Shown: positions 1 through 64,000 of the stretch, piece after piece
How the letters are laid out: the number at the start of each line of letters is the position of its first letter
Position numbering within the stretch: the stretch's first letter is position 1
Source of the DNA: Desulfosudaceae bacterium
Lineage (GTDB): Bacteria; Desulfobacterota; Desulfobacteria; Desulfobacterales; Desulfosudaceae
DNA: 64,000 bases
NCBI GenBank assembly: GCA_963674745.2
Contig: CAXXDV010000003.1
Location: forward strand, 2,496,001-2,560,000
Direction: 5' to 3'
Program-made: the position numbers and the translations under genes
Notes under the pieces: generated by a model
What the model was told of the DNA's origin: nothing
What the model saw: the letters and a program-made list of their open reading frames with translations, nothing else
Databases searched by the model: none

Positions 1-506
1 TCTCTTTTACCCAGAACCGGTGAATCTACCGCTAAATAAATACCCTTGTACCCGGATGTTTTGCAGCGGTCTAAAAACCTGTACACCCAGTCCCTGTTAT
101 GCCAGATATATATCTGAAAAAACAAGTCCCCGGTTGATACGGCTGCCGTATCTTCTATAGAAGTAGTAGAAACGGTTGACAGGGTATAGGGAATCTGGGC
201 TTTACTGGCAGCTTTGACAACCGCTTGTTCGCCTTTATAGTGGAAGAGACGGGAAAATCCGGTAGGCGCCAGGATTACAGGCAGCGCGCTATCCCTGCCA
301 TTTATCCTGGTTTGCAGGTTAATTGTCGTAACATCTTTCAATACGCTTGGCCGAAAACCATATGTTCTGAAAACCGAACTGTTCCGCTGCATTGTAATTT
401 CATCTTCAGCCCCGCCGTCAATGTAGTCGAAAGTGATACGTGGAATACTTTTTTTGGCAAGAGTCCGTAAATCATTTATGGAAACACAACGATCAACATT
501 TTTCAC
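1..506 (-). CDS. FMN-dependent alpha-hydroxy acid dehydrogenase (LldD/glycolate oxidase family), 5' part; runs off the window start
   Basis: Manual translation from GTG at 506 (GGAG SD upstream): MKNVDRCVSINDLRTLAKKSIPRITFDYIDGGAEDEITMQRN...PVILAPTG...LSTVSTTSIE...FFQIY...VDSPVLGKR. Absent from the ORF track because it is truncated by the window edge. Confidence 0.9.
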   Translation of the reverse strand, partial: MKNVDRCVSINDLRTLAKKSIPRITFDYIDGGAEDEITMQRNSSVFRTYGFRPSVLKDVTTINLQTRINGRDSALPVILAPTGFSRLFHYKGEQAVVKAASKAQIPYTLSTVSTTSIEDTAAVSTGDLFFQIYIWHNRDWVYRFLDRCKTSGYKGIYLAVDSPVLGKR

Positions 507-523
507 AGCCTGACTCCAGTTTT

Positions 524-730
524 TTATTTATCTTTAATATCCTTTAATACTGAAAAAATGCCGCTGAAATAAGTCACTCCGACAAAAAACCACATAACAC
601 ACAATCCGACAATACTTTTTAGTTCTTCTTTTGGAAATGGTTCCCAGACATGTGTTTCCCACATAAAGTATGTGATAATCGGGGTCGGAATGATGAATAA
701 TAGAAACGGAATCAGGTACTTGAATTTCAT
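524..730 (-). CDS. small two-TM membrane protein
   Basis: 68 aa with two hydrophobic segments; AAGGA SD; co-oriented within the operon. Confidence 0.7.
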   Translation of the reverse strand: MKFKYLIPFLLFIIPTPIITYFMWETHVWEPFPKEELKSIVGLCVMWFFVGVTYFSGIFSVLKDIKDK

Positions 731-885
731 GCTAAAATCCTTTTTATTGGTTGTTTTCGTTGTCTTAGAATTTACGCGAGCGTGTCTTTGGCTGAAGAGG
801 AGATCGTTTCATCAATCGTCAATGTCCCGGATTCATCTATTCTTCTCCGTGTCATCCATTGTGAGAATTACCGGGGGAATAATCT

Positions 886-1500
886 CTAACCTACATCAAT
901 ACTTCTAAAGCCGCTTAACTTCTCCAGTCTTCCAAGAAAATGATAGGCAAACCCGAATGGTTTGAATCGAACACCCAGCATGCTGAAACTGATCAGCTCG
1001 ATAATTGTTTGGGTTTCAGAGAGTGTATCCATATAGGCAAAATCAACAGCAATAGGCCATGTTTGTATTTTCCCTCTTACCCAAGTGGGATACCCTGCTG
1101 CGTTCAAACTTTCCATTTCTTTATCAACATCTTTAACTAAGAGCCCCAGGTGCTGAGCCACTGTCCTGCCTTCAGGATCAAGGCTTTGCTTGTAAAAGTC
1201 TGAGCCTTCACCCGGCTCAAGAAGTTCGAGGTCAACCCCCTGATATTTGGCCAGACCGACCTTCCCGCGAAAGCTTCTCGGTGTACCGTGCTCATCCCAT
1301 CGCGCGAGGCTACCGGCTGAAATGAAAAACGGCCCGATTCCCATCATTTCAAGCCGTTTAGCAGCTTCTTCCACGTCTGGCACTACCAGGCCGAGTTGAT
1401 GTATTTGAGGCAGGCTGTGTTTCTCTCGAAATTCGGCTGCAAGGTTATTGACAGATTTTTTAAAGTTCTCTGCCGCAAGCAGGTCGTCTAAAAGCAACAT
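886..1500 (-). CDS. VOC/glyoxalase family protein (methylmalonyl-CoA epimerase-like)
   Basis: IHQLGLVVPD, LELLEP, QHLGLLVKD and IIELI metal-binding motifs. Confidence 0.8.
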   Translation of the reverse strand: MLLLDDLLAAENFKKSVNNLAAEFREKHSLPQIHQLGLVVPDVEEAAKRLEMMGIGPFFISAGSLARWDEHGTPRSFRGKVGLAKYQGVDLELLEPGEGSDFYKQSLDPEGRTVAQHLGLLVKDVDKEMESLNAAGYPTWVRGKIQTWPIAVDFAYMDTLSETQTIIELISFSMLGVRFKPFGFAYHFLGRLEKLSGFRSIDVG

Positions 1501-1611
1501 TGGTTCCCCTAATTTTTTTTAGTCATTTATGGCGATATGCCCGGAAGCCCCCTGTTTCAGGCGAGAACAATTCATTCAGCAGGGTGTCGGTTGTCTCTTC
1601 TTCAGGGCCTA

Positions 1612-2646
1612 TTAATTTAGGTTCTCCAGAGTCCGGGCGATTATAATATTCACGACCCTGTCGTTTATTTCCCCTTCACTTATTACTAATTCATAGAGTT
1701 CCAGATCATCTATAAGCGCACTGATGAACTTTTCATCTGAAACCGCTTTTGCCAGTATCGTTTTGTCTTTACGGTCTGCAATATGGGTTTCAACAAGTTT
1801 GGCAAACATGGGAGTTTTAACGTATTTTTTTGTAATAGCCCTTGCTGTTTTCTTCGTGCCTTCTTTTGAAGGACCGGATTCAATTGCGATCATCATTAAC
1901 TCGTTATCTGAAGTAAGAAAATCAAGGATCGCTTCATCCTTATATGTCTGCTTTGCACGATTTCGTATGCTCGTTCGGGCCACGTCAATATTATCAGGAT
2001 GTAATGGGTCAGCATTATAATATTTATCGTTTTTAACAAATTCTTCCAGGTTTTCTAATATCTTGCGGGGGATCTTTGCCAGCTCACCATTCACCATAAA
2101 TGCTTTCAGGTTGCCCCCTGTTTCCAAATGGATGGAAAATATAACCTCGGTTTTATCATGGGCTTTATAAGACATGTTAATCTGTTGATACATTTTGGGA
2201 AGGCGCACATATTCCTCTTTATCCGGTATTTCAGGATCAGTAATGAGTTGTGATGTTGTCGTTATGTCACCGGTTTCAAGGGCAACAGAAGTCTTCGCAC
2301 TGATAATGGCATCCCGGTCATCTGCCGGCCAGGGGAAGTCCATGACCATGTACAGATCCATGTCATTCGAGTTGTATTGCCTGAGAACTTTTGAGCTTAT
2401 TACGCCATCCATCCATTCCTTCATTACCGGTGTGTCCCTAAGGACTGCACCGATCGCTGCCATGCTGGCATTGATAACTGCAGTGGCCTTGAATGCCTTG
2501 TATCTCGAGCCTTCAACATCTCGTGAGTAGGTTATGATACCATCATTATCTTTTTCAATTTCCCAATCAACAGCACCTGTTGCCGGCTGCAAAAGAAGCG
2601 CTAAGGTAAAACAAATGATACCTGTGTATACGCTTAAATTTTTCAT
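1612..2646 (-). CDS. secreted START-domain lipid-binding protein with C-terminal helical extension
   Basis: Signal peptide; WEIEKDNDGIITYSR, FKATAVIN and FPWPADDRDAI START signatures. Confidence 0.85.
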   Translation of the reverse strand: MKNLSVYTGIICFTLALLLQPATGAVDWEIEKDNDGIITYSRDVEGSRYKAFKATAVINASMAAIGAVLRDTPVMKEWMDGVISSKVLRQYNSNDMDLYMVMDFPWPADDRDAIISAKTSVALETGDITTTSQLITDPEIPDKEEYVRLPKMYQQINMSYKAHDKTEVIFSIHLETGGNLKAFMVNGELAKIPRKILENLEEFVKNDKYYNADPLHPDNIDVARTSIRNRAKQTYKDEAILDFLTSDNELMMIAIESGPSKEGTKKTARAITKKYVKTPMFAKLVETHIADRKDKTILAKAVSDEKFISALIDDLELYELVISEGEINDRVVNIIIARTLENLN

Positions 2647-2704
2647 AATAGTTCCTTATACTTTTGTGTGGTGGTGCTGATCCTGAAGCAATGGCAGGGG
2701 GTTT

Positions 2705-3547
2705 CTATTTCATAGCTTTTTCGGGTAATCGGATTTTATTCATTACTAACCCTGTTATGATATAATTAAGCACCGGGCTCAGCCTTGACATGATATCCAT
2801 GAATTTCGCGTCCATCCCTACCATAAGTCTTTTTTTATTTTTAATTATCGCTCTTACGATCTTCTCCGCGCATTCTTCAGGTGTTGTTCTGAAAATAATA
2901 TCGGAAGACTTCACAAGATATTCTTTATTCATATTTTCATTAACACCCTTCACAAAACGCATATTTCTGGCAATATTGGTTTTAATCCCCCCGGGGTGAA
3001 CCGACGTGACATGAATGTTACTTGTCCTTAGTTCCTGGACCAGGGTCTCATTAAACCCCCTTACCGCGTATTTAGCACTGTTGTAGGGGCCGTTATGCGG
3101 GAAAGGCACCACGCCGTTAATACTCGAGATATTGACAATATTTGCTTCAGGGCGTTTCCTTAAATGCGGCAGAAACGCCTTGGTGCCATACACCACCCCC
3201 CAAAAAACAATGTTAAAACACCATTCAAAATTTTCATAAGAAATGTCTTCCAGGCTGTCGTGGACAGCTACGCCGGCATTATTGATGATAATATCAACCT
3301 GGCCGTGTTCATGCACAACATAATCAGCCCACTCAACCACCTGTTCTCTGTCTGATACATCGAGGGTAAACGTGCTGACCTTAATACCGCTTACTTTAAT
3401 CATATCAGCCGTCTTTTTCAGTTCATCTTCATTAATATCTGAAATAGCCAGATGGCACCCCCTGGCCGCAAGGTTTAACGCAAGGCACCGGCCGATTCCG
3501 GATCCGGCGCCTGTAATTGCCGCTACTTTATTCTTCAAGTTTTTCAT
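2705..3547 (-). CDS. SDR family oxidoreductase
   Basis: TGAGSGIG, NNAG, YNSAK; start moved to MKNLKNK at 3547 (GGAG SD). Confidence 0.92.
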   Translation of the reverse strand: MKNLKNKVAAITGAGSGIGRCLALNLAARGCHLAISDINEDELKKTADMIKVSGIKVSTFTLDVSDREQVVEWADYVVHEHGQVDIIINNAGVAVHDSLEDISYENFEWCFNIVFWGVVYGTKAFLPHLRKRPEANIVNISSINGVVPFPHNGPYNSAKYAVRGFNETLVQELRTSNIHVTSVHPGGIKTNIARNMRFVKGVNENMNKEYLVKSSDIIFRTTPEECAEKIVRAIIKNKKRLMVGMDAKFMDIMSRLSPVLNYIITGLVMNKIRLPEKAMK

Positions 3548-3569
3548 AATGCTATGGTTCTCCTTTTTT

Positions 3570-4610
3570 TTAAAGCAGCTTGTCACAGAGAAACGACACC
3601 TGGTCCTTGACGATGGTTTCGAAAAACTCGCCCACGTAGATGTCGAAATGGCCGGCGTCGTAAACGCGGACGTCCACGTTGGGCAGGCCTTTCGCAAAGT
3701 CGATGGTGGGACCGGCAGGGGCCACCGAGTCTTTGGAACTCACACAGATGAGGGCGGGACATTTGAGATGGCGCATGTATTTGCCCGGCACGTCGAGACC
3801 GATGCGCAGGGCGAATCTGCCCGCCACGCCATTGGCCGAATGCGTTCCTGTGGGCAGCCGCATGCTCCCCACGAACCGGGTCGTTTTCTCCTGTTCTTCA
3901 AAATCACCAAGTGAAACGTGGGCCGGCAGCTCGATGCGCTTGCTCGCGAAAAGTTTATAAAGTCTTGAGAGCTGCGCTGAAAATGTCGTGCCCGGCGGCA
4001 GCAGCGTGAGAATGCCTTTGACTACATCCGGCGCGGTCATTAATGCCGGTGTACCCGGAGTGCCCACGAGGGGTACGAGCAGCGGCTTGAACCCCACCCA
4101 GGCCATTAGCTGGTCGATGATGGCTATTGTACCGCTTCCCAGCATGCTCATAATTCCCAGTGCGCGCACCGAAGCGGGACCGCTCGTAAAAGGGCATTGG
4201 GAAATCACCGCGGCCACACCTCCGTCCTCGGCCCCCACCTTGATTACATGTCCTCCCGAAAAGGACGTGCCAAACAGGGCGATGCGCTCCGTGTCGATGA
4301 AAGACAGGGAGCGAGCGTATCTCAGCGCCGCGTGCCAGTCCTGCCGTTGCCGTTTGATGTCGAGCAGGTACCGGGGATTTCCCTCGCTGGAGCCGAAATG
4401 CCGATAGTCAAAAACAAGGGCCGCAAAACCCGCCTGGCTGAAACGCTCTGCATAGGCGTCCAACCGCATCTCGCGGATAGAGCCCAGGCCATGGGCCAAA
4501 ATAACCAGCGGCGCCCGCTCTATCCCCTCCGGGCGATAAAGCCAGGCGCTGCACCTAATTCCCAGGGATTCAAACGAAACATCTGTCCTGTTAAAGATAT
4601 GAGAAGACAT
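3570..4610 (-). CDS. alpha/beta hydrolase
   Basis: AHGLG, FDYRHFGSSEG, GTSFSG nucleophile elbow, D and GHF catalytic residues. Confidence 0.88.
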   Translation of the reverse strand: MSSHIFNRTDVSFESLGIRCSAWLYRPEGIERAPLVILAHGLGSIREMRLDAYAERFSQAGFAALVFDYRHFGSSEGNPRYLLDIKRQRQDWHAALRYARSLSFIDTERIALFGTSFSGGHVIKVGAEDGGVAAVISQCPFTSGPASVRALGIMSMLGSGTIAIIDQLMAWVGFKPLLVPLVGTPGTPALMTAPDVVKGILTLLPPGTTFSAQLSRLYKLFASKRIELPAHVSLGDFEEQEKTTRFVGSMRLPTGTHSANGVAGRFALRIGLDVPGKYMRHLKCPALICVSSKDSVAPAGPTIDFAKGLPNVDVRVYDAGHFDIYVGEFFETIVKDQVSFLCDKLL

Positions 4611-4626
4611 GCGATCCCTCTTAAAA

Positions 4627-5451
4627 TTATTCCATCAATTTTTTAAATGCAGCGCCTGTCCACATAACCATTCTAATGGGAAAAATCCGGGAAGCCAGGT
4701 CCATCAGTCGGGCGTCTACGCCCACCATTATTCGTTTTTTATTTTTTTTTATGCCGGCAATAATGATCCTGGCGGCTTTTTCCGGTGAGGTTTTAGCGAT
4801 CCGTGAAAAATTCTCGGCAGCCCCGGCCTGATCCTGGCTGCCGGTTGCTGAGTGGTAGAAACGGGAGTTTGACACGATATTGGTGTTGATACCCCCGGGG
4901 TGAACGCTGCTGACATAAACGCCGGTACCGGCCAGTTCCTGCATCAGGGTTTCGCTGAAGGCCCGCACCGCATATTTAGACATGTTGTAAGGGCCGTTGT
5001 GGGAAAAGGGGATCATGCCGTTGATGCTGGAAATATTGACGATATGACCTTTTCCGCGTTTTTTCAGCAGGGGCAGAAAGGCCCGGGTGCCATACACAAC
5101 GCCCCACATGTTGATGTTGATGAGCCATTCAAAATCTTCGTAAGAGACGTTTTCAAGGGATTCAGTAACAGCGACCCCGGCGTTGTTGATAATCACGTCC
5201 ACTCCGCCGTGATGTGCCGCCGCGTCATCGGCATACCGGTACACCTGTTCCCGGTTTCCCGTGTCCACCAGGTGCGTGCTGATGGATGCGCTCAGCCCGC
5301 CGGCCATCCGGGCGGTTTCCTCGAGCCCTTTTTCGTTGATGTCCGACAACGCCAGCCGGCAGCCTTCCTGCGCCAGCCGCATGGCCAGCGCCCGGCCGAT
5401 CCCCGAACCCGCACCGGTAATGGCAACCACCTTGCTTTCCAGTGATTCCAT
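4627..5451 (-). CDS. SDR family oxidoreductase (paralog of 2705..3547)
   Basis: TGAGSGIG, NNAG, YNMSK. Confidence 0.92.
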   Translation of the reverse strand: MESLESKVVAITGAGSGIGRALAMRLAQEGCRLALSDINEKGLEETARMAGGLSASISTHLVDTGNREQVYRYADDAAAHHGGVDVIINNAGVAVTESLENVSYEDFEWLININMWGVVYGTRAFLPLLKKRGKGHIVNISSINGMIPFSHNGPYNMSKYAVRAFSETLMQELAGTGVYVSSVHPGGINTNIVSNSRFYHSATGSQDQAGAAENFSRIAKTSPEKAARIIIAGIKKNKKRIMVGVDARLMDLASRIFPIRMVMWTGAAFKKLME

Positions 5452-5489
5452 CGTTTATCCTTCTCATTTATTATGTCTAGAGATTTATT

Positions 5490-6332
5490 TTAATTCTGCT
5501 CATGAGTCGATGTTAAATACATCTTAATATTTTCCGCCTTGGAATAAGTTCCATATAAAGGGATTCCTTGTGGTATAAGGTTTTTGCCTGGCTCAGCATC
5601 CCCAATCATAATTCGGATACTTCCTCTTATATTTGTCGTAGAAGGTTGCTTTTGATCTTTAGGATCAGTTCCAGGCCTTCCAGATACAGATCTCACAGTG
5701 ATAACCCTTGGCCCTATTGATGGCGGTTTAAGGAGGAAGAGGGGACCGTCCATTGGCCATTCTTGGGTTATCCATACAGGTGCTGGTATTTGTTCAGGTG
5801 TAAATTCAAGGCGGATTCTTGTTTGGCCCTTATCGACAACTTCTCCTGTCCAGGAATTTCCTGATTGCTTCAGCGTTACGCTATCAGCAAGATATTTGGG
5901 ATGCCCCATGGTACGTCCGGCCCAAACTGGTACCCACTTGCTTTCCGGCATCGTAAGACAATACCAGCCCGCTTCACCTTTATAGGAACATCGGATCTTA
6001 ATATATGCGAGTTGGTAAGGGGTGAGCGGCCATGGCCCGACCTCAATATTATCCAAAACACCTACCATTACCATGGGATGATCGGGCATATTAAATTGCT
6101 CAGGCAGAAGTTTTCTGTAAAGGGTTAAGTCTTTCGGTTCAACCAGAGCAGTTATATTTTGTTGTGCTCTAAAATTATTTTGCGTTGAAGCGGCCATATG
6201 CATAGCTTTTTCTGCAAGATCGCCTTCAATTATCGAATACTGCCCGTTGGCGGTACGATTGTAAAAGAAAATCGATAAACCTAACAATATAATCAAAGAA
6301 AGACATCCCATTACTAATAGCTTTTTTTTCAT
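5490..6332 (-). CDS. acetoacetate decarboxylase-like (ADC superfamily) protein with N-terminal TM/signal segment
   Basis: GRTMGHPK resembles the ADC GRExxGxPK Schiff-base Lys motif; N-terminal hydrophobic helix. Confidence 0.7.
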   Translation of the reverse strand: MKKKLLVMGCLSLIILLGLSIFFYNRTANGQYSIIEGDLAEKAMHMAASTQNNFRAQQNITALVEPKDLTLYRKLLPEQFNMPDHPMVMVGVLDNIEVGPWPLTPYQLAYIKIRCSYKGEAGWYCLTMPESKWVPVWAGRTMGHPKYLADSVTLKQSGNSWTGEVVDKGQTRIRLEFTPEQIPAPVWITQEWPMDGPLFLLKPPSIGPRVITVRSVSGRPGTDPKDQKQPSTTNIRGSIRIMIGDAEPGKNLIPQGIPLYGTYSKAENIKMYLTSTHEQN

Positions 6333-6410
6333 TTTACTTGTCTCCTTTTTTATTAAATATAAAGAACGCCTGATTGAATCAATAACTAAACCATATGTGA
6401 CCGCTAAGTA

Positions 6411-6446
6411 TTGACCATATGTGAATATAATTTGACATTTTGTGAA
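6411..6446 (-). promoter_or_regulatory. tandem-repeat operator, copy 1 (putative AraC site), facing the 6332 to 1 operon
   Basis: Reverse complement reads TTCACAAAATGTCAAATTATATTCACATATGGTCAA. Confidence 0.8.
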
Positions 6447-6560
6447 AATATGAATTTAAAAAATACTGTGCGATACAGAAAAAGCATAAAGTACAAATGT
6501 TTATCGTGGGATTGATGCTGCGGAATACGGGAAGCGAGACGGGAGACGTTTGCAGGAACC

Positions 6561-7610
6561 CTAAAAGGAATGATTCTGCCGGTACTCACCGGGGGTAAAA
6601 CCCGTCCATTTTTTAAATGCCCGGTTAAACGCACTTTGCTCGGAGTAGCCGAGCAGGAATGTAATATCGATAATAGGTATGGGGGATTGTTCGAGCAGCT
6701 GTATGGCGTGCTCTCTTTTTACCTTATCCAGTATGTCCTGATATGTTACGCCTTCTTTGTTTAACTTGATCTGAAGGCTTCTTTTGCTCATGGCAAACTG
6801 ACCGGAAATGGTTTCTATGTCTGTCTTCCCGGAAAGCAAATTCTGAATGATGGCGGTTTCAACCTCTCCGGAAAACAGGTCTTCACGATATATCTTTTTT
6901 TGAAGTTTTTCAGCATATGACTTAAGCGTGTCGAGGATTTCAGCATTGGCGACCAGGACAGGAAGATCCAGATACTTTTTATTAAAGGTCATCTTATTTT
7001 CCGGCTGATTGAACAGCACGGGTATTTTAAAAATACGGTCATGCTCTTTCGTGTCTGTTGGAGACGCATGAATAAACTGAACGCTGTCAAGACTGATCTC
7101 TTCCCCGGTCAGGCGGGTTAACAGATTAATATAATATGCAAAATGGCCTTCAATAAATTGTCGAAGTTCATTCATATCGGTAATTTGATATTGCAATTCA
7201 AGAGACAGGGATGCAGTACTTCCTTTCTCGGAGAACACAGGTATGCATAAATCATGCATCAGGGGGTAATACTTGCAGAAATTGGTCAATGCTTCTCCAA
7301 GGGTTGGAGAGTTAAACGTGATCACATGCATGGCGTCCATAACATAATCGAATACTTCTCCTAGGTGCAGCCCTAAATCGGGGTCATGAATGAGATTCAG
7401 GAGTTCAGTTGCCAAATAGTGACACTTATGGGCGGGTAACCGCTCATTAGGGGCCTTAAGTATATCTGGATCAAAACCCATTCTTTTAAAAAATATCAAG
7501 GGATCAATACCAAACCTGTCTCCCTCCTTGATAAGTATATTAATAAAATCAACCGAAACACTCGGTTCTTTTATGGATCGGGTTCGGCTTTCAGTCAACT
7601 CATTCGACAT
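6561..7610 (-). CDS. AraC-family transcriptional regulator (about 350 aa, OruR/VqsM-type N-terminal ligand domain)
   Basis: C-terminal LLGYSEQSAFNRAFKKWTGFTPGEYR; start set by alignment with the paralog at 41695. Confidence 0.93.
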   Translation of the reverse strand: MSNELTESRTRSIKEPSVSVDFINILIKEGDRFGIDPLIFFKRMGFDPDILKAPNERLPAHKCHYLATELLNLIHDPDLGLHLGEVFDYVMDAMHVITFNSPTLGEALTNFCKYYPLMHDLCIPVFSEKGSTASLSLELQYQITDMNELRQFIEGHFAYYINLLTRLTGEEISLDSVQFIHASPTDTKEHDRIFKIPVLFNQPENKMTFNKKYLDLPVLVANAEILDTLKSYAEKLQKKIYREDLFSGEVETAIIQNLLSGKTDIETISGQFAMSKRSLQIKLNKEGVTYQDILDKVKREHAIQLLEQSPIPIIDITFLLGYSEQSAFNRAFKKWTGFTPGEYRQNHSF

Positions 7611-7706
7611 ATTCGATCTCTTCTTGATGGCATGTTGGTCTGTTTTTCTAAAAATACGCCGCACTTATTATTTTCAGGATATCAATCTATATTTTAAATT
7701 CATTTT

Positions 7707-7742
7707 TTCACAAAATGTCAAATCTTATTCACATTTGGTCAA
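7707..7742 (+). promoter_or_regulatory. tandem-repeat operator, copy 2
   Basis: TTCACAAAATGTCAAATCTTATTCACATTTGGTCAA, divergent from the AraC gene. Confidence 0.8.
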
Positions 7743-7943
7743 TACACAGGGTTCAAATATGCTTTAGATTACTGATTCAACCTGACCTTTTTTAAAAGTA
7801 TTAAACAATTCATAAGCTTCAAACCAGGGCAAAAACAGGAAAACGGGAAAAAAATGAAGCCCATATCAACAGAAAAAACGCCTTTAACACAGAGCCGTTC
7901 GTAACGGCTGCTTGACGCTATAAAAGGATGGCGTCAGGCCCGG

Positions 7944-8744
7944 TTGAAAATCTGGCTGGATATGCATATCGTGGGAAGCCATTTAAGACGGTTGGGCCCT
8001 CTGAGAGTTACCATCGGCGGCGGTTCAATGTATCTGAGTCTGCCCTTGTTTCTGTTCGCTCACCTGGTGTTTATTGAACTGCTTTTAAACCGGATATTAA
8101 CGCCGTTACTGGGCCTTCAGAAGCTGAAAACAACCAATTACATCGTCCTCGACCGCCACCGGACAAAAGGGTTGTCCCGGTTTGACAAATTAAATTGTGT
8201 GTTTTGCGGCTATGCCAACGGTATTTCGGTATTATTGAACGAAAAAATCTGTCAACTTGCTGAACGCAAAAAAGAGCTGGGATCCTTTAGTCCATCATAC
8301 AACATTGTTTTGTTTATAATTGTGGCTGTCTTTCTGCCATTTATGGTAGTTGTGAAATTTGCAGGCATGAACATCATTTACGATATCCTTGTGTCACGTC
8401 CCCTTTACATGCATAGAACCCGGACAAAAGATATCAAGCGTAAAATTCTCAGCACCGGTTCTGCTGATATGTTTAATCAGAACACCTTATTTGATATGCT
8501 GATTCTTCATTCAAAAATAATCGTCATCAGGTTGATAGACGCGCTTGAGCAAATTGAATCAGCATGGTGCCCCCTGAAACATAAGAAAGTCGGAGAAAAC
8601 GTTAAGTATCCGTTACACCACCGGAACTTCTTTGAACCGGATGATCTTGAAGCCATGAGAAGTTCGCTTTATCTGAACGGCACTGTTTCAGACAAAAAAC
8701 CCCTGGTTGAAATTAAAAATCCCGCATATCCTTTAGACAGATAA
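7944..8744 (+). CDS. hypothetical membrane protein with LNCxxCxYANG and WCPxKH motifs
   Basis: Hydrophobic segments and conserved-looking Cys motifs; an upstream in-frame ATG at 7854 is cut off by TAA at 7902. Confidence 0.7.
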   Translation: MKIWLDMHIVGSHLRRLGPLRVTIGGGSMYLSLPLFLFAHLVFIELLLNRILTPLLGLQKLKTTNYIVLDRHRTKGLSRFDKLNCVFCGYANGISVLLNEKICQLAERKKELGSFSPSYNIVLFIIVAVFLPFMVVVKFAGMNIIYDILVSRPLYMHRTRTKDIKRKILSTGSADMFNQNTLFDMLILHSKIIVIRLIDALEQIESAWCPLKHKKVGENVKYPLHHRNFFEPDDLEAMRSSLYLNGTVSDKKPLVEIKNPAYPLDR

Positions 8745-8833
8745 ACGCAGTTTCACGACTGCCCGAACCCGCATATTTCATGAAATAACCGGGCTAAATC
8801 CCGCATCTTCCCAGACTTTCTAAAGCTCATTTA

Positions 8834-8869
8834 TTCACAAAATGTCAAATCATATTCACATCTGGTCAA
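8834..8869 (+). promoter_or_regulatory. tandem-repeat operator, copy 3
   Basis: TTCACAAAATGTCAAATCATATTCACATCTGGTCAA. Confidence 0.8.
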
Positions 8870-8943
8870 TACTTAGAGCTCAAATATGTTCTAGGGTAAT
8901 CATACAACCGAGCTTTTTTACAAATTGGAATAAGGAGAGCCTC

Positions 8944-9765
8944 ATGTTTAAAAACAAAACCATACTCATCACCGGCGGGTCATCCGGGCTTGGACTGGGG
9001 TTGGCTCAGGCACTTTTAGAAAGAGGCGCGCGCCTGATTCTTCTGGCCCGCACGCCAAAAAAACTGGAACAGGCAAAAGAGCGCCTGCTGAAAAACGTTC
9101 CCAACGGAAATGTAGATATCGTCCCCGTGGATGTAAGCGACCGCGAGACGTTGCACGAAGCGCTTGACGATGCTCTGAAAAGGCACCCCTCCCTGGACAT
9201 GGTCATCAACAATGCCGGGATATTAAGGGAAGGTTATTTTGAAAAACTGGCGGTAACGGATTTTGAAGAGATGTTCGGCGCCAACTACTTCGGCTGTCTA
9301 TATATAACGCGGATCACCCTGCCTTACTTGAAAAAATCCCGGGGCCGCCTGATCAACGTTGCATCTGTGGCGGGATTAACCGGCGGATTTGGACTTTCCG
9401 CATACGGCTCATCCAAATACGCGCTTGTTGGATTATCTGAAACATTACGCTGCGAACTAAAGCCACAGGGTGTTACCGTCCAGGTGGTATGCCCCCCGGA
9501 ATTTCTATCTCCCATGGTTGAGGAATTGGATACCTATCGGACACCGGAAAACCTGGCGCATACAATTATGATTCCCAGGCTGTCCCTGGATACTCTGGTG
9601 AAAGATACAGTAAAAGGCATTGAAAAAAACAAATTCAGGATTATCCCCGGCTGGCGGACACGATTGATGCTTCTCGGGGCGCAGCACTTTCCCGGTATCA
9701 GCCGTTTTTTTGCCGACCGGGTAATCAAAAAAGCCTATGTCGGTCCCGACCAGCATAATGGTTGA
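8944..9765 (+). CDS. SDR family oxidoreductase (KDSR-like TGGSSGLG type)
   Basis: TGGSSGLG, NNAG, YGSSK; AAGGAG SD before ATG 8944. Confidence 0.9.
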   Translation: MFKNKTILITGGSSGLGLGLAQALLERGARLILLARTPKKLEQAKERLLKNVPNGNVDIVPVDVSDRETLHEALDDALKRHPSLDMVINNAGILREGYFEKLAVTDFEEMFGANYFGCLYITRITLPYLKKSRGRLINVASVAGLTGGFGLSAYGSSKYALVGLSETLRCELKPQGVTVQVVCPPEFLSPMVEELDTYRTPENLAHTIMIPRLSLDTLVKDTVKGIEKNKFRIIPGWRTRLMLLGAQHFPGISRFFADRVIKKAYVGPDQHNG

Positions 9766-9897
9766 AGCGCCCTCATCAGTCTAACGGAAAAGAGAACCAA
9801 AAGGGTTATATGATCTGGATATATACAGGGGATCTCTAAAAAAGCAATTTTTAGAGGTGCCTTACCGTTTTAATTACAAAAAGGAGATAAGATCACA

Positions 9898-10677
9898 ATG
9901 AAAACGGCACTCATTACCGGCGCGTCAAACGGCATTGGCCTTGAACTGGCCCGATTGTTTGCAAAAGACAAGATCAATGTCATTCTGGTCGCACGCAGTA
10001 AAGACAAATTGAACCGTATTGCCAGTGATTTTGAGCAGCAGTATGGCATCAAGGCGTTACCTGTCTCTGCCGACCTTTCCAGGCCCGGGTCGAGTCATGC
10101 GCTTTTTGAAGAAATCAGCCAGAACAATCATATGGATGTCGAGTTTCTTGTCAATAATGCCGGGGTTGGCATTTGCGGCACCATAAATGACACCAATATT
10201 GAACAAACATCAGCTATGCTTCAGCTCAATATGGTGAGCCTGGCGGAACTGACCATGCTGTTTCTGCCGGGGATGAAAAAAAAGAGAAGCGGTCGTATTT
10301 TAAATATCGGTTCTACTGCCGGTTATGTAATGCCTCACGGCTATGAAGTTGCCTATGCCGCAACAAAGTCCTTTGTGGTCAGCTTTTCAGAAGGCCTGCA
10401 TTTTGAACTGAAAGGGACGGGCGTTTCCTGTACCCATTTGAGCCCCGGCCCTACTCAAAGCAGTTTCTTTGACACGGCCGGTGCGAAAAGCGATGCCCGG
10501 TTACGGAACATGCTGATGGACACGAGGGTTGTGGCGCAAAAAGGGTACCGGGCAATGATGGCCGGGAAAAAGCACACGATCCCCGGCATTACCAATAAAG
10601 TGTTTGCATTTCTGGCCAGCCGGGTATCTCCATCTCGGAGACTGGTTTATACCTTATCCGGTGCGTTTGTAAAGTAG
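9898..10677 (+). CDS. SDR family oxidoreductase
   Basis: TGASNGIG, NNAG, YAATK. Confidence 0.92.
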   Translation: MKTALITGASNGIGLELARLFAKDKINVILVARSKDKLNRIASDFEQQYGIKALPVSADLSRPGSSHALFEEISQNNHMDVEFLVNNAGVGICGTINDTNIEQTSAMLQLNMVSLAELTMLFLPGMKKKRSGRILNIGSTAGYVMPHGYEVAYAATKSFVVSFSEGLHFELKGTGVSCTHLSPGPTQSSFFDTAGAKSDARLRNMLMDTRVVAQKGYRAMMAGKKHTIPGITNKVFAFLASRVSPSRRLVYTLSGAFVK

Positions 10678-10819
10678 TGCCCATCCAGAAATTGCTATTT
10701 TGCCCGATTTCTGTGTCAGGCTCAAATTTTAATCTTCGAAATACGACAAGTATTCCTCCGGTTAAAATTTTCGCCTTCCTTGAACTCGAACAAAATATCT
10801 AATCTCTTGACGGACACTA
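10675..10819. mobile_element. MITE of about 145 bp with TA-flanked terminal inverted repeats
   Basis: Left TAGTGCCCATCCAGAAATT versus right (rc) TAGTGTCCGTCAAGAGATT; no coding capacity. Confidence 0.7.
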
Positions 10820-10854
10820 AAAGGCCAGAGGGGCTGTTTATAGGAGAATAATCT

Positions 10855-11721
10855 ATGTCGCTATTGTTTGTCGAAGAATCTCATCATCCAGGTGTTCCCG
10901 AAATACAGCGTTTTGATGCCACGTCTGTTTATATTATGGTAAAGCGCCCTTCTTTCTCAGGAAGGGAACGGTTTAAAAAAAAATTGTTGTCCGGCTTTGT
11001 GGAACAGGTCAGGTCTGTTGGATCCGCTTTAAATTATACCGCATTTAAGCAGCATCATCTTGTCAGGAGCGGTGCGTTTGCCGCCATTTCCTATATTGCG
11101 ACTCGAAAGCACTTGAATGTCTCATTGCTGAGCCGCATCCGCGGCCTGACACCCCCGAAGCCGTATCATGTTTCCTTGTTTCCATATTATGACGCGGTGA
11201 TAGAATTTCAATTTGCCGACCGGTTGTCAAATAAACAGATAACAACGATCAAAGACCTTGCCCGTTATCTGGCCGGTAAGTGTAAACGGGTTTCCGTCAT
11301 GGAGAGTAATGTCCGCTATCAGGCATTCGACGATAAGAGCCCTGCCAATAAGAATCCTTTTCATATGGTGTTCATTTCACAGGAGCCATCTCATATTGCA
11401 CGTGAAAAAGCGCAAAAACACTGGATAAGTGATCATGCCGCTTTTGTCGTTAATCATGTCAAGTATACAAAAATGATACGCTATCGGATTTCCCATGCAA
11501 CCCTTGATAAAAAAAGCGCATTTGAAAACAGGTATGGCGGAATCGCGTTTGTAGAATTTAAAGGCCTGCCGGCTTTTATGCGTAACATGCTCAATCCCAA
11601 TGCGGTAAGGCTCAACAATTCAATCGTGCTGGATGAAATGAATTTATCGGCAGAGTCCAGAATTATGCTGATGAAAGAATACGATCTCGGGGCTAAAGGG
11701 AGCGGAAAGGAGGACACCTGA
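10855..11721 (+). CDS. EthD-like (dimeric alpha/beta barrel) two-domain protein
   Basis: YDAVIEFQF, HWISDHA, YGGIAFVEF and DEMN are typical EthD motifs. Confidence 0.65.
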   Translation: MSLLFVEESHHPGVPEIQRFDATSVYIMVKRPSFSGRERFKKKLLSGFVEQVRSVGSALNYTAFKQHHLVRSGAFAAISYIATRKHLNVSLLSRIRGLTPPKPYHVSLFPYYDAVIEFQFADRLSNKQITTIKDLARYLAGKCKRVSVMESNVRYQAFDDKSPANKNPFHMVFISQEPSHIAREKAQKHWISDHAAFVVNHVKYTKMIRYRISHATLDKKSAFENRYGGIAFVEFKGLPAFMRNMLNPNAVRLNNSIVLDEMNLSAESRIMLMKEYDLGAKGSGKEDT

Positions 11722-11745
11722 TTCAGGCAAACAAGGGGGTACAGT

Positions 11746-12273
11746 ATGACTGAAGACGCAACCATGAACAATCAGAGCAGGCGATCGTTTTTCAAATCGA
11801 GTTTTAAAATGCTTACCGCCATTGGCCTGGGCGGAATATTTTACAGCGCTGCCAGATTTCTCGGTTCTGATTCGACTCCGGAGACAGGCCATAGCCATGC
11901 TTTTGGTGCCTTTCATCCGGACAATGAACGCATGACCGGATCAGGCGGCGGACTTCGCGCCTCAAAGGCCGCTGACGGTCGATATGAACTTGAGACTGAA
12001 TCCGTCCCCGCAGGCGTTGGCGCCGTTGTGTCTGCAGGAAGCCTGCCCATACTGGTAGTCCACGGGACGAACGGTTTCAGGGTATTTAACGCCACCTGCA
12101 CTCATCTTGGATGCCTTGTGAAATGGGATCCGGCGGCCAACATGTTCATCTGCCCCTGCCACGGCGGAAAATATGATGCAAACGGTCAGGTCATTGCCGG
12201 CCCACCTCCGAGTGCCCTTAAAGAACACACCGTTGCTGAAAAAGACGATATGATCAGAATTGCCATCACATGA
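11746..12273 (+). CDS. Rieske 2Fe-2S protein of a Rieske/cytochrome b complex
   Basis: Tat motif SRRSFFK, CTHLGC, CPCHGGKY, GPPP. Confidence 0.93.
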   Translation: MTEDATMNNQSRRSFFKSSFKMLTAIGLGGIFYSAARFLGSDSTPETGHSHAFGAFHPDNERMTGSGGGLRASKAADGRYELETESVPAGVGAVVSAGSLPILVVHGTNGFRVFNATCTHLGCLVKWDPAANMFICPCHGGKYDANGQVIAGPPPSALKEHTVAEKDDMIRIAIT

Positions 12274-13517
12274 CAAAAAACATAATCGACACCTTTTTAA
12301 ACCGCGTTCGAGTCAGGCTGAAAGCAGCCGGTACTGTAAAAGCGCAGATTTTTTCCCGTTCCACCTTACAGCCGGAGAGCCGGCTTGATTACCTGGCCTA
12401 TTCCGGGACAGTCATTGCGGTACTGCTGGTGATTCAGTTTGCAACGGGCGTGCTGCTTTTACTTCATTATGAACCCTTTCCCTCGCGTGCGTTCTCATCT
12501 CTGCTGACCATCAGGAACGATGTTGAGTACGGACTGTTGTTTTCCAACCTTCATTCCGTGGGTTCCAAGCTGATTATACTGGTGATGTTTATTCACATGT
12601 TCAGGATTATGCTGGTTTCTGCCCACCGCGGCCCACGGTCCCCCCAGTGGTATGTCGGCGTTGGTCTCGCTTTTTTAATGCTTTTTACCGGTTTCTCCGG
12701 ATATCTTCTGCCCTGGTCCCAGCAGTCTTTCTGGGCCTGTGTTGTCGGTACCGAGTCGCTTCGCGTTTTTCCCGTCATTGGAAACACCGCCACATGGCTT
12801 CTACGGGGCGGTTCCGAAGTTAACGGCCTGACCCTGACCAGATTTTACTGGCTTCACATCACCCTGCTCCCCATTTCAATCATATACCTGGCATGGCTGC
12901 ACATAAAAATGGTCTGGAGAACAGGCGTGGCCGGGCCGGCAAAATCTTTTGCGGACGTGGCCACCGAAAATTGCGTGGGCTGCGGCAAATGCCGACAGGT
13001 CTGCTCGTTTAACGCGGTTTCCATGAAAGAGGATGGGGACAAAAAAGACAAACCGCTGATTGATCCTTCCAGATGCAATGGTTGCCGGGCCTGTGTGGAG
13101 GAATGCCCCAACGCCTGCATCTTCCTGTTCAAGGGAACAGAACCGTGCCGGTTGGAGCCCATATTTCCGGATAATATTGTCAGGAGAATGCTTGCGGTCT
13201 TCATTACAGTGGTAGTTCTTTTCGGATTTTCGTATTTCGGCCACGCTTTTCACAAGATCCCGGCCGACCCCATGCTGACACCGGAACGGATAAAGCCCGA
13301 CTGGTATTTCCTGGGGGCGTATCAATTCCTGAAAGCACTGCCAAGCGAAACCTGGGGGATACTGGCAATGCTGGCAATCTGTATCCTGATTGCGATTCTG
13401 CCGATTATTGACAAGTCAGGTTCCAGAAATCCCCGGCGTCGACCTGTATATATGCTGCTTGTTATTGGCGGTATTTCAGGGTTTATCATATTCACCTTCT
13501 GGGGATGGGTTTCCTGA
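12270..13517 (+). CDS. cytochrome b (b6-like N domain plus subunit IV-like C domain) with inserted 2x[4Fe-4S] ferredoxin domain
   Basis: Heme His pairs, GYLLPW, PDWYF Qo motif, CVGCGKCRQVC and CNGCRACVEECP; ATGA overlap with the Rieske gene. Confidence 0.92.
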   Translation: MTKNIIDTFLNRVRVRLKAAGTVKAQIFSRSTLQPESRLDYLAYSGTVIAVLLVIQFATGVLLLLHYEPFPSRAFSSLLTIRNDVEYGLLFSNLHSVGSKLIILVMFIHMFRIMLVSAHRGPRSPQWYVGVGLAFLMLFTGFSGYLLPWSQQSFWACVVGTESLRVFPVIGNTATWLLRGGSEVNGLTLTRFYWLHITLLPISIIYLAWLHIKMVWRTGVAGPAKSFADVATENCVGCGKCRQVCSFNAVSMKEDGDKKDKPLIDPSRCNGCRACVEECPNACIFLFKGTEPCRLEPIFPDNIVRRMLAVFITVVVLFGFSYFGHAFHKIPADPMLTPERIKPDWYFLGAYQFLKALPSETWGILAMLAICILIAILPIIDKSGSRNPRRRPVYMLLVIGGISGFIIFTFWGWVS

Positions 13518-13518
13518 C

Positions 13519-14316
13519 ATGAAAAAATATTTTTTCCTGCTATTCCTCCTGCTCGTCCTGGTTTCAAAAACAACGGCACAGGACAGATTATTTCTGCTCC
13601 AGGACAACTGCATTAAATGCCATCTGTGGTGCGAGACAAAAAGCGGCGAAAACTCGGTTGTCAAATGGAAAAGGAGCGTTCATTTCAGGCCGGATACCGC
13701 CTGCGCCGACTGCCATGGCGGCGATCGGCTTTTATATCTGGATTTTAAAGCCGGACACATGGGAATGCCTGACAGAAACCAATCAGTAGGGATGTGCGAA
13801 CAGTGTCATGAGCAGGCTGTACGTGATTTCATAGGCCGCAAGGTGTCGCAGACAAAAAACAATAAGTGCACGGTAAGCTGCGTTGACTGCCACGGGCATC
13901 ACCAGATTGAAAAACCGGATGCTCCGGCCATGTTCCAAAGAACCTGCCGTAAATGTCATTCTCCGGACAAAGCCGCCGCGATTGCAAACACGATACAAAA
14001 AACAGAATCCCGCCTGGCATTTGTTGAGGCGGAAATAAAGTCCCACGAAACATCCGGACTGCCGGTTCTGACCCCGAAGGAAATGCTGAAAGATATTCAA
14101 CGGCAGTATGCGCGGGGATTTCACAAAAATACGTTTTCAAAACAGGAACCGTTTCTGACTGGAGAATTGTCATATGCAATAGATGATCTTGAAGACCGTT
14201 TGGGCCGTTCAGCCCCGAACCAATGGCATATTCAGGGGTATATGGTCATAGCCTTTCTGGGCCTGATCTGTGTTTTGCTGACGGCCTACTTAGCGACCCT
14301 GAAAAAGAAAGAATAA
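13519..14316 (+). CDS. pentaheme cytochrome c, signal peptide and C-terminal TM anchor
   Basis: CIKCH, CADCH, CEQCH, CVDCH, CRKCH. Confidence 0.9.
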   Translation: MKKYFFLLFLLLVLVSKTTAQDRLFLLQDNCIKCHLWCETKSGENSVVKWKRSVHFRPDTACADCHGGDRLLYLDFKAGHMGMPDRNQSVGMCEQCHEQAVRDFIGRKVSQTKNNKCTVSCVDCHGHHQIEKPDAPAMFQRTCRKCHSPDKAAAIANTIQKTESRLAFVEAEIKSHETSGLPVLTPKEMLKDIQRQYARGFHKNTFSKQEPFLTGELSYAIDDLEDRLGRSAPNQWHIQGYMVIAFLGLICVLLTAYLATLKKKE

Positions 14317-14335
14317 AAAATTTGGGAGGAAAATC

Positions 14336-14674
14336 ATAAACGACACATGCCAAGACAAGACAAACTGCCCCTGGACAGGAAGGATCGCCCTGATCCTCGC
14401 CCTTGTTGCTGTTTTTATGGCGTTTAAGGCCGGGCATTCCTCAAAAATCAACGCCATAACCAGCATCAATGAGATGATAACGGACAAGGTCGTACCCCAG
14501 ATGGCCAGGGCCACCGAAAGGGATGTCATCGGCCATATCTACGATCTGAAACGGACCATGGTTACCCTTGAGGAGATAAAGGAGACCACGGCCAACGAGG
14601 ACGTCAAAGCCATGGTGGACAAAATCCGCAAGGACATTGAGGAACTTAACGTCAAACTCTTTGTGCATGAATAG
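14336..14674 (+). CDS. small single-TM coiled-coil protein, apparent ATA start codon
   Basis: GGAGGA SD 5 nt before ATA at 14336, open in frame to the track ORF 14417..14674; the extension adds TM helix IALILALVAVFMAF. Confidence 0.65.
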   Translation: MNDTCQDKTNCPWTGRIALILALVAVFMAFKAGHSSKINAITSINEMITDKVVPQMARATERDVIGHIYDLKRTMVTLEEIKETTANEDVKAMVDKIRKDIEELNVKLFVHE

Positions 14675-14679
14675 GGGGT

Positions 14680-16545
14680 ATGGCCATGCCTGATAAGGAC
14701 AAGCCGGAAAACATTTTCCAAAAACCGATCAACCGCCGTAATTTTTTAAAAATAAGCGCTGCCGCAGCAGCGGCCGGCGTAATGGGGCCCGGACTTTCAG
14801 GCTGTGCCCCGGAGATTTACCGGGGCCATTACCCGGATGTGCCCGAAAACCATGTCTCGCTTTCGCCCAACGGGAAAAGTGTGCTCATCCTGGGCGGTGG
14901 TTTCGGCGGCATGCACGCGGCCTGCGAACTGCTTGACCGGGGTTTTGAAGTCACGATTATCGAAAAATCAAGCATGCTCGGGGGAAAACTCAAGAGTTGG
15001 CGGGATCCCGGGTTCGGCATCCCGCCCACGGATGATCCCAACTGGAAGGGATATCCCAGGGATCACGGTGCGCACGCGGTGTGGGGGTTTTACAACAACC
15101 TGAGAGAATTCATGGGCAGACACGGCTATAAACTGGCGACCTTCCCCCGGGAATCCACCATGTACAATTTTCTGGATAAAGACGGTTCCCAGGCTGTCAT
15201 GGGTTCTGCACCCACATGGCCCGGCCCCCTGGCAAATCTTCAAAGAGGCCTTGAGACAAAACATGCCATTGAAAAATTAACCGGAGAAGATCCGGGCGCC
15301 ATGCTGTACATGAACAAAATCTTTGGCTTTGACTATGAGAGCAAGAAGCAGCGGGCCTATCTGGACAGCATTTCTTTTCCCGAGTGGGCGCGACTGGTAG
15401 GCATACCGGACAAGCTGATTTATAAGTTCTTCGGTCCCACGTCTGAAATGGCCATGTTCGACCACATCGATAACACCAGCGCGCTCTATATGCTGACAAC
15501 GCTGAGCCTGGGCTCGGGCAGTTATAGGGACATGTGCGTTGATATTTTCACCCACCCTCCCGGCGAAACCTATGCCGAGCCCATTGAGCGCTACATCCTG
15601 GCCAAAGGCGGAAAGATCATTTATGACATGCCGGTCATCAAGGTCAATCATGACGGCAGAAAGATTAAGAGCGTCCTTGCCGGTGATGAAAATTTTGTCC
15701 CGGGTGTGAAAAACTGGAAATGTAATGTCTGCGGATCAACCTTTCCTTCGCCGGCCAAGCCGTTCAGATGCCCGGTATGCGGTGCCCCCATTACCCAGAT
15801 CAGGGCCCTGTCTTCAGGCCCGCCTAAAGAATACCTGGCGGATTATTATGTGGTTGCCATGGACACGCCCGGCGCCAAACAGGTGGTGGCAAAATCGGGG
15901 CTGCTGGGGGACACCTATTTTGACAATATCATGAAGCTGGATGCGACCGGCGTCTATGTTGTCAATTTATGGTATGCCGACTGCAATGCATGGGAGCGCC
16001 GTTTTCCCAAACATGGTGATTTTTTCGCTTCCGGATTCAAGTTTCTGGGCATCACGCTCAACTGGGCGGTTTCTCGAAAATCCAAAGACGGACAAGACAG
16101 ACAATACCTTGTACCGGATTATCAGGGCAAAAACATCAACGTGATTGAAACCCAGATAGCCAATACCGAGCGGGTGGAGAACAAATCAGACGAAGAAATC
16201 GCCCGGCTGGTTCACGAGGAGTTATTGTGCGTGATGCCGGATTTACCCGTGCCGACGGATTTTTATGTCAACCGGTGGGACACCTATTCACCCCAGCGGA
16301 CCGGGTACGAGGCCCTGCGACCCGATATTCAGAGCCCGGTAGACAACCTGTTTTTCATCGGCGACTGGGTTCTGACAAACCATGAAAGCGTTTATATGGA
16401 GAAAACCAACGTGGCCTCAAAAATGGTGACCAACCTGTTACTGGACAAGATCGGACAAAAACAGGGCCGTATGAAAATACTGAAAAGCGGCGATCCCGAC
16501 CTTACGATGAGGGTACTCAAAGCGTTAAACAATCCATACCCGTAA
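14680..16545 (+). CDS. Tat-exported lipoprotein FAD oxidoreductase (amine oxidase/carotenoid desaturase CrtU-PDS-HpnE superfamily) with rubredoxin-like insert
   Basis: RRNFLK...LSGC lipobox, ILGGGFGG, LGGK, DHGAHAVWGFYNNL, CNVC...CPVC insert, NLFFIGDW. Confidence 0.85.
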   Translation: MAMPDKDKPENIFQKPINRRNFLKISAAAAAAGVMGPGLSGCAPEIYRGHYPDVPENHVSLSPNGKSVLILGGGFGGMHAACELLDRGFEVTIIEKSSMLGGKLKSWRDPGFGIPPTDDPNWKGYPRDHGAHAVWGFYNNLREFMGRHGYKLATFPRESTMYNFLDKDGSQAVMGSAPTWPGPLANLQRGLETKHAIEKLTGEDPGAMLYMNKIFGFDYESKKQRAYLDSISFPEWARLVGIPDKLIYKFFGPTSEMAMFDHIDNTSALYMLTTLSLGSGSYRDMCVDIFTHPPGETYAEPIERYILAKGGKIIYDMPVIKVNHDGRKIKSVLAGDENFVPGVKNWKCNVCGSTFPSPAKPFRCPVCGAPITQIRALSSGPPKEYLADYYVVAMDTPGAKQVVAKSGLLGDTYFDNIMKLDATGVYVVNLWYADCNAWERRFPKHGDFFASGFKFLGITLNWAVSRKSKDGQDRQYLVPDYQGKNINVIETQIANTERVENKSDEEIARLVHEELLCVMPDLPVPTDFYVNRWDTYSPQRTGYEALRPDIQSPVDNLFFIGDWVLTNHESVYMEKTNVASKMVTNLLLDKIGQKQGRMKILKSGDPDLTMRVLKALNNPYP

Positions 16546-16687
16546 ACCGGGATGGCACAGTTAGGGCTATGAATAGATTTCCGGACGATTTCCGAGGTCA
16601 GTATATCTAATTCAATCTATTAACAGCGAAAATTAGTCAACTAACAAAGGCTCATTTTTGATTCTTAACATATTTACAGGGGGGATT

Positions 16688-17530
16688 ATGCTTACAGTAG
16701 ATTGGGCCTGGACGTATGCTTTTGGCGCAGGATTCGCGGCCTGCGCGGCAAGACAACTGAAAAAAGAAGAAAAACCGTTTGACAACCAGTGGTATGTTTT
16801 TACGCTTACTTTTTTTTCGGTTTTTTTCGTACCCGCATGTGTTTACCTCTTATGGGAACATCCCCAATGGGAAAGCGCGCAGCTGGCCAAAACGTTTACT
16901 GACCTGCCTGCCTGGCTGGTGACCGGTTATGCGGTCACCAATGTCACGCAGGGGATCCTGGGCTTTTGGGTTTCATTCAAACTGATTAAAAAAGGGAATT
17001 ACTACGCCGCCCACGCCAACTGGATGGCCGCCTGGATCCTCATGTGGTTCCTCGCTTTCTGCGGATGGGATTGTACCGGCTACCAGCGTTGGCTTTATGA
17101 CATGAGTGTAAACAACGGTCAATACTGGACACCCGGCACACACATGGGTGTCCGATTTTTCTATGCCAGCAAGATCTGGTGGACACTGGTGGTCATGGGG
17201 ATCTTTTTCGTCCCCATGCTGATTCACGGCTCTGTCAGCTTCGTCCGCAACGGCTTTAAGGAAGACCCATCCATTCCAGCCGGAACTGCCCCCGGCCCCA
17301 TCAGGATCCTGGCTGTTGTTTTTGGCGCACAATATGTTGTCTGCCTGGGGCTGGCAATCCTGGCCACGCTGTGCGTCATGGGCTTACGGAACCTGACCGG
17401 CAGTACGCTGACCGGTTACCTCATTGGCGTTCCGCTTTTTTCTATAGCAACCTACGTTCTGCTTTTCAGAAGGGGCATGCCCATGAACTTAATTGCCAGG
17501 CAATTGTATGTTAAAGAACCGGGGGAATAG
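16688..17530 (+). CDS. polytopic membrane protein, unknown function
   Basis: About 7 hydrophobic, Trp-rich helices; AGGGGG SD before ATG 16688. Confidence 0.8.
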   Translation: MLTVDWAWTYAFGAGFAACAARQLKKEEKPFDNQWYVFTLTFFSVFFVPACVYLLWEHPQWESAQLAKTFTDLPAWLVTGYAVTNVTQGILGFWVSFKLIKKGNYYAAHANWMAAWILMWFLAFCGWDCTGYQRWLYDMSVNNGQYWTPGTHMGVRFFYASKIWWTLVVMGIFFVPMLIHGSVSFVRNGFKEDPSIPAGTAPGPIRILAVVFGAQYVVCLGLAILATLCVMGLRNLTGSTLTGYLIGVPLFSIATYVLLFRRGMPMNLIARQLYVKEPGE

Positions 17531-17713
17531 CTGCTTGCTGACAGGTCCGAAATAGTAAAAAACCTGTTCCATTTTTTTGAGGTAGGTCTCAGGAGGGCAC
17601 TAGCATGTATGATATAGAGTATATGTACGAAATAAAATATTTAAATATACTATATATAATGCCCGGGCACCATTTATCATGACAAGACACTGTATTTAAA
17701 TGCTATTTCTGTG

Positions 17714-17729
17714 TGGCACAGATATTGCT
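17714..17729 (+). promoter_or_regulatory. sigma-54 promoter (-24/-12)
   Basis: TGGCACAGATATTGCT (GG-N10-GC). Confidence 0.85.
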
Positions 17730-17812
17730 ATTAAGCACTTAATCAGCTTCGACCGTTTCGGTTTTAAAACGCATATCGTAACAACACTATTTTGGGGAAG
17801 GACGAAAAGATC

Positions 17813-19876
17813 ATGAAAGAAAACGTTTTCAGAAGAATGGTAATCCTTACATTTATTACCCTGACATTGCTGTTTCAATCAGCCGCTGTATTTGCAGTTG
17901 CCCCACCACCCCCGCCCCCGACCTATACCCTGACCGTCAACAACGGCAGTGGTGACGGGGCTTATCCGGCTGATGCGGCAATCAATATTGTTGCCGATGC
18001 AGCTCCGGCCGGCCAGGTGTTTGACCGCTGGGAAGTCGTTTCCGGAGGCGCCCGTATCGCTTCTGTCCGGGTTGCCAGCACCACCGTTACGATGCCGTCA
18101 AATAATGCCACTGTGACCGCGACATACATTGAACCGCAACCGCTTGATTTCAGCTGCCACCCCTATTCCCTGTCAACCTGCGCCATGCCGTACCCGAACG
18201 ACCTTTTTACGCCTGAAGAGATGACAGCTACCTTTTCAGAAGATCTTTTGTCACAGCTCCCTGAAAGTCTATTTCCAACAACCATTCTAAAAGACCGCGA
18301 TGGCTGGTCACCGGTAACGGCCGTATTATTTGAGGTACCCTATAAAATAAACGAATGTGCGCTCCCGCTCAATGGGGATAATGTTCTGAAGGTATTTGAC
18401 ATGGACGACCCCTATGCACCGCCTGTTCCTGTCAGGGTTCGACTCAGCCAGCCTGCCGAAGTAGAGAAGCAAAACTGGCAGATATTGAACCCGGGAGCAA
18501 AGACCCACCAGGTGATTGAAGCATTTCCGCGATCCCGCTTCCCCTTCGGGCACCGGATGGCGGCCGTGCTGACCACCGCCCTGAAGGCAGCCGACGGTAC
18601 CATCCCCACAGCGCCGGAGATACCCGAAGCATATGAAGGCCTGGCCTACGAACTGGCGGGTCGCGGCGTTGATCCGGGTACCATTTTATCCTTGACCGAG
18701 TTTACCATTGCCACGGAAGAAAACACCACCGGCAAGCTGTTTGATATGATCGATGTTATAGAAAATCAGGGTCATCCTGTCAAAGACCTTAAAATAGAAA
18801 GATGGTTAGGCCTGGATGTTGATACAGTCGTGAGAGGCAAAGTCCGCCTGACCAGTTTTCGTGATCTGAATGGCGATGGCATGGTTCACTTTGAAGCGGG
18901 AGATACCGGTAAAGAATACTGGGCTGATTTTGACCTCTTTTTTCCCTCTGAAGCCGATTGGGGGTCGGTGCCTGTCTGTATATACGGACACGGGCTGGAT
19001 GGGGATAAGGAAACAGCTGTTGTCTTCGCGGAATTAAATGCCGATGAAGGGATAGCCACATTGGCCATTGACTGGCCCAACCACGGTACCCGTTCATCAA
19101 AAGACGGCGGTCAAATGAAAACGCTGTTTGCCCCTGAAACCGTAAGTTTTATTACCGGCATGGCCGTTCAGGGTGTTCTTGATTTCCATTCTGTGATGGC
19201 CGCCATACGGGGCAGCCTTGCGGACCTGGACGTGATGCCGCCGCATGAGTGGTATAACTCCTTGAGGCCGGGATATGGCAGGCCGGATATTGATACAGAC
19301 AGGATATATTATATGGGCACCTCCCTGGGCGGTGTTTTCGGGAGCGGCTATGTCGGCAGTGCCACCGGCCTTGACGGCGCTTTTCTGCAGGTCTCCGGCG
19401 TGGGTATTATGCGGACACTGGCGCTTTCCGGCCTGTATGAAAGTATGGGATTTTACAAGATGGTGCCCATGGGCGCCACCCCTTCTGAAACGGCACTTCT
19501 CTTTAACTATGTGCAGAACATCGTGGATGTGGCCGATGGCGCCAACCTGATCCACAATATTCAGGATCCGAATGTCGGCGGGCAGAAAACACCGCTGGTG
19601 GTCCAGTATGGCCTGCATGACAGTATTGTTCACAATGACTCGTCTGAGGCAATGGCTGAAATCGCGGGCCTTAAACAGGTTCCGCCCGTTTGGAGAGACT
19701 TGGCTTATATCCCGAACACATGTGACGATGACGCTCCTTTTGCCCTTGTCCAGGGTACTTGGCCGGTCCCGTCCATTGAGGTTCTTGGACTTGACCTGGC
19801 GATGATCCAGCACATCTCCTTTCTTACACCCAGCGCGCTGTACTATTACGAGAACTGGCTGGCAAATATAAAGTAG
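17813..19876 (+). CDS. secreted lipase-like alpha/beta hydrolase with N-terminal InlB B-repeat-like domain
   Basis: Signal peptide plus PPPPPPP; YTLTVNNGSG...FDRW repeat; PYPND; YGHG; GTSLGG nucleophile; D-S-I-V and late His. Confidence 0.82.
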   Translation: MKENVFRRMVILTFITLTLLFQSAAVFAVAPPPPPPTYTLTVNNGSGDGAYPADAAINIVADAAPAGQVFDRWEVVSGGARIASVRVASTTVTMPSNNATVTATYIEPQPLDFSCHPYSLSTCAMPYPNDLFTPEEMTATFSEDLLSQLPESLFPTTILKDRDGWSPVTAVLFEVPYKINECALPLNGDNVLKVFDMDDPYAPPVPVRVRLSQPAEVEKQNWQILNPGAKTHQVIEAFPRSRFPFGHRMAAVLTTALKAADGTIPTAPEIPEAYEGLAYELAGRGVDPGTILSLTEFTIATEENTTGKLFDMIDVIENQGHPVKDLKIERWLGLDVDTVVRGKVRLTSFRDLNGDGMVHFEAGDTGKEYWADFDLFFPSEADWGSVPVCIYGHGLDGDKETAVVFAELNADEGIATLAIDWPNHGTRSSKDGGQMKTLFAPETVSFITGMAVQGVLDFHSVMAAIRGSLADLDVMPPHEWYNSLRPGYGRPDIDTDRIYYMGTSLGGVFGSGYVGSATGLDGAFLQVSGVGIMRTLALSGLYESMGFYKMVPMGATPSETALLFNYVQNIVDVADGANLIHNIQDPNVGGQKTPLVVQYGLHDSIVHNDSSEAMAEIAGLKQVPPVWRDLAYIPNTCDDDAPFALVQGTWPVPSIEVLGLDLAMIQHISFLTPSALYYYENWLANIK

Positions 19877-19906
19877 TATGCTTACCGTTGATTGAGCGTG
19901 ATGAGC

Positions 19907-19950
19907 AAAACAATGGCCGTGGCAATTATGCCACGGCCATTTGTTTTTTT
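19907..19950 (+). terminator. intrinsic terminator
   Basis: AAAACAATGGCCGTGGCA-ATTA-TGCCACGGCCATTTGTTTTTTT. Confidence 0.8.
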
Positions 19951-19992
19951 ACCGTTTTTCAGCCCTTACGTACTCGTAATAAGTATGAATCA

Positions 19993-20133
19993 TGATGGCA
20001 AAGTAAAAAGTTCAAGATCAAGGCGCCGCAAGTCCTGAGGAATGCAGCGTACTTATATGTACGTGAAATTCCGAAGGGTGCAGCGCAACGCAGCCCGCCG
20101 CCTTGCGGCATTGGACTTTTTACGAAGCCATCA
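19993..20133. mobile_element. MITE-like element of about 140 bp
   Basis: Terminal inverted repeats TGATGGCAAAGTAAAAAGT versus (rc) TGATGGCTTCGTAAAAAGT. Confidence 0.7.
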
Positions 20134-20136
20134 GCC

Positions 20137-22227
20137 TTACCTCTTCCAGCCGTAAGGGATACCCAGTTTTTTCATTTTGCTGCGGAGCGTATTGGGTTTT
20201 ATCTGCAGCAGTTCGGCGGCGCCCCCGGGGCCTGCCACTTTTCCATGGGAAAGGGTCAGCGCCTTGTTTATGTGCCTGATAGTGGCTTCTTCCAAACCCG
20301 GGAAATCATCGTCCTGGCTGCCATTTTCCGGGGTGTTTTTATCAGGAGACTGCTGGAAGACATTTTCAAACGATAAGGGCCTTCCCATGCTCAGGATCAG
20401 TTCCCTTTCGATCACATTTTCCAGCTCGCGAACGTTGCCCGGCCACTCATATTCGGTCAATCGCCTCATGGCGCCCGGTGTCAAAGACGGCTTTTCGTGC
20501 AGATTCAGCTCACGGGATCTCTTTTCAATGAAATGATCCACGAGAGCCGGGATATCAGCACGCCTTGCCCGAAGGGGTGGGATTCTGATGGGGAAAACGT
20601 TCAGGCGGAACCACAAATCCTCCCGGAACTCCCTGGATGCAACCAGTTCCTCGAGATTGCGGTGGGTGGCGGCAATGATGCGGATGTTGACCGGTATGGT
20701 GTCCTTCCCGCCGACACGTTGAATAACTTTATGTTCAATCACCCGGAGCAGGCGGACCTGAACCGGGGGAGGCAGTTCCCCGATCTCATCCAGAAAGACG
20801 GTTCCGTTACTGGCCCTTTCAAAGTGGCCTTTTTTCAGGTTTGTTGCGCCGGTAAAGGCCCCTTTTTCGTGGCCGAACAGTTCGCTGTCCACAAGGGTAT
20901 CCGGGATGGCGCCGCAATTGACCTTAATCAAGGGGGCGTCTTTGCGTGAAGATTCCAGGTGAATATAATTTGCCACCACCTCCTTGCCAACACCGGTTTC
21001 GCCCAGCAGCAATACGGGACTGTCCTGCCCGGCAACGAGGCGGGCGTTGTCCACAACCCCTTTCAGGCCAAGGCCGGCCCCGACTATGGTCTGATTCAGA
21101 TTATCCTTCAGTTCTTCGTGCAGGTTTTTATTTTCAGCTTCAATGATGTTCTTCAGCCGGATGACCTCACGGTGTTTGATATTGTTTGAAAGGGCCAGAA
21201 CGAAAGGATCATGGAGCATTTCAAAAAGCTTTTTGTGCTCTGCTTTGTAGCGACCCTTTCCTTCCAGCCCTACCAGCGCAATACCCACAAGCTTTTTCTT
21301 GTGAATGAGGGGCATGGCAATAAGCGAAAAGTCATTTCCGAATATTTTGGTATGTTGATGTGCTACAGGGTGGCGTTCGGGATTGTTTATTATAAGTGTT
21401 TTAGGAGGGTCCCCAACACCCATGAATTGGGGGTCTTCCGAGACATTCAGGACCGGGAGAAGGGAATCCAGCTTTGAAAAAAAGAAGCCATAGTGCTCGG
21501 CCAGCACACGTTCTGACTGCAATTCCGGCTCTGTCTGCCAGACATGGAGCACGTCCGCAGGCAAAAACCGGCTGAGGTATTGAGCGCAATGCGTGACCCC
21601 GGTTTTAAGGTCTAAATGGCCGCACAACCGCCGTGTGACCTGTCGGAAGAATTCGTTTTTATCAGCCACGGGCTCTTTTTGGGAAGGGTGAAGCTTTTTC
21701 CTGTCGTAATCTTTAATGAGTGCGTCCGCCACCAGTTGAAGGGGCTCTCTCACAGGCGTGAGCAGGCGGGTGTGTTCTTCCGTGAATTTATCCTTTTCGT
21801 CAGCGATGATCATTGCGTTGGCATAAGAACCCTCAGCGTTTTTGAAAATAATATACACGGCTGACCAGTCAAACAATCTGGCACGTTCAGAGATTGACGT
21901 CCCGACGATGTCCCTTTCCGGATGATTTATAACCCAGATATCGGGGTTGTCGGCACTGCATGCCAGGTCAATTATCTCCTGGGGTTGTTCGTACATGAAA
22001 TTTGTTTTTTCCGCCCCTGTGCTCACGGCCTGGGCGATAATCCTGACCAGGCGAAGATCATGATGATTATGAAAGATGCTTATTTTCGTCAGAGGAGCGA
22101 ATTCTGAAATATAGTTGAAAATATCAAAAAGCGCTTCTTCGATGTTGCCCTCTTCCAGGACACGCCGCCTGACCTTATTCAATAATTGATCGGAATCCAT
22201 TTTTATCATCGGTGAGTGCTCATCCAT
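20137..22227 (-). CDS. sigma-54 enhancer-binding protein (two GAF-like domains, AAA+, Fis HTH)
   Basis: [31 protein letters not shown]. Confidence 0.95.
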
Positions 22228-22452
22228 AACTTCAAAATATCATAAATGCGTTTTTCTAAACTCTGTCAGGAATCCCTTCCTGCTTTTGGAAATGACTGCA
22301 AAGGCAATTTCAACTTTAAGATTTCAAAGCCCGCGTCAATTTCCAAGTATCATATAAAAAACATATACGAAATACAATATCATCATGCACTTTATTTCGT
22401 ATTCCCTCACCATATATTAAGATAATAATTTGTATTATATCGTTTTTTTTGT

Positions 22453-22468
22453 TGGCACAGAGAATGCT
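22453..22468 (+). promoter_or_regulatory. sigma-54 promoter
   Basis: TGGCACAGAGAATGCT, divergent from the EBP gene. Confidence 0.8.
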
Positions 22469-22578
22469 CTATAGTTTTAAATTAATTAGCGCCGCCGTGC
22501 CGGCTCAAGCCCGGTTATTTCATGAAATATCGGCCAGGGCGCTCAAGACAATCAGCACCAACGAAGAAGGGGGAAAGA

Positions 22579-23649
22579 ATGGAGAAAACAAGAATGGTAA
22601 GTAAAATCATGGTACTGTCATTACTAACCCTGTTTATGCTTGCTCAGTCAGCCATTGTTTTTGGATCGGCCCCGCCGCCGCCTGCACCTACCGGCACCGT
22701 TGAACAACCGGCCACAGGATATGGCTCAAACGGCCCGTATGGCGTCGGCCACAAATCTTTCTGTAACACCAGGGACTTGACCAAGAAAGTGCACATTTTT
22801 TATCCGATTGGCGCAACCCCGGCACCAACGATATTCTTTTCTCATGGTTATACGGGCAGCGACCCGAAATTCTATCAGGCAATGATCGATCATTTTGTCA
22901 GCAACGGGTATTCTGTGGTTTTTCCAAATACGGGTGAAATTGGAATCGTCATATATCCACTCTGGGTTTTTCATACCTACGAGCTTTTCTGGCACGGAAT
23001 GGAACAGGCCGCCAGAAATTACAGCCATCTGATCGACACGGATAAAGTCGGGTTCATCGGGCATTCATTGGGTGCCGGCGCAGTCCCATGGCTTTGCTAT
23101 AAGGGGGCGCAAGAGGGCTGGGGAGACGAAGGGCTATTCATGATTCAATGCGCGCCATGGTACACGTATAATATGAGTGATTGTGAACTGGCCAGCTTTC
23201 CTCCCCACACTAAATATCTGTGCATGAATTATGAAGACGATACAACCAATGACCACCGGATGGGTATCGATATATTTAATCATATAAACATTACCGACCC
23301 GGAAAAAGATTATATCCTGTATCACAGCAGTTCAAATTGTTCTGCCAGCATGGCAGCAGATCACAATTTAATCGTCAGCGAGGATAATGATGGCCCATGC
23401 CTAGATGGCCTGGATTATTATTCGTGGCGGCATATGGATGCCTTAGCCGATTATGCATTTACAGGCAGCCCCGAAGCCTGGGAGATCGCCCTTGGAAATA
23501 ACAGCGATGCCCAAAGATACATGGGGGAATGGACATGTGACGGAACACCTGCAAGAAAGTGCAGCGTAACCGATTACCCGGTCCCATCTAAAGACCAGAC
23601 AGCATATTTGTTCTGGTGGTCCGGTATTTTAAATCCAAGAAATTATTAA
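22579..23649 (+). CDS. secreted alpha/beta hydrolase (chlorophyllase/cutinase-like)
   Basis: Signal peptide plus APPPPAP; GPYGVG, FSHGY, GHSLGAG. Confidence 0.85.
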   Translation: MEKTRMVSKIMVLSLLTLFMLAQSAIVFGSAPPPPAPTGTVEQPATGYGSNGPYGVGHKSFCNTRDLTKKVHIFYPIGATPAPTIFFSHGYTGSDPKFYQAMIDHFVSNGYSVVFPNTGEIGIVIYPLWVFHTYELFWHGMEQAARNYSHLIDTDKVGFIGHSLGAGAVPWLCYKGAQEGWGDEGLFMIQCAPWYTYNMSDCELASFPPHTKYLCMNYEDDTTNDHRMGIDIFNHINITDPEKDYILYHSSSNCSASMAADHNLIVSEDNDGPCLDGLDYYSWRHMDALADYAFTGSPEAWEIALGNNSDAQRYMGEWTCDGTPARKCSVTDYPVPSKDQTAYLFWWSGILNPRNY

Positions 23650-23688
23650 TGAAAAGATAAAAACGCTGATAATCAAAGGAGAAAAGTT

Positions 23689-25035
23689 ATGATTGAATTC
23701 AGCAGAATACGGTTTGGTTTGGTTTTTGCCGTTGTTTTTTGTGTGTTGTTGAGCGGTTGCAAAATCAGCGGTAATGTCAGGGATAACGGGGTTGGTTTAC
23801 AAGGCATCACCGTTACCCTTACCGGCAAGCCGGACAGGCCGACCAATATTGATCATCTCATCACAACAACGGATAGTCGCGGATACTTTGAGTTTGATGA
23901 AATACCGGATGGAGATTATATCGTTACGCCTTCAAAAGAGGGAATGATCTTTGAACCACCACAGCGAAAAGTCTTCTTAACCAATAAAGAACCAGAAGAG
24001 AACCTGACCTTTGAAGCGATCAAAAGCTCGGGCCCCATGAATTTCTACTATGGCAACCTGCATAGCCACTCGAGCTATTCAGATGGTGAGGGTACAGCAG
24101 CCCAGGCTTTTGCCTGGGCAAGGGATAAAGCCGGGCTCGATTTTTATGCCATCACAGATCATGCTTTCATGTTGGTCCACGATACCAACATCGATTTTAA
24201 CCTGGTTGATGAATGGGCTGATGTCAAAAGACAGGCCGATATTTTTTCGCAACAGGATGTATTTGTCGGCATCATCGGCTTTGAATGGAGTCACCCTTTA
24301 CTGGGGCATGTATGTGTTTATGGAACAGAAGATTATACCACTTTTCTCTTAACCGGTGATATGTATTGGTTCTACAGGTGGCTGGCGGAACGGCCCGAAG
24401 CCCTGGCCCAGTTCAATCACCCCGGAAGAGAACCATTGAAATTCAATTGTTTTGCCCTTGAAACAGACGTCCAGGATAATATGTGCGCCCTTGAAACCGG
24501 GAATAAGGATGTCGGCAATAATGACGAAGAATACCTGAACTATTATCACGAGGTGCTTGATAAAGGCTGGAAGGTCGCCCCCACCAGCAACCAGGACAAT
24601 CACAGCCTGGCAACAAATTCTCACCGCACCGTAGTGATTGCACGGGAACTCAGCCGTGATGGAATTTCAGAAGCCATGCGGTCACGCCGCATGTATTCAT
24701 CCGACGATCCCAACATAAAGATTACATATCACTATCAAGACAAATGGATGGGATCGGAAATCGCGGTTGACGCCGCCGCCGTCACGCTCACCATAAACAT
24801 CGAAGACGATGAGCCCATTACCAAAGTTCAACTGATTACCAACGGGGGAAGAATTATTCAGGAAATAACCCCGGCAGCAGGGCAGACAGCCGTGTCCTGG
24901 AATCCGACCGTGATGCTGGGCGGGACAGAATGCTATTTTTATGTTCAGGTTACCGAACAAAATGAGCTTGATGATGATGAGGGCAACACCGAGCAAATTG
25001 CGGTTTCAGCCCCTTTATGGTTCACGCCTATCTAA
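23689..25035 (+). CDS. lipoprotein PHP-domain metallohydrolase (CehA/McbA-like) with N-terminal carboxypeptidase-regulatory-like domain
   Basis: LSGC lipobox; GNLHSHSSYSDG, ITDH, FNHPG, NQDNH. Confidence 0.85.
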   Translation: MIEFSRIRFGLVFAVVFCVLLSGCKISGNVRDNGVGLQGITVTLTGKPDRPTNIDHLITTTDSRGYFEFDEIPDGDYIVTPSKEGMIFEPPQRKVFLTNKEPEENLTFEAIKSSGPMNFYYGNLHSHSSYSDGEGTAAQAFAWARDKAGLDFYAITDHAFMLVHDTNIDFNLVDEWADVKRQADIFSQQDVFVGIIGFEWSHPLLGHVCVYGTEDYTTFLLTGDMYWFYRWLAERPEALAQFNHPGREPLKFNCFALETDVQDNMCALETGNKDVGNNDEEYLNYYHEVLDKGWKVAPTSNQDNHSLATNSHRTVVIARELSRDGISEAMRSRRMYSSDDPNIKITYHYQDKWMGSEIAVDAAAVTLTINIEDDEPITKVQLITNGGRIIQEITPAAGQTAVSWNPTVMLGGTECYFYVQVTEQNELDDDEGNTEQIAVSAPLWFTPI

Positions 25036-25058
25036 TTGTCAATAACCGGTTTAGCAAA

Positions 25059-25095
25059 GGAAAAAGGGCGATGCCAGGCACCGCCCTTTTTTTCC
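25059..25095 (+). terminator. intrinsic terminator-like hairpin
   Basis: GGAAAAAGGGCG...CGCCCTTTTTTTCC. Confidence 0.6.
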
Positions 25096-25103
25096 CTATC
25101 AAT

Positions 25104-25481
25104 ATGACACGGAAACCAATCCGGCAAAAAACCAGATGCATTACCCAGTACGGGATGATTGCCGTTTGTGAAAACCATCCGATGTTTATCGGAGAGGTTC
25201 TTGATATCAGCGCGGAAGGTATGGCCATCAAATGCTTTATTAAACCTGTTGTTAAGCACCGGAACAGGCGTATCCGTCTGATGGGGCCTAAAGGAATAAA
25301 AATTGAGGATATTCCCGCAGAAATCGTATATATTTCAAAAACACCTTTTATTCCTGCCAATAACAAGCAGGATAAAGATCGTTTCTATCGGGTAGGTATA
25401 CGTTTAGCGCCAAAAACAGGACAGGCAGATAAAATCCATCAATTGATTGACGTGATCAGAAAAATGGGCATACCGTCATAA
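25104..25481 (+). CDS. PilZ domain protein
   Basis: RQKTR (RxxxR) and DISAEG (DxSxxG). Confidence 0.7.
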   Translation: MTRKPIRQKTRCITQYGMIAVCENHPMFIGEVLDISAEGMAIKCFIKPVVKHRNRRIRLMGPKGIKIEDIPAEIVYISKTPFIPANNKQDKDRFYRVGIRLAPKTGQADKIHQLIDVIRKMGIPS

Positions 25482-25485
25482 CGGA

Positions 25486-26712
25486 ATGTCGAAACGGTAC
25501 AAACCAATGAGCAGAGAAAACTACAAACTGTTTTCTGAGGGTCGGTTAGGCGGCCTGTCTGTCAAAAATCGCCTGGTCCGATCGGCTACGTATGAGGCGT
25601 GTGCTACTGACGCCGGAAGCGTGACCGAAAAGATGCTCTGCTTGTACAAAGACCTGGCCGCAGGAGGGGTTGGGACGATTATCACCGGTCACATGGCGGT
25701 CTGTCTTTCCGGCAGGGCGATGCCCCGGCAAACCTGCATTCACTCCGATGCTTTTATTGACGACCTGGCCCGGTTGGCTGAAGCGGTTCATAATCAGGGC
25801 GATAACTGCAAGGTGATCGCGCAGTTAAGCCATTGCGGCAGGCAGGTGACCCATCACAACCATGAGGCTGAATGTGTCGGGCCGTCCGAAGTGCCCAGTC
25901 CCCTCCTCAGAAAACAGTGCCGGAAGCTCACCACTAAAGAAGTTAAAAAGGTTATTCAGGACTTCGCAGCGGGTATTGAGCGGGTCAAAAAGGCAGGCTT
26001 TGATGGGGTTCAGCTGCACGCAGCCCACGGCTGGCTGTTGAGTTCGTTTATGTCTCCCTACACAAACCGCCGTAAAGATGAGTACGGCGGTTCTTTAAAA
26101 AACAGGACAAGAATCGTCCGGGAAATTGCGGCCTCGGCCCGAAAAAAAACAGGCGACTTTCCTTTGCTTATCAAGATAAACGCAACCGATTATATAGATG
26201 GCGGGATCAGCGAGAATACTTTTCCGGAACTGGCCCGGGAAGTAAAAGCCTCTGGATTCGACGCCATTGAGGTAAGCGGCGGCATGTGGGATTGCCTTGT
26301 CCGCACAGAAGCGGAACTCGGATTTCGGCCGATGCCCATACCTGAAGCCCACACCAGAATAAGCAGCCCCGAAAAGCAATCCTATTTTTCTAAGGCGGTT
26401 GAATCGCTCCATCTCGACAAACCGGTCATCCTGGTCGGGGGAAACAGAAATGCAGACCGCCTGGAAGAACTGTTGCAAACCAGCGCTGTTGACTTTATTT
26501 CTCTATCCAGACCGTTGATTTCAGAGCCGGATTTGCCCAGGCGCTGGCTTGAAGGAAAAGGCAGTCCCGGCACGGATTGTGTCTCATGCAATTCATGCCT
26601 TCAGACGATATCCGCCGGGGGCAGCCTCGAATGCATGCTTAAACAAAACCGGATTAAACAGGAAATCGTCAGGCGCTTTGCTCCAAAACTCTGGAAATTC
26701 TTATTGAAGTAA
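25486..26712 (+). CDS. NADH:flavin oxidoreductase (old yellow enzyme family)
   Basis: NRLVRSATYE, QLSHCGRQ, GFDGVQLHAAHGWLLSSF, C-terminal CVSCNSC...C. Confidence 0.92.
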   Translation: MSKRYKPMSRENYKLFSEGRLGGLSVKNRLVRSATYEACATDAGSVTEKMLCLYKDLAAGGVGTIITGHMAVCLSGRAMPRQTCIHSDAFIDDLARLAEAVHNQGDNCKVIAQLSHCGRQVTHHNHEAECVGPSEVPSPLLRKQCRKLTTKEVKKVIQDFAAGIERVKKAGFDGVQLHAAHGWLLSSFMSPYTNRRKDEYGGSLKNRTRIVREIAASARKKTGDFPLLIKINATDYIDGGISENTFPELAREVKASGFDAIEVSGGMWDCLVRTEAELGFRPMPIPEAHTRISSPEKQSYFSKAVESLHLDKPVILVGGNRNADRLEELLQTSAVDFISLSRPLISEPDLPRRWLEGKGSPGTDCVSCNSCLQTISAGGSLECMLKQNRIKQEIVRRFAPKLWKFLLK

Positions 26713-26821
26713 AAAATTGCGGCACGACTTTAATATCTCCCGGATTACCTTTAATGCCCCGACCGCGCAAATTTCTTCCGGTACTCCCCGGGGTTAATCC
26801 AGTCCTTTTTACATTTGTTTT

Positions 26822-26857
26822 TTCACAAATTGTCAAATCATATTCACTTATGGTCAA
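26822..26857 (+). promoter_or_regulatory. tandem-repeat operator, copy 4
   Basis: TTCACAAATTGTCAAATCATATTCACTTATGGTCAA. Confidence 0.78.
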
Positions 26858-27099
26858 TACATAGCGCTCAGATATGGTTTAGCCTAATCATTCAGCAGGG
26901 CCATTTATCGACAAATTGGAATAAGCAAAACCCGGTATGAGTAAAAGATAACGGCGGAACTGATGGCCACCCATCAGTTCAGACTTAAAATTATCGTTCC
27001 ATGGTGGAAGTCAATATGAACAAGGGAGAGCATAAGGCCATGAAGACAATCGTGGCCTTTTAATCGTAAAATTCATGAATATAAAAAGGAATTATTGTC

Positions 27100-27453
27100 A
27101 TGAGGTTAAAGATTCTACTGTTGGGCCTGTACTGGTTGCTCTGGTTTTCTTCCAAGACCAACGCCTCTTTTAAGCAGTTTATCCGCAAGGCCAAGGTCCG
27201 GTTTATGATCCGGACAGAAGACGGTCGGTATGCCCGGCTGTTTGTGTTCGACCAGGGCAAAGTCACCACTGCCGTGGGCCCGGACCATCCTTTTGACGCG
27301 GCCCTGACCTGGAAGGACGCCAAAACAGCTTTTTCCACTATGTTAAAGCAGAACATGGAGGCGTTTTTCTACGCTGCCGCAGACGGAAAACTGAGAATAG
27401 AGGGGATGCCTGTGTATGCCCAGTGGTTTGATGCGGCGATGAAGCATATCTGA
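27100..27453 (+). CDS. SCP2 sterol/lipid-binding-like small protein
   Basis: 117 aa; C-terminal ADGKLRIEG resembles the SCP2 GKLKVxG motif. Confidence 0.6.
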   Translation: MRLKILLLGLYWLLWFSSKTNASFKQFIRKAKVRFMIRTEDGRYARLFVFDQGKVTTAVGPDHPFDAALTWKDAKTAFSTMLKQNMEAFFYAAADGKLRIEGMPVYAQWFDAAMKHI

Positions 27454-27500
27454 AAATTCCATATTTAATCATCACAGATAAGAGAGAAGAGGAGAGTCAC

Positions 27501-29168
27501 ATGTCAAAGATGTCCGGCGGTCACCTGGTGGCAAAGTATCTGAAAGAAGCAGAAAGCATAACCCACGTGTTCACCCTGTCAGGTGGCCACATTGAGGCCA
27601 TCCTGGACGGCATGACCGAGTACAACATCACCGCCATCGATGTCCGCCATGAACAGGTTGCCGCCATGATGGCCCATGCCTGGTCGGTTTATACCAATAC
27701 ACCCGGCGTCTGCCTGGTCACGGCCGGGCCGGGGTTCACCAATGCCCTCACCGGCATCGTCAATGCCCACCTGGAAAATGTTCCCCTGGTGGTGCTTTGC
27801 GGCCGGCATCCCATCCGGGACGATCTGAAAGGTGCCCTGCAGGAGATGAATCAGATCGACATGGTCAAGCCCGTTACCAAGTGGAGTGCCACCTGTTATG
27901 ATGTCCGGCGCATACCCGAATATCTGTCCATTGCCTTTCGACAGGCCACCATGGGGCGGCCCGGCCCGGTTTTTCTGGAGCTGCCGCCGGATATCCTGTT
28001 TGCTGAAATCGACAGCAGCAGTGCGTCCATACTTCCCAGGCGAAAGCACAAAACCGCAGTTCAGCCGGTAGCAAACGACCTGGAAGCTGCCGCCCGAATC
28101 ATCAACAGCGCTAAAAAGCCGGTTTTTCTGGGGGGCAGCGGCATTGGTTTGAGTGATTGCGGTCCGGCTATGCAGGCGTTTATTGAAAAAACCGGCATTC
28201 CTTTCGGCTTGATCAACTACGGCCGGGGGATGCTGCCGGATGATCATCCGCTTTCCTTGAGCGAAAGCGGGTTTACGGGCATTGCTTCGGGCCTGCCGGT
28301 GGCCGATGTTGTTGTCGCCGCGGGTGTCCGGTTCAACTGGGTGATGCAGTCGGGACAGCTGTTCCCGGATGCGAAGGTTGTCAGGATCGACATCGATCCC
28401 CATGAGCTTGATCGCAACCAGACCGCCACAGTCGGGCTGGAAGGCGACGCCGGGGTAGTGCTGGATCAGCTGCTGCCGCTGGTGGAAAAAAAAGACCATA
28501 CCGAATGGGTGGATACCTTCAAGCGGGCTTCGGCCGCCTTCATGGTCACGGAACTTGAGAAACGGCAGAAACCGTCCGACCCCATTCATCCCTCGCGCCT
28601 GGTGGAACAGGTCATGAGTGTGTTCGGCACTGATGCCTATTATGTGGCTGACGGCGGTGACACCACCTATTACGGCCTGTCCGGGTTTTCTTCCGTCCAC
28701 CGGGCAGGTGTTCTTATCCCTGCCGGCGGCCTGCTGGGCTGTCTCGGTACCGGTATCCCGTTCGCCCTGGCCGCGAAACTGGCCCATCCGGACAAGCCGG
28801 TCATTGTGCTGAACGGGGACGGTTCCTTTGGATTCAACGGCATGGAATTTGACACGGCCGTGCGCCACAATATTCCCATTATCTGTGTGGTCAATAATGA
28901 CTGTGCCTGGGGTATGATCAAACACGCCCAGGAAATCAGCCTGGGCCATGACCGTTGCACCTGCACTGATCTGGGAATGCGTCATTATGAAAAAATGGTG
29001 GAAGGCCTGGGCGGTTACGGTGAACTGGTCACCAAAGACGAGGAGATCGTTCCCGCTCTTAAGCGGGCCGCGGCATCCGGAAAACCGGCCTGCATCAACG
29101 TGGTCACCGATCCGACCGTGACCAGCCAGGCCACCATCATGTTTTATCAGAGTTTTGGTGAGTTGTAA
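27501..29168 (+). CDS. thiamine pyrophosphate-dependent enzyme (2-hydroxyacyl-CoA lyase/IlvB-like)
   Basis: FTLSGGHI, RHEQVAAMMA, TAGPG, GCLGTGIPFA, GDGSFGF...NN. Confidence 0.9.
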   Translation: MSKMSGGHLVAKYLKEAESITHVFTLSGGHIEAILDGMTEYNITAIDVRHEQVAAMMAHAWSVYTNTPGVCLVTAGPGFTNALTGIVNAHLENVPLVVLCGRHPIRDDLKGALQEMNQIDMVKPVTKWSATCYDVRRIPEYLSIAFRQATMGRPGPVFLELPPDILFAEIDSSSASILPRRKHKTAVQPVANDLEAAARIINSAKKPVFLGGSGIGLSDCGPAMQAFIEKTGIPFGLINYGRGMLPDDHPLSLSESGFTGIASGLPVADVVVAAGVRFNWVMQSGQLFPDAKVVRIDIDPHELDRNQTATVGLEGDAGVVLDQLLPLVEKKDHTEWVDTFKRASAAFMVTELEKRQKPSDPIHPSRLVEQVMSVFGTDAYYVADGGDTTYYGLSGFSSVHRAGVLIPAGGLLGCLGTGIPFALAAKLAHPDKPVIVLNGDGSFGFNGMEFDTAVRHNIPIICVVNNDCAWGMIKHAQEISLGHDRCTCTDLGMRHYEKMVEGLGGYGELVTKDEEIVPALKRAAASGKPACINVVTDPTVTSQATIMFYQSFGEL

Positions 29169-29204
29169 GCAGTTCATATATACATGACGCCTGGAGGACG
29201 AGAC

Positions 29205-30032
29205 ATGCCGGGAGTAAAAGATTTGCGGGATAAGGTGGTGGTGGTGACCGGCGCCGGCAGCGGGATCGGCCGTGCTACGGCCAATGCTTTTGCCGGTGAA
29301 AAGGCCAGGCTGGTGATTGCCGACATCAACCGGGAACGGCTGGACGATACGGAAAAGGAACTACAGGAAAAGGGTGTTCAGGTATCGATCTTTGAAATTG
29401 ATGTTTCTGACAAGTCACAGGTGGCCGATCTGGCGCAGTTCACCCTGGATACATACGGCCGGGTGGACATTATTCATAACAATGCCGGAATCGGCTGGGG
29501 CGGCCCCATGGAAGTTTATCCCCTGGAAAACTGGGAGAAGATTGTGGGGGTCAATTTCTGGAGCGTGGTTTACGGGGTGCATTATTTTTTACCGCATCTG
29601 ATCAGGCAGCGCTCGGGTCATATCGTCAATACCTCCAGCGCGGCCGGTTACTGGGGGGGGCCTGGTTTGAGCGCCTACACCGCCACCAAGCACGCCATTG
29701 TCGGCCTTTCAGATGTGCTGCGTGCGGAAGTCCGGCGATACAATATCGGCGTTTCCACCATTTGCCCTGGGATTATCAAGACCAGCATCGTGCATGACGG
29801 CAAACAGACGTTGCTGCCGACCGCCAAGCTTGACCAGAAAAATATGGCTGCGTTTTACGACCGTTTCGGCTGGTCTCCGGACCGGGTGGCCCGGGCAGTG
29901 ATAAAAGCGGTCAAAAAAAACCGGGGACTGGTGCCTGCCGGGCCGGAAGCCTGGCTGATGTGGTATTCCAAGCGGCTTTCCGAAACCGCCTATAACCTTT
30001 TTCTGCGGTTCGGTGCCCGGACCGCCTGGTAA
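29205..30032 (+). CDS. SDR family oxidoreductase
   Basis: TGAGSGIG, NNAG, YTATK; GGAGGA SD. Confidence 0.92.
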   Translation: MPGVKDLRDKVVVVTGAGSGIGRATANAFAGEKARLVIADINRERLDDTEKELQEKGVQVSIFEIDVSDKSQVADLAQFTLDTYGRVDIIHNNAGIGWGGPMEVYPLENWEKIVGVNFWSVVYGVHYFLPHLIRQRSGHIVNTSSAAGYWGGPGLSAYTATKHAIVGLSDVLRAEVRRYNIGVSTICPGIIKTSIVHDGKQTLLPTAKLDQKNMAAFYDRFGWSPDRVARAVIKAVKKNRGLVPAGPEAWLMWYSKRLSETAYNLFLRFGARTAW

Positions 30033-30054
30033 TCAGGGCAGCCTGTTCGATAGG

Positions 30055-30089
30055 TGTAGCGGAGGGCTTCACAGGCTGTCCAATAACTC
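30055..30089. mobile_element. REP-like half-site fused to an orphan IS1182-type inverted repeat
   Basis: TGTAGCGGAGGGC-TTCA-CAGGCTGTCCAATAACT; matches the IS1182 ends and TGAA target at 49397/51160. Confidence 0.65.
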
Positions 30090-30301
30090 AGAACATTCGT
30101 CATTCCTGGCCCAAAAAGCGTCCAGCGTCCTGGCAATGCCTGAAGAAACGCACCCTTTTTCCGCTAAAATAACAATGTCCACCATGATTCACCTTTTATA
30201 TCGCCGAATGTTTTTTTTGACATGAAATATGTCAATCTCTCCCCTTTTGAGAACTTCTGTCATGGGCTATTTTTTTACAACCTGTTTTGAGGAGGGATGC
30301 G

Positions 30302-30459
30302 ATGGACTATCAATCAAAGGTGACAGACCTTATCAGAAACCGCTGTTCCTGGCGCAGTTTTGGGGACCGGGCCGTAGAAACGGAAAAAAGAAAGAAACAG
30401 AACCGGATTTAGCATTGCCCAAAAGATGTGAGTATCTGGTGAGCTGGAAGGGGATTTGA
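30302..30459 (+). pseudogene. nitroreductase remnant with large internal deletion
   Basis: MDYQSKVTDLIRNRCSWRSF (RxSxRxF) joined to a C-terminal-like EYLVSW in another frame. Confidence 0.55.
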
Positions 30460-30782
30460 ACAGTACGGCGACAATGCCTGAACTTCGGGAGCAAGAAAAA
30501 ATGCCTTTGGAAAAAAAACATGTCGTATGCAGCATGTGTGATCAGGCCTGCAGTCTGGAAACGCATGCCAGGGACGGACGGTTGGAAAAACTGCGCGGGT
30601 TTGCAGACCATCTGTTGATGCCCAAGACCATTTGCTGCAAACCCGGGGAGGCTGCTAAATGGTTTTACAATGAACATCGCCTGCTATACCCCTTGAAACG
30701 AACCGGAGAAAGAGGCAGCGGTATGGTCAGGCGGTTATCCGTTTCCAGATCAAGGAAAGGCATCTATATTAAAAGGGAATAA
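30456..30782 (+). pseudogene. molybdopterin oxidoreductase N-terminal Fe-S fragment (acetylene hydratase-like N-terminus)
   Basis: KKHVVCSMCDQAC...ICCK...RLLYPLKRTGERGSG, then the frame degrades. Confidence 0.75.
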
Positions 30783-30974
30783 ACCCTTTTTGACCTTAAA
30801 ACGGGCCTTCTAAGCTGTTCCTTTGTCTGGCTCACGCCTTGAGACTATTTTTAAGCCCCCAAAAGCCCCTTATAAGTCGGTTTTCCCCTCATTTTTTGAT
30901 ATATTTCATCAACTTTTCAAAACGTTAGCCTGGTCCGACCCTGAAAGGGGCCTGTCCCGGACCTGATCCGGGAA

Positions 30975-31448
30975 AGAAGATCCGCTATTGTATCCCAAGT
31001 GCCAGGGGCAAATGAAAATCATCAGTTTTATCGAAGAGCAGGCCGTCATCAAACAGATACTGCAACATCTGGGATTGTGGGAAATCCGCAACACCGGCCC
31101 GCCGCCAACCCCGAACCTGAATATTGTCCGGGAACTGACGTATCAGCCGATGCCTGATCAGGTATCGGCTGATGACGGGTTCTTTTCTCAGGTTCCCGAT
31201 TATGGCTACTGGGCTGAATAATCCCAAAATCCTCCAGCCGGGTGACCACAGCAGAGCGGACTCAAAAATCCCGTTTTTTTCTTTATTTTTCACTGCCCTG
31301 ACATTTTTTCTGTTTTTTTTATCTCTTTGATAATGTTCTGTCGAACCCCGCCTGAAGGCTTCGTCAACATGTGGTGACCTCACAAACATTGACACACAAG
31401 ACCGATCTTGCTATAGATAATGGCCATAAAAGCAAGTTCTTATCCCTA
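30975..31448 (+). mobile_element. IS91-family remnant: transposase C-terminus and oriIS end
   Basis: EDPLLYPKCQGQMKIISFIEEQAVIKQILQHLGLWE; ends in AAAGCAAGTTCTTATCC. Confidence 0.75.
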
Positions 31449-31600
31449 ATAGGTGTTGACAAACTCCTCCAGTTTATTTTACTTTCCTTCATAGTCTTTA
31501 CCCCGAACATTGTTTTAAACGGCCGTTTTTTTTAACTCCCAGCGAGAAAGGACGCCCCTTTTTCTCACAGCAATCTGTGGAAAGTTTAGTTAAATAAATT

Positions 31601-33853
31601 ATGTCTGTTCCCCGGAAGGCCAGCAATACACCTGAAAAACTTCCAGCAGGCGACTTACAGCTTGTTTTTTCGCTTTTTTTTATGGGGCTGGGATATGCCC
31701 TCCTCTCATTCTGTCTCTTCAGGATGCTCTGTTTTATAAACTTCAGCGCGCCCTTTTTCGTTCTTTATATAGGGATAGGATTCCCTGCCGGTGCGTTACT
31801 TGTTTCTTTTTTCATCCGCGACCTTTATACCGGCTTAAAGCTCGTCATTATGGCACTCCCTCTTGCTTCCGCCGGAGTCCTTGCTGTTGGTGTGCTGGCG
31901 ACCTCATTGTGGGGCAACGCGTTAGAGCAAATTTCTTTAGATGTTAATTTCTCCCTTCTGTTTCTCGCAATAGTGGGGGTATCCATCATCTCTATTCCCT
32001 TCTTCGTTCTATGGGGTGCTGCTGAATTCATTGGATTTAAAGTAGTACTGGCCAACAGCCGGTTAAGGCATTTTTTTTATGTAATTACTATCTGCGCTCT
32101 TTTAGCATCTTTCATCATTGGAAACTGGAGTGTACCTGAGCTGGGAATACTAAAAACAGCTGCCGTTGTACCCTTTTTCTCATTACTGGCAGCCGCACTA
32201 TTTTTCCGTCGTAGACATTTTTTAAGATTTATCCTACTACTCTGTTGTTTTTCAGCTTTATGGGTACTCGCGGGAACGTTTGAAACAGCATATTCCAAAA
32301 AATTATTTCTATCCAACGCACTCAATACAATCAAACAGCACCACAACATTAATGATGATTCCAGTTGGTCTCCTATCCTTTTGAAGTCTCTCTGGGGAAA
32401 ATACTGCCATATATCAATCTTTCACTGGCGGGATGAGAGCAACCCTTATGCAATGGACACTATCAGGTGCTGTTATGACGGTTCACCCATGTGGGTGACA
32501 TCTCTGGTTAAAGGCAACGATATCTTTGATTATGCGATCTTTGATGGCCTTAAGAAGAATGCTGATATCTGCATTATTGGATCAGGGGGGGGCAAGCAGA
32601 TTGGCCACGCGATTGAGACAGAACCCCGAAGTATAGTGGCTGTAGATATTGTTCCGGAAATATTTAATGAATTAAAAGGCGAGTTGTCATGGGTAAATGG
32701 CAGCATGTATAATCTGCCTGTTGTTGAAACAGTTTCAATGGATGGGGTCAGTTATATAGAAACGTGTAATAGAAAATTTGACTTAATTGCTCTTCCTGGG
32801 ACTGAATCATTTTCAATGATTCTTAAATCTTTTTTTGAGTACGGCCAGAGGCTTCACACACTGGAATCATTCACACTGTTCAGCGACCACTTGAAGCCCG
32901 GCGGAAAAATTGTCATTTTTAAGAACCTCGATATAGACAGGAATCTCTTTTATTCTTTTGCCAAAACCCTTAAGGCTGCGGGCCTCAATGTTTCAGGGTT
33001 CACAATTGAAGGGTTTCCCTTTGACCATCTTCTTTTATTCGGGTCAAAGGAGACACCGCCGCATATATACAGTGAAAAAACGCTTTCTGGTTTATGGCAA
33101 TTCAGGGGCAGCTTTGTAGACTTCCAGCGGGTCTCCGCCCCTGGTGTTGTGTTAACAGAAAACTCCCCATGGTCCCATGGCATTTTAGGAAATATCGCCC
33201 CTATAAAAACACTGAATACGCTCTTTCTTGTACTGATCTTTTTATTAATTGGCTCTGTTGCAGTCCTTGCATTTCTTCCCTTTACATTTGGTAACAGGGA
33301 GAGCAGTACTTCTGCTCGCAGTAAAACGCTATATGCCTTCGCGGGATGTTTCGTGGGGATAAATGCTATTTATCTGGAGAACGGCATTATCTTCTGGTTT
33401 ATCAGCAACCTTACTAACCCGCTTGCCGCTTTTTTTATAGGTTCTTCAGTTTTTCTCGTGCTGTGGGGCACCTCAAACCTGAAAGAAACGTCGTGGAAAT
33501 ATCTGACGGCCATCGCGATAGTTGGTGCTCTGGGACTACTATTCTCTCATCAGTGGAGCAATCATCTGGCATTTACCTGTATTTTGCTGATCGCGGCCGG
33601 AAGCGGGTTCTGCTTTTCCCATTTAACGCTTCGGTTTGAAACACAACTGTTGAACCTGTTTATCTTTGACGCCCTGGGTTCGTTTATCGGGGGAGTACTC
33701 GGTATCGGTATACCGTTTTTTTATGGATTCAACTACTACTTTACCCTTCTCCCCCTGCTGGCCCTGGCAACACTGGCAACCGCCCTCTGGGCCGGGGCTG
33801 CCGCAAAACAGCTACCCGATATTACGCATCCAGAATCGTATTCCATCAATTAA
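31601..33853 (+). CDS. polytopic membrane protein with central spermidine-synthase-like class I SAM domain
   Basis: TM blocks at both ends; ICIIGSGGG, AVDIVPEI, DG..YI...RKFDLI, LKPGG. Confidence 0.8.
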   Translation: MSVPRKASNTPEKLPAGDLQLVFSLFFMGLGYALLSFCLFRMLCFINFSAPFFVLYIGIGFPAGALLVSFFIRDLYTGLKLVIMALPLASAGVLAVGVLATSLWGNALEQISLDVNFSLLFLAIVGVSIISIPFFVLWGAAEFIGFKVVLANSRLRHFFYVITICALLASFIIGNWSVPELGILKTAAVVPFFSLLAAALFFRRRHFLRFILLLCCFSALWVLAGTFETAYSKKLFLSNALNTIKQHHNINDDSSWSPILLKSLWGKYCHISIFHWRDESNPYAMDTIRCCYDGSPMWVTSLVKGNDIFDYAIFDGLKKNADICIIGSGGGKQIGHAIETEPRSIVAVDIVPEIFNELKGELSWVNGSMYNLPVVETVSMDGVSYIETCNRKFDLIALPGTESFSMILKSFFEYGQRLHTLESFTLFSDHLKPGGKIVIFKNLDIDRNLFYSFAKTLKAAGLNVSGFTIEGFPFDHLLLFGSKETPPHIYSEKTLSGLWQFRGSFVDFQRVSAPGVVLTENSPWSHGILGNIAPIKTLNTLFLVLIFLLIGSVAVLAFLPFTFGNRESSTSARSKTLYAFAGCFVGINAIYLENGIIFWFISNLTNPLAAFFIGSSVFLVLWGTSNLKETSWKYLTAIAIVGALGLLFSHQWSNHLAFTCILLIAAGSGFCFSHLTLRFETQLLNLFIFDALGSFIGGVLGIGIPFFYGFNYYFTLLPLLALATLATALWAGAAAKQLPDITHPESYSIN

Positions 33854-34073
33854 TGTATTTTTTTATAACTGACAGGCTTTTGTGAACTCCTTTTCCGGGC
33901 GTGTTCATCATGATGACATACTGGAACGAGTCGCCGTCACTGTTTTCGTCAATGGGTATTTTCTATCCCAAAGCGGCTGCGGCCGTGGTTTTCTCGGCCG
34001 GCGGCGTGGTGGCGGTCCAGACCTTCGGGTAAAATGTAGCGGAGTCCTTCAGATCCTTTCCCGCACTTGATGC

Positions 34074-34539
34074 GGGCGTTACTACAGCAACAAGAGCTGG
34101 GGACAACGGAAAAAGGCGAACCAGGATGAAGACATCGCCCATATTATCGATACCGGCCTGTCGAACAAGGCCTTCAGAAAATCCTGGGCGCGGCTGATAC
34201 AAAAGGTTTATATATTGTCCGGGAACTGACGTATCAGCCGGTGCCTGATCAGGTATCGGCTGATGACGGGTTCTTTTCTCAGGTTCCCGATTATGGCTAC
34301 TGGGCTGAATAATCCCAAAATCCTCCAGCCGGGTGACCACAGCAGAGCGGACTCAAAAATCCCGTTTTTTTCTTTATTTTTCACTGCCCTGATATTTTTT
34401 TTGTTTTTTTTATCTCTTTGATAATGTTCTGTCGAACCCCGCCTGAAGGCTTCGTCAACATGTGGTGACCTCACAAACATTGACACACAAGACCGATCTT
34501 GCTATAGATAATGGCCATAAAAGCAAGTTCTTATCCCTA
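34074..34539 (+). mobile_element. second IS91-family remnant (transposase fragment and oriIS end)
   Basis: GRYYSNKSWGQRKK...KSWARLIQKVY; 34212..34539 is near-identical to 31121..31448. Confidence 0.75.
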
Positions 34540-34540
34540 T

Positions 34541-34640
34541 CCCTTCTACGAATCCTTTCAGAATAAGGAAGATCTGCTGGTGGCCGTTTACCGGAAGTTG
34601 ATCCAGGACATCGAGGCGGATGCCATGGACATCCTTAACT
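34541..34640 (+). pseudogene. TetR-family regulator fragment
   Basis: PFYESFQNKEDLLVAVYRKLI matches the end of a TetR HTH; it starts at the IS91 end. Confidence 0.6.
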
Positions 34641-34814
34641 TTTCAAAACGTTAGCCTGGTCCGACCCTGAAAGGCACCTGAAAGGAGCCAGGCGTCCCTC
34701 AGTGAGCTATACTATTAGGCAGAAATTCCGTATTTGGTAACCGGGTCTTCCTTAATTGGCAACCTTTTGGGTGACAAAAACTGTAACATCTTGAAAATTA
34801 AAGATAAAATATTT

Positions 34815-34830
34815 TGGCATGGTTAGTGCA
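34815..34830 (+). promoter_or_regulatory. sigma-54 promoter
   Basis: TGGCATGGTTAGTGCA (GG-N10-GC). Confidence 0.72.
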
Positions 34831-34929
34831 CTGTTATTATAAATGTTTTGACGATGTTTATGCTTATAAAATGGAAAACCGTTATTTTAAATGGTTCAAA
34901 ATGCCGGCCTAACAGGAATGGGAGGAAAC

Positions 34930-36018
34930 ATGAGAACGGGTAATCTGGTTATGAAAACGCTGGTCGCTATGTTACTTGCAATGGCAGTCTCAGGAATGTT
35001 CGTAACGACGGCCCCCGCCAAGATAGCGGGATACGATGTCCTCTTTCTTCACGGATTCGTCCCGGAAGATCTGATAACCAACCCCAGTGATCAAGAAATC
35101 TACGCCAGGCGGACACATTCGTCCTACTTTCGTGACCGGTCTGAAGGCTTTTTAAACTGGTCCAGCGCCGAACGCGTGGAAGGCAAAATTTCCCAGCAAC
35201 TGTTTGAACAGGCCAAGGTCTATTCCGCCCAGGGGATCGGCGTAGAGGGGTGCGTTCTGGTGACGGTCAGCACCGGTGACCAGGTTGCCCGGCATTTCAT
35301 AGAAAACCAGGCAACGTGGCTGGAAAACGCAGGGTACCAACCGCTGAACATTATCGCGACGCTCGATTTTGTCGGTGCCGGCGGCGGTACGGATATGGCG
35401 GATCTTGCCGTTGGGGCGGCTTTTCTGCCGGCGGCAACGAAAACAATTGTCGCCCTGGCATTTGGTCTGAGCCAGGATTTAGACAACTATAACAACCTCG
35501 GTGTGATTAACGATCTTACCTATAACGGCGCCAGGAGTCTTTCAATGCAGCCCAATGACGTCCCCCGCCTTCGTTTTTCAGCAGGCGGCAACGAAGGCAT
35601 TGATACGCTCAACCCGATGAGCCAGTTGATCCGGGGCGAAGACGATACCTTAATTCCGGCTTCATCAACCTGCGGTGCATCATCTCCGGCAGGCATTGAA
35701 AGCTGCTCAGCCTATGTTAATTATGAAGGCAAACAGGGGCGTTATAACGGCCCGGACGGTCTGCTCCATAATCACTTTCCGGTCCTGATGGCCAATGGCT
35801 ATAGCCATTACACCCTTGCCGATGATGCGAATAAGGGCAAGGCGACGTATGTGTATAACAATTTTAATGCCGGCCTGAATGTTGATTTTGATACCTATAC
35901 CAAAACCGTGACCCGGAGATGGTGGCAGTTCTGGATAGAAACCGGCACCTGGCAGTATGTAACGGATTCCGACACGAAATCCGTTGTGCGGCTGGTTTAT
36001 GAAACGCTTAATGAATAA
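34930..36018 (+). CDS. secreted alpha/beta hydrolase-like (lipase-like) protein
   Basis: Signal peptide; FLHGF, TVSTGD elbow, GAGGGT, DDTLIP, YSH; GGAGGA SD. Confidence 0.75.
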   Translation: MRTGNLVMKTLVAMLLAMAVSGMFVTTAPAKIAGYDVLFLHGFVPEDLITNPSDQEIYARRTHSSYFRDRSEGFLNWSSAERVEGKISQQLFEQAKVYSAQGIGVEGCVLVTVSTGDQVARHFIENQATWLENAGYQPLNIIATLDFVGAGGGTDMADLAVGAAFLPAATKTIVALAFGLSQDLDNYNNLGVINDLTYNGARSLSMQPNDVPRLRFSAGGNEGIDTLNPMSQLIRGEDDTLIPASSTCGASSPAGIESCSAYVNYEGKQGRYNGPDGLLHNHFPVLMANGYSHYTLADDANKGKATYVYNNFNAGLNVDFDTYTKTVTRRWWQFWIETGTWQYVTDSDTKSVVRLVYETLNE

Positions 36019-36049
36019 GCAATAACACATGAAAAGATGACCCTTTTAT

Positions 36050-36087
36050 GCTGCCCTGCAACGCCTGTTGCAGGGCAGCTTTTTTTC
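36050..36087 (+). terminator. intrinsic terminator between hydrolase and partner gene
   Basis: GCTGCCCTGCAAC-GCCT-GTTGCAGGGCAGC-TTTTTTT. Confidence 0.85.
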
Positions 36088-36257
36088 AGGTACGTTGAAT
36101 ACCGGACCAGACAGTCTGAATGTACCGTTGGGGCAGTCTGACTTACAGGATGATGCAAAGACCGAACCCGAATATTTCACGAGTCGATTTGGCCTTGTCG
36201 AAAATTTTCATGAAATATCCGGGCTAATCCGGAGGAGATTTAAGGAAAGGATCAAGT

Positions 36258-37382
36258 ATGCCCCCCCGAAAGTTTGTACTCTATGCCCTGCCTGCGCTTG
36301 CCCTGCTTGTCGTTGTCGTGAGCCTCCTGATGAGGTCCCCCCAGCCAGAAGTCCGGATCAATGAAACCGCCAGCCCGGCGAAGGACGCGGCTGAACCGTC
36401 AAAAATCATTACCCGACAGGGAACCCCGGTCGCTAAAGCGGTTCCCGAGCCGGAGAAGGATGAAATTGAGATACCCGAAGGCATGCGATACCAGATGGCG
36501 GATATCGCGGAGGCATACAGAAAAAACATGCAATATCCAAAATATTCCAAACCGCTTAACGAAAATGACTGGAACCTGCTCAACCCGCGGGCATTCATCC
36601 CCAGAGAAACCCCTCTTAAAAACGGTATGTCAGCCTCAATGGTTCTTGACCGTTATATTGTCAACCGTGGCGCTGACCTGCCCGTCAAAGTCATTATCCG
36701 CGGTGGCCAGGAAGACGGTAACTTTGCTGTCGGGGTTGACCTTTCCCTGTCTGATAAGGGGGAAACACGGCCGCTGATCAGCCTGACCGAATCTGACGGG
36801 GATGAAAACACCAGCATTTACACCGGGACCATCCCCGCAGGCATGCTCAAAGAAGCCGGTCCGGGCGAAGTGGCCCTAATCGCCGGGATATCCTTTGCAA
36901 ACGGCGATCAGGCCAGCACTTCCGCCGCTGTAAAGGTATATGAGAACACGGCCACTCTGACGCGCCTGGGCGAACCCTATGTTGACGGGGCGGACCTGGT
37001 CATACCGGCCTACCTGGACGTCGAAAAACCGGGGAGATACCGTTTCCGGGCCAATCTGTTTGACGAATCCGGCGGTCAGCCGATCAGCCACCTGAATTCG
37101 GTGTTCACCCTGACCCGGGAAGACAATGAAGGCCTGGTCCGGGTTCATGCCGCCACCCTGAGGGCCAAGGGCAGTCCCGGCCCCTACCTGTTAAAAGACA
37201 TCAATATCACCATGCCTCCCCCAGGCCCCGGGGATACGACAGGGTATGCGTCCTCGACAGCGGAATCGTTCATCATCCGGGGCTGTGACCTGGACCGTTA
37301 CAGCGACGAACCCTATGAAAATCCGCAAAACAACCAGCGGCTTGAGTTCCTGCAGAAGATGGCGGCAGGAGGTAATTCATAA
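36258..37382 (+). CDS. single-TM anchored periplasmic protein, conserved partner of the lipase-like gene
   Basis: N-terminal TM, Pro/Ala linker, beta-rich domain; paralog at 54913. Confidence 0.8.
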   Translation: MPPRKFVLYALPALALLVVVVSLLMRSPQPEVRINETASPAKDAAEPSKIITRQGTPVAKAVPEPEKDEIEIPEGMRYQMADIAEAYRKNMQYPKYSKPLNENDWNLLNPRAFIPRETPLKNGMSASMVLDRYIVNRGADLPVKVIIRGGQEDGNFAVGVDLSLSDKGETRPLISLTESDGDENTSIYTGTIPAGMLKEAGPGEVALIAGISFANGDQASTSAAVKVYENTATLTRLGEPYVDGADLVIPAYLDVEKPGRYRFRANLFDESGGQPISHLNSVFTLTREDNEGLVRVHAATLRAKGSPGPYLLKDINITMPPPGPGDTTGYASSTAESFIIRGCDLDRYSDEPYENPQNNQRLEFLQKMAAGGNS

Positions 37383-37536
37383 ACAGGTCTGTGAAACCTT
37401 GCGGTCTGAACCCGGGTCGGTTCTGAGCTTTTCCTTTGTCTGGCTCACATCTTAAAGCTATGTTTTTACGCCCAAAAGGCCCTTTTAAGCCTGTTTTCCC
37501 CATGTTCTTTGGCAAAATAAGGCTTAAGAGGAAGGC

Positions 37537-38796
37537 CTATTGCTCAATAGAATAGGGGTTTAGAAACTGCCGTCTCCAAAGAAGATTCTTGTCCACTTCA
37601 TTCAACCTGGCTTCTTCACAGACGGCTTCCCAATGCTGTTCGATAGCGGCAGTCAGGCTACCGAATGTTTCGCGGGCTTCTTCCTCAGAAAGAAGGAAGT
37701 TGTGCGCGGCCTCAAGGCACGTTTTGAGTCGGCTCAGATTGTTGTCGCCGGAAATGAGCATAGCCTGTGAAGCCTCATTGCCTGTGCGGCCTTGCGGGCA
37801 AATATCATAAGCAGGCGTCAGGGTCAGTGCGTTGCCGTCCCAAAACGCCGCGTGGTTTCGCGCATGGTCGTCGGTATTGCCGCACAGAATATTAAAGACG
37901 AGCCGGGAGAACAGCTCTTTTAAGGTATGCTTCGGGTCGGTAAAACGGTGGCGGATAATTTCGGATAACGTTTCATAGCTGGCGTACCGCGCCCTCATGT
38001 CATCTAAGCCAAGCAGCGTCAGAGCGGAGACCATGGCCTTTCGTGCCCACTGGTCACCTTTTGGCACACGGTCAAAGCGTTCGATCAAGAGAACGTCTTT
38101 GTTTGCCGCTTTGGCAAGCTTTACCGGCGCGGCATTCAGCCCGGCCAATTGGGCCAACCGCATGGCGATGAATTCAGCTTTAACGACGCTGTACAGATCG
38201 GTGCTGGATGAAAATTTGGCTACGTACTTTTTGCCCTGGTCTTGAATTAAGGCTTTAGGACGAGCGCCGCCGATAGAGCTGCCATGGAACAACGCCTGAT
38301 CCAACTCCGGTGTGAGAGGCATGCCTTTTTCGACCCGTTCCGCGGATTCCATTAATTCTTCCAGGCTGACGATATTAGCGGTACGCGGCACGTACGCTAT
38401 AGGGGAGCGCTGAAAATCAAGCGCACCGATCCGGTCCGAGCCAGACTCCAGCAGGTAGGTCAGTTCATCCAGTTCTGCTGTATCTGTTCCCGCACCCTTA
38501 AGCCCCAACGTTTTGTTGATAATCACACGCCGTCCCCACGCGTCGGGCGCGGCATCCCTGATACAGCCGGGCATGGTCAAGTCATCGATCAAGGGCAACA
38601 GCCCGGCCTTTAGCGGCAATTCGGGTTCGTAAATCGCAATCGCCGGTTTGCTGTCACCGATACGATCCAGGTAGCTTTTACCATAGTTGAACAGGATTTT
38701 ACCGTTATCCGCTTCAAGCCGTCCGGCCACGACAGGCTCGGTTTCGTCCGGCAGCCATATCCAGACAAAGGCTTCTTTCTCCGTATTAGAAGTCAT
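37537..38796 (-). CDS. hipA: HipA-family kinase toxin
   Basis: PDAWGR, GSSIGGARPK, LLIERFDR, GNTDDHARNH, LTPAYD. Confidence 0.92.
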   Translation of the reverse strand: MTSNTEKEAFVWIWLPDETEPVVAGRLEADNGKILFNYGKSYLDRIGDSKPAIAIYEPELPLKAGLLPLIDDLTMPGCIRDAAPDAWGRRVIINKTLGLKGAGTDTAELDELTYLLESGSDRIGALDFQRSPIAYVPRTANIVSLEELMESAERVEKGMPLTPELDQALFHGSSIGGARPKALIQDQGKKYVAKFSSSTDLYSVVKAEFIAMRLAQLAGLNAAPVKLAKAANKDVLLIERFDRVPKGDQWARKAMVSALTLLGLDDMRARYASYETLSEIIRHRFTDPKHTLKELFSRLVFNILCGNTDDHARNHAAFWDGNALTLTPAYDICPQGRTGNEASQAMLISGDNNLSRLKTCLEAAHNFLLSEEEARETFGSLTAAIEQHWEAVCEEARLNEVDKNLLWRRQFLNPYSIEQ

Positions 38797-39124
38797 CGCG
38801 CATCACTTTGGATTTCTTGCGAACGGATTTTGGCAGGAGCACCAGCTTTTCCCTGGTTTGACGTAAGTATTGCGTCAGTCTGTTTTCGTCTGCATCAAAC
38901 AGCTTGACGCCAACAATGGTTGCCACTTCGAACACGGCTCCGATTTCGCATTTGAGGTTGCCTTTTTCGATGCGTTGCAGCAGCCCTCTGGAAATACCAG
39001 CGCGATCGGCTAATTCCTGAGCGGTGAGCTTGCGCTCGTTACGGGCTTCTCGGATCAACGCGCCGATCAAAGCAGCCGCATCGCGGCTATAGCGTGAGTA
39101 GGTGCGTGTGATGGACTTTGGCAT
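38786..39124 (-). CDS. hipB: XRE HTH antitoxin (HipB-like)
   Basis: LTAQELADRAGISRGLLQRIEKG; overlaps the hipA start. Confidence 0.85.
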   Translation of the reverse strand: MPKSITRTYSRYSRDAAALIGALIREARNERKLTAQELADRAGISRGLLQRIEKGNLKCEIGAVFEVATIVGVKLFDADENRLTQYLRQTREKLVLLPKSVRKKSKVMRDDF

Positions 39125-39228
39125 CGCCTCTCCATTGATTCACATATAGACCATAAAACAACTTAATGATCTTTATATGAACCAAAGATAGGGGGCGCTT
39201 ATCAGTTTGTCAAGAGAAAAAAGATAAA

Positions 39229-39500
39229 GATAAGAACTTGCTTTTATGGTCATTATGTATAGCAAGGACGGCCTTGTGCGTCAATATTTTTTAGGGCACC
39301 ACATGTTGATGGGCCTTTCAGGCGGGATTCGACAGAACATTATCAAAGCGATCACAAGACCCAAAAAAATGTCATGGAAGTGAAAAACAAGGAAAAGCGA
39401 GGGATTTTCAAGACAGCTCTACTGTGTCAGGCGGCCGAAAATATTGGGATTATTCCGCCCAGTAACCATAGTTGGGAACCTGCGACCAAAATCCGTCATC
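39229..39500 (-). mobile_element. third, inverted and diverged IS91-family oriIS end
   Basis: GATAAGAACTTGCTTTTATGG... is the reverse complement of the 31121..31448 repeat. Confidence 0.7.
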
Positions 39501-39653
39501 AGGCGCTTTTCACTTTTTCTGTTTTTTATCTCTTTGATAATGTTCTGCCATATCTCTACCAGGCATCACTTGCCTGCCGCGAATTTCGCAGTCGCAGCCA
39601 TATACCATGAAAAAACGTCTTAACATGACTGATTTTCATGGTATAAACAGCGT

Positions 39654-40556
39654 ATGCTGCCTCGAAAATCCTTACATGATAACCTGAAAAAAGCACTGGC
39701 CCGGTTTCTCATCCTGGGCAGCGCTTCAGGAAATCTCTTACGTCAGACCTCGGAAAGCCTTGCCGGAAGAATGGAGAGAGTCACCATGAGCGGCTTTTCG
39801 CTGGCGGAAATCAGCGAACAAAAAGAGGAACGATTGTGGCTGCGGGGTGGGTTCCCGCTTTCTTATCTGGCCCGGGATGATGCCGACAGCCTGGCTTGGC
39901 GTAAAAATTTTATTCAAACCCTGCTGGAGCGGGATTTTCCGCAATGGGGGGTGCGTGTACCGGCTACGACCCTGCTGCGGTTCTGGTTGATGACAGCACA
40001 TTATCATGGTCAGGTGTGGAAAGCGACCGAACCGGCCCGGGCGCTTGGTGTCAGCGAATCAAGCGTTCGCCGTTACCTGGACATCCTGACCGATGCCCTC
40101 ATGATCCGTCAGTTGCAGCCATATTACGCCAATTTAAGAAAGCGACAGGTCAAGTCCCCCAAAATTTATATCCGGGACAGCGGACTTTTGCATCAATTGC
40201 TCGGTATTGATTCCATGAAGGCCGTGCTCACTCATCCGAAAATTGGTGCATCCTGGGAAGGATTTGTTATTGAACAGATACTGCAATCCGAACCCCATGA
40301 CGAAGCCTTTTTCTGGGCTACCCACCAGGGCGCTGAAATTGACCTGGTCTTACGACGTGGGGGTGACCTTTATGGAATTGAATGCAACCGAACGGATACG
40401 CCCCGAATGACGCCGTCCATAAGGAATGCCATTGCGGACCTGGGATTGAAACATGTACTTATTCTCTACCCGGGAGTGCAGCGGTTTCCGTTATCCGACC
40501 AGGTAGAGGCGGTTCCGGTTCATGACCTCGCCAAAGACAGGCCACTGTTCGTTTAG
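39654..40556 (+). pseudogene. AAA+ ATPase/DUF4143 protein with internal deletion of the Walker A/B region
   Basis: The N-terminus joins directly to RFLILGSAS; LRGGFP, KSPKIYIRDSG and EIDL are present but no GxxxxGKT or DE motif. Confidence 0.75.
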
Positions 40557-40639
40557 CATCATATGTATATAAGACCGGGCACAGCAAATACACACGATCA
40601 TCATTGCAATAGCCTGCTTAACGGATCTTTTTCTTATGG

Positions 40640-41695
40640 TTACAAAAGAGACAAATAATTCTGACGGTACTCACCGGGGGTAAAACCCGTCCATTTTTTA
40701 AAGGCCCGGTTAAAAGCGCTTTGCTCGGAGTAGCCGAGCAGGAAGGTGATATCGACGATAGGTATCTGGGATTGTTCAAGCAGTTGTATGGCGTGCTCTC
40801 TTTTTATCTTATCCAGTATGTCCTTATACTTTACCCCTTCTTTGCTTAGCTTGATCTGCAGGTTTCTTTTACTCATGGCCAGCTGACTGGAAATGGTTTC
40901 GATATCCGTCTTTCCGGAAAGTAAATTGTCAATTATCGCGGCTTCAACCTGTTCGGAAAACAGGTTTTCATGAAATATCTGTTTTTGAAGTTTCTCGGCA
41001 TGGGCCTTAAGTGTATCCAGGATTCCAGCGTTGGCAACCAGCACCGGCAGCGCCACGTATTTTCTATTAAAAGTCATCTTGTTTTCCTGCTGGTTAAACA
41101 GGACAGGACTTTTAAAAATACGATCATGCTCTTTTGTGCTTGCCGGTTGCGGATGAATAAACTGAACGCTGTCAAGCCTGATATGTTTACCGGTCAGACG
41201 GGTTAACAGATTATCATAATAAGCAAAATGGCCTTCGATAAAATGTCGGAGTTCATTCATATCTGTAAGTTCATATTGCAATTCAAGACAGATGGATGCG
41301 GTGCTGCCTTCCTCTGTAAAAACAGGTACGCAGACATCATGTATCAGGGGATAATACTTGCAGAAATTTGTTAATGCTTCACCCAGGGTGGGTGAGTTAA
41401 AGGTGATCACATGCATGGCATCCATAAAGAAATCAAATGCTTCACCCAGGTGCAGCCCGATATCGGGGTCATGAATGAGTTTCAGAACGGCTCTTGCCAG
41501 GTCATGCCCCTGCTCGGCGGGTAACCGCCCATTAGGGGCCTTGAGTAAATTTGAATCAAAACCCACTGTTTTTAAAAACCATTCGGGATCAATACCAAAT
41601 CGATCCCCCTCTTTGACAAGCATATTAATGAAGTCGACCGAAAAACTGGGATTTTTTATGATTTTGGCCTGGCGTCTGGTCAGCTCATTCGTCAT
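40640..41695 (-). CDS. AraC-family regulator (close paralog of 6561..7610)
   Basis: Shared segments such as MHVITFNSPTLGEALTNFCKYYPL and a near-identical HTH. Confidence 0.94.
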   Translation of the reverse strand: MTNELTRRQAKIIKNPSFSVDFINMLVKEGDRFGIDPEWFLKTVGFDSNLLKAPNGRLPAEQGHDLARAVLKLIHDPDIGLHLGEAFDFFMDAMHVITFNSPTLGEALTNFCKYYPLIHDVCVPVFTEEGSTASICLELQYELTDMNELRHFIEGHFAYYDNLLTRLTGKHIRLDSVQFIHPQPASTKEHDRIFKSPVLFNQQENKMTFNRKYVALPVLVANAGILDTLKAHAEKLQKQIFHENLFSEQVEAAIIDNLLSGKTDIETISSQLAMSKRNLQIKLSKEGVKYKDILDKIKREHAIQLLEQSQIPIVDITFLLGYSEQSAFNRAFKKWTGFTPGEYRQNYLSLL

Positions 41696-41765
41696 ATTCG
41701 GTCTCTATTTTATGGTGTGTTGATCGGCTTTCATAAGATACTCTAATGTTTTTTAAATTCATTTT

Positions 41766-41801
41766 TTCACAAAATGTCAAATCATATTCACATTTGGTCA
41801 A
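41766..41801 (+). promoter_or_regulatory. tandem-repeat operator, copy 5, upstream of the GRE operon
   Basis: TTCACAAAATGTCAAATCATATTCACATTTGGTCAA. Confidence 0.8.
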
Positions 41802-42142
41802 GACATAGTGCTCGAATATAATTTAAAATATATATTTAACCGGGCCTTTTCTTTACAAACTGGGATAAGGAATGGAACTCTACTCTCGTGTGATCAGGCA
41901 CCTCGGCACAAACTGCATCGGCGTTTCCAGTGTTCAGAATAGAGCTGTTTAATAACACGACCTTGATTGTTTTTATTTGAATTTAGGAAACGGGGAACAT
42001 TGTTGTTGCCTTAGATTGTTTTATGTGCATAATCAAATATATAGACCGTTTCACGGCAGAAGTGTTTTTTAGAAAGCAGGATGCCGTAAAAGCTTCGTTC
42101 AGGCAAAGCGAATAGTTTGCGACTGCAAATAAGGAGGGTATC

Positions 42143-44863
42143 ATGAGTGTCGGCGCGCAGTCACTTAATGTGGCGAGGACGCCTACCCAAAGGTTGAATG
42201 AGGACAGGATCTACAAAATTGTTCAGCTCAGGGAGGCCGAAGAACCGTCCGTCCATGAACCGGCCAAACAGACACTCAACCCTGATGTCAAGATCTGCCT
42301 TGAGCGGGCCGAACTGGTAACCGCGTCATACCGGCAGACCGAGGGCGAACCCTGGATTATTCGCCGCGCCAGGGCGCTCGCCCACCTCCTGGACAACATG
42401 ACCATTTACATCCTGGACAATGAACTGATCGTCGGAAATTACGCCAGCACGCCTGACAGCCTTCCCACATACCCGGAATTTTCTCACATGTGGCTGGAAA
42501 AGGGCCTGGACAATGAATTCAAGCACACCCTGGACGAGGAAGGAAAGAAGCGGCTGAAGGAGATCAACAGATATTGGGTCAACCACGATGTTGAGCACGT
42601 TCTGTACGAGGTGGTGCCCGATGAGCTGAAAAATCATCTCCACTGGAACGGGGTTGTCACAGGGCCCTGGTTCTGGCCTCTGGGGCACATGGTGCCCAAC
42701 TATCAGGACCGGGTGTTCCCGCTCGGCATCAAGGGCATGCTGGACGAGGTTGACCATTATCGTTCAAAGATATCCGAAACCGACCCCGAATACAGGGAAA
42801 AACTGGATTTTTATGAAGCCTGCGAAATCAGCGCCAGAGCGGTAACAGCCTGGATACTCCGTTATGCGAAACTGGCGCAGGAAAAGGCCGCCCGGGCCAA
42901 TGATGCCAGGCTCAAAGCCGACTTTTTGAAAGTGGCCGGGGTCTGTTCAAACATAGCCGAAAACCCGCCGCAAAATTTTCATGAAGCATTGCAGGCCTTC
43001 TGGTTCTTTCACCTGCTCACAACCCAGATCACCTGGAGTTCAGTGGGTTTGGGGCAACGATTTGACCAGCTCTTTTATTCATATTACCGGAAAGACAAAG
43101 AAGCAGGCCGGCTCACCTATGAGGGTGCGGTTGAACTGTTCGAGCACCTCTGGATCAAGCTTGACGACCTGGGCCAGATCAATCCGACGGAATCCTGTTA
43201 CATCCAGGTGGGCGGGACCAAATTCCAGAACGTAACCATCGGGGGAACGGACGAGTTTGGCAACGACGCCTCCAATGAATTGTCTTTTGCATGTGTCGAT
43301 GCCACCATGAACGTGCGCACCCTTCAGCCGGCACTCTGCCTGCGCTACCACGACAAAATCGACCCCAAACTGGTTGACAAGTCAATAGACTGCATTGTTT
43401 CCGGAATGGGTATGCCCTCGATTTTTAATGATAAAGCCGCCATTAAATACCTTTTAAGCTTGAGCTCCAGCGTATTCAAAGAATTTGAACCCGACCGGGT
43501 GACGTTGGACATGCTGGGGGTAAAGGTGTCGGGTTCCACGCAGGTACTCAGCAGGTCCGGCAGAATGGCAAGAAGGCTTGTCGAAAAAGCCCTGCCGGTT
43601 GCTGTTAAGGAAAAACTCGATAATACGCTTCGTGAGCTGCCATACTTCCTGCTGACCGATGGCGGGAAAACCGGGGCCTTTATTCGAAGCGGACTGAAAA
43701 AGATCGGGATGGATCTTGACCGGTTGCTGGTCATTCCCCGCAGCTGGGCCAGTGTGGCCTGTGTAGGCGCCGGCTTCCCCAACGGCCTGGTTATCCAGGG
43801 GACCCTGACCACAATCATTACCGCCGGCGTATTGAACTTTTTAAAATGCCTGGAGTACGTCCTGTACCAGGGGGTTGATCCGGCAACCGGCAACCAGCTG
43901 GGAATCAGGACGCCCGACCCCAGGACATTTCAGTCCTATGATGAATTTTTGGCCGCCTTTCTCGAACAGCTTAAACACCAGATAAACATGACCGGAAAAA
44001 TTTTCGAGATCGCGGACAGGCTTTACGCGGAAAGGACCCCGCGCCCACTGGAATCCCTGCTCATGAACACACCGGTCATCCGGGGCAAAGATGCGACCCG
44101 TAAAGGTGATTTTGCGGACAGTGAGATATTCACAATGGGGCCGGTAAATGCGGCTGATTCCCTGACAGCCGTAAAAAAACTCGTGTTTGACGACAAATCG
44201 GTTTCCATGGACGAGTTGATTAACGCCTGCCTTGCCGACTGGGAAGAATACGAAGACCTTCACCGTAAATGCCTCGACGTCCCCAAGTTCGGTAATGATA
44301 ACGACTATGCGGATCAGGTATTAAACCAGATGTACATTAAGGCAAACAGAGCGGTTTCCGGTATTAACAATCACCTTGGTGTGCCTTTCCGGCTGGAAGC
44401 GACCCTGGCCGGCGGGTACTTCATCGGCGGCATTTCATGCGGCGCGACGCCTGACGGGAGAAAGAAAGGGGAGACCGTAGCTGACGGTCAGCTCTCGCCC
44501 ATGCATGGGATGGACATGAACGGACCGACCGCGGTCCTCAAATCATGTTCCAAGGTCGATCCCGCCCAAAGCTGGAACCAATTGTGCAATCAAAAGATAC
44601 AGCCCGGGTTTATGAAAGGGAAAAACAGGGAGATGTTCACCCAGTATTTGAAAACCTGGGCTTCTTTCAATAACTGGCATATTCAATTCAACTGCCAGGA
44701 CGCCGAAGCGCTCAAGGACGCGCAGCTGCATCCGGAAAAGCACAAGAACCTTGTGGTCCGCGTTGCCGGTTACAGCGCTCATTTTGTTGACCTTACGCCC
44801 GGCCTGCAGAAAGACATCATCAGGCGCACGGAGCAGGACCTGGGCAGCTTCCGAAGCTGTTAA
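42143..44863 (+). CDS. glycyl radical enzyme (PFL superfamily, unassigned subclass)
   Basis: C-terminal RVAGYSAHF (Gly876), ATPDGR, PKFGND, Cys loop SVACVG (Cys540). Confidence 0.93.
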   Translation: MSVGAQSLNVARTPTQRLNEDRIYKIVQLREAEEPSVHEPAKQTLNPDVKICLERAELVTASYRQTEGEPWIIRRARALAHLLDNMTIYILDNELIVGNYASTPDSLPTYPEFSHMWLEKGLDNEFKHTLDEEGKKRLKEINRYWVNHDVEHVLYEVVPDELKNHLHWNGVVTGPWFWPLGHMVPNYQDRVFPLGIKGMLDEVDHYRSKISETDPEYREKLDFYEACEISARAVTAWILRYAKLAQEKAARANDARLKADFLKVAGVCSNIAENPPQNFHEALQAFWFFHLLTTQITWSSVGLGQRFDQLFYSYYRKDKEAGRLTYEGAVELFEHLWIKLDDLGQINPTESCYIQVGGTKFQNVTIGGTDEFGNDASNELSFACVDATMNVRTLQPALCLRYHDKIDPKLVDKSIDCIVSGMGMPSIFNDKAAIKYLLSLSSSVFKEFEPDRVTLDMLGVKVSGSTQVLSRSGRMARRLVEKALPVAVKEKLDNTLRELPYFLLTDGGKTGAFIRSGLKKIGMDLDRLLVIPRSWASVACVGAGFPNGLVIQGTLTTIITAGVLNFLKCLEYVLYQGVDPATGNQLGIRTPDPRTFQSYDEFLAAFLEQLKHQINMTGKIFEIADRLYAERTPRPLESLLMNTPVIRGKDATRKGDFADSEIFTMGPVNAADSLTAVKKLVFDDKSVSMDELINACLADWEEYEDLHRKCLDVPKFGNDNDYADQVLNQMYIKANRAVSGINNHLGVPFRLEATLAGGYFIGGISCGATPDGRKKGETVADGQLSPMHGMDMNGPTAVLKSCSKVDPAQSWNQLCNQKIQPGFMKGKNREMFTQYLKTWASFNNWHIQFNCQDAEALKDAQLHPEKHKNLVVRVAGYSAHFVDLTPGLQKDIIRRTEQDLGSFRSC

Positions 44864-44898
44864 CCCGAATATTTACCGTCCCTAAAAAACCGTTTACG

Positions 44899-45888
44899 AT
44901 GTTCGACAAATTAAAACGCTTTTCCGGTAATTTTATAAGAACGTCTTCGGGCAAATCCCGTGAACCCGATGTCGCAGGCCGTATTTTTAATATCCAGAAG
45001 TTCAGTATTAACGATGGCCCGGGAATCAGGACCACTGTTTTTTTTAAAGGGTGCCCGCTGCACTGTGCCTGGTGCTCCAACCCGGAATCGATCAATCCCA
45101 ACCCCGAACTGATAACCAACTTTCAGGTCTGCGTCCACTGCAACCAATGCGTCGAGGCATGCACGCAAAACGCCATCATTGTAGAAAATTCCGAAAACAG
45201 CAGACCGGTGAGATCGATCAACCGCGAGAAGTGCAACGCATGCATGGATTGCGTCAAAAACTGTACCTCGGGTGCCCTGCGCTCTACAGGAAGTACTGTC
45301 TCTGCAAAAGCGGTTCTGGAAAAGGTCGAGCAGGACGTACCTTTTTACAACAACAGCGGTGGCGGGATCACCCTCTCCGGAGGCGAGCCCTTGCTTCAGC
45401 CTGAGTTTGCCCTTGCCATCCTGAAGCTCAGCAAGAGAAAAAAAATTCACACGGTTCTGGATACCAGCGGCTACGCTCAGAAAGAAGTCTTCAAAACCGT
45501 GCTGCCGTTTCTTGACCTGGTCATGTTTGACGTTAAGCATATGGATCCGGGAATTCACAAAAAATATACCGGGGTGGACAACAGGATAATTCAGGAAAAT
45601 CTCGGGTACCTGAACGGGAAAGTCAATATCTGGCTGCGCGTGCCTTTGATTCCGGGGTTCAACGATGACCAAGAAACGATTATCAAAATACTGGACCTGG
45701 CCGGGGATCTTTGTATAGAAAAGCTCTTTTTCCTGCCTTACCATCAATGGGGGATCGGTAAGTATTCGGGTTTGGGAAGAACATATACATTATCTGGTTT
45801 GGAGTCCATCCCTGATGAGAAAATTGAAGTTATAAGACATTTATGTAAATCCAGGAAAATCCGCAATTATGATATCGAACAGGGATAA
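44899..45888 (+). CDS. GRE-activating radical SAM enzyme with 2x[4Fe-4S] insert
   Basis: DGPGIRTTVFFKGCPLHCAWCSNPES, CVHCNQCVEAC, CNACMDCVKNC, GGITLSGGEP. Confidence 0.95.
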   Translation: MFDKLKRFSGNFIRTSSGKSREPDVAGRIFNIQKFSINDGPGIRTTVFFKGCPLHCAWCSNPESINPNPELITNFQVCVHCNQCVEACTQNAIIVENSENSRPVRSINREKCNACMDCVKNCTSGALRSTGSTVSAKAVLEKVEQDVPFYNNSGGGITLSGGEPLLQPEFALAILKLSKRKKIHTVLDTSGYAQKEVFKTVLPFLDLVMFDVKHMDPGIHKKYTGVDNRIIQENLGYLNGKVNIWLRVPLIPGFNDDQETIIKILDLAGDLCIEKLFFLPYHQWGIGKYSGLGRTYTLSGLESIPDEKIEVIRHLCKSRKIRNYDIEQG

Positions 45889-46127
45889 TCCGGGCCCCTA
45901 TCATATCTCATTTTTTTACATTCATTTTTTCGCAAGAAGTACAGGGTAATGCAGATAAAAAATTTGCACGACAAAAAGGAATAGCAAAAGTGGCCGTCAG
46001 CAGATCTTTTTTTTGAAGATGATGTCGGAACGGCATGGATAAAATGGTTCATAAATAGTTATTTCCTGCGTTACAGGTAATTTTTTAGGGTAAAAAGAGA
46101 ACCAGAAAACCATTATGCGAAAGGCCT

Positions 46128-47207
46128 ATGACCAGCAAAGCCGAAAAATTACCTTCACCTGAAAAAAATAACGGGTTAAAGACGGATTCACCGAAAACCA
46201 GCGGCGCTTTTCAATCGGGGATAAAAAGAGCCCTGCCCCTGGTCGTGAGCGGCCTGCTCCTTTATTATTATTTTCGCGACCAGGACTGGGGTTCCCTGCT
46301 GGCCGCCGCCGGCAGGGCGGAAATAACAACGGCTGTCCTGGCCATCCTGATCCCCCAGTTAATCATCTGGATTTTTGACGTGTTGATAATCGATCGTCAC
46401 TTTCGCTGGTTCCACGCCCCATTTGACTGGCGCGCTTTCTTCCGGGTGCGCGGCGCCTTCTACATCATCCTTCTCGTCAACTACACCATCGGCGGCGGAG
46501 GGCTGCTGCTTTACCTGAAGCGCAAAACAGGCATGACCTGGGCAAGGTTGATGGGGATCGGCCTGTTCCGTTTCGGGCTGACCATGTTCGGCCTCTGCCT
46601 GCTCCTGATCCCGGCCACACTGGCCATGCAGTATTACGGCCTGGCAGCCAGGGCCCGGCTCAACATGCACCTCTGGTGGGCGGGGCTGATATTCAGCACC
46701 CTGTGGATGATTGAATCATGGACGTACTGGCACCACAAGCGCGGCGCCGGTCTCAGCAGCCTGCTCGCCGGCAACCGGGAAAGCGAGTTCTGGACAGCGT
46801 TTCAGAATGCATCCAAAAGGCAGTGGTTCCTTACCTGGGCCATGGGGCTGCCGCCGATTTTCATCATGCTCTCCGGTGTCTATATTCTGGCACTGGCGTT
46901 CAACATCCGCATTCCCTTGCCGGAATATATTGTCGTTGCGCCACTGATGTTTGTGATTGCAGACCTGCCGGTTTCATTCGGCGGGTTCGGCACCATGACC
47001 ATGGCCTGGTTCCTGTTCTTTGGTGATTACGGGGCAAGCGAAAATATCGCGGCACTGACCCTTTTTCTGCCGACCGTTCGCGCGATCATCAGGGCCGCCA
47101 TAGGGATGGTTTCACTGCCGTTCGCCATGAAAGACATCCCGACGCTGCTCAACGGCGGTATGCAGGGAACAGCGGATCAACCACAGCCGGAACCCGGAGA
47201 AGCATGA
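46128..47207 (+). CDS. LPG-synthase TM/flippase-like membrane protein
   Basis: About 8 TM; LPVSFGGFG resembles the PxxxGGxG family motif. Confidence 0.65.
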   Translation: MTSKAEKLPSPEKNNGLKTDSPKTSGAFQSGIKRALPLVVSGLLLYYYFRDQDWGSLLAAAGRAEITTAVLAILIPQLIIWIFDVLIIDRHFRWFHAPFDWRAFFRVRGAFYIILLVNYTIGGGGLLLYLKRKTGMTWARLMGIGLFRFGLTMFGLCLLLIPATLAMQYYGLAARARLNMHLWWAGLIFSTLWMIESWTYWHHKRGAGLSSLLAGNRESEFWTAFQNASKRQWFLTWAMGLPPIFIMLSGVYILALAFNIRIPLPEYIVVAPLMFVIADLPVSFGGFGTMTMAWFLFFGDYGASENIAALTLFLPTVRAIIRAAIGMVSLPFAMKDIPTLLNGGMQGTADQPQPEPGEA

Positions 47208-47230
47208 GCCGGGCCGGCGTTCCATTTATC

Positions 47231-49294
47231 TTATCTCTTGCTGCCATAAGGGATACCCAGTTTGTTCATCCTGTTCCGGAGGGTGCCGGGTTTTATTTTC
47301 AGCATTTCAGCAGCGCCCCCGGGGCCGTTTATCTTGCCGCCTGCAAGGGCCAGCACTTTTGTGATATGCTTGATATATACCTTATCCATTTCCAGGTCCT
47401 CATTTTCAGCATTCTCGCTGTCCGGTGAAGCGTTAATCGGCAGCCGGAGGCCAATGTTCTGAAAAGAGAGTGCTCCCCCCTTGCAAAGAATCAATTCCCT
47501 TTCAATAATATTCTCCAGTTCTCTTACGTTACCCGGCCATTCATAATTGAACAGCCTGTCAATGGCATCGGGAGAGAGAGATGGTTTGTTTTTGAGATTC
47601 AGTTCCCGGGATTTCTTCTCAATGAAATGATTCACCAGGGCCGGAATATCCGAACGCCTCAATCTCAGAGGCGGAATCCGGATGGGGAAGACGTTCAGGC
47701 GGAACCACAGGTCCTCCCTGAACTGCCCGGATGCCACCAGTTCTTCCAGGTTGCGATGGGTGGCGGCGATGATGCGGACGTCAACAGGTATGGTTTCCGT
47801 TCCGCCAACACGTTCGATGACTTTATTCTGAATCACCCGGATCAGACGGACCTGGGCCTGGAGGGTCATTTCTGCGATTTCATCCAGAAAGATCGTTCCG
47901 CCATTGGCCCGTTCGAAGCGGCCAATTCCCCGGGATTCAGCGCCGGTGAACGAGCCCTCCTCATGACCGAACAGTTCGCTGTCCACCAGCGTTTCCGGTA
48001 TGGCGCCGCAATTGACCTTGATCAAGGGACCGTCCCTTCTGAATGATTTCCAGTGGATGAAATTAGCAATCATTTCCTTGCCCACGCCGGTTTCACCCAG
48101 CAGCAAGACCGGGCTGTCCTTATTGGCAACGAGACGGGCATTTTCCACAACCGTTTTAAGACCCGAGGTTTCACCGACAAGAATATCCTCCCTGGTCTCC
48201 TGCAGTTCTTCCTGAAGTGCCGCCCTCTCTTGTTCGAGGATATTCTTCAGCTCGATGATTTCGCGGTTCTTGATATGATTTGAAAGCGCCAGGGCAAAAA
48301 GATCATGGAGCATTGAAAACCAGTGCCTGTGTTCTTCCGTATAGGCGTTTTTTCCTTCGGTAATGACGGAAGCGATGCCCAGCGGCTCCCTGTCATGCAT
48401 AAGGAACATGGTAAGCGCCGACCAGTTGGCACCGTACATTTCCACATAACGGTTCAGGGCGGGGAATCTTTCGGGTTGATTGATAATAACAACTTTGGGA
48501 GAAGTTGTCTTTCCCTCGGGACTCAGATGTTCTGTATACCGGGTCAACAGCTCAGTATTGAAATAGTCAAAAACCCCGTTCGGACTGACCCCGATAAAAC
48601 CGTCCATCGGGTTTGTAAAATGCTTGTGAACGGTAAGCATGGCAACCGGCATAAACCGGCTGAGGTATTGCAGGCAGTGCAAAACACCGGCTTCAAGATC
48701 AAGATGACCGCATAACCGTTTGGTGACCTGGCGGAAGAATTCATATTTATCGCCCACAGGTTCTTTCTGACCGGGTCCGGCGGATTTTCCGGCATAATCC
48801 TCAATGACGGCATTCAGAAACCATTTATGCTCATTATACAAACCAAAAACCTGGCGGGCATGGTTTTCTGTAAACCGGTTCCTGCCTCTGGCAACAAAAA
48901 AGATTGCCCCGTAAGCGACAGATCGTTTTTTAAAGACTGTACCCAGCGCAGACCAGTCCGAAAAGCTGAATCCTGTCGCGATATAGTTCCCGATCGGGTC
49001 CATTTCCGGTTCATTAATAATGTATGTGTCTGGCAAGCTCCGGGTTTTCGATAGCTGATGGATTTCTTCGGGAACCGAAAATAAAAAATTTGTTTTCTCA
49101 CAACCTGTGTCAGCGGCCTGGGCAATGAACCGTACCACATGCCGGTCAGAATCATATTGAAACATGTTCATCCGATCAACAGGCAGTATCTGGCGAAGAT
49201 AACCATAGAACGCGTATAGCGCCTCGTAGATGTCCCCGCCCGAGGCTGCATGCCGCATTATCCGTTTCAAATCACTGTCTGGTTTGTTTTTCAT
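47231..49294 (-). CDS. sigma-54 enhancer-binding protein (GSFTGA variant)
   Basis: [31 protein letters not shown], Fis HTH. Confidence 0.93.
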   Translation of the reverse strand: MKNKPDSDLKRIMRHAASGGDIYEALYAFYGYLRQILPVDRMNMFQYDSDRHVVRFIAQAADTGCEKTNFLFSVPEEIHQLSKTRSLPDTYIINEPEMDPIGNYIATGFSFSDWSALGTVFKKRSVAYGAIFFVARGRNRFTENHARQVFGLYNEHKWFLNAVIEDYAGKSAGPGQKEPVGDKYEFFRQVTKRLCGHLDLEAGVLHCLQYLSRFMPVAMLTVHKHFTNPMDGFIGVSPNGVFDYFNTELLTRYTEHLSPEGKTTSPKVVIINQPERFPALNRYVEMYGANWSALTMFLMHDREPLGIASVITEGKNAYTEEHRHWFSMLHDLFALALSNHIKNREIIELKNILEQERAALQEELQETREDILVGETSGLKTVVENARLVANKDSPVLLLGETGVGKEMIANFIHWKSFRRDGPLIKVNCGAIPETLVDSELFGHEEGSFTGAESRGIGRFERANGGTIFLDEIAEMTLQAQVRLIRVIQNKVIERVGGTETIPVDVRIIAATHRNLEELVASGQFREDLWFRLNVFPIRIPPLRLRRSDIPALVNHFIEKKSRELNLKNKPSLSPDAIDRLFNYEWPGNVRELENIIERELILCKGGALSFQNIGLRLPINASPDSENAENEDLEMDKVYIKHITKVLALAGGKINGPGGAAEMLKIKPGTLRNRMNKLGIPYGSKR

Positions 49295-49400
49295 AAATTG
49301 TTCCCGTAATTATTTCAGCCGGGATATCTCATCTTCAGGCCGTCCTGGCACAATTTAATGTAGCGGAGGGCTGCGCCCTCCAAAATTATGGAAGGCTGAA

Positions 49401-51159
49401 CAGGCTGTCCAACAACCTGTTGTTTGAGCCCCCGCGTTCATGTTTGAAAATTGTAAATTTTTCCTTTAAAGATAGCTAAAAAATTAAATTATATACTTGA
49501 TTTTATTGAAAAAATATTATATTTATAACTCCAAGTCAATCTTATTTCGAGGAGTTTATTTTGAGCGTCCGTGAACCCAAAAACGTCAGGCCTTATTGCC
49601 AAAACCAAAGTCTTTTGTTTCCTCCCAACCTGCTGGACTTTATCCAACATGATGACCTCTGCATGGTTGTCGATGATGTCGTCAACACGCTTGATCTCTC
49701 CTGTCTTTACCGCAAAACATCTTATGAAGGGAACATGTCGTATCATCCTAAAATGATGTTGAAAGTCCTGTTCTATTCCTATGCCAGCGGGATCTTCAGT
49801 TCTCGCCGCATTGCCAAAGCGTTGGGTGAAAATATCGCCCTTATCTATCTGGCCGCCTGGCAACGGCCGGACTTCCGCACGGTTAATAACTTCAGGCGCA
49901 ACAATTTAAGCGAGCTTGAGGATTTATTTATTCAAATTGTCCGTCTCTGCCAGCAGCTTAAAATGGTTACACTCGGCCATATATCTATCGATGGTTCCAA
50001 GTTCAAAGCCAATGCCGCGGATCGGCAGTCATATGACCGGGCCCGCATTGAAAAAGAGATGAAGCGTCTTCTGGAAAAGGCGACGGAAAAAGATCGTGAA
50101 GAAGACGCTCTTTACGGTTCGGATAAATCCGGAGATGAACTTCCCGAGGATATCCGGAACCGGAACCGCCGTATCGAAAGATTAAAAAAACTTCGGCAGC
50201 AACTGGATCAGGAAGACAAGAAAAAACTCAATGCTACTGATCCAGAGGCGGTGTTCATGAAAACAAAAAATCGTTTTCAAACATCATACAACGCGCAGGC
50301 CTCGGTCGACGAAACATCTCAGATTGTCATTGCCGCCAAGGTGATCAATACCAACGACCGGGATCAGTTGTTGCCGATGATTGAACAGACAGCACAAAAC
50401 ACACAGGCGTCGGTCCGTATCGTAAGCGCTGATGCCGGTTACAGTTCAGTCAATAACCTTGAAAAACTGGAAGGCATCGAAGGCCTAGACGCTTACATCC
50501 CGGATGATACCTACCAGAGCCACAGCCGCGGGCATAAAGACACGTCTTTTGATAAAAGCAAGTTCATTTATGACGAATCGGCTGATGTGTTTACCTGCCC
50601 TGCCGGCAAGGCCTTAGCGTTCTGGCAAAGCAAGCAGGACAAATGCGCCGACTATCGGGTTTATCGCTGCCGGGAGTGCAAAGTCTGTCCGCATTTTGGA
50701 GAGTGCACCAAAAACAGACGAGGACGGACCATCTGGCGGATGGTGGGAGAAGAACGGATCAAAGCCATGCGCTCAAAGCTGGACAGTGACACCGGCAAGG
50801 CCATTTACGCTAAGCGAAAGCATATAGTCGAGCCTGTCTTCGGGCACATAAAAACAGTCATCGGTTTTACCGGGTTCCACCTGCGGGGGTTACACAAGGT
50901 CAATGGGGAGTTCATGTTGGTGGCCATTGCCCACAATCTGAAAAAAATATCAAAAAAAGGTTACAAAAAAGGGATTGGCCTTACCCCAATGACAGTAAAA
51001 ATGTAATACGGAGGCAGAGGAGCCTGGTTTTATGCTTCCAGCGACAAAAAAGCTTGGCGTCGAGATATTTAAATAAAATTTTCAAAGAGCAGGCGATCAA
51101 CTAACGAAATCGGACCGCATAAAAATCAAAAACATATAGGAAGGCTGCGGGACAGCCTG
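49401..51159 (+). mobile_element. IS1182-family insertion sequence, 1759 bp, 4-bp TGAA target duplication
   Basis: IRL CAGGCTGTCCAACAACCT, IRR (rc) CAGGCTGTCCCGCAGCCT; TGAA at 49397..49400 and 51160..51163. Confidence 0.9.
49561..51006 (+). CDS. IS1182-family transposase
   Basis: YHPKMMLK...SSRRI, PDFRT, IDGSKFKANA, SYNAQ, ADAGY, RKHIVEPVFGHIK, AHNLKK. Confidence 0.93.
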   Translation: MSVREPKNVRPYCQNQSLLFPPNLLDFIQHDDLCMVVDDVVNTLDLSCLYRKTSYEGNMSYHPKMMLKVLFYSYASGIFSSRRIAKALGENIALIYLAAWQRPDFRTVNNFRRNNLSELEDLFIQIVRLCQQLKMVTLGHISIDGSKFKANAADRQSYDRARIEKEMKRLLEKATEKDREEDALYGSDKSGDELPEDIRNRNRRIERLKKLRQQLDQEDKKKLNATDPEAVFMKTKNRFQTSYNAQASVDETSQIVIAAKVINTNDRDQLLPMIEQTAQNTQASVRIVSADAGYSSVNNLEKLEGIEGLDAYIPDDTYQSHSRGHKDTSFDKSKFIYDESADVFTCPAGKALAFWQSKQDKCADYRVYRCRECKVCPHFGECTKNRRGRTIWRMVGEERIKAMRSKLDSDTGKAIYAKRKHIVEPVFGHIKTVIGFTGFHLRGLHKVNGEFMLVAIAHNLKKISKKGYKKGIGLTPMTVKM

Positions 51160-51209
51160 TGAAGCCTTCCGCTACATTGTTTTCTGCATATGGAAAGCGC
51201 AGCATTTTG

Positions 51210-53279
51210 CTATACACGCTTTTTCCGACCATAGGGAATACCCAGTTTCTTCATCCTGTTGCGGAGCGTGCTGGATTTAATATTCAATAATTCCGCAGCA
51301 CCGCCCGGGCCTTCAATCTTCCCGTTTGCAAGCCTCAGGACTTTCTTTACATGCCGGACAAAGACTTCATCCAGCCCTAAGACATCATTGCCCGTGAGCG
51401 CCTCTTCCGGAGCGATTTCATCCGGCTGTTTCAGGCCGATGTCATGGAACGCAAGCGTTTTGCCCCTGTTCAGGAGCAGTTCCCGTTCAATCACATTTTT
51501 CAGTTCGCGTATGTTCCCCGGCCAATCATAAGCGGTCAGCCGCCTCATCGCATCGGGCGACAGAGTCGGTGTGTCATGGAGTTTCAATTCACGGGATTTC
51601 TGTTCAACAAAATAATCCACAAGGGCCGGGATATCCATCTTGCGCGATCTCAGCGGGGGAACCAGGATCGGAAACACATTCAGGCGAAACCACAGGTCTT
51701 CCCTGAACCGGCCGGTCACGACCATTTCATCCAGGTTGCGGTGCGTAGCGGCGATAATACGGACGTCAACGGGCACTATATCGGTACCGCCCACGCGTTC
51801 GATTACCTTGCCCTGCAGAACCCGGAGGAGGCGGACCTGAGCCTGGAGGGGCAGCTCGCCTATTTCATCCAGAAAAATCGTCCCCTTGTCGGCCCTTTCA
51901 AAGCGCCCTTTTTTCTGCTTCACTGCACCTGTGAAGGCGCCCTTCTCATGGCCGAACAGCTCGCTGTCCACCAGCGTATCCGGTATGGCGCCGCAATTCA
52001 CTTTGATAAAGGGCATATTGTTTCGTAACGATTTCCGGTGGATGAAATTCGCTATAAGTTCCTTTCCAACGCCGGTTTCACCTGACAGCAACACCGGGCT
52101 GTCCTGGCCGGATACCAGGAGTGCATTTTCCATCACACCTTTGAGACTGCCCAGATTACCGCCGATAATAGCATCTTCGCTGTTAATATCTAACGCTCTT
52201 TCAAGGTCTTTCTTTTCCTGTTCGATAAGGTTTTTCAGCTGGACGGCTTCGCGGTATTGAATCGTGTTGGAAAGCGCCAGTGCAAACGGGTCGTGAAGCG
52301 ATGAAAATAACGCTTTATGATTTTCATTATAGCGGTTTCGCCCTTCCAATCCGATTCCCGCTATACCGAACAACTCATTCTCGCGAATAAGCGGCATCGT
52401 CATTCCCGAAATGAGCCCGTACAACTCTATATAAGGGCGAAACTCAGGATGATGTTCAGGCTGATTGATAATAAAGGTGGAAAATCGCCCCCTGCTGTCA
52501 AGCGGCAGCAGCGCATCCGGTGTCCAGGGGATAAGCGGCTCCGACCGTTGATGCAAAATCCCCTCGCTCTGCGCCATAACACGGTTTGCCTGCAACCCGG
52601 GTTCAAGCTTCAAAATTAGAAGTACGTCAGCCGGCAGAAAACGGCTGAGATACTGAAGACATCGGGTAGCACCTGTTTGCAGATCCAGATGACCGCAGAG
52701 CCTTAAAGTGACCTGGTGAAAAAATTCATTTTTGCTTTTCACGGGTTCTTTCAGGATGGAAGGGCAGGTATTCTTTTCATCTTCTGAAATAATGGCGTCC
52801 AGAACCCGTTGAAAGGGTTTTCTCAAGGATGTCAGCAGGCGGGTATGTGTTTCGGTCAGTTGATCCCTGCCGGGAGCCCAGAACATTACCGATCCATAGA
52901 TCCTTTTTTCATCTTTAAAGTTCAAGAACAGGGTTGACCAGTCTAAAATCCTGGACCGCTCGCCGAACTCTTTCAATAAAGGTGAAGGGTCGGTTTCCGG
53001 TTGATTTACAATGAGGTTTTCAGGCCACTGCACTCCGGCATCCGGCATTAATTTTTCCGGAACGTCGTACATGAAGCCGGTTTTGCCGCTTCCCCGGGCA
53101 GTAGCCTGTGCGACAACCCGCAACAGCTTTCTGGAATAATCAAATTTGATGATGTTTATTTTGGTTATGGGGGTCACACCTGAAATAGAATGATAAATTT
53201 CAGACAACCCTCCCTCAAGATCGCCTTCCGCGACAGTGCGTCGTACCGATTGCAAAAGAGCGTCGGGATTGATTGTCAT
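51210..53279 (-). CDS. sigma-54 enhancer-binding protein
   Basis: [24 protein letters not shown]; paralog of 20137 and 47231. Confidence 0.95.
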   Translation of the reverse strand: MTINPDALLQSVRRTVAEGDLEGGLSEIYHSISGVTPITKINIIKFDYSRKLLRVVAQATARGSGKTGFMYDVPEKLMPDAGVQWPENLIVNQPETDPSPLLKEFGERSRILDWSTLFLNFKDEKRIYGSVMFWAPGRDQLTETHTRLLTSLRKPFQRVLDAIISEDEKNTCPSILKEPVKSKNEFFHQVTLRLCGHLDLQTGATRCLQYLSRFLPADVLLILKLEPGLQANRVMAQSEGILHQRSEPLIPWTPDALLPLDSRGRFSTFIINQPEHHPEFRPYIELYGLISGMTMPLIRENELFGIAGIGLEGRNRYNENHKALFSSLHDPFALALSNTIQYREAVQLKNLIEQEKKDLERALDINSEDAIIGGNLGSLKGVMENALLVSGQDSPVLLSGETGVGKELIANFIHRKSLRNNMPFIKVNCGAIPDTLVDSELFGHEKGAFTGAVKQKKGRFERADKGTIFLDEIGELPLQAQVRLLRVLQGKVIERVGGTDIVPVDVRIIAATHRNLDEMVVTGRFREDLWFRLNVFPILVPPLRSRKMDIPALVDYFVEQKSRELKLHDTPTLSPDAMRRLTAYDWPGNIRELKNVIERELLLNRGKTLAFHDIGLKQPDEIAPEEALTGNDVLGLDEVFVRHVKKVLRLANGKIEGPGGAAELLNIKSSTLRNRMKKLGIPYGRKKRV

Positions 53280-53463
53280 ATCATCTCCATGGTGGGTTTA
53301 TCCTATAGGAAAACTGACAGTATATTACACCAATCTTCCATATCCGGCAACAGCTTTCCGTATTTGACAGCGCTTGTTTCATATTCGGCAGAAAATCGTT
53401 TGCATTTGCAACCCAAACGCAAGTAAAAATCATAAAATATTGAATTTATTTATTTTATTTTTT

Positions 53464-53479
53464 TGGTACGATTAATGCA
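53464..53479 (+). promoter_or_regulatory. sigma-54 promoter
   Basis: TGGTACGATTAATGCA, divergent from the EBP gene. Confidence 0.72.
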
Positions 53480-53567
53480 TTTCAGAAAGCAATAAAATTG
53501 AATTTGAGTTTTCCAAACGCGGGCTCAAATTGTTTGTTACAAACACCATTGCAAGAGGGGAGAGAAA

Positions 53568-54749
53568 ATGAAGAAAAGTTGCGTATTAAGAAAAACACTG
53601 GTTGTTTCAATATTAACCCTGTTTTTTGTCCTGCCGTCAGCAGCTGTATTTGCAGCAGGGTCTGAGCCGCCGCCGCCACAGGAAAAAGTGTATGACGGAA
53701 AAATTGCGGGGCATAATGTTATTTATGTGCATGGTTTCGACATTAGTGATCTGGCCACTAAACCCTCTGACGAGGATATTTATAATTCTGACAGGCTGGG
53801 TGGTTTCTGGACCGAAGACGAAAGTAAAATACGCCGCATGAACTGGTCGGCCGCCCATCGCGTGGAAGGCCATATCAGCGAACAGATTATGCACCAGGCC
53901 ATCGAGATTGCCGATGAGGGTTTCTGTGACGGGGGATGTGTCATTGTCTCTGAGAGCACGGGAGACCAGGTTACGCGTCATTTTCTGGCCAACCAGGAAA
54001 GATGGATGAGGAATGCCGGTAGAGAACCGCTGAACATCGTTGCCACCATTGATTTTGTCGGTGCCGGCGGCGGCACGGAAGTTGCGAACCTGATCACTGA
54101 TCTTGCAAACTGCTGTTTTATACCCCAAATTTTGAAAGATGCTGCCGGGTTTGTCGTCGGGATGGTTTTAGACTTTGACATAAGTGACTTAAGCGGTTCC
54201 GGTATTGATCCAGAGAACCTCGGCGTTGTTAACGATCTGACCTTTTGCGGTGCCAGGAACCTAGCCACGGCAAACAATGACGTTCCCCGGCTCCGTGTTT
54301 CCGCCGGGAAATTTGCCAATCCAATACTTGAACCTCATCTTGCGGTAATAAATGCTTTTCTGCAGGGCGCTGATGACACCCTTATTCCCGCACACTCTTC
54401 CTGCGGTGCTTCCTCCCCGGACCCTATTGACAGCTGTTCGAGTTGTGTTACCTACCAGGGCAAGCGGACAAATGTGAAAGGCCCGGCCGGTTTGATGATG
54501 AATCATTTTCCGGTCCTGATGGCAAACAACTATGGACACGGTGATGTTACAAATAATAATCCACTTGGTGAGGTGACGTATGTCAATAACGATTTCTCTG
54601 CCGGCCTGGATGTGAGCTTTGACACGTATACGAAACAAGTGACGAGGAACTGGTGGGAGCTCTGGATAGAAGACGGTACCTGGCAGTATGTAACGGACTG
54701 GGACACCAAGTCCCTGTCAAGGCTGGTTTTCGAAAATCTGGATGAGTAA
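53568..54749 (+). CDS. secreted lipase-like alpha/beta hydrolase (paralog of 34930)
   Basis: Signal peptide plus EPPPP; YVHGF, SESTGD, GAGGGT, DDTLIP, YGH. Confidence 0.78.
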   Translation: MKKSCVLRKTLVVSILTLFFVLPSAAVFAAGSEPPPPQEKVYDGKIAGHNVIYVHGFDISDLATKPSDEDIYNSDRLGGFWTEDESKIRRMNWSAAHRVEGHISEQIMHQAIEIADEGFCDGGCVIVSESTGDQVTRHFLANQERWMRNAGREPLNIVATIDFVGAGGGTEVANLITDLANCCFIPQILKDAAGFVVGMVLDFDISDLSGSGIDPENLGVVNDLTFCGARNLATANNDVPRLRVSAGKFANPILEPHLAVINAFLQGADDTLIPAHSSCGASSPDPIDSCSSCVTYQGKRTNVKGPAGLMMNHFPVLMANNYGHGDVTNNNPLGEVTYVNNDFSAGLDVSFDTYTKQVTRNWWELWIEDGTWQYVTDWDTKSLSRLVFENLDE

Positions 54750-54780
54750 TTCGAAAAGTGCCGGAAGTTTCGACATGTAA

Positions 54781-54817
54781 GGCTGCCCTGCAATGTCCGT
54801 TGCAGGGCAGCCTTTTT
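54781..54817 (+). terminator. intrinsic terminator, homologous to 36050
   Basis: GGCTGCCCTGCAA...TTGCAGGGCAGCC-TTTTT. Confidence 0.8.
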
Positions 54818-54912
54818 CCTGGTTCTGTAAATCCATTGCTGTCAGCCAAACCCGATTACCTGGTTGAGCCGGAAACGTCCATTCTTTTGCCAGACTCTGG
54901 AAAGGTCAATAA

Positions 54913-56046
54913 ATGAACAAACGAAAGATAGCCTTCTATTCATTGCCGGCACTTGCCCTGTTTGTTATTGCTGTCGGCGTGGCCCTCTGGTTGGGCAGAT
55001 CCCGGCCTGAAATCCATGCTACGGAGACACCCCGTCCGGCAGCTGCCGTAGAACAACAGCCTGCCCTACAGGCAAAAGAGCCCTCGCTCCCCAAAGCGCC
55101 GCCGGCTGCTGAAAAACCGGAAACCGATGTATTTGATATGCCCGACGCCATGCGCTTTCAGATGGCCGACGTCGCCGAAGCGTACAGGGAAAACATGCGT
55201 TACCCGAAGTACTCGATACCACTTAAAGAAACCGATTGGGACCTGCTTAATCCGCGGCCGTTCATTCCCAGGGAATCTCCCCTGAAAAACGGGCTGTCGG
55301 CCACAATGATCCTTGACCATTATATCGTCAGCCGGAGCAGGGACCTGCCCGTAAAACTCATTATCAGAGGCGGGCAGGAAGACGGAAATTATGCTGTCGA
55401 TGTGGCCCTTTCCCTTTCTGACAAGGGGAAGACACGGCCTTTGATCAGTCTTAATGAATCCGACTGGAATGAGAATACCGTTACTTACACCGGGACCATC
55501 CCCGCAGACAAGCTAAAAGACGCGGGACCGGGCGAGGTGATCATCAACGCCGGGATATCCTTTGCAAATGGCGAAGACGAAAAGGTCGTCACCGTTGTCA
55601 AGCTGTTTGATAATGCAGCGACCCTGACCGATCTTGGCGAACCCTATATTGACGGGGCAGACCTGGTGATACCGGCACACCTGGACGTTCAAACTCCCGG
55701 GCATTACCGTTTCCAGGCCAACCTGTATGACGAATCCGGCCAGCAACCGATCAGTCATTTGAATTCGGAATTTGAGTTGTCCGAAGGGAGCAGTTCCGGG
55801 TTGGTCAGGGTGCATGCCGCCACCTTGAGAAACGGCGGTGATCCGGGTCCGTATCTGCTGAAAGATATCAATGTTACCAAGAGTCCGGAAAACCCGGGTG
55901 AGAGAACGGGTTACGGCTCATCTGCGTCAGATTCTTTCCTTGTTCAGGGGTTTCACTTAAACAGCTACAGCGAGGAGCCCTATGAAAACCCCCAGACCAA
56001 ACAACGGCTGGAATTCCTCCAGAGGTTAGCCGCAGGCAGTGACTAG
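54913..56046 (+). CDS. single-TM partner protein (paralog of 36258)
   Basis: Shared MADxAEAYRxNMxYPKYS and QPISHLNS...LVRVHAATLR. Confidence 0.8.
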   Translation: MNKRKIAFYSLPALALFVIAVGVALWLGRSRPEIHATETPRPAAAVEQQPALQAKEPSLPKAPPAAEKPETDVFDMPDAMRFQMADVAEAYRENMRYPKYSIPLKETDWDLLNPRPFIPRESPLKNGLSATMILDHYIVSRSRDLPVKLIIRGGQEDGNYAVDVALSLSDKGKTRPLISLNESDWNENTVTYTGTIPADKLKDAGPGEVIINAGISFANGEDEKVVTVVKLFDNAATLTDLGEPYIDGADLVIPAHLDVQTPGHYRFQANLYDESGQQPISHLNSEFELSEGSSSGLVRVHAATLRNGGDPGPYLLKDINVTKSPENPGERTGYGSSASDSFLVQGFHLNSYSEEPYENPQTKQRLEFLQRLAAGSD

Positions 56047-56442
56047 CCATTATCTACTATTGTGAATCAATCCGTTATTTTCAGTGGTCATGGCTTGCTG
56101 TGCCGGTTGATCCGGGCAATACCCGGTTTTGCGCGGCTTCAGAAAGATTTTCCAGAATTTCATGAAGCGCTTACCAATGCTGGACACCGCCTGATGAAGA
56201 AACGGAACATTCGAACCACTTGTTTTTCTTAACGCCCGGAAACCGTTGTCCATAATGCCTATGACCGGCAAATTCGAAAAAGATGACGGGTTAAAGACGG
56301 ATTTCCTTTATGCCCCCCCGCCCCGGGCGAGGTGTTTTCCTGCCGGGCAGAAGGCGCTTTTCAAACCATACGTACCATTTTTATCAGCGCCACGATTTTC
56401 GATTCATCCGGGAATGTCCCGGCCATTTTTTAAATTCATTTT

Positions 56443-56478
56443 TTCACAAAATGTCAAAGCATATTCACATATGGTCAA
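56443..56478 (+). promoter_or_regulatory. tandem-repeat operator, copy 6
   Basis: TTCACAAAATGTCAAAGCATATTCACATATGGTCAA. Confidence 0.8.
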
Positions 56479-56552
56479 TACATAACCCTCGAGTATGGCT
56501 TAAATTACTTATTCAACAGGACATTTATTACACACGGGATAAGGAGAGCGGC

Positions 56553-57374
56553 ATGTTTAAAAACAAGACCATACTGATTACCGGCGGATCATCCGGGCTT
56601 GGACTGGGGCTGGCTCAGGCGCTTTTAAAACGGGGCGCGCGCCTGATTCTTCTGGCCCGCACACCTGAAAAACTGGAACAGGCAAAAGAACGCCTGTTAA
56701 AAAACGTTCCCAATGGAAGTATAGATATCGTCCCCGTGGATGTAAGCGACCGCGAGGCGTTACAGGAAGCGCTTGACGATGCCCTGCAGCGGCAACCCTC
56801 CCTGGACATGGTCATCAGCAATGCCGGGATAATAAGGGAAGGTTATTTTGAGAAACTGACAGCAACGGATTTTAAAAAGACATTCGACGCCAACTATTTT
56901 GGCTGTCTTTATGTGGCGCAGATCGTCTTGCCGTATTTAAAAAAGTCACGGGGCCGCCTTATCAACGTTTCATCTGTGGCGGGATTAACCGGGGGGTTTG
57001 GACTTTCCGCCTACGGCTCATCAAAGCATGCGCTGGTAGGACTGACGGAAACATTATGCTACGAACTGAAGCCACAGGGTATCACGGTTCAAATGGTGTG
57101 TCCCCCGGAATTCCTATCTCCCCTGGTTGAGGAACTGAACACCTATCGGACACCGGAAAACCTGGCGCATACACTTATGATACCCAGGCTGTCTCTGGAT
57201 ACGCTGGTAAAAGATACAATAAAAGGCATTGAAAAAAACAAATTCAGGATTATCCCCGGCCGGCGGACACGCCTGATGCTTCTCGGGGCACAGCACTTTC
57301 CCGGTATCAGCCGTCGTATTGCCGACCAGGTAATCAAAAAAGCCTATGTCGGTCCCGATCAACATAACAGTTGA
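56553..57374 (+). CDS. SDR oxidoreductase (close paralog of 8944..9765)
   Basis: Identical start MFKNKTILITGGSSGLG and near-identical end KKAYVGPDQHN. Confidence 0.92.
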   Translation: MFKNKTILITGGSSGLGLGLAQALLKRGARLILLARTPEKLEQAKERLLKNVPNGSIDIVPVDVSDREALQEALDDALQRQPSLDMVISNAGIIREGYFEKLTATDFKKTFDANYFGCLYVAQIVLPYLKKSRGRLINVSSVAGLTGGFGLSAYGSSKHALVGLTETLCYELKPQGITVQMVCPPEFLSPLVEELNTYRTPENLAHTLMIPRLSLDTLVKDTIKGIEKNKFRIIPGRRTRLMLLGAQHFPGISRRIADQVIKKAYVGPDQHNS

Positions 57375-57418
57375 CCCCCCCACAGTGTTTATTCAAACAA
57401 GAGAATCAGGAGGGCTAT

Positions 57419-58261
57419 ATGTCGATATTATTTGTCGAAGGATCTCAACATCCAGGTGTTCCTGAAATACAGCGTTTTGATGCTGCGTCTGTTTATATTA
57501 TGGTAAAACATCGTCCGTTTTCAGGGATTGGAAGGCTTAAGCGGGCCCTGTTGACAGACTTTTCCGAGAAAGTTAAGTCCGTTAGCGATACGTTGAATTA
57601 TACAGCATTTAAGCAACATCATCTTGTCAAGGGCGGTGCTTTCGCCGCCCTTTCTTATATTGCCACACGAAAGCATGTAAGTGTGTCAATGCTAAGCCGC
57701 CTCCGCGGCCTGACACCCCCGAAGCCTTATCATATTTCATTGTTTCCATACTATGACGCGGTGATCGAATTTCAATTTGCCGGACAGTTGTCAAACGAAC
57801 AGATAACAACGATCAAAGACCTTGCCCATTCTCTGGCCGGCATGTGTAAAAGGGTTTCCGTCATGGAGAGTAGTGTCCGTTATCAGGCATTCGATGATAA
57901 GAGCCCCGCAAAAAAGAATCCTTTTCATATGGTGTTCATTTCACAGGAACCCTCTCATATTGAACGTGAGCAGGCGCAAAAGCACTGGGCAAATGCGCAT
58001 GCCGCTTTCGTCGTCAATAATGTCAGGTTTACCAGAATGAAACGTTACCGGATTTCGCATGCAACGCTTGATAAAAAAAGCCTATTTGAAAACAGGTATG
58101 GCGGCATTGCATTTTGCGAATTTAAAGGCCTGCCGGCGTTTATGCTTAACATGCTTAATCCTAATGCGGTAAGACTCAACAACTCAATCGTGCTTGACGA
58201 AGTGAACCTGTCGGCAGATTCCAGAATTATGCTGATGAAAGAATACGACCTGGGGGACTGA
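57419..58261 (+). CDS. EthD-like protein (close paralog of 10855..11721)
   Basis: Collinear high identity; GGAGG SD before ATG 57419. Confidence 0.8.
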   Translation: MSILFVEGSQHPGVPEIQRFDAASVYIMVKHRPFSGIGRLKRALLTDFSEKVKSVSDTLNYTAFKQHHLVKGGAFAALSYIATRKHVSVSMLSRLRGLTPPKPYHISLFPYYDAVIEFQFAGQLSNEQITTIKDLAHSLAGMCKRVSVMESSVRYQAFDDKSPAKKNPFHMVFISQEPSHIEREQAQKHWANAHAAFVVNNVRFTRMKRYRISHATLDKKSLFENRYGGIAFCEFKGLPAFMLNMLNPNAVRLNNSIVLDEVNLSADSRIMLMKEYDLGD

Positions 58262-58312
58262 CAAACGCCCTCCGGTGGGAGCTTTTTGGTTCCGATGCGA
58301 CCCTAAAAAAAA

Positions 58313-59779
58313 TTATTTTGAGGATTCGATCGCCTCGGCCAGCAGCCTGTCCACGGTTGCAAGAGGTTCGGCTTCCACATAAATCTGATAGGAAAACATG
58401 GTCGGCCAGAGCCTGACCAGAAATGTACTCACCGACATCATGATACGACTGATCAGGTTGTCGCCCAGTGCTTTGGGGAATGGCGGCGGGATGCCTTTCA
58501 CTTTCAGAACCCGGTACCCCTCCTGTTCAAGCAGCCGCCTGATGGACCCGAATGTAAACAATCGCTTATGGGTCAGGTCAAGAATCCCCTCTGTCCCGTA
58601 ATTAAATTGTCCGAAAAGCAGCCCCATCCGGGTGACGACAAAGCCGATATTGGGCGTGGTCAGAATCAGCCTCGTTTTTTCCGCGTAACATTTGTGGCGT
58701 AATGCCGCCGCCAGGCGTTCCGGCGCATTCACATGTTCGATACAGTCAAGGGCCAGAACGATATCGTATGTTTCGATTCCATCGGGCAGTTCGCCGTCGT
58801 CCAGGTCATGAAGAATAAATTTCTTAAAAGAATCCGCGGCTGGAGGGGATCTGTCCACACCGGTCACGTGACATTGTTTTGCGACCAGTTCCGAGGCCAC
58901 ATAACCGGGGCCGCAGGCCAGATCCAGAACCGTGGAACCGGGAGGCGTCGCATCAATGGCCAGGGAATGAGAAGAGACATAACCGGTTTTCAAGGTATAG
59001 TCGGCATTTCCGGACCGCATATCAAATTTTCGCTGAAAAAGCAGGCCCATGCCGTGAATCCGGCTGGCGACGGTGGCCCGGAAAACATTCCAGGCATAGG
59101 CCATGCCATTCACATAGCAGATCTCGTCACCATAATAAGTCGGGATCGCCAGCTCCCTGATCCGTAAACCGGCCATCAGGAACTGGATGATGATTTCCGT
59201 GTCGAAATGAAAGTCATTGGTATTGTAACGGAACGGGACCTGTTCGAGGGCCGCCACCGAATAAATCCGGTAGCCGGAGTGAAATTCCGTCAGGCTGGCC
59301 TTAAGAACCAGGTTCTGGAATGTCGTCAGAATGCGGTTGCCGACATATTTATACAGGGGCATGCCCTGCCGTACAGCCGCGCCCTTTTCCATCATGCGTG
59401 AGCCGAAACAGGCGTCAGCCTCACCGTCAATGACCGGTTTAATTAAATCCGGTAATTTCTCGGGTGCATACTGGCCGTCTCCATGAACCAGGGCGACCAC
59501 ATCAAAGCCTTGTTGAATGGCGAACTCATACCCCAGTTTCTGGTTACCGCCGTAACCCTGGTTGACGGGGTTTTTTAAGATGGTAATCCTGGGCAGAGCG
59601 CATTCCCCCACGCTCTCTCTCGCCATGCTAAAGGTATTGTCGGCGGAAGAGTCATCGATGATCAGCACTTCGGTCCCGACCGGCAGCCTGTCCACGGGGA
59701 TGCGCCTTAAAACAGACGCGATCGTCTTTTCCGCATTGTAGGCGACAATGAATATGAGAACTTTCTTTTCCACCATCAT
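58313..59779 (-). CDS. GT2 glycosyltransferase fused to class I SAM methyltransferase
   Basis: IIDDSS, GYGGNQK, VHGDGQY, VLDLACGPG, GILDLTH. Confidence 0.9.
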   Translation of the reverse strand: MMVEKKVLIFIVAYNAEKTIASVLRRIPVDRLPVGTEVLIIDDSSADNTFSMARESVGECALPRITILKNPVNQGYGGNQKLGYEFAIQQGFDVVALVHGDGQYAPEKLPDLIKPVIDGEADACFGSRMMEKGAAVRQGMPLYKYVGNRILTTFQNLVLKASLTEFHSGYRIYSVAALEQVPFRYNTNDFHFDTEIIIQFLMAGLRIRELAIPTYYGDEICYVNGMAYAWNVFRATVASRIHGMGLLFQRKFDMRSGNADYTLKTGYVSSHSLAIDATPPGSTVLDLACGPGYVASELVAKQCHVTGVDRSPPAADSFKKFILHDLDDGELPDGIETYDIVLALDCIEHVNAPERLAAALRHKCYAEKTRLILTTPNIGFVVTRMGLLFGQFNYGTEGILDLTHKRLFTFGSIRRLLEQEGYRVLKVKGIPPPFPKALGDNLISRIMMSVSTFLVRLWPTMFSYQIYVEAEPLATVDRLLAEAIESSK

Positions 59780-60033
59780 TCATAAACCCTTAAATCGTTT
59801 TTATCAAATATACCAGCAAGCCCCTTTGTTGGCAAGTACCATGGGCGCCCCGGCGATCATAACGTGTTCAACAGCCGCCATGACACCTGCAGCCGGAACC
59901 TTGACATTTGCGGTCTTGCGGTCCTATACTTTTCCAAAAGCCGATTCTGATGATCGTCTTGATCGTTCCCGGATGATCCATTATCGCTGCGACAATTGCC
60001 TCCGTCATCCATGCTATGACATAATAGAGTAAT

Positions 60034-61602
60034 ATGAACACATCCGGCCGAAAAAGCATTGAAGCACTGTCCATCGGCATCATCCTGGGCGTTGTCCTGG
60101 CCTGGTCCTCCAGAAGTTTTGGCCTGACCTGGGATGAAACCATTTATTTTCAGTATGCCGACACCATCCGCGACTGGTTTGTAAACAACCGCTCGTTTGA
60201 TGCCTCAGCACTGACGTCTTACTGGAATTACAGCAGCTACCATAACCCCCATCCGCCGTTCATGAAAATTGTCAACGCTTTTTCTTCGACCCTGTTTTCC
60301 GGCCACATCCCCTTTCCCGCCAGTTACCGCATGGGCAACACCATTTATATTGCCGCTTGTGTTGCCCTGTCCTGGCGGCTGCTCAGGTCCTCTTTTTCAG
60401 GGCTGATGACAGCCGCGGCCGTCTGTTTTATCTGCCTGCAACCCAGGGTATTCGGCCATTTGATGATCGCCGCCACCGATTCCCCGATAGCCATGAGCTG
60501 GCTGGTCTTGACGCTCATTGCCTGGCGGCTTGATCAAACGCCGGCACCCGCTCATCGACCGATCTTAAGGTTACTGCTGTTTGCCTTTCTGGGAATGGCC
60601 AGCGCCACCAAAATCACCGGTTTTATGGCCATCATACCGTTGGCCGCCTATTTTCTGTTTCAAAAAAATTTCCGCGAATTACGGTGGCTGTCGGCAGCAG
60701 CCCTGTTCGCTCTGTTTTTCGTACTGTTGAGCGCTCCCTATCAATGGGCCCATCCCCTGACCGCCATCGGTCATTACCTGTTTTACCCCTTTCTCCGCTC
60801 ACAACAAGCCATCAGTTCTTTTTATCTCGGCCGCGTGTATACGTTCTACCTGCCCTGGCACTATTTTTCCGTCATGACCTTCGCAACCTATCCGGTTATA
60901 TTGTGGGTATTGCTGAGCGGATTGATAAACGCCTGTCAGATAAAGGGGCACGGCCTCCTACCGGCCGTCCTCGTTCCCCTGGTATTCTGGCTGATCATTG
61001 TCCATTTACCGACAACCCCCAAACACGACGGAATTCGGCAGATGCTCTGTGTTTACCCCTTCCTCGGGCTACTCTCCTGGTTTGGCCTTATGGGCTGGCT
61101 GACCGCCCTGAGACAACGCCTGGACTTACGCCGGCAAGGGCTGTTGCAAATAATTGGCGTACCGGTTATTCTTATCTTACTGGTGGCCGGGGTTTATCGC
61201 AGCCACCCCTTTGAACTGAGTTATTACAACTGTCTGATCGGCGGTATCCGGGGGGCGGAGAAAAAAGGCTTTGAAATGACATACTACCTGGAAGCGGTTA
61301 CACCAAAGTTGCTCAAGCGCCTGAATCCCTGTCTGGATAAGGGTAAAACATTATGCATGATGCCCCCCTGGCCCCTGTTACTGGAACAGTATGCCCAACA
61401 CGGCGTGTTGACCGGAGACTTCTCCGTATCACGGCTCGGCAGCGGGAAAAAGATGGACTATCTGCTGATCCTGAGACGCAGGGGGTATGTAAATGACGCT
61501 TTATACAACGCCGTTGAGCCGCTGTTCGAAGTCACCCATAAAGGCGTGTCCCTGGTCAAGTTCTACGAATCACCCGGCCGGGATAAACTGCAGGAGAATT
61601 AA
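60034..61602 (+). CDS. GT-C (ArnT/family 39-like) membrane glycosyltransferase
   Basis: TWDE, HPPF, ATDSP and ATK motifs with multiple TM helices. Confidence 0.8.
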   Translation: MNTSGRKSIEALSIGIILGVVLAWSSRSFGLTWDETIYFQYADTIRDWFVNNRSFDASALTSYWNYSSYHNPHPPFMKIVNAFSSTLFSGHIPFPASYRMGNTIYIAACVALSWRLLRSSFSGLMTAAAVCFICLQPRVFGHLMIAATDSPIAMSWLVLTLIAWRLDQTPAPAHRPILRLLLFAFLGMASATKITGFMAIIPLAAYFLFQKNFRELRWLSAAALFALFFVLLSAPYQWAHPLTAIGHYLFYPFLRSQQAISSFYLGRVYTFYLPWHYFSVMTFATYPVILWVLLSGLINACQIKGHGLLPAVLVPLVFWLIIVHLPTTPKHDGIRQMLCVYPFLGLLSWFGLMGWLTALRQRLDLRRQGLLQIIGVPVILILLVAGVYRSHPFELSYYNCLIGGIRGAEKKGFEMTYYLEAVTPKLLKRLNPCLDKGKTLCMMPPWPLLLEQYAQHGVLTGDFSVSRLGSGKKMDYLLILRRRGYVNDALYNAVEPLFEVTHKGVSLVKFYESPGRDKLQEN

Positions 61603-61605
61603 CCC

Positions 61606-62595
61606 GTGGAAGACCCAAAAATTGCCATTGTCATTCCGCTTTATAATGACTGGGAAAATCTGCCCCCGCTTCTAGACCGCATCGATCAGTCCCTGTCCGG
61701 CCAACAGAGCACCGTCAGTATTTTCATCGTTGATGATTGTTCCACATCCGGCGCCGGGACGTTCCTTGACAATTGCCGTCAAAAAGACTTTTCGCATATC
61801 TCTCGCATTTTCAAGATCAGACTGAGCCGGAACATGGGCCACCAGGGGGCCATCGTGGTCGGTATCTGCCATGTCATCAAGAAAGCAATCGCGGACTGTA
61901 TCGTGATAATGGATGCCGACGGCGAAGACAGGCCGGAAGATATCGAAAAACTGCTGGAGAAGATGGAAAAGACCGGGCGCCGATCCCTTATTTTTGCCAG
62001 GCGGCGGAAACGGAAGGAAGGGGCCTGGTTCAAAACCATGTACTCGCTGTTTAAATTCCTGCACTATTTCTTAACCGGTCATCCCATGGATTTCGGTAAT
62101 TTCTCCGTCATTCCCGCAGCCATGGCGGAGTCGCTCATCTCCTTTCACGAAATGTGGAATCATTACCCGGCAACGGCGGTCAAGTCGAAGCTGCCGCTGG
62201 AAAAAGTTTCCTGTGACCGCGGCCGGCGAATTGACGGAAAGTCAAAAATGTCGGTTACCGCCCTTCTACTGCACGGCCTGGGGAGTATCGCCGTTTTCGC
62301 GCCGGAAGTAGGCACCCGCATGCTGCTGGTGTTCACCGGCTCCACCTTGCTGTTCATCGCCGGTATTTTCTGTATCTTCGGGATCCGGTTTTTCACGGAG
62401 CTGGCCATTCCGGGTTGGGCCACATACACCACCGGCATTTTAGGCCTGCTGATCTTTCAGTCATTGAGCCTTTCTCTGCTCTTTATCTTTTTCATCTTAA
62501 ACAGCAGAAACCCGTTTCAGTTCGTACCCAAGCAGAATTATCAACTCTTTATCGATGATGTCCACAAAGCCTGGGATCAACATGAAACCTTATAA
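61606..62595 (+). CDS. GT2 polyprenyl-phosphate glycosyltransferase
   Basis: IPLYND, VDDCS, NMGHQGA, MDADGED; two C-terminal TM helices with PGW. Confidence 0.88.
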   Translation: MEDPKIAIVIPLYNDWENLPPLLDRIDQSLSGQQSTVSIFIVDDCSTSGAGTFLDNCRQKDFSHISRIFKIRLSRNMGHQGAIVVGICHVIKKAIADCIVIMDADGEDRPEDIEKLLEKMEKTGRRSLIFARRRKRKEGAWFKTMYSLFKFLHYFLTGHPMDFGNFSVIPAAMAESLISFHEMWNHYPATAVKSKLPLEKVSCDRGRRIDGKSKMSVTALLLHGLGSIAVFAPEVGTRMLLVFTGSTLLFIAGIFCIFGIRFFTELAIPGWATYTTGILGLLIFQSLSLSLLFIFFILNSRNPFQFVPKQNYQLFIDDVHKAWDQHETL

Positions 62596-63304
62596 GTACC
62601 AGGGGGCGGAGCTTGATGTTTTCAGCCTGGCGGTCAACTGGAAACAATACTGGGCAAATCTGATTTTGCCCTATATAAAAGGGCACGTTTTAGAAGTCGG
62701 GGCCGGGACCGGAAACAATACGGACGTGATTCAGACACTGTGCCGGGACCGGTTCAGCAACTGGACATGCCTCGAGCCGGACCATGACCAGATGGATCGC
62801 CTGAAGCAGACCATGATCGAGGGGCAGCCATCAACGCCGATCGACTTTTTTCAGGGGACCATCACTGACCTGCCCGTTTCTTCTGGCTATGATACGGTAT
62901 TATATATTGATGTACTTGAACATATCGCGGATGACCGCTCAGAAATTGAAAAGGCAACGGCATTGCTTTCGGCAAACGGCTGCCTGGTCGTTCTTTCACC
63001 GGCCCACGGGTTTCTCTACACGGCATTTGACCGCGAAATCGGCCATTTCCGTCGTTATACCGTCAGCGCCCTGAAACGACTGACGCCGCCGGGCCTGACG
63101 CCCGTTTTGGCCAGGTATATCGATTCCGCAGGCTTGCTCGTTTCTCTGGCCAATCGGTTACTGTTGCGGCAGTCTCTGCCCACGGCCCGACAGATCCGGA
63201 TATGGGACGGCATATTTGTCCCTGTGTCGCGCTGGCTGGATGCAATGACCATCGGCAAACTGGGCAAATCCGTCCTTGTCGTTTGGCAGAAAACGTGCCT
63301 ATAA
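62582..63304 (+). CDS. class I SAM methyltransferase
   Basis: VLEVGAGTG, DVLEHI, GHFRRY. Confidence 0.88.
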   Translation: MKPYKYQGAELDVFSLAVNWKQYWANLILPYIKGHVLEVGAGTGNNTDVIQTLCRDRFSNWTCLEPDHDQMDRLKQTMIEGQPSTPIDFFQGTITDLPVSSGYDTVLYIDVLEHIADDRSEIEKATALLSANGCLVVLSPAHGFLYTAFDREIGHFRRYTVSALKRLTPPGLTPVLARYIDSAGLLVSLANRLLLRQSLPTARQIRIWDGIFVPVSRWLDAMTIGKLGKSVLVVWQKTCL

Positions 63305-63381
63305 ACAACCCGGAGGGAACATCGAAACCGATTAAAAGACTTTCCCGTATTGGCGTTTTAACCTGTTAAAAAAATATTCGC

Positions 63382-63579
63382 ATGGAACTGATCAAAACAG
63401 AAGAAAAACCGGCCGACTGCCGATCCTGCCGCCATTATTTCTTCCGGCCCGATGAGCGCTTATCCCATGGTTGCCTGGCCATGGACTACGTCGGAAAAAA
63501 TCCGGCCTTCGAAACGGTTCTCAATCCCGACGAAAGGCCCTGTCCCCTGTTTATCCCTGTCACAAGTGCACTGCCATGA
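63382..63579 (+). CDS. small Cys-rich hypothetical protein
   Basis: CRSCRHYF...HGC...CPLF; stop overlaps the queE ATG (ATGA). Confidence 0.6.
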   Translation: MELIKTEEKPADCRSCRHYFFRPDERLSHGCLAMDYVGKNPAFETVLNPDERPCPLFIPVTSALP

Positions 63580-64000
63580 CCTTGAAAGTAAATGAAATAT
63601 TTTACAGCCTGCAAGGCGAATCGCTTTACGCCGGCCTGCCCTGCGTTTTCGTCCGGCTGACCGGTTGCAACCTCCGCTGCGCCTGGTGCGATACCCGTTA
63701 TGCCTATGAAGCAGGTCGGGACATGGCTCTGGCCGACATCATCGGCCGCGTCAACGAATATGGATGCCCGCTGGTGGAAATCACCGGTGGAGAGCCGCTT
63801 CTTCAGGATCAGACCCCGGCCCTGATCCATGAGCTGATAGACGGCGGATATCAGGTGATGCTGGAAACAAACGGCACCCGGGACATTTGCAACCTGCCCG
63901 AAGCATGTATCAGCATCGTCGATATCAAATGTCCCGCAAGTGGCGAGAACAACCGTCACCGACCGGACATCATACATCAATTGCGACCGGACGATCAGGT
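63576..64000 (+). CDS. queE: 7-carboxy-7-deazaguanine synthase (radical SAM), 5' part
   Basis: Manual translation MTLKVNEIFYSLQGESLYAGLPCVFVRLTGCNLRCAWCDT...EITGGEPL...ETNG; runs off the window end. Confidence 0.92.
   Translation, partial: MTLKVNEIFYSLQGESLYAGLPCVFVRLTGCNLRCAWCDTRYAYEAGRDMALADIIGRVNEYGCPLVEITGGEPLLQDQTPALIHELIDGGYQVMLETNGTRDICNLPEACISIVDIKCPASGENNRHRPDIIHQLRPDDQ

Follow-up and report, generated by a model that had tools for sequence, protein, structure and literature searches.

In the sulfate-reducer-type genome of a Desulfosudaceae bacterium, a 36-bp element recurs ahead of gene starts, and we propose, with a probability of roughly 75%, that its copies are activator-dependent promoters of an AraC regulon. 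Most likely, judging from the sequence, the repeat is bound by two AraC-type regulators encoded nearby, AraC1 and AraC2. The DNA analysed, here called the window, is a stretch of 64,000 nt (positions 2,496,001-2,560,000 of contig CAXXDV010000003.1, assembly GCA_963674745.2). An initial annotation of the window had suggested that the neighbouring AraC paralogues share an operator located before operon starts. This is supported in silico by seven copies within 63 kb, by the occurrence of the motif in 3 of 12 other family genomes, by the divergent orientation of all four AraC orthologues relative to a copy, and by a similar arrangement beside a relative of 53% identity.

All six copies reported in the initial annotation, at 6411(-), 7707, 8834, 26822, 41766 and 56443, were refound by a pattern search, five of them without a mismatch and the copy at 26822 with two. 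None of 100 dinucleotide-preserving shuffles contained a match to the 36-bp pattern. Across the whole genome (5.55 Mb; G000), the element is present seven times, always inside the same 63 kb; the seventh copy is located at G000:C3:2489722(+), 6278 bp upstream of the window start. A tandem weight-matrix scan scored seven genomic sites at 45.8-49 bits and none from there down to the floor of 22 bits, and an nhmmer profile of the surrounding block returned seven sites at E <= 8e-24, the next match having an E value of 1.5. The motif is thus confined to one stretch and to positions before gene starts, and it is not the repeat scattered genome-wide that the initial annotation had named as the outcome contradicting its proposal. 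The features of the window are compiled in Table 1.

Table 1. Promoter blocks, regulator genes and gene units of the window (positions refer to the window)
Feature	Position	Strand	Description
Promoter block 1	6361..6466	-	Core 6411-6446; -10 candidates TATGGT (6390-6395) and TAGTTA (6383-6388); predicted to drive the unit with ATG at 6332
Unit of block 1	3..6332	-	First genes: ADC-like protein (membrane-anchored or exported), SDR, alpha/beta hydrolase, SDR; later genes: exported START-domain protein, glyoxalase-fold protein, FMN-dependent 2-hydroxy-acid dehydrogenase; last gene extends beyond window start
AraC1	6561..7610	-	349 aa; PF12625 sensor domain and two-HTH DNA-binding domain
Promoter block 2	7687..7792	+	Core 7707-7742; divergent from AraC1; faces ORF 7944-8744; -10 candidates TATGCT (7758-7763) and TAGATT (7765-7770)
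Unit of block 2	7944..8744	+	Lone ORF, membrane-like, start uncertain
Promoter block 3	8814..8919	+	Core 8834-8869; -10 candidate TAGGGT (8892-8897); ribosome-binding site AAGGAGAG; SDR ATG at 8944 (core start + 110 nt)
Unit of block 3	8944..16545	+	SDR, SDR, EthD-like protein, Rieske protein and further redox genes; after Rieske, cytochrome b fused to 2x[4Fe-4S] domain and multihaem cytochrome c; last, TAT-exported amine-oxidase/phytoene-desaturase-like flavoprotein
Promoter block 4	26802..26907	+	Core 26822-26857 (2 mismatches); faces 27100-30032; -10 candidate TAGCCT (26880-26885)
Unit of block 4	27100..30032	+	117-aa protein, TPP enzyme (acetolactate-synthase/2-hydroxyacyl-CoA-lyase group), SDR
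Decayed duplicate of seventh unit	30240..30782	+	Without operator; retains leader, nitroreductase remnant and first 91 acetylene-hydratase-like codons (75% identical)
AraC2	40640..41695	-	351 aa; 78% identical to AraC1
Promoter block 5	41746..41851	+	Core 41766-41801; divergent from AraC2; -10 candidates TATAAT (41817-41822) and TAAAAT (41824-41829); GRE start 42143; leader 377 nt counted from core start
Unit of block 5	42143..47207	+	906-aa glycyl radical enzyme (GRE), radical-SAM activase, membrane protein
Promoter block 6	56423..56528	+	Core 56443-56478; -10 candidate TAAATT (56501-56506); SDR ATG at 56553
Unit of block 6	56553..58261	+	SDR and EthD-like protein; paralogues of 8944-9765 and 10855-11721

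For the unit of block 3, we only infer co-transcription past 11721. The ORF at 7944-8744 had no family match, and the 117-aa ORF at 27100, described initially as SCP2, resembles SCP2 by eye and has no Pfam match at E <= 0.05. The island also includes transposases and decayed duplicates, and the window holds three sigma-54 activators.

Each 36-bp copy lies within a larger block of about 105 bp, of which it forms the core. The copies resemble one another from about -20 to about +85, in agreement with the earlier observation that similarity continues past the operator into a downstream spacer. The block combines two 15-bp direct repeats, of sequence TTCACA-N4-GTCAA, with a weak putative -35, a candidate -10 of the form TAnnnT and a leader of about 40 nt. 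Based on a comparison of 13 copies from this genome and its relatives, the half-site period is exactly 21 bp throughout, and two boxes, TTCAC (positions 1-5) and GTCAA (positions 11-15), are near-invariant over the 26 half-sites: positions 2, 3, 5 and 12-15 do not vary, and positions 1, 4, 6 and 11 are conserved in 24-25 of 26. Every half-site is near-palindromic (TTCAC-N5-GTCAA; the palindromic form would be TTGAC-N5-GTCAA), with a score of 12.7 bits on the opposite strand. Nevertheless, the asymmetry between TTCAC and GTCAA is retained in 26/26 half-sites, which fits a monomer with two unlike reading heads rather than a symmetric dimer. Conservation over the 13 copies peaks sharply on both half-sites and declines on either side. 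Conservation is equally high in the linker that joins them and in the 7 bp following the second half-site, and part of this identity may derive from recent copying instead of protein contacts. A downstream start was located for 12 copies, with the first start codon 90-377 nt past the core start on the same strand; its position is uncertain for the copy at 7707.

The TA-starting hexamers noted initially (TAGATT, TAGGGT, TAGCCT, TAAAAT and TAAATT) are found at offsets 58-63 from the core start, and the copy at 6411 has TAGTTA after a 1-nt deletion. T58, A59 and T63 are conserved among the copies, and the best match to a -35 is 3/6. There is an alternative -10 candidate at offsets 51-56, which would place the proximal half-site fully over the -35; repression may then be possible. 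None of the three blocks within positions 1-20000 passed a sigma-70 consensus scan (9-of-12), as expected of activator-dependent promoters. A third half-site-like stretch at offset 45 scored no higher than 8 bits (range, -11 to 8), and neither a distant O2-type site nor an Rfam match in the window was found.

Both regulators contain an N-terminal PF12625 sensor/dimerisation domain (E = 7.7e-35 and 3.8e-35) and two C-terminal helix-turn-helix motifs (PF12833/PF00165; HTH_18 at E = 3.1e-17 and 1.9e-16), with HTH_AraC above cut-off in AraC1 and AraC2. For AraC1, the open frame from 7664 is too long, conservation placing the start at the ATG at 7610 instead. As the initial annotation had stated, copies of the element are divergent from both paralogues (7707 versus 6561-7610(-) and 41766 versus 40640-41695(-)), and their HTHs are near-identical: the DNA-binding halves share 87% of residues, with a single residue difference in the first recognition helix and none in the second. 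Each AraC gene begins close to its operator copy, on the opposite strand (71 and 97 bp away, respectively), and autoregulation is therefore likely. The sensor halves are only 74.7% identical, and with two such regulators the single ligand signal proposed earlier is not supported. Over four AraC orthologues, the DNA-binding domain is nearly invariant, whereas the sensor halves vary. Neither protein qualified as a named equivalog. AraC1 scored 193.6 for QhpR (cut-off 250), 91.0 for CypR (cut-off 500) and 178.8 bits for GliR (cut-off 570), so that it is no GliR equivalog; under the same NCBIfam cut-offs, AraC2 scored 189.7 for QhpR, 174.1 for GliR and 101.7 for CypR.

In the mechanism that we propose, the element would make up the upstream half of seven sigma-70 promoters that depend on an activator. 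Two regulator monomers, joined via their PF12625 domains, would occupy the 15-bp half-sites head to tail, 21 bp apart, and the two helix-turn-helix motifs of one monomer would read TTCAC (box A) and GTCAA (box B), which are separated by about one helical turn. If offsets 58-63 are the -10, the half-sites would be positioned at about -70/-56 and -49/-35, as are the XylS sites, and the proximal monomer would contact RNA polymerase at a -35 with a consensus match of at most 3/6. Ligand bound to the N-terminal domain would turn activation on, both araC genes would probably be autoregulated, and the regulon would have grown by copying of the whole promoter block ahead of newly joined genes. Sequence anatomy, genomic distribution, conservation and co-occurrence were observed; binding, activation, transcription start site and ligand are what we infer.

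An unlikely alternative is that the blocks constitute a recently duplicated promoter-plus-leader cassette, with identity inherited or gene-converted and no common regulator. The similarity of about 105 bp that includes linker, spacer and leader is consistent with such a cassette, as are the transposases and decayed duplicates of the island. In G007, the copy before the acetylene-hydratase-like gene retains the first codons of an SDR gene, which proves copying. Copying accounts for the origin of the block, however, but not for its maintenance, and the concentration of conservation on the two half-sites, with a drop on both sides, argues for the latter. Among four SDR promoters with homologous SDR genes (six pairs), core identity between genera is 0.89-0.94, compared with 0.78-0.88 at third codon positions of the SDR genes and an essentially random 0.28-0.40 in the region from -60 to -21; the core thus exceeds synonymous sites by a modest margin. 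Half-site 1 and the candidate -10 also survive beside a more distant regulator: on a metagenome contig encoding an AraC of 53% identity, the block occupies the same position and retains AATACATA, TAGATT and 14/15 positions of half-site 1, while half-site 2 has diverged.

That the repeat is a real operator of another regulator encoded elsewhere, with the AraC genes as mere neighbours, appears quite improbable. All four AraC orthologues found in the family (two in G000, one each in G010 and G007) are divergent from a copy, as is the relative of 53% identity. The asymmetry of all 26 half-sites and the 21-bp direct-repeat period, typical of the AraC/XylS family, likewise favour an AraC-type protein, even though the near-palindromic half-sites and the opposite-strand score would suit a different one. 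The motif is absent from the nine family genomes that lack both the regulator and the acetylene-hydratase-like gene, and from all 388 genomes sampled in the order outside the family. An observation favourable to another regulator comes from G005 (complete, one contig), which carries one copy ahead of nitroreductase and acetylene-hydratase-like genes and has no AraC orthologue (best match, 27% identity); an operator can thus be kept, or function, in the absence of this regulator. A mobile or structural repeat (MITE/REP-like) or a sigma-54 promoter is barely credible and was rejected based on copy distribution and a variable -12 position, given that the seven copies all precede gene starts in one island, that the window has no Rfam match, that the GC at offsets 42-43 (-12 equivalent), which in some copies combines with TGG at offsets 29-31 at -24/-12 spacing, is present in only 4 of 13 copies, and that, despite three sigma-54 activators in the window, its sigma-54-like sites precede other genes.

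Among the genes that would belong to the AraC regulon, the one behind the seventh copy, which was not part of the initial annotation, encodes an acetylene-hydratase-family enzyme. It is the sole member behind the motif in 4/4 motif-bearing genomes, joined to it by three different junctions, which indicates independent recruitment. The protein aligns to acetylene hydratase of Pelobacter acetylenicus (PDB 2e7z) with E = 8e-215 (718.8 bits). Acetylene hydratase has a six-residue hydrophobic ring that includes Ile14. Residue roles are described for Asp13 and Cys141 in PMC12096430, and Ile113, Ile142, Trp179, Trp293 and Trp472 are given as lining the acetylene site in PMC7970554. The Fe4S4 cysteines of the N-terminal motif, Asp13 and the metal ligand Cys141 are common to both proteins. 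By contrast, only two of the five acetylene-site residues are retained (Trp179 and Trp293); Ile113 is replaced by His, and Ile142 and Trp472 by Gln. Given these replacements and an insert of about 70 residues, acetylene itself is probably not the substrate. In the literature searched, no regulator of the P. acetylenicus enzyme was described.

The GRE (42143-44863) contains PF01228 and PF02901 and an insertion of about 95 residues, and every equivalog score was under its cut-off. Eliminase/dehydratase-type GREs generally follow a C-x-E rule, with Glu two residues after the loop Cys. Assignment to this type was rejected, as the Cys loop here reads VACVGAG and lacks this Glu. The GRE was not found in the two other regulator-bearing genomes and stands behind the motif in this genome only, and neither a Rieske nor a cytochrome b gene was found in the stretches retrieved from relatives. 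These distributions do not bear out the earlier view that all of the genes serve one pathway, and there was no direct support for a substrate class of fatty acids or sterols. The predicted inducible gene set comprises the acetylene-hydratase-like enzyme, the orphan GRE and many dehydrogenases. As a tentative reading, the acetylene-hydratase-like enzyme, the Glu-less GRE and the exported Rieske/cytochrome b/flavoprotein module might constitute an anaerobic pathway, so far undescribed, for an alkyne-like or otherwise inert unsaturated compound, with the AraC paralogues as sensors. The seven promoters would then mark an inducible catabolic island, the conserved core of which, the acetylene-hydratase-like enzyme, would use tungsten or molybdenum and have a remodelled pocket of greater polarity.

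If this is true, the AraC paralogues would be a ready-made reporter for substrate discovery. Several enzymes without an assigned substrate, namely the acetylene-hydratase-like enzyme, the GRE, the EthD-like/SDR pair and the exported redox module, would be under one predicted on-switch, and one block with one araC gene in a reporter strain would provide a practical handle on the substrate of the island. To our knowledge, acetylene hydration is the sole known function of the acetylene hydratase family, so the island would provide a physiological context, open to testing, for its relatives. The locus would also illustrate regulon expansion through copying of a promoter block before newly acquired genes.

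The regulatory principle is a textbook one, and the interest lies in the enzymes that the operator groups together. GliR (PA3027) of Pseudomonas aeruginosa is the closest characterised relative of the regulators, its family being, with QhpR, the best-scoring characterised one. Like them, it combines PF12625 with HTH_18. It is encoded divergently from the operon that is its main target, and the small, dispersed regulon under its control is recognised by a 15-bp motif that overlies the -35 (PMC8151288). GliR differs, however, in its GC-rich, unrelated motif and in acting on glycerolipid genes of an aerobe. AraC at araBAD (I1-I2) is similar in its direct-repeat half-sites adjoining the RNA polymerase site, its divergent regulator gene and its use of a ligand as the switch (PMC8151288), but differs in its distant O2-type site, not found here, and in a sensor domain of another type. 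XylS at Pm of the Pseudomonas putida TOL plasmid, whose geometry the block matches, is likewise an AraC-family activator of a catabolic operon. It recognises a pair of 15-bp direct repeats, and the 5' box (box A) and 3' box (box B) in each are read by the two HTH motifs of one monomer (PMC5481539). Its boxes, TGCA/GGTA, are unrelated to TTCAC/GTCAA here, and, unlike XylS/Pm, the system of this island combines a PF12625-type sensor with seven promoters and two regulators that would share one predicted operator.

The tandem element TTCACAAAATGTCAA-N6-TTCACATNTGGTCAA was recovered by pattern search in the window at all six positions proposed by the initial annotation, five copies being exact and one carrying two mismatches; none of 100 dinucleotide-preserving shuffles contained a match. 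The entire genome of the source organism (G000, a Desulfosudaceae bacterium; 5.55 Mb, 50 % G+C) holds seven copies, the seventh lying upstream of the window, which itself spans C3:2496001-2560000. When a half-site weight matrix was scanned genome-wide as a tandem with 20-22 bp spacing and a 22-bit floor, the seven sites scored 45.8-49 bits and no further site reached the floor, besides two reverse-strand shadows of real sites. Similarly, in an nhmmer profile search with the 110-bp block, the E-values of the seven sites ranged from 1.6e-25 to 8.4e-24, and that of the next match in the genome was 1.5. Since the pattern, weight-matrix and nhmmer scans all yield these seven sites only, the element is real, far beyond chance, and restricted to one 63-kb stretch. 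Genome-wide scatter regardless of gene starts, the finding that was to speak against a regulon, was not observed.

Coordinates of the operator copies, the regulators and associated features (window positions unless a contig or locus is named)
Feature	Position	Content or remark
Copy 6411	6411(-)	ADC-like protein (N-terminal anchor), SDR, alpha/beta hydrolase, SDR, exported START-domain protein, glyoxalase-fold protein, FMN-dependent 2-hydroxy-acid dehydrogenase
Copy 7707	7707	single membrane-like ORF, 7944-8744, without assigned family (family searches gave none)
Copy 8834	8834	SDR, SDR, EthD-like protein, Rieske protein, cytochrome b fused to di-cluster ferredoxin domain, multihaem cytochrome c, TAT-exported amine-oxidase-type flavoprotein
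Copy 26822	26822	117-aa protein, TPP enzyme, SDR
Copy 41766	41766	906-aa glycyl radical enzyme, its activase, membrane protein
Copy 56443	56443	second SDR + EthD-like pair
Seventh copy	C3:2489722(+), 6278 bp before window start	internally deleted nitroreductase gene, 798-aa molybdopterin enzyme, SDR
AraC1	6561-7610(-)	divergent from copy 7707
AraC2	40640-41695(-)	divergent from copy 41766
START-domain protein	1612-2646(-)	signal peptide
ADC-like protein	5490-6332(-)	N-terminal anchor or lipoprotein-like signal
Glycyl radical enzyme	42143-44863	906 aa
798-aa enzyme	L019:14169-16565 = G000:C3:2490169-2492565	upstream of window
Decayed duplicate of seventh unit	30240-30782	without operator
Strong + strand terminator	19912-19941	only one between 8834 and 20000
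Sigma-54-type -24/-12 sequences	16553-16568, 17714-17729 (perfect), 22453-22468, 34815-34830, 53464-53479	69-105 bp before starts 16658, 17792, 22522, 34891, 53568
Sigma-54 activator genes	20137-22227(-), 47231-49294(-), 51210-53279(-)	near sigma-54-type sites
HipA/HipB-type toxin-antitoxin, truncated DUF4143 ATPase, DDE transposase genes	37537-39124, 39654-40556, 49561-51006	between regulated units
Junction, G000 and G005		motif, nitroreductase, enzyme
Junction, G010		motif immediately before enzyme
Junction, G007	L009:277-576 (contig C316)	motif, remnant of first SDR codons, about 180 nt, enzyme
Orphan copy, G005	L017:9899-10036	then intact TM1586-type nitroreductase, acetylene-hydratase-like gene, transposase
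SDR + EthD-like ORF, G010	L014:16479-18119	one 546-aa ORF; separate overlapping genes in the window
Further molybdopterin enzyme gene, G010	18609 of L014

Alignment of 13 copies, seven from G000 and six from three relatives, delimits a conserved block whose limits, counted from the core start, are about -20 and +85. Among the 26 half-sites, positions 2, 3, 5 and 12-15 are invariant and positions 1, 4, 6 and 11 are conserved in 24-25, with the consensus T-T-C-A-C-A-w-a-w-k-G-T-C-A-A. The half-site is near-palindromic, yet the difference between its 5' box (TTCAC) and its 3' box (GTCAA) is maintained in every copy, an asymmetry that fits one protein with two different reading heads, not a symmetric dimer. 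Conservation is likewise high in the 6-bp linker (ATCATA) and in the 7 bp (TACATAG) that follow the second half-site. The TA-starting, -10-like hexamers noticed earlier are borne out as TAnnnT at offsets 58-63, where T58 and A59 are present in 13/13 copies and T63 in 11/13. The best -35 match for this hexamer is 3/6, a second -10-like hexamer (TATGGT) occupies offsets 51-56, and a 9-of-12 sigma-70 consensus filter was passed by none of the three blocks within 1-20000. In the five SDR-type copies a ribosome-binding site precedes a start codon at 110-112 nt from the core start; the other start codons lie at 90, 114, 137, 147, 278 and 377 nt from it.

Two further readings of the block were rejected. 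A third half-site at offset 45 scores between -11.4 and 8.2 bits and is not consistently conserved; the half-site-like stretch there probably overlaps the -10 region by descent. As for an RNA element, no Rfam family reached its gathering threshold in the window. On the opposite strand, the distal half-site (7687-7721 and the equivalent part of other copies) includes an exact TTGACA; after a 17-nt spacer, TTTAAA falls within a conserved T-tract block (TTTTTTAAATTCATTTT), and the two hexamers together form a possible divergent promoter of the araC genes. The T-tract block is conserved also in copies without a divergent gene.

AraC1 and AraC2 each combine PF12625 with a two-HTH AraC domain, and their start codons lie 97 and 71 bp, respectively, from the core of their divergent copy; conservation places the start of AraC1 at the ATG at 7610 rather than at the GTG at 7664. 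Their identity amounts to 78 % overall, with 74.7 % for the sensor half and 87 % for the DNA-binding half, in which the two share the same second recognition helix and have a single residue difference in the first. Their best NCBIfam matches (QhpR, GliR and CypR) all fall under the curated cut-offs, and judged by sequence the two are AraC-family members, not equivalogs of any named regulator. Among 5.8 billion proteins searched, the relatives recovered are only environmental and unnamed, a handful at 74-89 % identity and a group at 40-52 %. In a phylum sample, relatives at E <= 1e-60 occur in 2 of 400 other genomes, and at 36-37 % identity these are too distant for the same operator.

Counted at <= 3 mismatches, the motif occurs in 3 of the 12 other family genomes (three copies in G010, a relative of the same genus, two in G007 and one in G005) and is absent from the 388 genomes sampled elsewhere in the order; the reversed pattern, used as a control, had no match in any genome scanned. 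AraC orthologues at E <= 1e-30 number two in G000 and one each in G010 and G007. Each of the four has a copy on its divergent side, which would drive an SDR-type gene or, at AraC1 of G000, the extra ORF at 7944. Among 29 metagenome loci the block is present in a single contig (L034), at the equivalent place beside an AraC of 53 % identity (profile E = 2.9e-4); half-site 1 keeps 14/15 positions, half-site 2 has diverged, and AATACATA and TAGATT are kept. Another metagenome contig (L035; AraC 90 % identical) stops short of the expected position of a copy, and a wider scan of genome contigs returned the G007 contig and seven weak Fibrobacteria matches. Across four SDR promoters with homologous SDR genes (six pairs), identity is 0.89-0.94 in the core, 0.78-0.88 at third codon positions and 0.28-0.40 at positions -60 to -21; the core is under constraint, by a modest margin over synonymous sites.

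These observations have to be weighed against other accounts of the element. The block could be a recently copied cassette without shared regulation, and copying is indeed proven by the G007 junction, where the block with its ribosome-binding site and the first SDR codons (MFKDKIM...) stands before the acetylene-hydratase-like gene, so that an entire promoter block and the first codons of its gene were copied in front of another gene. Copying does not, however, explain the conservation, neither its peak on the half-sites across genera nor its persistence beside an AraC of only 53 % identity. The element could alternatively be the operator of another regulator, as the orphan copy of G005 might suggest, this complete, one-contig genome having no AraC orthologue (best match 27 % identity); this is contradicted by the divergent AraC arrangement in 4/4 cases and by the half-site asymmetry that is kept throughout. 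A mobile repeat is contradicted by the distribution of the copies, and a sigma-54 promoter reading of the core was rejected with GC at the -12 position in only 4/13 copies. The 36-bp element is thus likely a shared AraC operator, as predicted from its sequence. The initial annotation holds in this respect; the support does not extend to one ligand and one pathway, with fatty acids or sterols as candidates.

The conserved core of the regulon is small, comprising an acetylene-hydratase-like enzyme, an SDR/EthD pair and a hydrolase/ADC/SDR/FMN-dehydrogenase unit, and it is enlarged in G000. The glycyl radical enzyme is found in G000 only, a 55 % homologue occurring in G003, a genome without motif and regulator, and no Rieske, cytochrome b or flavoprotein genes were present in the stretches fetched from G010 and G007. 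The EthD-like call behind copy 8834 was made from language-model features alone (score 0.92), and an SCP2 protein proposed at 27100-27453 was not confirmed, with no Pfam match at E <= 0.05. Because there is a lone strong terminator downstream of copy 8834 and sigma-54-like sequences stand directly before 16658 and 17792, the extent of the 8834 transcript is presumptive. The START and ADC-like signals, the TAT flavoprotein and the cytochromes suggest that some components act outside the cytoplasm.

No NCBIfam equivalog cut-off is reached by the glycyl radical enzyme, which has about 95-117 additional residues immediately before its Cys loop (VACVGAG); the loop lacks the Glu typical of dehydratase/eliminase-type glycyl radical enzymes. 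Its C-terminal part is matched by benzylsuccinate and methylalkylsuccinate synthases about as well as by eliminases. What looks like a second, sigma-54 regulon of mostly unknown proteins is interleaved with the AraC regulon, window-wide pattern matches being not above chance. The toxin-antitoxin, DUF4143 and transposase genes fit a mosaic genomic island.

The best lead to the chemistry of the island is the 798-aa acetylene-hydratase-like enzyme behind the seventh copy, which lay outside the view of the initial annotation. Aligned with acetylene hydratase (PDB 2e7z; E = 8e-215, 718.8 bits), it keeps the Fe-S cysteines, Asp13, Cys141, Trp179 and Trp293; His replaces Ile113, Gln stands at the positions of Ile142 and Trp472, and there is an additional insert of ~70 residues. 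Residue roles in acetylene hydratase, including Cys141 as metal ligand, are taken from PMC12096430 and PMC7970554. We found no TAT signal in the 798-aa enzyme and no adjacent electron-transfer subunit. Orthologues (89-91 % identity) occur in 4 of the 13 family genomes, exactly the motif carriers, and in 4/4 of these the gene stands behind a copy, via three different junctions. In G007 and L035 the gene is also convergent with an araC gene. In the decayed duplicate within the window, the leader and a remnant of the nitroreductase persist, and the acetylene-hydratase-like gene breaks off after its first 91 codons (75 % identical).

In the searchable open-access literature we found no paper describing this gene set and, judged by titles and abstract openings, none on an AraC regulator of acetylene hydratase relatives; in two 2026 papers on anaerobic benzene degradation, acetylene hydratase appears only in the reference lists. 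The regulation itself is ordinary; its value is that several enzymes without assigned substrates become directly accessible to experiment.

Placing the -10 at offsets 58-63, with transcription beginning about 7 nt after it, would put the half-sites at about -70/-56 and -49/-35, which correspond to the XylS positions. On this XylS/Pm-like geometry the seven blocks are read as putative class II, activator-dependent promoters that would be bound by AraC1 and/or AraC2. The promoters would be turned on when a ligand occupies the PF12625 domain, and both divergent araC genes would be autoregulated. If the -10 were instead at offsets 51-56, the proximal site would cover the -35 and the element could repress. 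By protein family, the closest known system is GliR of P. aeruginosa, which, according to PMC8151288, combines the same two domains, is encoded divergently to its main target and acts on a dispersed regulon via a 15-bp motif over the -35. For operator architecture the closest system is XylS/Pm, where, as described in PMC5481539, the geometry is as here, with a pair of 15-bp direct repeats, in each of which one monomer reads a 5' and a 3' box with its two HTH motifs.

Follow-up and report, generated by a model that had tools for sequence, protein, structure and literature searches.

A conserved five-gene cluster that seems to encode a membrane-bound electron-transfer module of Rieske, ferredoxin-inserted cytochrome b, pentaheme cytochrome c and exported flavoenzyme in a sulfate reducer

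Five adjacent genes (11746-16545) in the 64,000-nucleotide stretch of Desulfosudaceae DNA analysed here (the window) seem to encode one membrane-bound electron-transfer module, the products of which may associate physically (Table 1). They encode a Rieske protein, a cytochrome b with an inserted ferredoxin domain, a pentaheme cytochrome c, a small single-helix protein, and a flavoenzyme. We found no account of this arrangement in the literature searched, in agreement with the first-pass annotation, which had proposed it as a candidate undescribed complex. We tentatively interpret the flavoenzyme as a periplasmic dehydrogenase or desaturase of a hydrophobic compound that delivers electrons to menaquinone by way of c haems and the Rieske centre, with a confurcating Rieske/cytochrome b core, a reading that we consider plausible but far from secure.

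The genes named by the first-pass annotation were all found at their positions when open reading frames and junctions were checked. The tight coupling that it described holds for the ATGA overlap between the Rieske stop and the cytochrome b start, for the 1 nt between the cytochrome b stop and the cytochrome c ATG, and for the 5-nt gap between the small gene and the flavoprotein gene, while the 19-nt gap before the small gene hinges on an ATA start at 14336. It had also claimed a six-gene unit, but only five genes are conserved; the membrane protein gene is uncoupled, lying 112 nt from the flavoprotein gene, and was not found beside the module at any other locus examined. This protein was present in 12 of 41 relatives, nine of which were without a flavoprotein orthologue, and has a paralogue (71% identical) on contig C1 of the same genome. 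We interpret it as a member of a lineage-common family that is not part of the module. Its start is probably Met11 (16688), as its 229 representative homologues mostly align from query residue 11. One short-read contig was identical across 13400-15400, and we note that it may derive from the source sample.

Table 1. Coordinates of the module genes and flanking features in the window
Feature	Position	Strand	Remarks
27-nt operator-like box	8834-8860	+	5' of the SDR genes preceding the module
Two short-chain dehydrogenase (SDR) genes	8842-10677	+	Pfam adh_short, 3.4e-51 and 6e-44
Rieske protein	11746-12273	+	ORF, 175 aa
Cytochrome b	12270-13517	+	ORF, 415 aa
Pentaheme cytochrome c	13519-14316	+	ORF from ATG 13519, 265 aa
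Small single-helix protein	14336-14674	+	ORF end 14674; first-pass start 14336 is ATA
Tat-exported lipoprotein flavoenzyme	14680-16545	+	ORF, 621 aa
Membrane protein, no assigned family	16658-17530	+	ORF

The flavoprotein and the ferredoxin-inserted cytochrome b occurred together. Across a sample of 401 genomes of the order, the flavoprotein (E <= 1e-270) was found in nine, and the full-length cytochrome b (E <= 1.2e-117, with matches spanning up to query residues 1-415) was found in exactly the same nine genomes; cytochrome b matches in 81 further genomes covered the b6-like N-terminal part only. The Rieske, cytochrome b, cytochrome c, small, and flavoprotein genes were contiguous and in the same order in eight of the nine genomes. 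In the ninth (G714), the Rieske, cytochrome b, and cytochrome c genes reached the contig end and the flavoprotein gene lay on a separate contig. These counts bear out the proposed synteny of the flavoprotein with the Rieske/cytochrome b pair. Gene order was kept across three families of the order, and because the arrangement recurs in eight other genomes, in gene order in seven of them, we do not attribute it to chance. In a sample of 401 genomes of the phylum, the flavoprotein was found in one, the query genome itself. Additionally, 11 flavoprotein and cytochrome b cluster pairs (one being this genome's own) matched in longest-contig size, which suggests shared contigs. Three near-subfamily flavoproteins (57-63% identity; L015, L020, and L021) had no cytochrome c gene directly 5', on contigs that are short, and the gene 5' of the flavoprotein on L020 encodes an SDR. 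Because of these three contigs, we interpret the linkage as frequent rather than obligatory.

The Rieske protein (Pfam PF00355, E = 1.9e-11) has a twin-arginine N-terminus (SRRSFF) and both cluster-binding boxes of the CxHxGC and CxCHG type, CTHLGC at residues 118-123 and CPCHG at 136-140. Matches to b6f and bc1 Rieske models were partial, and every one fell under its cut-off. Orthologues lie 5' of cytochrome b in eight other genomes.

The cytochrome b consists of fused b6-like and subunit-IV-like parts with seven helices, and its Pfam matches run in the order Cytochrome_B (40-218), Fer4 dicluster models (227-288), and Cytochrom_B_C (331-412). Its haem ligands (H95, H109, H196, and H211) and P343, W345, and Y346 of its Qo motif, PDWY, were invariant in an alignment of 30 cytochrome b sequences, the pattern of a bc-type protein. 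A profile comparison matched Aquifex bc1 (6KLS_B, E = 6.5e-78), and the alignment split exactly at the insert, with profile positions 8-227 on chain residues 5-232 and 283-417 on 231-367. The insert was folded in the AF2 model of the protein (pLDDT 88.8), for which the best Foldseek matches were complex III cytochromes b (TMt up to 0.79). Assignment to the cytochrome b6f subfamily was rejected, with scores of 151.5 bits against a cut-off of 325 for NF002990, 48.2 against 127 for TIGR01156, and 70.8 against 250 for PetC.

The insert itself, some 55-60 residues long (residues about 227-288), is a 2x[4Fe-4S] ferredoxin domain with CxxCxxCxxxC motifs at 235-245 and 269-279. The alignment with 6KLS_B places it in the D-E loop, which faces the cytoplasm in solved bc structures; this supports the cytoplasmic Fe-S centres proposed by the first-pass annotation. 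The insert sits at the same cytoplasmic face as the Qi site of bc-type complexes. No Cys for haem ci was seen on reading the N-terminal region of the cytochrome b sequence at the position that we take to be the expected one. A PDWY motif is correlated with the use of menaquinone and with Rieske proteins of low potential (PMC4122944), and the motif suggests that this cytochrome b is of the menaquinol type.

The cytochrome c has five CxxCH motifs (residues 31, 62, 93, 121, and 143), an N-terminal signal peptide, and a C-terminal hydrophobic helix (243-261) that serves as a membrane anchor; its Pfam matches, to Cytochrom_c3_2 and C7, were weak. In seven genomes an orthologue (34-43% identity) separates cytochrome b from the small gene, and an eighth genome has a partial copy after cytochrome b at a contig end. 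The small protein has a conserved domain of ~80 aa ending in VKLFVHE, which by the positive-inside rule is probably periplasmic. It matched no Pfam or NCBIfam family, with only a sub-threshold match to DUF2175. No canonical start codon precedes its helix in this genome: the ATA at 14336 follows a Shine-Dalgarno-like GGGAGG, the ATG at 14347 is out of frame, and the first in-frame canonical start, ATG 14417, lies 3' of the helix and would drop it from the protein. However, alignments of seven orthologues (39-54% identity) showed the helix to be conserved and preceded by ATG in all seven, and for this reason we consider the helix-coding part real.

The flavoprotein belongs to the amine-oxidase superfamily (Pfam Amino_oxidase, PF01593, E = 6.2e-32, 111.9 bits against a gathering score of 19.8) and has an FAD-binding Rossmann motif (GGGFGG, 71-76). 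Its best solved relative was rice phytoene desaturase (PDS; 5MOG), both by profile (E = 3.9e-33, with the next family at 1.2e-14) and by Foldseek search (E = 8.6e-26, TMt 0.82) with an AF2 model of pLDDT 90.2; monoamine oxidase (MAO, TMt ~0.67) and L-amino-acid oxidase folds ranked after PDS. Assignment to HpnE, zeta-carotene desaturase (ZDS), or PDS was rejected by NCBIfam models (94.9 bits against 283, 88.6 against 622, and 55.2 against 569, respectively). These three enzymes have no export signal and act from the cytoplasmic or stromal side, whereas the flavoprotein carries a Tat signal (Pfam TAT_signal, E = 4.9e-7) and a lipobox (LSGC). Of 35 near homologues, 34 had a twin-arginine motif and 34 a Cys after the hydrophobic region, 51 of 57 far homologues had the twin-arginine motif, and TatC is present in the host genome, which together support the export that had been proposed.

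A family-specific insert holds four cysteines (C348, C351, C364, and C367) in a rubredoxin- or zinc-ribbon-like arrangement. This Cys4 site was invariant in 39 aligned sequences and its motif present in 93 of 94 homologues. The match to RUBY_RBDX (E = 1.2e-5) reached 25.1 bits, under the cut-off of 26.5, and the bound metal could be Fe or Zn. In the wider Tat-exported family (94 clusters, Cys4 conserved), no characterised member was among the names returned. Genes for fatty-acid desaturase, steroid-5-alpha-reductase-like, fatty-acid hydroxylase, lipase, and SDR proteins adjoin distant homologues, and these neighbours, with the phytoene-desaturase-like fold, point by analogy to a hydrophobic or lipid substrate. 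We note that the distant subfamilies (33-44% identity) have no cytochrome genes nearby and may use other substrates. Carotenoid or hopanoid genes were not found near the flavoprotein.

The repeated operator of the first-pass annotation exists, with six copies of the 27-nt box in the window against none expected in a pattern search. Besides the copy at 8834-8860, one at 7707-7733 lies 5' of the 7855/7961-8744 gene, and the box is embedded in a 98-nt repeat (7700-7797 and 8827-8924, 80% identical). Since the ATG of the first SDR reading frame falls inside the box, the gene probably starts at Met35 (8944). An SDR gene is directly 5' of the Rieske gene in three of eight other genomes (G002, G673, and G648), and we interpret the SDR genes as accessory and lineage-variable. 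TetR regulators adjoin the module in four other genomes. The EthD protein assigned to 10855-11721 was recovered by ESM Atlas alone (score 0.92), with no Pfam or NCBIfam match at E <= 0.01.

The host is a sulfate reducer, with DsrA above its cut-off, and sulfate reducers are not known for Rieske/cytochrome b complexes. The module's cytochrome b is the only bc-type cytochrome b in the genome at E <= 1e-30. COX1, and with it a haem-copper oxidase, was not found in the genome, which is 99.96% complete. In the reading that we favour, the lipid-anchored flavoenzyme (FAD and Cys4 site), the domain of the small protein, the pentaheme cytochrome c, and the Rieske domain would be periplasmic, and cytochrome b would form the membrane part, with its two [4Fe-4S] clusters in the cytoplasmic D-E loop beside the high-potential b haem. 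At the periplasmic surface of the inner membrane, the flavoenzyme would oxidise a hydrophobic compound and pass electrons from FAD through the Cys4 site and c haems to the Rieske centre. Since no haem-copper oxidase is available in the host as an acceptor for cytochrome c, the Rieske/cytochrome b core would run in reverse. At Qo, menaquinone would receive one electron from the Rieske centre and a second, low-potential electron from the cytoplasm by way of the [4Fe-4S] clusters and b haems, a confurcation step that the membrane potential would assist. Counting against this proposal, in the account of Kao and Hunte (PMC4122944) it is the APWY clade, and not PDWY, that is linked to running in reverse. 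For the core in particular, we think it rather unlikely, though worth stating, that it is a confurcating (or bifurcating) machine with a b-haem branch that ends in the built-in [4Fe-4S] clusters and a high-potential branch that serves the flavoenzyme; the clusters would then stand instead of, or beside, a Qi site.

The same genes could also encode a terminal reductase, which we regard as somewhat unlikely. Menaquinol would be oxidised in the forward direction at Qo, with one electron passing through the Rieske centre, pentaheme cytochrome, and flavoenzyme to an acceptor outside the cytoplasm (a conjugated C=C bond, for example), and the second through b haems and [4Fe-4S] clusters to a cytoplasmic acceptor, in a quinol-based bifurcation that builds membrane potential. 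Rieske/cytochrome b complexes normally run forward, respiratory systems are known in which membrane cytochromes feed an exported flavin reductase, and synteny and co-occurrence fit this possibility equally well. Additionally, anammox Rieske/cytochrome b complexes have been proposed to push their second electron to NAD(P)+ (PMC12954380). However, the acceptor potential must exceed that of a menaquinol-type Rieske centre, and the neighbouring genes suggest no such substrate; inward electron transfer against the membrane potential to low-potential clusters also demands a large driving force. The characterised PDS, ZDS, HpnE, and amine oxidoreductases (the last as described for NicA2, PMC12224317) oxidise their substrates.

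Two further possibilities, both improbable in our view, keep the oxidative direction and change the substrate. The flavoenzyme could desaturate the cell's own membrane or lipoprotein lipid anaerobically, in envelope-lipid biosynthesis or remodelling, with Rieske/cytochrome b as electron sink. The PDS-like fold, shared with the biosynthetic PDS, ZDS, and HpnE, is consistent with this, as are distant homologues on Leptospira-like contigs among Lgt, Lnb-like, fatty-acid desaturase, and steroid-5-alpha-reductase-like genes, but the patchy spread of the enzyme in the order and phylum samples and the catabolic look of the TetR, AraC-box, and SDR neighbours argue against it, and a dedicated bc-type complex would be a heavy cost for a low-flux biosynthetic step. 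Alternatively, the enzyme could be a NicA2-like periplasmic dehydrogenase of a small soluble compound, such as a polar amine, wired as in our favoured reading. The Amino_oxidase family, the amine-oxidase folds that come next after PDS, and the amine substrates of the reported Tat-plus-cytochrome-c precedent (PMC12224317) are in line with this; set against them are the clear lead of PDS in both searches, the lipid anchor, and the lipid-type neighbours elsewhere. That the genes are mere neighbours, without a physical or electron-transfer link, would suit the three near-subfamily contigs without adjacent cytochrome genes but is very improbable given co-occurrence in 9/9 against 0/392 genomes, the gene order kept across families, and the translational coupling.

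This Rieske/cytochrome b complex is the only one in its genome, and wherever it was found, one exported flavoenzyme accompanied it. Proposals that the Qo reaction can be coupled to cytoplasmic Fe-S carriers exist for anammox complexes, and for b6f with ferredoxin as the input, but have been hard to test; if the wiring is real, the module offers a natural test case. It would also add a PDS-like enzyme of strict anaerobes to a recently recognised class, the Tat-exported flavoprotein dehydrogenases linked to cytochrome c, which is known from amine catabolism in aerobes. It would further hint at a redox reaction outside the cytoplasm, in anoxic sediments, on what is probably a hydrophobic compound. 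If confurcation holds, a strict anaerobe without haem-copper oxidase could oxidise C-C bonds of a lipid-like compound at a potential near 0 mV outside the cytoplasm, with the electrons still reaching menaquinone and sulfate reduction.

Compared with known systems, the module shares its Rieske boxes, four His ligands, and a Qo PxWY motif with bc1 and b6f complexes, the closest solved one being Aquifex aeolicus complex III (6KLS). Unlike these, it has a D-E loop with a 2x[4Fe-4S] insert, a cytochrome c with five haems and a C-terminal anchor in place of c1, f, or dihaem c, and a tie to an exported flavoenzyme and a small extra subunit. With PDS, ZDS, HpnE, and CrtU (COG3349-like), the flavoprotein shares an FAD Rossmann fold and architecture, at 18% identity to PDS (Foldseek). 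It differs from them in its Tat signal and lipobox and in its Cys4 insert of 57 residues, where the matching PDS stretch has ~13. The best NCBIfam match of the N-terminal half of cytochrome b was ExtP (NF040969, cytochrome b of a Geobacter selenite/tellurite operon), but at 168.3 bits against a cut-off of 290 the protein is not a member. The Geobacter ExtO/ExtP/ExtQ cluster (Cbc6-type) likewise groups Rieske, b-type, and multihaem c proteins (PMC5877670). Its function is itself uncharacterised, its cytochrome b is split (ExtP and ExtQ), and the description mentions neither a ferredoxin insert nor a flavoprotein.

The pairing of an exported flavoprotein with a cytochrome c is not new in principle, NicA2-type enzymes being an established case. 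Among NicA2-related amine oxidoreductases, a Tat signal and an adjacent cytochrome c gene are reported to mark dehydrogenases that use cytochrome c, with 25 enzymes tested (PMC12224317). As in NicA2 and Pnao, the flavoprotein here joins a Tat signal on an amine-oxidase-superfamily protein to a c-type cytochrome gene in the operon, which lies two genes 5' in the same coupled run. The NicA2 relatives are described with a soluble, Sec-exported CytC and electrons presumed to enter the respiratory chain (PMC12224317). By that description, the module differs in its PDS-like fold, Cys4 insert, membrane-anchored pentaheme cytochrome, Rieske/cytochrome b partner, and host without haem-copper oxidase. 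The rule was validated in NicA2-related clades with soluble cytochromes c, rather than for PDS-like enzymes with a pentaheme partner. Like the "PDWF-FeS clade" of Kao and Hunte (2014), the module reuses a whole cytochrome b, Qo motif included, with added Fe-S centres (PMC4122944). The examples described there come from other phyla and have PDWF and fusions to 4Fe-4S/MvhD or ferredoxin-flavin reductase domains, whereas the module has PDWY, an internal insert, and a true Rieske protein. Anammox Rieske/cytochrome b complexes have extra cytoplasmic redox subunits, and their low-potential branch is proposed to be able to feed a cytoplasmic acceptor (PMC12954380).

Comparative evidence that the first five genes of the run at 11746-17530 work together is solid. 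ORF calling placed six ORFs on the plus strand here (Table), and the first-pass annotation had grouped all six into one respiratory module. Its reading of the genes as a Tat Rieske protein, a cytochrome b, a c-type cytochrome with five CxxCH motifs (at residues 31, 62, 93, 121, and 143), and an exported flavoenzyme is borne out by Pfam matches and motifs, and the tight spacing it described is seen at the junctions, as an ATGA overlap and gaps of 1 and 5 nt. The flavoprotein additionally contains a lipobox (LSGC) and two CxxC pairs.

Table. Genes of the run and copies of the 27-nt box in the window.
Feature	Position	Strand	Evidence or remarks
Rieske protein	starts 11746, 175 aa	+	PF00355, E 1.9e-11; twin-arginine N-terminus SRRSFF; boxes CTHLGC and CPCHG
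Cytochrome b	415 aa	+	start overlaps Rieske stop by ATGA
c-type cytochrome	265 aa, 1 nt after cytochrome b	+	signal peptide; C-terminal hydrophobic helix
Small ORF	ends 14674	+	fourth in run
Flavoprotein	621 aa, 5 nt after small ORF	+	Pfam Amino_oxidase 6.2e-32, NAD_binding_8, TAT_signal 4.9e-7
Membrane protein	16658-17530, after 112-nt gap	+	sixth ORF
27-nt box	6420-6446	-	pattern search
27-nt box	7707-7733	+	pattern search
27-nt box	8834-8860	+	pattern search
27-nt box	26822-26848	+	pattern search
27-nt box	41766-41792	+	pattern search
27-nt box	56443-56469	+	pattern search

The flavoprotein and the cytochrome b occurred in the same few genomes. True flavoprotein orthologues were present in only 3 of 41 close relatives (query genome included), in the query genome only within an even 401-genome sample of the phylum, and in 9 genomes, spread over three families, of a 401-genome sample of the order. 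Searching the same 401 order genomes with the cytochrome b gave 90 matches at E ≤ 1e-30. Most of these (81 out of 90) are confined to the b6-like part, approximately residues 20-232 (E 1e-31 to 1e-40). Matches that extend across the insert and into the C-terminal part (E 1e-117 to 1e-147) come from exactly the 9 genomes with the flavoprotein. By tblastn on the flanks, eight of these genomes keep the order Rieske, cytochrome b, pentaheme cytochrome c, small gene, flavoprotein. The remaining one is a 500-contig assembly in which the Rieske gene, the cytochrome b gene and a cytochrome c gene cut off after residue 158 reach the end of a short contig, and the flavoprotein lies on a separate contig with a GDSL-lipase-like ORF before it. 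Synteny of the flavoprotein with Rieske and cytochrome b genes, as a shared module would predict, is therefore found beyond the query genome, with gene order conserved in eight of the 9 genomes that have both. Among protein-database clusters, 11 of the flavoprotein pair with 11 of the inserted cytochrome b by equal longest-contig size, one pair being the query genome's own. There are exceptions to the linkage: on two short metagenome contigs, whose flavoproteins are 57%-59% identical, the place directly upstream is taken by an SDR or an unassigned ORF instead of cytochrome genes.

The cytochrome b carries an iron-sulfur domain within an otherwise complex III-like protein. Along its length, Pfam placed Cytochrome_B (40-218), 4Fe-4S dicluster models (227-288), and Cytochrom_B_C (331-412), and the motif CxxCxxCxxxC occurs twice (235-245 and 269-279). 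In an alignment of 30 homologues, H95, H109, H196, H211, and P343/W345/Y346 of a PDWY motif were invariant. The profile of this alignment matched the cytochrome b of Aquifex aeolicus complex III (6KLS_B, E 6.5e-78) as two segments: 8-227 of the profile aligned to residues 5-232, and 283-417 to residues 231-367. Because the match splits at a point that is continuous in 6KLS_B, the Fe-S domain is an insertion of ~55 residues between helices D and E. The D-E loop of solved bc1 and b6f structures is on the electronegative (cytoplasmic) side, over haem bH. An AlphaFold2 (AF2) model (pLDDT 88.8, insert blocks 79-92) has seven long helices, and its best Foldseek matches were complex III cytochromes b (TMt up to 0.79). 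Profile searches gave the polyferredoxin MvhB, FwdF, and RnfB as the closest solved relatives of the insert.

The flavoprotein resembles phytoene desaturase (PDS) in fold and falls far below the cut-offs of the curated desaturase families (NCBIfam bits versus cut-off: HpnE, 94.9 versus 283; zeta-carotene desaturase, 88.6 versus 622; phytoene desaturase, 55.2 versus 569). With a 39-sequence profile, the top hit was rice phytoene desaturase 5MOG (E 3.9e-33), followed by the amine and L-amino-acid oxidases as the second family (1e-14). With an AF2 model (pLDDT 90.2), Foldseek also ranked 5MOG best (E 8.6e-26, TMt 0.82, 18% identity), compared with a TMt of ~0.67 for monoamine oxidases. Unlike PDS, the flavoprotein has a 57-residue insert carrying C348, C351, C364, and C367, which are invariant in the 39-sequence alignment; 93 of the 94 family members have the Cys4 motif. 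The Pfam rubredoxin-like model scored just below its cut-off (25.1 versus 26.5 bits), and the bound metal would be Fe or Zn. We note that the family size (94 clusters), like that of the inserted-cytochrome-b family, comes from word-indexed searches alone. Nearly all clusters of the near subfamily (34 out of 35, at least 53% identity) have an RR motif followed 8-40 residues later by Cys, compared with only 4 out of 57 distant clusters beginning with Met (34%-45% identity), 51 of which have RR. From these counts, the family is predicted to be Tat-exported and the query's subfamily to consist of lipoproteins. The export proposed in the first-pass annotation thus agrees with a family-wide RR motif, and the query genome encodes TatC.

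Homologues indicate that the small gene is real as a family, with a conserved helix, although the start first assigned to it, 14336, is an ATA and not canonical. This ATA lies 6 nt past GGGAGG, and an ATG at 14347 is one base out of frame. The first ATG, GTG, or TTG in the frame ending at 14674 is at 14417, and a start there would leave out the hydrophobic helix, whose codons occupy 14384-14425. In each of the seven orthologues examined, an ATG precedes this helix. The gene may therefore use a non-canonical start here or carry a genuine one-base lesion. Across three DNA sequencing runs, one short-read contig was identical to the window over 13400-15400, and coverage by the second run is interrupted at 14289-14355. 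Since the matching contig may stem from the source sample and the second run has this gap, the reads weigh neither for nor against an assembly indel at the start. The conserved domain of ~80 residues, ending in VK(L/I/V/M)(F/Y)V(H/N)E, is probably periplasmic, as basic residues precede the helix. Complex prediction of flavoprotein residues 45-621 with the soluble domain (31-112) gave 0.00 in both runs, which carries no weight either way on binding.

Genes flanking the unit varied across genomes. The membrane protein that the first-pass annotation counted as the sixth subunit was rejected, as it is absent beside all other module loci. Members of its family were found in 12 of 41 relatives, of which 9 lack a flavoprotein orthologue, and a second copy (71% identical) lies on another contig of the query genome. 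The EthD-like protein was likewise not found at any other module locus. Membership of the lipase-like gene (17792-19876) in the operon is unlikely, since it has its own perfect sigma-54 promoter (17714-17729, TGGCAC-N5-TTGCT) and was not found at the other loci; its product is exported and VolA/Pla-1-like. The first strong terminator is at 19912. A sigma-54 activator gene (20137-22227, minus strand) lies beside the lipase gene, and activators of the same type are found at 47231-49294 and 51210-53279. Accessory genes in other module genomes included an SDR directly upstream (three genomes), TetR regulators (four), a 2-hydroxyglutaryl-CoA-dehydratase-D-like gene directly downstream (three), AMP-binding enzymes (two), and an exported alpha/beta hydrolase (one).

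The unit looks like part of one regulon for a catabolic pathway, judging from a 27-nt box with six copies in the window versus none expected. The boxes lie upstream of an ADC-like/SDR/hydrolase/START operon, the 7944 gene, the SDR-Rieske operon, a TPP enzyme, a glycyl-radical enzyme, and another SDR, and AraC-type regulators (6561-7664 and 40640-41695) adjoin them. The glycyl-radical enzyme (906 aa; 42143-45888 together with its activase) is of the PFL2/glycerol-dehydratase (eliminase) type and scored below every equivalog cut-off. The catabolic gene run is broken by genes for a HipA-like kinase (37537-38796, minus strand) and a DDE transposase (49561-51006, plus strand). The first SDR ORF (8842) has its ATG inside a box and its adh_short domain begins at residue 39, so its true start is probably Met35 (8944).

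Neighbours of distant flavoproteins vary by lineage. None of 176 ORFs of at least 70 aa at 19 loci, most with flavoproteins 33%-44% identical, contained CxxCH. In four Bacteroidota-like contigs (L035-L038), an acetoacetate-decarboxylase (ADC)-like gene directly precedes the flavoprotein gene and abuts or overlaps its start, which suggests translational coupling; in L023 it follows. In L035, an SDR lies ahead of both. We rejected a link to the window through these genes, as the window's ADC-like gene (5490-6332) has no BLASTP match to them at 1e-3. Five Leptospira-like contigs (L025, L028, L031, L033, L034) keep a distant Tat-flavoprotein in a conserved set with steroid-5-alpha-reductase-like, fatty-acid desaturase, Lgt, Lnb-like, TRL-like lipoprotein, 360-aa lipoprotein, and ankyrin-repeat proteins, a set that may serve to remodel lipids or lipoproteins. 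In the proteobacterial-type contigs L023, L026, and L027, the gene directly upstream belongs to a membrane protein family without a Pfam model (invariant C85, C88, C209, H213, H225, and H226), whose window copy is at 7944-8744. An upstream ATG of that copy (7855) is followed by an in-frame TAA (7902-7904), and the gene probably starts at ATG 7961. We rejected this family as a universal partner because full-length copies occur only in the query genome and one other of the 401 order genomes, which has no flavoprotein; the other eight module genomes have no copy. The lipid-type neighbourhoods and the PDS-like fold are the sole basis on which we propose a hydrophobic substrate for the flavoenzyme.

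Gene content of the host bears on the direction of electron flow. The query genome (99.96% complete) encodes DsrA above its cut-off and gave no match for COX1, and the unit's cytochrome b is its only one of bc type at E ≤ 1e-30. Among NicA2-related flavoprotein amine oxidoreductases, of which 25 enzymes were tested, a Tat signal together with a neighbouring cytochrome c gene marks cytochrome-oxidised dehydrogenases, and electrons are presumed to pass from the cytochrome to the respiratory chain (PMC12224317). Because of this precedent, we tentatively assign the flavoenzyme a dehydrogenase or desaturase role, in which it would reduce the pentaheme cytochrome and feed the Rieske/cytochrome b unit, a combined reading to which we give slightly less than an even chance. 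The host has no haem-copper oxidase, and that unit would be the only dedicated electron partner. Electrons from the Rieske side would reduce menaquinone at Qo only if the second electron came through haem bL; the built-in cytoplasmic [4Fe-4S] clusters would be placed to supply it, helped by the membrane potential. For b6f, a suggestion exists that ferredoxin feeds in electrons at the cytoplasmic face (PMC5600118). The opposite use of the low-potential branch, for NAD(P)+ reduction, is proposed for anammox complexes (PMC12954380), which makes a forward reading, with the flavoenzyme as a terminal reductase fed from menaquinol, a serious rival, though one that we hold to be less likely than the oxidative reading.

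All components of the unit are of known kinds, yet no curated family model was reached, and a full-text search of open-access papers and preprints found no description of the five-gene combination. Kao and Hunte link the PDWY motif to menaquinone and low-potential Rieske proteins and describe a "PDWF-FeS clade" in which cytochrome b is joined to other Fe-S domains (PMC4122944), so an Fe-S-bearing cytochrome b has already been noticed as a principle; in the accessible part of that paper, none of the fusions has the form found here. The nearest curated cytochrome b family is Geobacter ExtP, whose model the present protein does not reach. In the available text of PMC5877670, the ExtP cluster is an uncharacterised Rieske/cytochrome b/multihaem system with a split cytochrome b and without a flavoprotein.

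Follow-up and report, generated by a model that had tools for sequence, protein, structure and literature searches.

Bifurcation of quinone electrons at the Qo site is the textbook form of electron bifurcation. In QmoC, HdrDE and DsrMK, a quinone-interacting membrane module hands electrons to [4Fe-4S] clusters at the cytoplasmic face, a logic like that of the complex described here, which is encoded in a window of 64,000 nucleotides (the whole stretch of DNA that was analysed) from a Desulfosudaceae bacterium. To our knowledge, these modules and NapH have NarI/HdrE-type or NapH-type folds unrelated to the window protein, and they work without a Qo site, a Rieske partner or bifurcating chemistry. 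NapH is mentioned as a further dihaem cytochrome b/Fe-S membrane module of anaerobes in PMC5449189.

Fe-S-fused cytochromes b are already in print. The PDWF-FeS clade, as presented by Kao & Hunte (2014, Genome Biol Evol, PMC4122944), has a full cytochrome b with a 4Fe-4S domain and is uncharacterised experimentally. Like the window protein, it carries a Qo-type motif and a 4Fe-4S domain on cytochrome b, an arrangement by which membrane haems could reach cytoplasmic redox chemistry. It is described as having PDWF, an additional domain of the MvhD-like or flavin oxidoreductase type and gene clusters that lack Rieske. In cytochrome b-Fer4-MvhD families, the Fe-S tail appears to come after helix D. 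Set against this description, the window family has PDWY or PEWY, an adjacent Rieske gene in 10/10 loci and an internal insert between helices D and E, and Pfam detects no MvhD or flavin domain in the window cytochrome b. The latter falls outside the definition of the clade as worded in PMC4122944, and its architecture, a D-E insert combined with a Rieske partner, differs from what that source describes.

In Kuenenia stuttgartiensis, the complexes Kuste4569-4574 and Kustd1480-1485 are described in PMC12954380 as a Rieske/cytochrome b core whose p-side partners are multihaem cytochromes c and whose n side carries a chain of [4Fe-4S]/[3Fe-4S] clusters, and Qo bifurcation is proposed there to send an electron into the cytoplasm. 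The use of such bifurcation in nature to reach cytoplasmic low-potential carriers is so far a proposal, made for anammox complexes. The core, the multihaem cytochrome c on the p side and, as a prediction, the Fe-S clusters on the n side recur in the window complex. However, the Kuenenia clusters are placed on a separate FAD/NAD(P) oxidoreductase subunit with haem cn drawn in the path, whereas those predicted for the window are built into the cytochrome b, which lacks the ci Cys, and the module has no NAD(P) oxidoreductase gene. The bc1-like complex of Geobacter metallireducens, which is clustered with p-cresol methylhydroxylase and for which a reversed Q cycle has been proposed (cited in PMC4122944), is similar in that a periplasmic flavo-dehydrogenase would feed a Rieske/cytochrome b complex. 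It differs in having no Fe-S insert, in its APWY motif, which that source gives for it, and in that its low-potential electrons would come from Qi quinol and not from the cytoplasm.

The b6f complex (PetB/PetD) shares with the window protein the 14-residue spacing of the helix D His and the b6/subunit IV layout; it differs in its haem cn held on a Cys, its two separate halves, its plastoquinone, its high-potential partners and its soluble ferredoxin. That ferredoxin may deliver electrons to b6f from the n side has long been discussed (PMC5600118). In the openly available literature searched, which included PMC3578206, PMC5449189 and PMC5600118, we found no published ferredoxin domain between cytochrome b helices D and E.

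Cytochrome b and its inserted ferredoxin domain

The window cytochrome b belongs to a five-gene module, in which its start overlaps the Rieske stop codon (ATGA). The features are as follows.

11746..12273, + strand: Rieske [2Fe-2S] subunit, 175 aa, with a twin-arginine N-terminus and an anchor (Pfam Rieske, E 1.9e-11)
12270..12932, + strand: cytochrome b6-like part of cytochrome b, helices A-D, aa 1-221
12933..13148, + strand: inserted, predicted 2x[4Fe-4S] ferredoxin domain in the D-E loop, about aa 222-293
13149..13517, + strand: subunit-IV-like part of cytochrome b, helices E, F and G and the Qo motif PDWY, aa 294-415
13519..14316, + strand: pentahaem cytochrome c with a signal peptide, a C-terminal membrane anchor and 5 CxxCH (Pfam Cytochrom_c3_2, Cytochrome_C7)
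14333..14674, + strand: small single-pass membrane protein with homologs in other loci and no Pfam match
14680..16545, + strand: predicted Tat-exported flavoprotein, 621 aa (Pfam Amino_oxidase 6.2e-32, NAD_binding_8, TAT_signal, RUBY_RBDX)

The open reading frame at 12270..13517 (+) translates into a fused cytochrome b6/subunit IV of 415 aa. Pfam matches Cytochrome_B (PF00033) at aa 40-218 (E 1.1e-40, 140 bits against a cut-off of 27.2) and Cytochrom_B_C (PF00032) at aa 331-412 (E 1.5e-19, 70.6 bits against 20.7), and over aa 228-284 Fer4 (41 bits, cut-off 21.1) and Fer4_7 (39 bits, cut-off 27). The ExtP model of NCBIfam (NF040969, b-type cytochrome of a selenite/tellurite reduction operon) reaches 168.3 bits, under its equivalog cut-off of 290, and its match is confined to aa 45-221. 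The haem ligands are His95 and His109 on helix B, with 13 residues between them, and His196 and His211 on helix D, with 14 between them; the haem ci position is Ser45 (AYSGT) and not Cys, and the Qo motif PDWY occupies aa 343-346. The insert has the motifs C235-x2-C-x2-C-x3-C245 and C269-N-x-C-R-x-C-x3-C279-P, with Cys at 235, 238, 241, 245, 269, 272, 275 and 279. A preliminary description of this DNA, made from the letters, had reported a ferredoxin domain at the b6/subunit IV junction (12948-13130, that is aa 227-287, the Fer4 domain), both CxxCxxCxxxC motifs, the 14-residue His spacing on helix D, PDWY in the subunit-IV-like part and the absence of the haem ci Cys. The translation and the three-part Pfam architecture bear out each of these.

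Among PDB entries, the insert profile matches polyferredoxin modules (MvhB, FwdF, RnfB), and in sequence the insert comes closest to modules that interact with ferredoxin, among them RnfB, NuoI and HdrA. Among the 29 candidates from a search with aa 180-300 alone, only RnfB-like polyferredoxins were found besides the query, and no other cytochrome b-Fe-S families. The insert is a predicted 2x[4Fe-4S] bacterial-type ferredoxin domain.

The same three-part architecture is common to 32 other proteins at 45-59% identity, so the insert in cytochrome b is not a matter of chance. Two CxxCxxCxxxC motifs are present in 33/33 family members and in none of the other 178 proteins retrieved, one of which (P0069) has a single motif. 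In an alignment of 29 homologs (A2), the eight insert Cys, Pro280, Asn270, Arg273 and the four haem His are invariant (29/29), which settles in the affirmative the Cys conservation (8/8) on which the preliminary description had made its reading depend, and the insert measures 74-82 aa in every sequence. The haem ci column of this alignment holds Ser in 12 sequences, Thr in 13, Ala in 3, Leu in 1 and Cys in 0/29. Within the Qo motif, P343, W345 and Y346 are invariant and position 344 is D in 23/29 and E in 6/29.

Other differences from insert-less relatives cluster around the inner haem ligand. Of the 29 homologs, 27 have K213 and W216, two and five residues past the bn ligand His211; position +5 is R or Q in 5/6 aligned insert-less relatives. 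A VPxH before helix A is found in 4/6 of these relatives (PPH in a fifth) and is not retained in the insert-bearing family. Judged from these residues (W216 for R/Q, VPxH lost), the n side of the insert-bearing cytochrome b appears to be remodelled. Helix E opens with EPxFP[HD]N in the family, much as it does in insert-less relatives.

In b6f, the break between b6 and subunit IV falls where the insert sits. Hydropathy and charge show seven hydrophobic helices and a K/R-rich N-terminus, B-C loop and F-G loop in the window protein, with 8 K/R in aa 1-40, RGPR in the B-C loop and 5 K/R in the F-G loop. An AlphaFold2 model (pLDDT 84, pTM 0.85; pLDDT 80-91 across aa 221-300) has the cytochrome b fold and matches bc1 cytochromes b at TMq 0.65-0.71. 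It places the helices of the b6-like part at 38-66, 88-116, 121-139 and 186-218 (the last being helix D), the Fer4 elements at 226-297 and helix E from 298; 7 residues link the end of helix D to the insert, which leads directly into helix E. Because hydropathy, charge bias and the model agree, a position of the insert on the cytoplasmic (n) side, above the end of helix D that bears the inner haem ligand, is supported as a prediction, in line with the n-side junction assumed in the preliminary description.

The five-gene module and its genome

Rieske protein, cytochrome b, pentahaem cytochrome c, small membrane protein and flavoprotein occur together in 9/9 loci with enough flank. A Rieske homolog with both boxes lies immediately upstream of cytochrome b in 10/10 loci. 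In the window these boxes are CTHLGC and CPCHGG, with Gly at the position of Ser in high-potential Rieske proteins; the second box is CPCHGG in 9/10 loci and CPCHTG in locus L003. The NCBIfam b6f iron-sulfur subunit model matches the window Rieske protein under its cut-off. PDWY and a Ser-less Rieske box are features of menaquinol-oxidising complexes in the account of Kao & Hunte 2014 (PMC4122944), with which the low-potential, menaquinol-type assignment of the preliminary description agrees. Five CxxCH were counted in the aligned part of the pentahaem cytochrome c of 10/10 loci.

The small membrane protein consists of a helix at its N-terminus and, after it, a conserved helical domain of about 75 aa. 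Its homologs in 8 other loci (39-60% identity) all have a K/R-rich stretch and a hydrophobic helix before the domain. The canonical-start ORF covers 14417..14674 only, and since the helix is coded in frame upstream of it, the start is probably non-canonical, at ATC 14333 or ATA 14336, after GGGAGG. In L003 the small protein is fused in frame after the anchor helix of the pentahaem cytochrome. Given the N-terminal helix of the homologs and this fusion behind an anchor helix, the conserved domain probably faces the periplasm, and the small protein was discarded as a candidate for the protein that would meet the Fe-S domain in the cytoplasm. Among 9 loci, the module showed neither a conserved gene for a cytoplasmic partner nor one for an Fe-S/FAD NAD(P) oxidoreductase; the sole flavoprotein carries a Tat signal. 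Two ORFs beside the module, one of 288 aa upstream (10855-11721) and a membrane ORF of 290 aa downstream (16658-17530), were rejected as members, having no homolog in the other loci.

The flavoprotein combines an FAD-binding amine-oxidase/phytoene-desaturase fold with a rubredoxin-like CxxC...CPxC knuckle, and phytoene desaturase 5mog (E 3.1e-10) is the closest to it among solved structures. Its RRNFLK signal ends in a lipobox-like LSGC, which predicts a Tat-exported lipoprotein. It is 56-66% identical across all 9 module loci, and among 35 close homologs the twin-Arg motif and the knuckle are each present in 34. More distant homologs are located among lipid-handling genes. The module itself is flanked by genes for TetR regulators in 3 loci and SDR proteins in 4.

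The window genome is 99.96% complete in three contigs. It has dsrA above the cut-off and cytochrome bd, and no haem-copper oxidase was found in it by a COX1 match; with this gene content, the module has no conventional complex III role. A second cytochrome b of the genome adjoins an ethylbenzene-dehydrogenase-like periplasmic enzyme.

Proposed electron port and direction of flow

The window protein belongs, as its cytochrome b subunit, to a specialised Rieske/cytochrome b complex and has a ferredoxin domain in the cytoplasmic D-E loop. By the model, this domain would sit at the lid of the usual Qi pocket, beside the inner haem (bn/bH), and we infer that its clusters are within tunnelling distance of haem bn and carry electrons. 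An Fe-S port to haem bn is likely. The reading that we adopt, with a probability slightly better than even, is that the clusters serve as a port through which electrons pass between the low-potential haem chain (bp, bn) and the cytoplasm, in whichever direction. An Fe-S route on the n side of a Rieske/cytochrome b complex has a precedent in the one modelled for anammox complexes (PMC12954380), while the lack of a conserved cytoplasmic partner gene in the module counts against the port. Qo would then couple menaquinone/menaquinol to two one-electron partners across opposite sides of the membrane, with a periplasmic path formed by the Rieske cluster, the pentahaem cytochrome c and the Tat-exported FAD/rubredoxin-like flavoprotein, and a cytoplasmic path formed by bp, bn, the two [4Fe-4S] clusters and a soluble cytoplasmic partner. 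It is rather doubtful that the complex goes as far as to dispense with quinone recycling at Qi, its low-potential branch being hard-wired via the two clusters to the ferredoxin pool in a bifurcating or confurcating, membrane-spanning machine.

Our preferred direction, which thermodynamic reasoning and context suggest and which we hold tentatively, at less than even probability, is reversed (confurcating) operation. In this mode, the periplasmic desaturase-type flavoprotein would oxidise a lipophilic substrate and take from it electrons at a potential too high for menaquinone; the electron delivered by the Rieske protein would be paired at Qo with a low-potential cytoplasmic electron arriving via the Fe-S port, and menaquinone would be reduced. 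The direction is suggested by the superfamily of the flavoprotein, which consists of substrate-oxidising desaturases and oxidases, by the TetR and SDR genes that flank the module, by the lipid-handling neighbours of the distant flavoprotein homologs, by the second cytochrome b with its ethylbenzene-dehydrogenase-like neighbour and by the precedent of a flavocytochrome-fed reversed Q cycle in Geobacter metallireducens. The Qo motif is PDWY and not APWY, the motif that Kao & Hunte link to reversed complexes (PMC4122944), and this counts against the reversed direction.

Forward quinol bifurcation, which the preliminary description had put forward, is in our estimate unlikely, although the architecture is equally compatible with it. 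The first electron of menaquinol would leave Qo via the Rieske protein and reach a periplasmic acceptor by way of pentahaem cytochrome and flavoprotein, and the second would go via bp, bn and the two clusters to a low-potential cytoplasmic acceptor such as ferredoxin, in a complex that has no Qi site and adds to the membrane potential. PDWY with the Ser-less Rieske box, typical of menaquinol-oxidising complexes as characterised in PMC4122944, the like logic proposed in PMC12954380 for the Kuenenia complexes with their n-side Fe-S/FAD subunits and the resemblance of the insert to the ferredoxin-interacting RnfB, NuoI and HdrA all speak for it. However, a high-potential periplasmic acceptor would be required in a genome without a haem-copper oxidase, the sole conserved partner is a flavoprotein of the desaturase/oxidase superfamily and, with textbook potentials as a guide, we estimate that a C=C/CH-CH couple near 0 mV could not drive the reduction of clusters at roughly -400 mV against the membrane potential. 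With a Tat-exported desaturase-family flavoprotein as partner and a genome that has dsrA and no haem-copper oxidase, reversed operation is at least as likely as forward bifurcation, and the context favours it. The low-potential branch may end on Fe-S in place of a Qi quinone, as the preliminary description has it, but helix E starts much as in insert-less relatives, and on this likeness the Qi pocket may persist, with the clusters perhaps feeding Qi instead. Cytoplasmic donors would in that case pass electrons through the ferredoxin domain to haem bn and a bound menaquinone while the remainder runs a Q cycle, a hard-wired form of the ferredoxin-to-haem cn cyclic route of b6f, where donation by ferredoxin on the n side has been discussed (PMC5600118). 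In this reading the insert sits exactly where it does in the port reading. We nevertheless regard such input to Qi as improbable: the haem ci Cys is missing, the family has its own W for R/Q at +5 from the bn ligand and an altered segment before helix A, and a quinone reductase would have no need of the Rieske/pentahaem/flavoprotein chain that is conserved in 9/9 loci.

Finally, the domain could be off the main electron path, as a structural, assembly or redox-sensing module, its clusters acting as sensors or gates, of an otherwise ordinary menaquinol:cytochrome c oxidoreductase. The module loci offer no conserved cytoplasmic partner gene, as would suit such a role. However, the eight-Cys dicluster signature with its CP, N270 and R273 is invariant at 44-59% identity, the insert length is steady, and the site directly over the inner haem is the shortest exit from the b-haem chain, which leaves this the least credible of the readings and one to which we assign very little weight.

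With an Fe-S exit or entry built into cytochrome b at the Qi-lid position, the window probably encodes a quinol-handling membrane complex of a sulfate-reducer-type bacterium with a direct electrical port to the cell interior. If its low-potential branch is indeed hard-wired to the ferredoxin pool, a sulfate reducer could pair the electrons of a lipid-desaturating, high-potential periplasmic flavoprotein with reduced ferredoxin to fill its menaquinone pool; run oppositely, the same complex would make reduced ferredoxin from menaquinol. This would be a possible route for sulfate reducers to carry out periplasmic oxidations with electrons above the potential of menaquinone, and the uncharacterised family of Tat-exported desaturase-like flavoproteins would gain a physiological partner. 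With a module of five genes and a genome in three contigs, the question is testable with one purified complex.

Distribution and origin of the family

In a tree built without the insert columns, the 23 insert-bearing rows form one clade (SH-aLRT 100), consistent with a single origin of the insert-bearing cytochromes b. The nearest insert-less relatives among the matches listed are fused b6/subunit IV cytochromes b of Geobacteraceae and Desulfuromonadales, at 30-36% identity. A contig scan gave at least 3 insert-bearing loci among the matches listed, and a genome search added 8 further genomes in one order, where the insert-bearing cytochrome b occurs in 9/401 sampled genomes. In a phylum-wide sample the flavoprotein was found in 1/401 genomes, the window's own genome only. 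In the ESM Atlas, Cytochrome_B + Fer4 clusters from other phyla score 0.86, under the 0.9 level, and serve as a lead only.

A ferredoxin domain within cytochrome b

The Rieske and cytochrome b genes of the window overlap at their ends:

11746..12273 (+), Rieske gene, 175 aa, its stop overlapping the cytochrome b ATG
12270..13517 (+), open reading frame of 415 residues, cytochrome b with the ferredoxin insert

Pfam divides the 415-aa protein into Cytochrome_B (aa 40–218, E 1.1e-40), a 4Fe-4S dicluster domain (aa 228–284; Fer4 41 bits and Fer4_7 39 bits, for cut-offs of 21.1 and 27 bits) and Cytochrom_B_C (aa 331–412, E 1.5e-19), positions 12948–13130 encoding aa 227–287, the Fe-S domain. These matches and the translation of 12270..13517 bear out the preliminary description, which had placed a ferredoxin domain at the b6/subunit IV junction. 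The motifs it quoted are all present in the translation: helix D carries the haem ligands His196 and His211, separated by 14 residues, two cysteine motifs follow (C235-x2-C-x2-C-x3-C245, then C269-N-x-C-R-x-C-x3-C279-P), and the subunit-IV-like part, with PDWY at aa 343–346, is C-terminal to both. It was also right that the haem ci cysteine is absent, the position being Ser45 in the window protein and the corresponding column of the family alignment (n=29) holding 12 Ser, 13 Thr, 3 Ala, 1 Leu and no Cys.

Against 5.8 billion proteins, a word-indexed search gave 65 matches, among them the window's own protein (P0001). Proteins P0002–P0033 (45–59% identity, some fragments) all carry both cytochrome b and Fer4 families, and those from P0034 onward (~30% identity) lack Fer4, being fused b6/subunit IV proteins about 350 aa long. 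By regular expression, two CxxCxxCxxxC motifs occur in 33/33 family proteins and in 0/178 other proteins, one of which, P0069, has a single motif. Throughout the family alignment (n=29) the insert measures 74–82 residues (29/29), the eight cysteines, Asn270, Arg273, Pro280 and the four haem histidines are invariant, and the Qo motif's second residue is D in 23 sequences and E in 6. An exhaustive phmmer search of 1.84 billion 50%-identity representatives (inclusion at E up to 0.001) gave 7659 matches, among which the family comprised one full-length representative (P0006, 484 bits) and four fragments, the next protein scoring 190 bits. In a cytochrome b tree (23 sequences with the insert, 47 lacking it), the insert columns having been removed by a 60% fill filter, one branch (SH-aLRT 100, length 0.87) splits off the 23 insert-bearing rows, and the simplest reading of these sequences is a single origin of the insert. 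P0069, a metagenome protein placed away from this clade, has a Ser/Pro-rich insert at the D–E junction with one CxxCxxCxxxCP motif, which Pfam does not call as Fer4; it may have gained a smaller Fe-S insertion at this site independently.

The hydropathy profile shows seven hydrophobic helices in canonical order, and Lys/Arg residues cluster in the N-terminal 40 residues (8), the B–C loop (RGPR) and the F–G loop (5). Because the n side of cytochrome b usually shows this distribution, we assign the D–E loop to the cytoplasm. An AlphaFold2 model built on the family alignment (mean pLDDT 84.1, pTM 0.85; pLDDT 80–91 across aa 221–300) has helix D at 186–218, the ferredoxin at 226–297 and helix E from 298, leaving about two turns of helix D beyond the bn ligand His211. 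Since the linker counts seven residues on one side and none on the other, the predicted ferredoxin domain must sit on the membrane surface where helices D and E meet. Judged from bc1 and b6f structures, this junction would cap the Qi pocket on its cytoplasmic side, next to the inner haem. Hydropathy, Lys/Arg bias and the AlphaFold2 layout all agree with the cytoplasmic insert proposed earlier. In Foldseek the model resembles bc1 cytochromes b (TMq 0.65–0.71); the family profile matched no solved cytochrome b with such a ferredoxin domain, and its insert part matches the polyferredoxin modules of MvhB, FwdF and RnfB.

The residues around this site differ between the family and six aligned insert-less relatives. 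K213 and W216 (+2 and +5 from His211) are found in 27/29 family members, position +5 being R or Q in five of the six relatives, and the VPxH preceding helix A in four relatives (PPH in a fifth) is not retained in the family. The helix E start, EPxFP[HD]N, is alike in both groups. These alignments suggest that the n side has been reshaped, though a quinone site there may persist.

Gene module and its periplasmic partners

We compared the window's proteins by tblastn with all loci carrying the family (the window, L001 (= L094), L003, L093, L095–L099 and the shortened L002 (= L088)). The same five genes, encoding the Rieske protein, cytochrome b with insert, a pentahaem cytochrome c, a small protein and a flavoprotein, are present in 9/9 loci with enough flank. 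The pentahaem cytochrome has a signal peptide, a C-terminal anchor and, in 10/10 loci, five CxxCH motifs. The flavoprotein (~620 aa) is the best conserved member (56–66% identity); its signal consists of a consensus twin-arginine RRNFLK ending in a lipobox-like LSGC, and an amine-oxidase/phytoene-desaturase FAD fold is combined with a rubredoxin-like CxxC...CPxC knuckle, the closest solved relative being phytoene desaturase 5mog. Among 35 close homologs, the twin-Arg motif and the knuckle each occur in 34. Locus L003 has the flavoprotein gene upstream of the Rieske gene, not downstream, with an AAA ATPase gene before it.

The small protein requires a note on its start:

14303-14674 (+), small protein with transmembrane helix, no ATG/GTG/TTG before the helix

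In homologs, the conserved helical domain is preceded by a K/R-rich stretch and a hydrophobic helix. In the window, an in-frame stop, GGGAGG, ATC (14333) and ATA (14336) precede the helix, which is encoded in frame; the first canonical start, ATG 14417, falls inside it, and the ORF is listed from there. Either a non-canonical start would be used, or the window copy would be N-terminally truncated. In L003 (9195-10379, +) the pentahaem cytochrome and the small protein form a single reading frame in the order anchor helix, ~35-aa linker, second helix, conserved domain; this fusion behind the anchor helix places the small protein's domain in the periplasm. All conserved partners would thus be periplasmic, with the ferredoxin insert as the module's only predicted cytoplasmic part, and no cytoplasmic partner gene conserved with the module was found across the compared loci.

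TetR regulators lie divergently upstream of the module in three loci and SDR genes upstream in four. Two ORFs beside the module, of 288 aa (10855-11721) and 290 aa (16658-17530), match no Pfam family and lack a counterpart in the other loci. More distant flavoprotein homologs (~40% identity, twin-Arg and knuckle) were found in metagenome loci L117, L119, L120, L122–L124, L126, L127 and L129, with no Rieske or cytochrome b genes beside them. Their conserved neighbours (a TRL-like lipoprotein, an Lnb_N-domain protein, a 3-oxo-5-alpha-steroid 4-dehydrogenase-like membrane protein, Lgt and a fatty acid desaturase) hint at a lipid substrate for the flavoprotein family.

Direction of electron flow

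The module combines a Rieske/cytochrome b core bearing an intact Qo signature, a conserved n-side dicluster at the D–E junction and a conserved periplasmic chain ending in a flavoprotein. We consider it quite probable that the dicluster acts as an n-side Fe-S port. The clusters would exchange electrons with haem bn, so that the Qo site would be coupled to one periplasmic and one cytoplasmic partner. Judging by textbook potentials, electrons arriving from the flavoprotein near 0 mV could not reduce menaquinone unaided; each would be paired at Qo with a low-potential electron, entering from the cytoplasm through the clusters and b haems along the membrane field, and menaquinone reduction would become downhill. 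This would amount to a reversed Q cycle with cytoplasmic Fe-S replacing the Qi quinol. The underlying idea was put forward for the p-cresol methylhydroxylase cluster of G. metallireducens, as cited by Kao & Hunte 2014 (PMC4122944).

The window's genome (5.55 Mb, 99.96% complete) encodes dsrA (621 bits; cut-off 393), which has a dsrB-like neighbour, and cytochrome bd, and no match to COX1 was obtained in it. The context leans toward the reversed direction, because the Rieske branch has no evident high-potential sink in such a sulfate-reducer-type cell without haem-copper oxidase, and because a desaturase-family flavoprotein is likelier to deliver ~0 mV electrons than to consume high-potential ones. 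Against this stands the motif, PDWY here, whereas PMC4122944 links APWY to reversed complexes. The preliminary description suggested forward, quinol-based bifurcation, with the low-potential branch ending on Fe-S instead of a Qi quinone. This interpretation is partly supported: its n-side placement of the clusters stands, and loss of Qi and the forward direction are hypotheses. Forward flow may still apply, provided that some high-potential acceptor is reduced by the flavoprotein, and would mirror the proposal for Kuenenia complexes in PMC12954380. Another option, electron transfer from the clusters into a Qi site that has been kept, is favoured by the likeness of the helix E start to that of insert-less relatives. 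A non-catalytic ferredoxin domain is the least likely reading, because the eight-Cys signature is invariant.

Among the nearest described proteins are those of the 'PDWF-FeS clade' of Magnetospirillum, Turneriella and Alicycliphilus, which, according to PMC4122944, have fused 4Fe-4S plus MvhD or flavin oxidoreductase domains and no Rieske gene nearby. Compared with that description, the insert family differs in having PDWY/PEWY, an adjacent Rieske gene, no MvhD domain, another partner set and an Fe-S domain internal to a complete b6 plus subunit IV chain. The ESM Atlas holds several Cytochrome_B + Fer4 clusters in other phyla (sub-threshold score 0.86), and a search of openly available papers found no published description of this D–E arrangement. 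The protein is best filed as a variant among the known Rieske/cytochrome b complexes, and cytochromes b, that are connected to the cytoplasm through Fe-S.

Distribution and genomic surroundings

Of 401 genomes sampled evenly across the window's order, 144 had a cytochrome b match and nine, including the window's, the full-length insert form (46–54% identity): 2/13 in the window's family, 2/2 in family f16 and 5/12 in family f6. The copy in a same-genus genome (G129) is merely 49% identical. The flavoprotein occurred in 1/401 genomes of a phylum-wide sample, that of the window. Scanning assembled genome contigs gave at least three insert-bearing loci, and named sources assign the hosts to Deltaproteobacteria, Thermodesulfobacteriota or Proteobacteria MAGs.

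The genome's sole other cytochrome b is a split b6 outside the window (G000:C3:139000-151000, L137), with no Rieske gene seen in this 12-kb stretch. Its cluster encodes a NarG/ethylbenzene-dehydrogenase-like molybdopterin subunit, an EB_dh-type subunit, an Fe-S subunit, a NarJ-like chaperone and a 744-aa c-type cytochrome; it is a further periplasmic dehydrogenase paired with a cytochrome b.

Catabolic-looking genes surround the module, including four short-chain dehydrogenases, an acetoacetate-decarboxylase-like protein, a START-domain protein, an alpha/beta hydrolase, an AraC regulator, an old-yellow-enzyme-type flavoprotein and a thiamine-diphosphate enzyme. Other features of the window are:

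886-10677 and 22522-30032, catabolic-looking genes
20137-22227 and 51210-53279, two further sigma-54 activators
37537-39124 (-), HipA-like kinase gene and, upstream of it, a small ORF; possibly a toxin-antitoxin pair
42143-45888 (+), 906-aa glycyl-radical enzyme (PFL-like + Gly_radical) with radical-SAM activase, an AraC regulator before and a sigma-54 activator after
49561-51006 (+), DDE transposase gene
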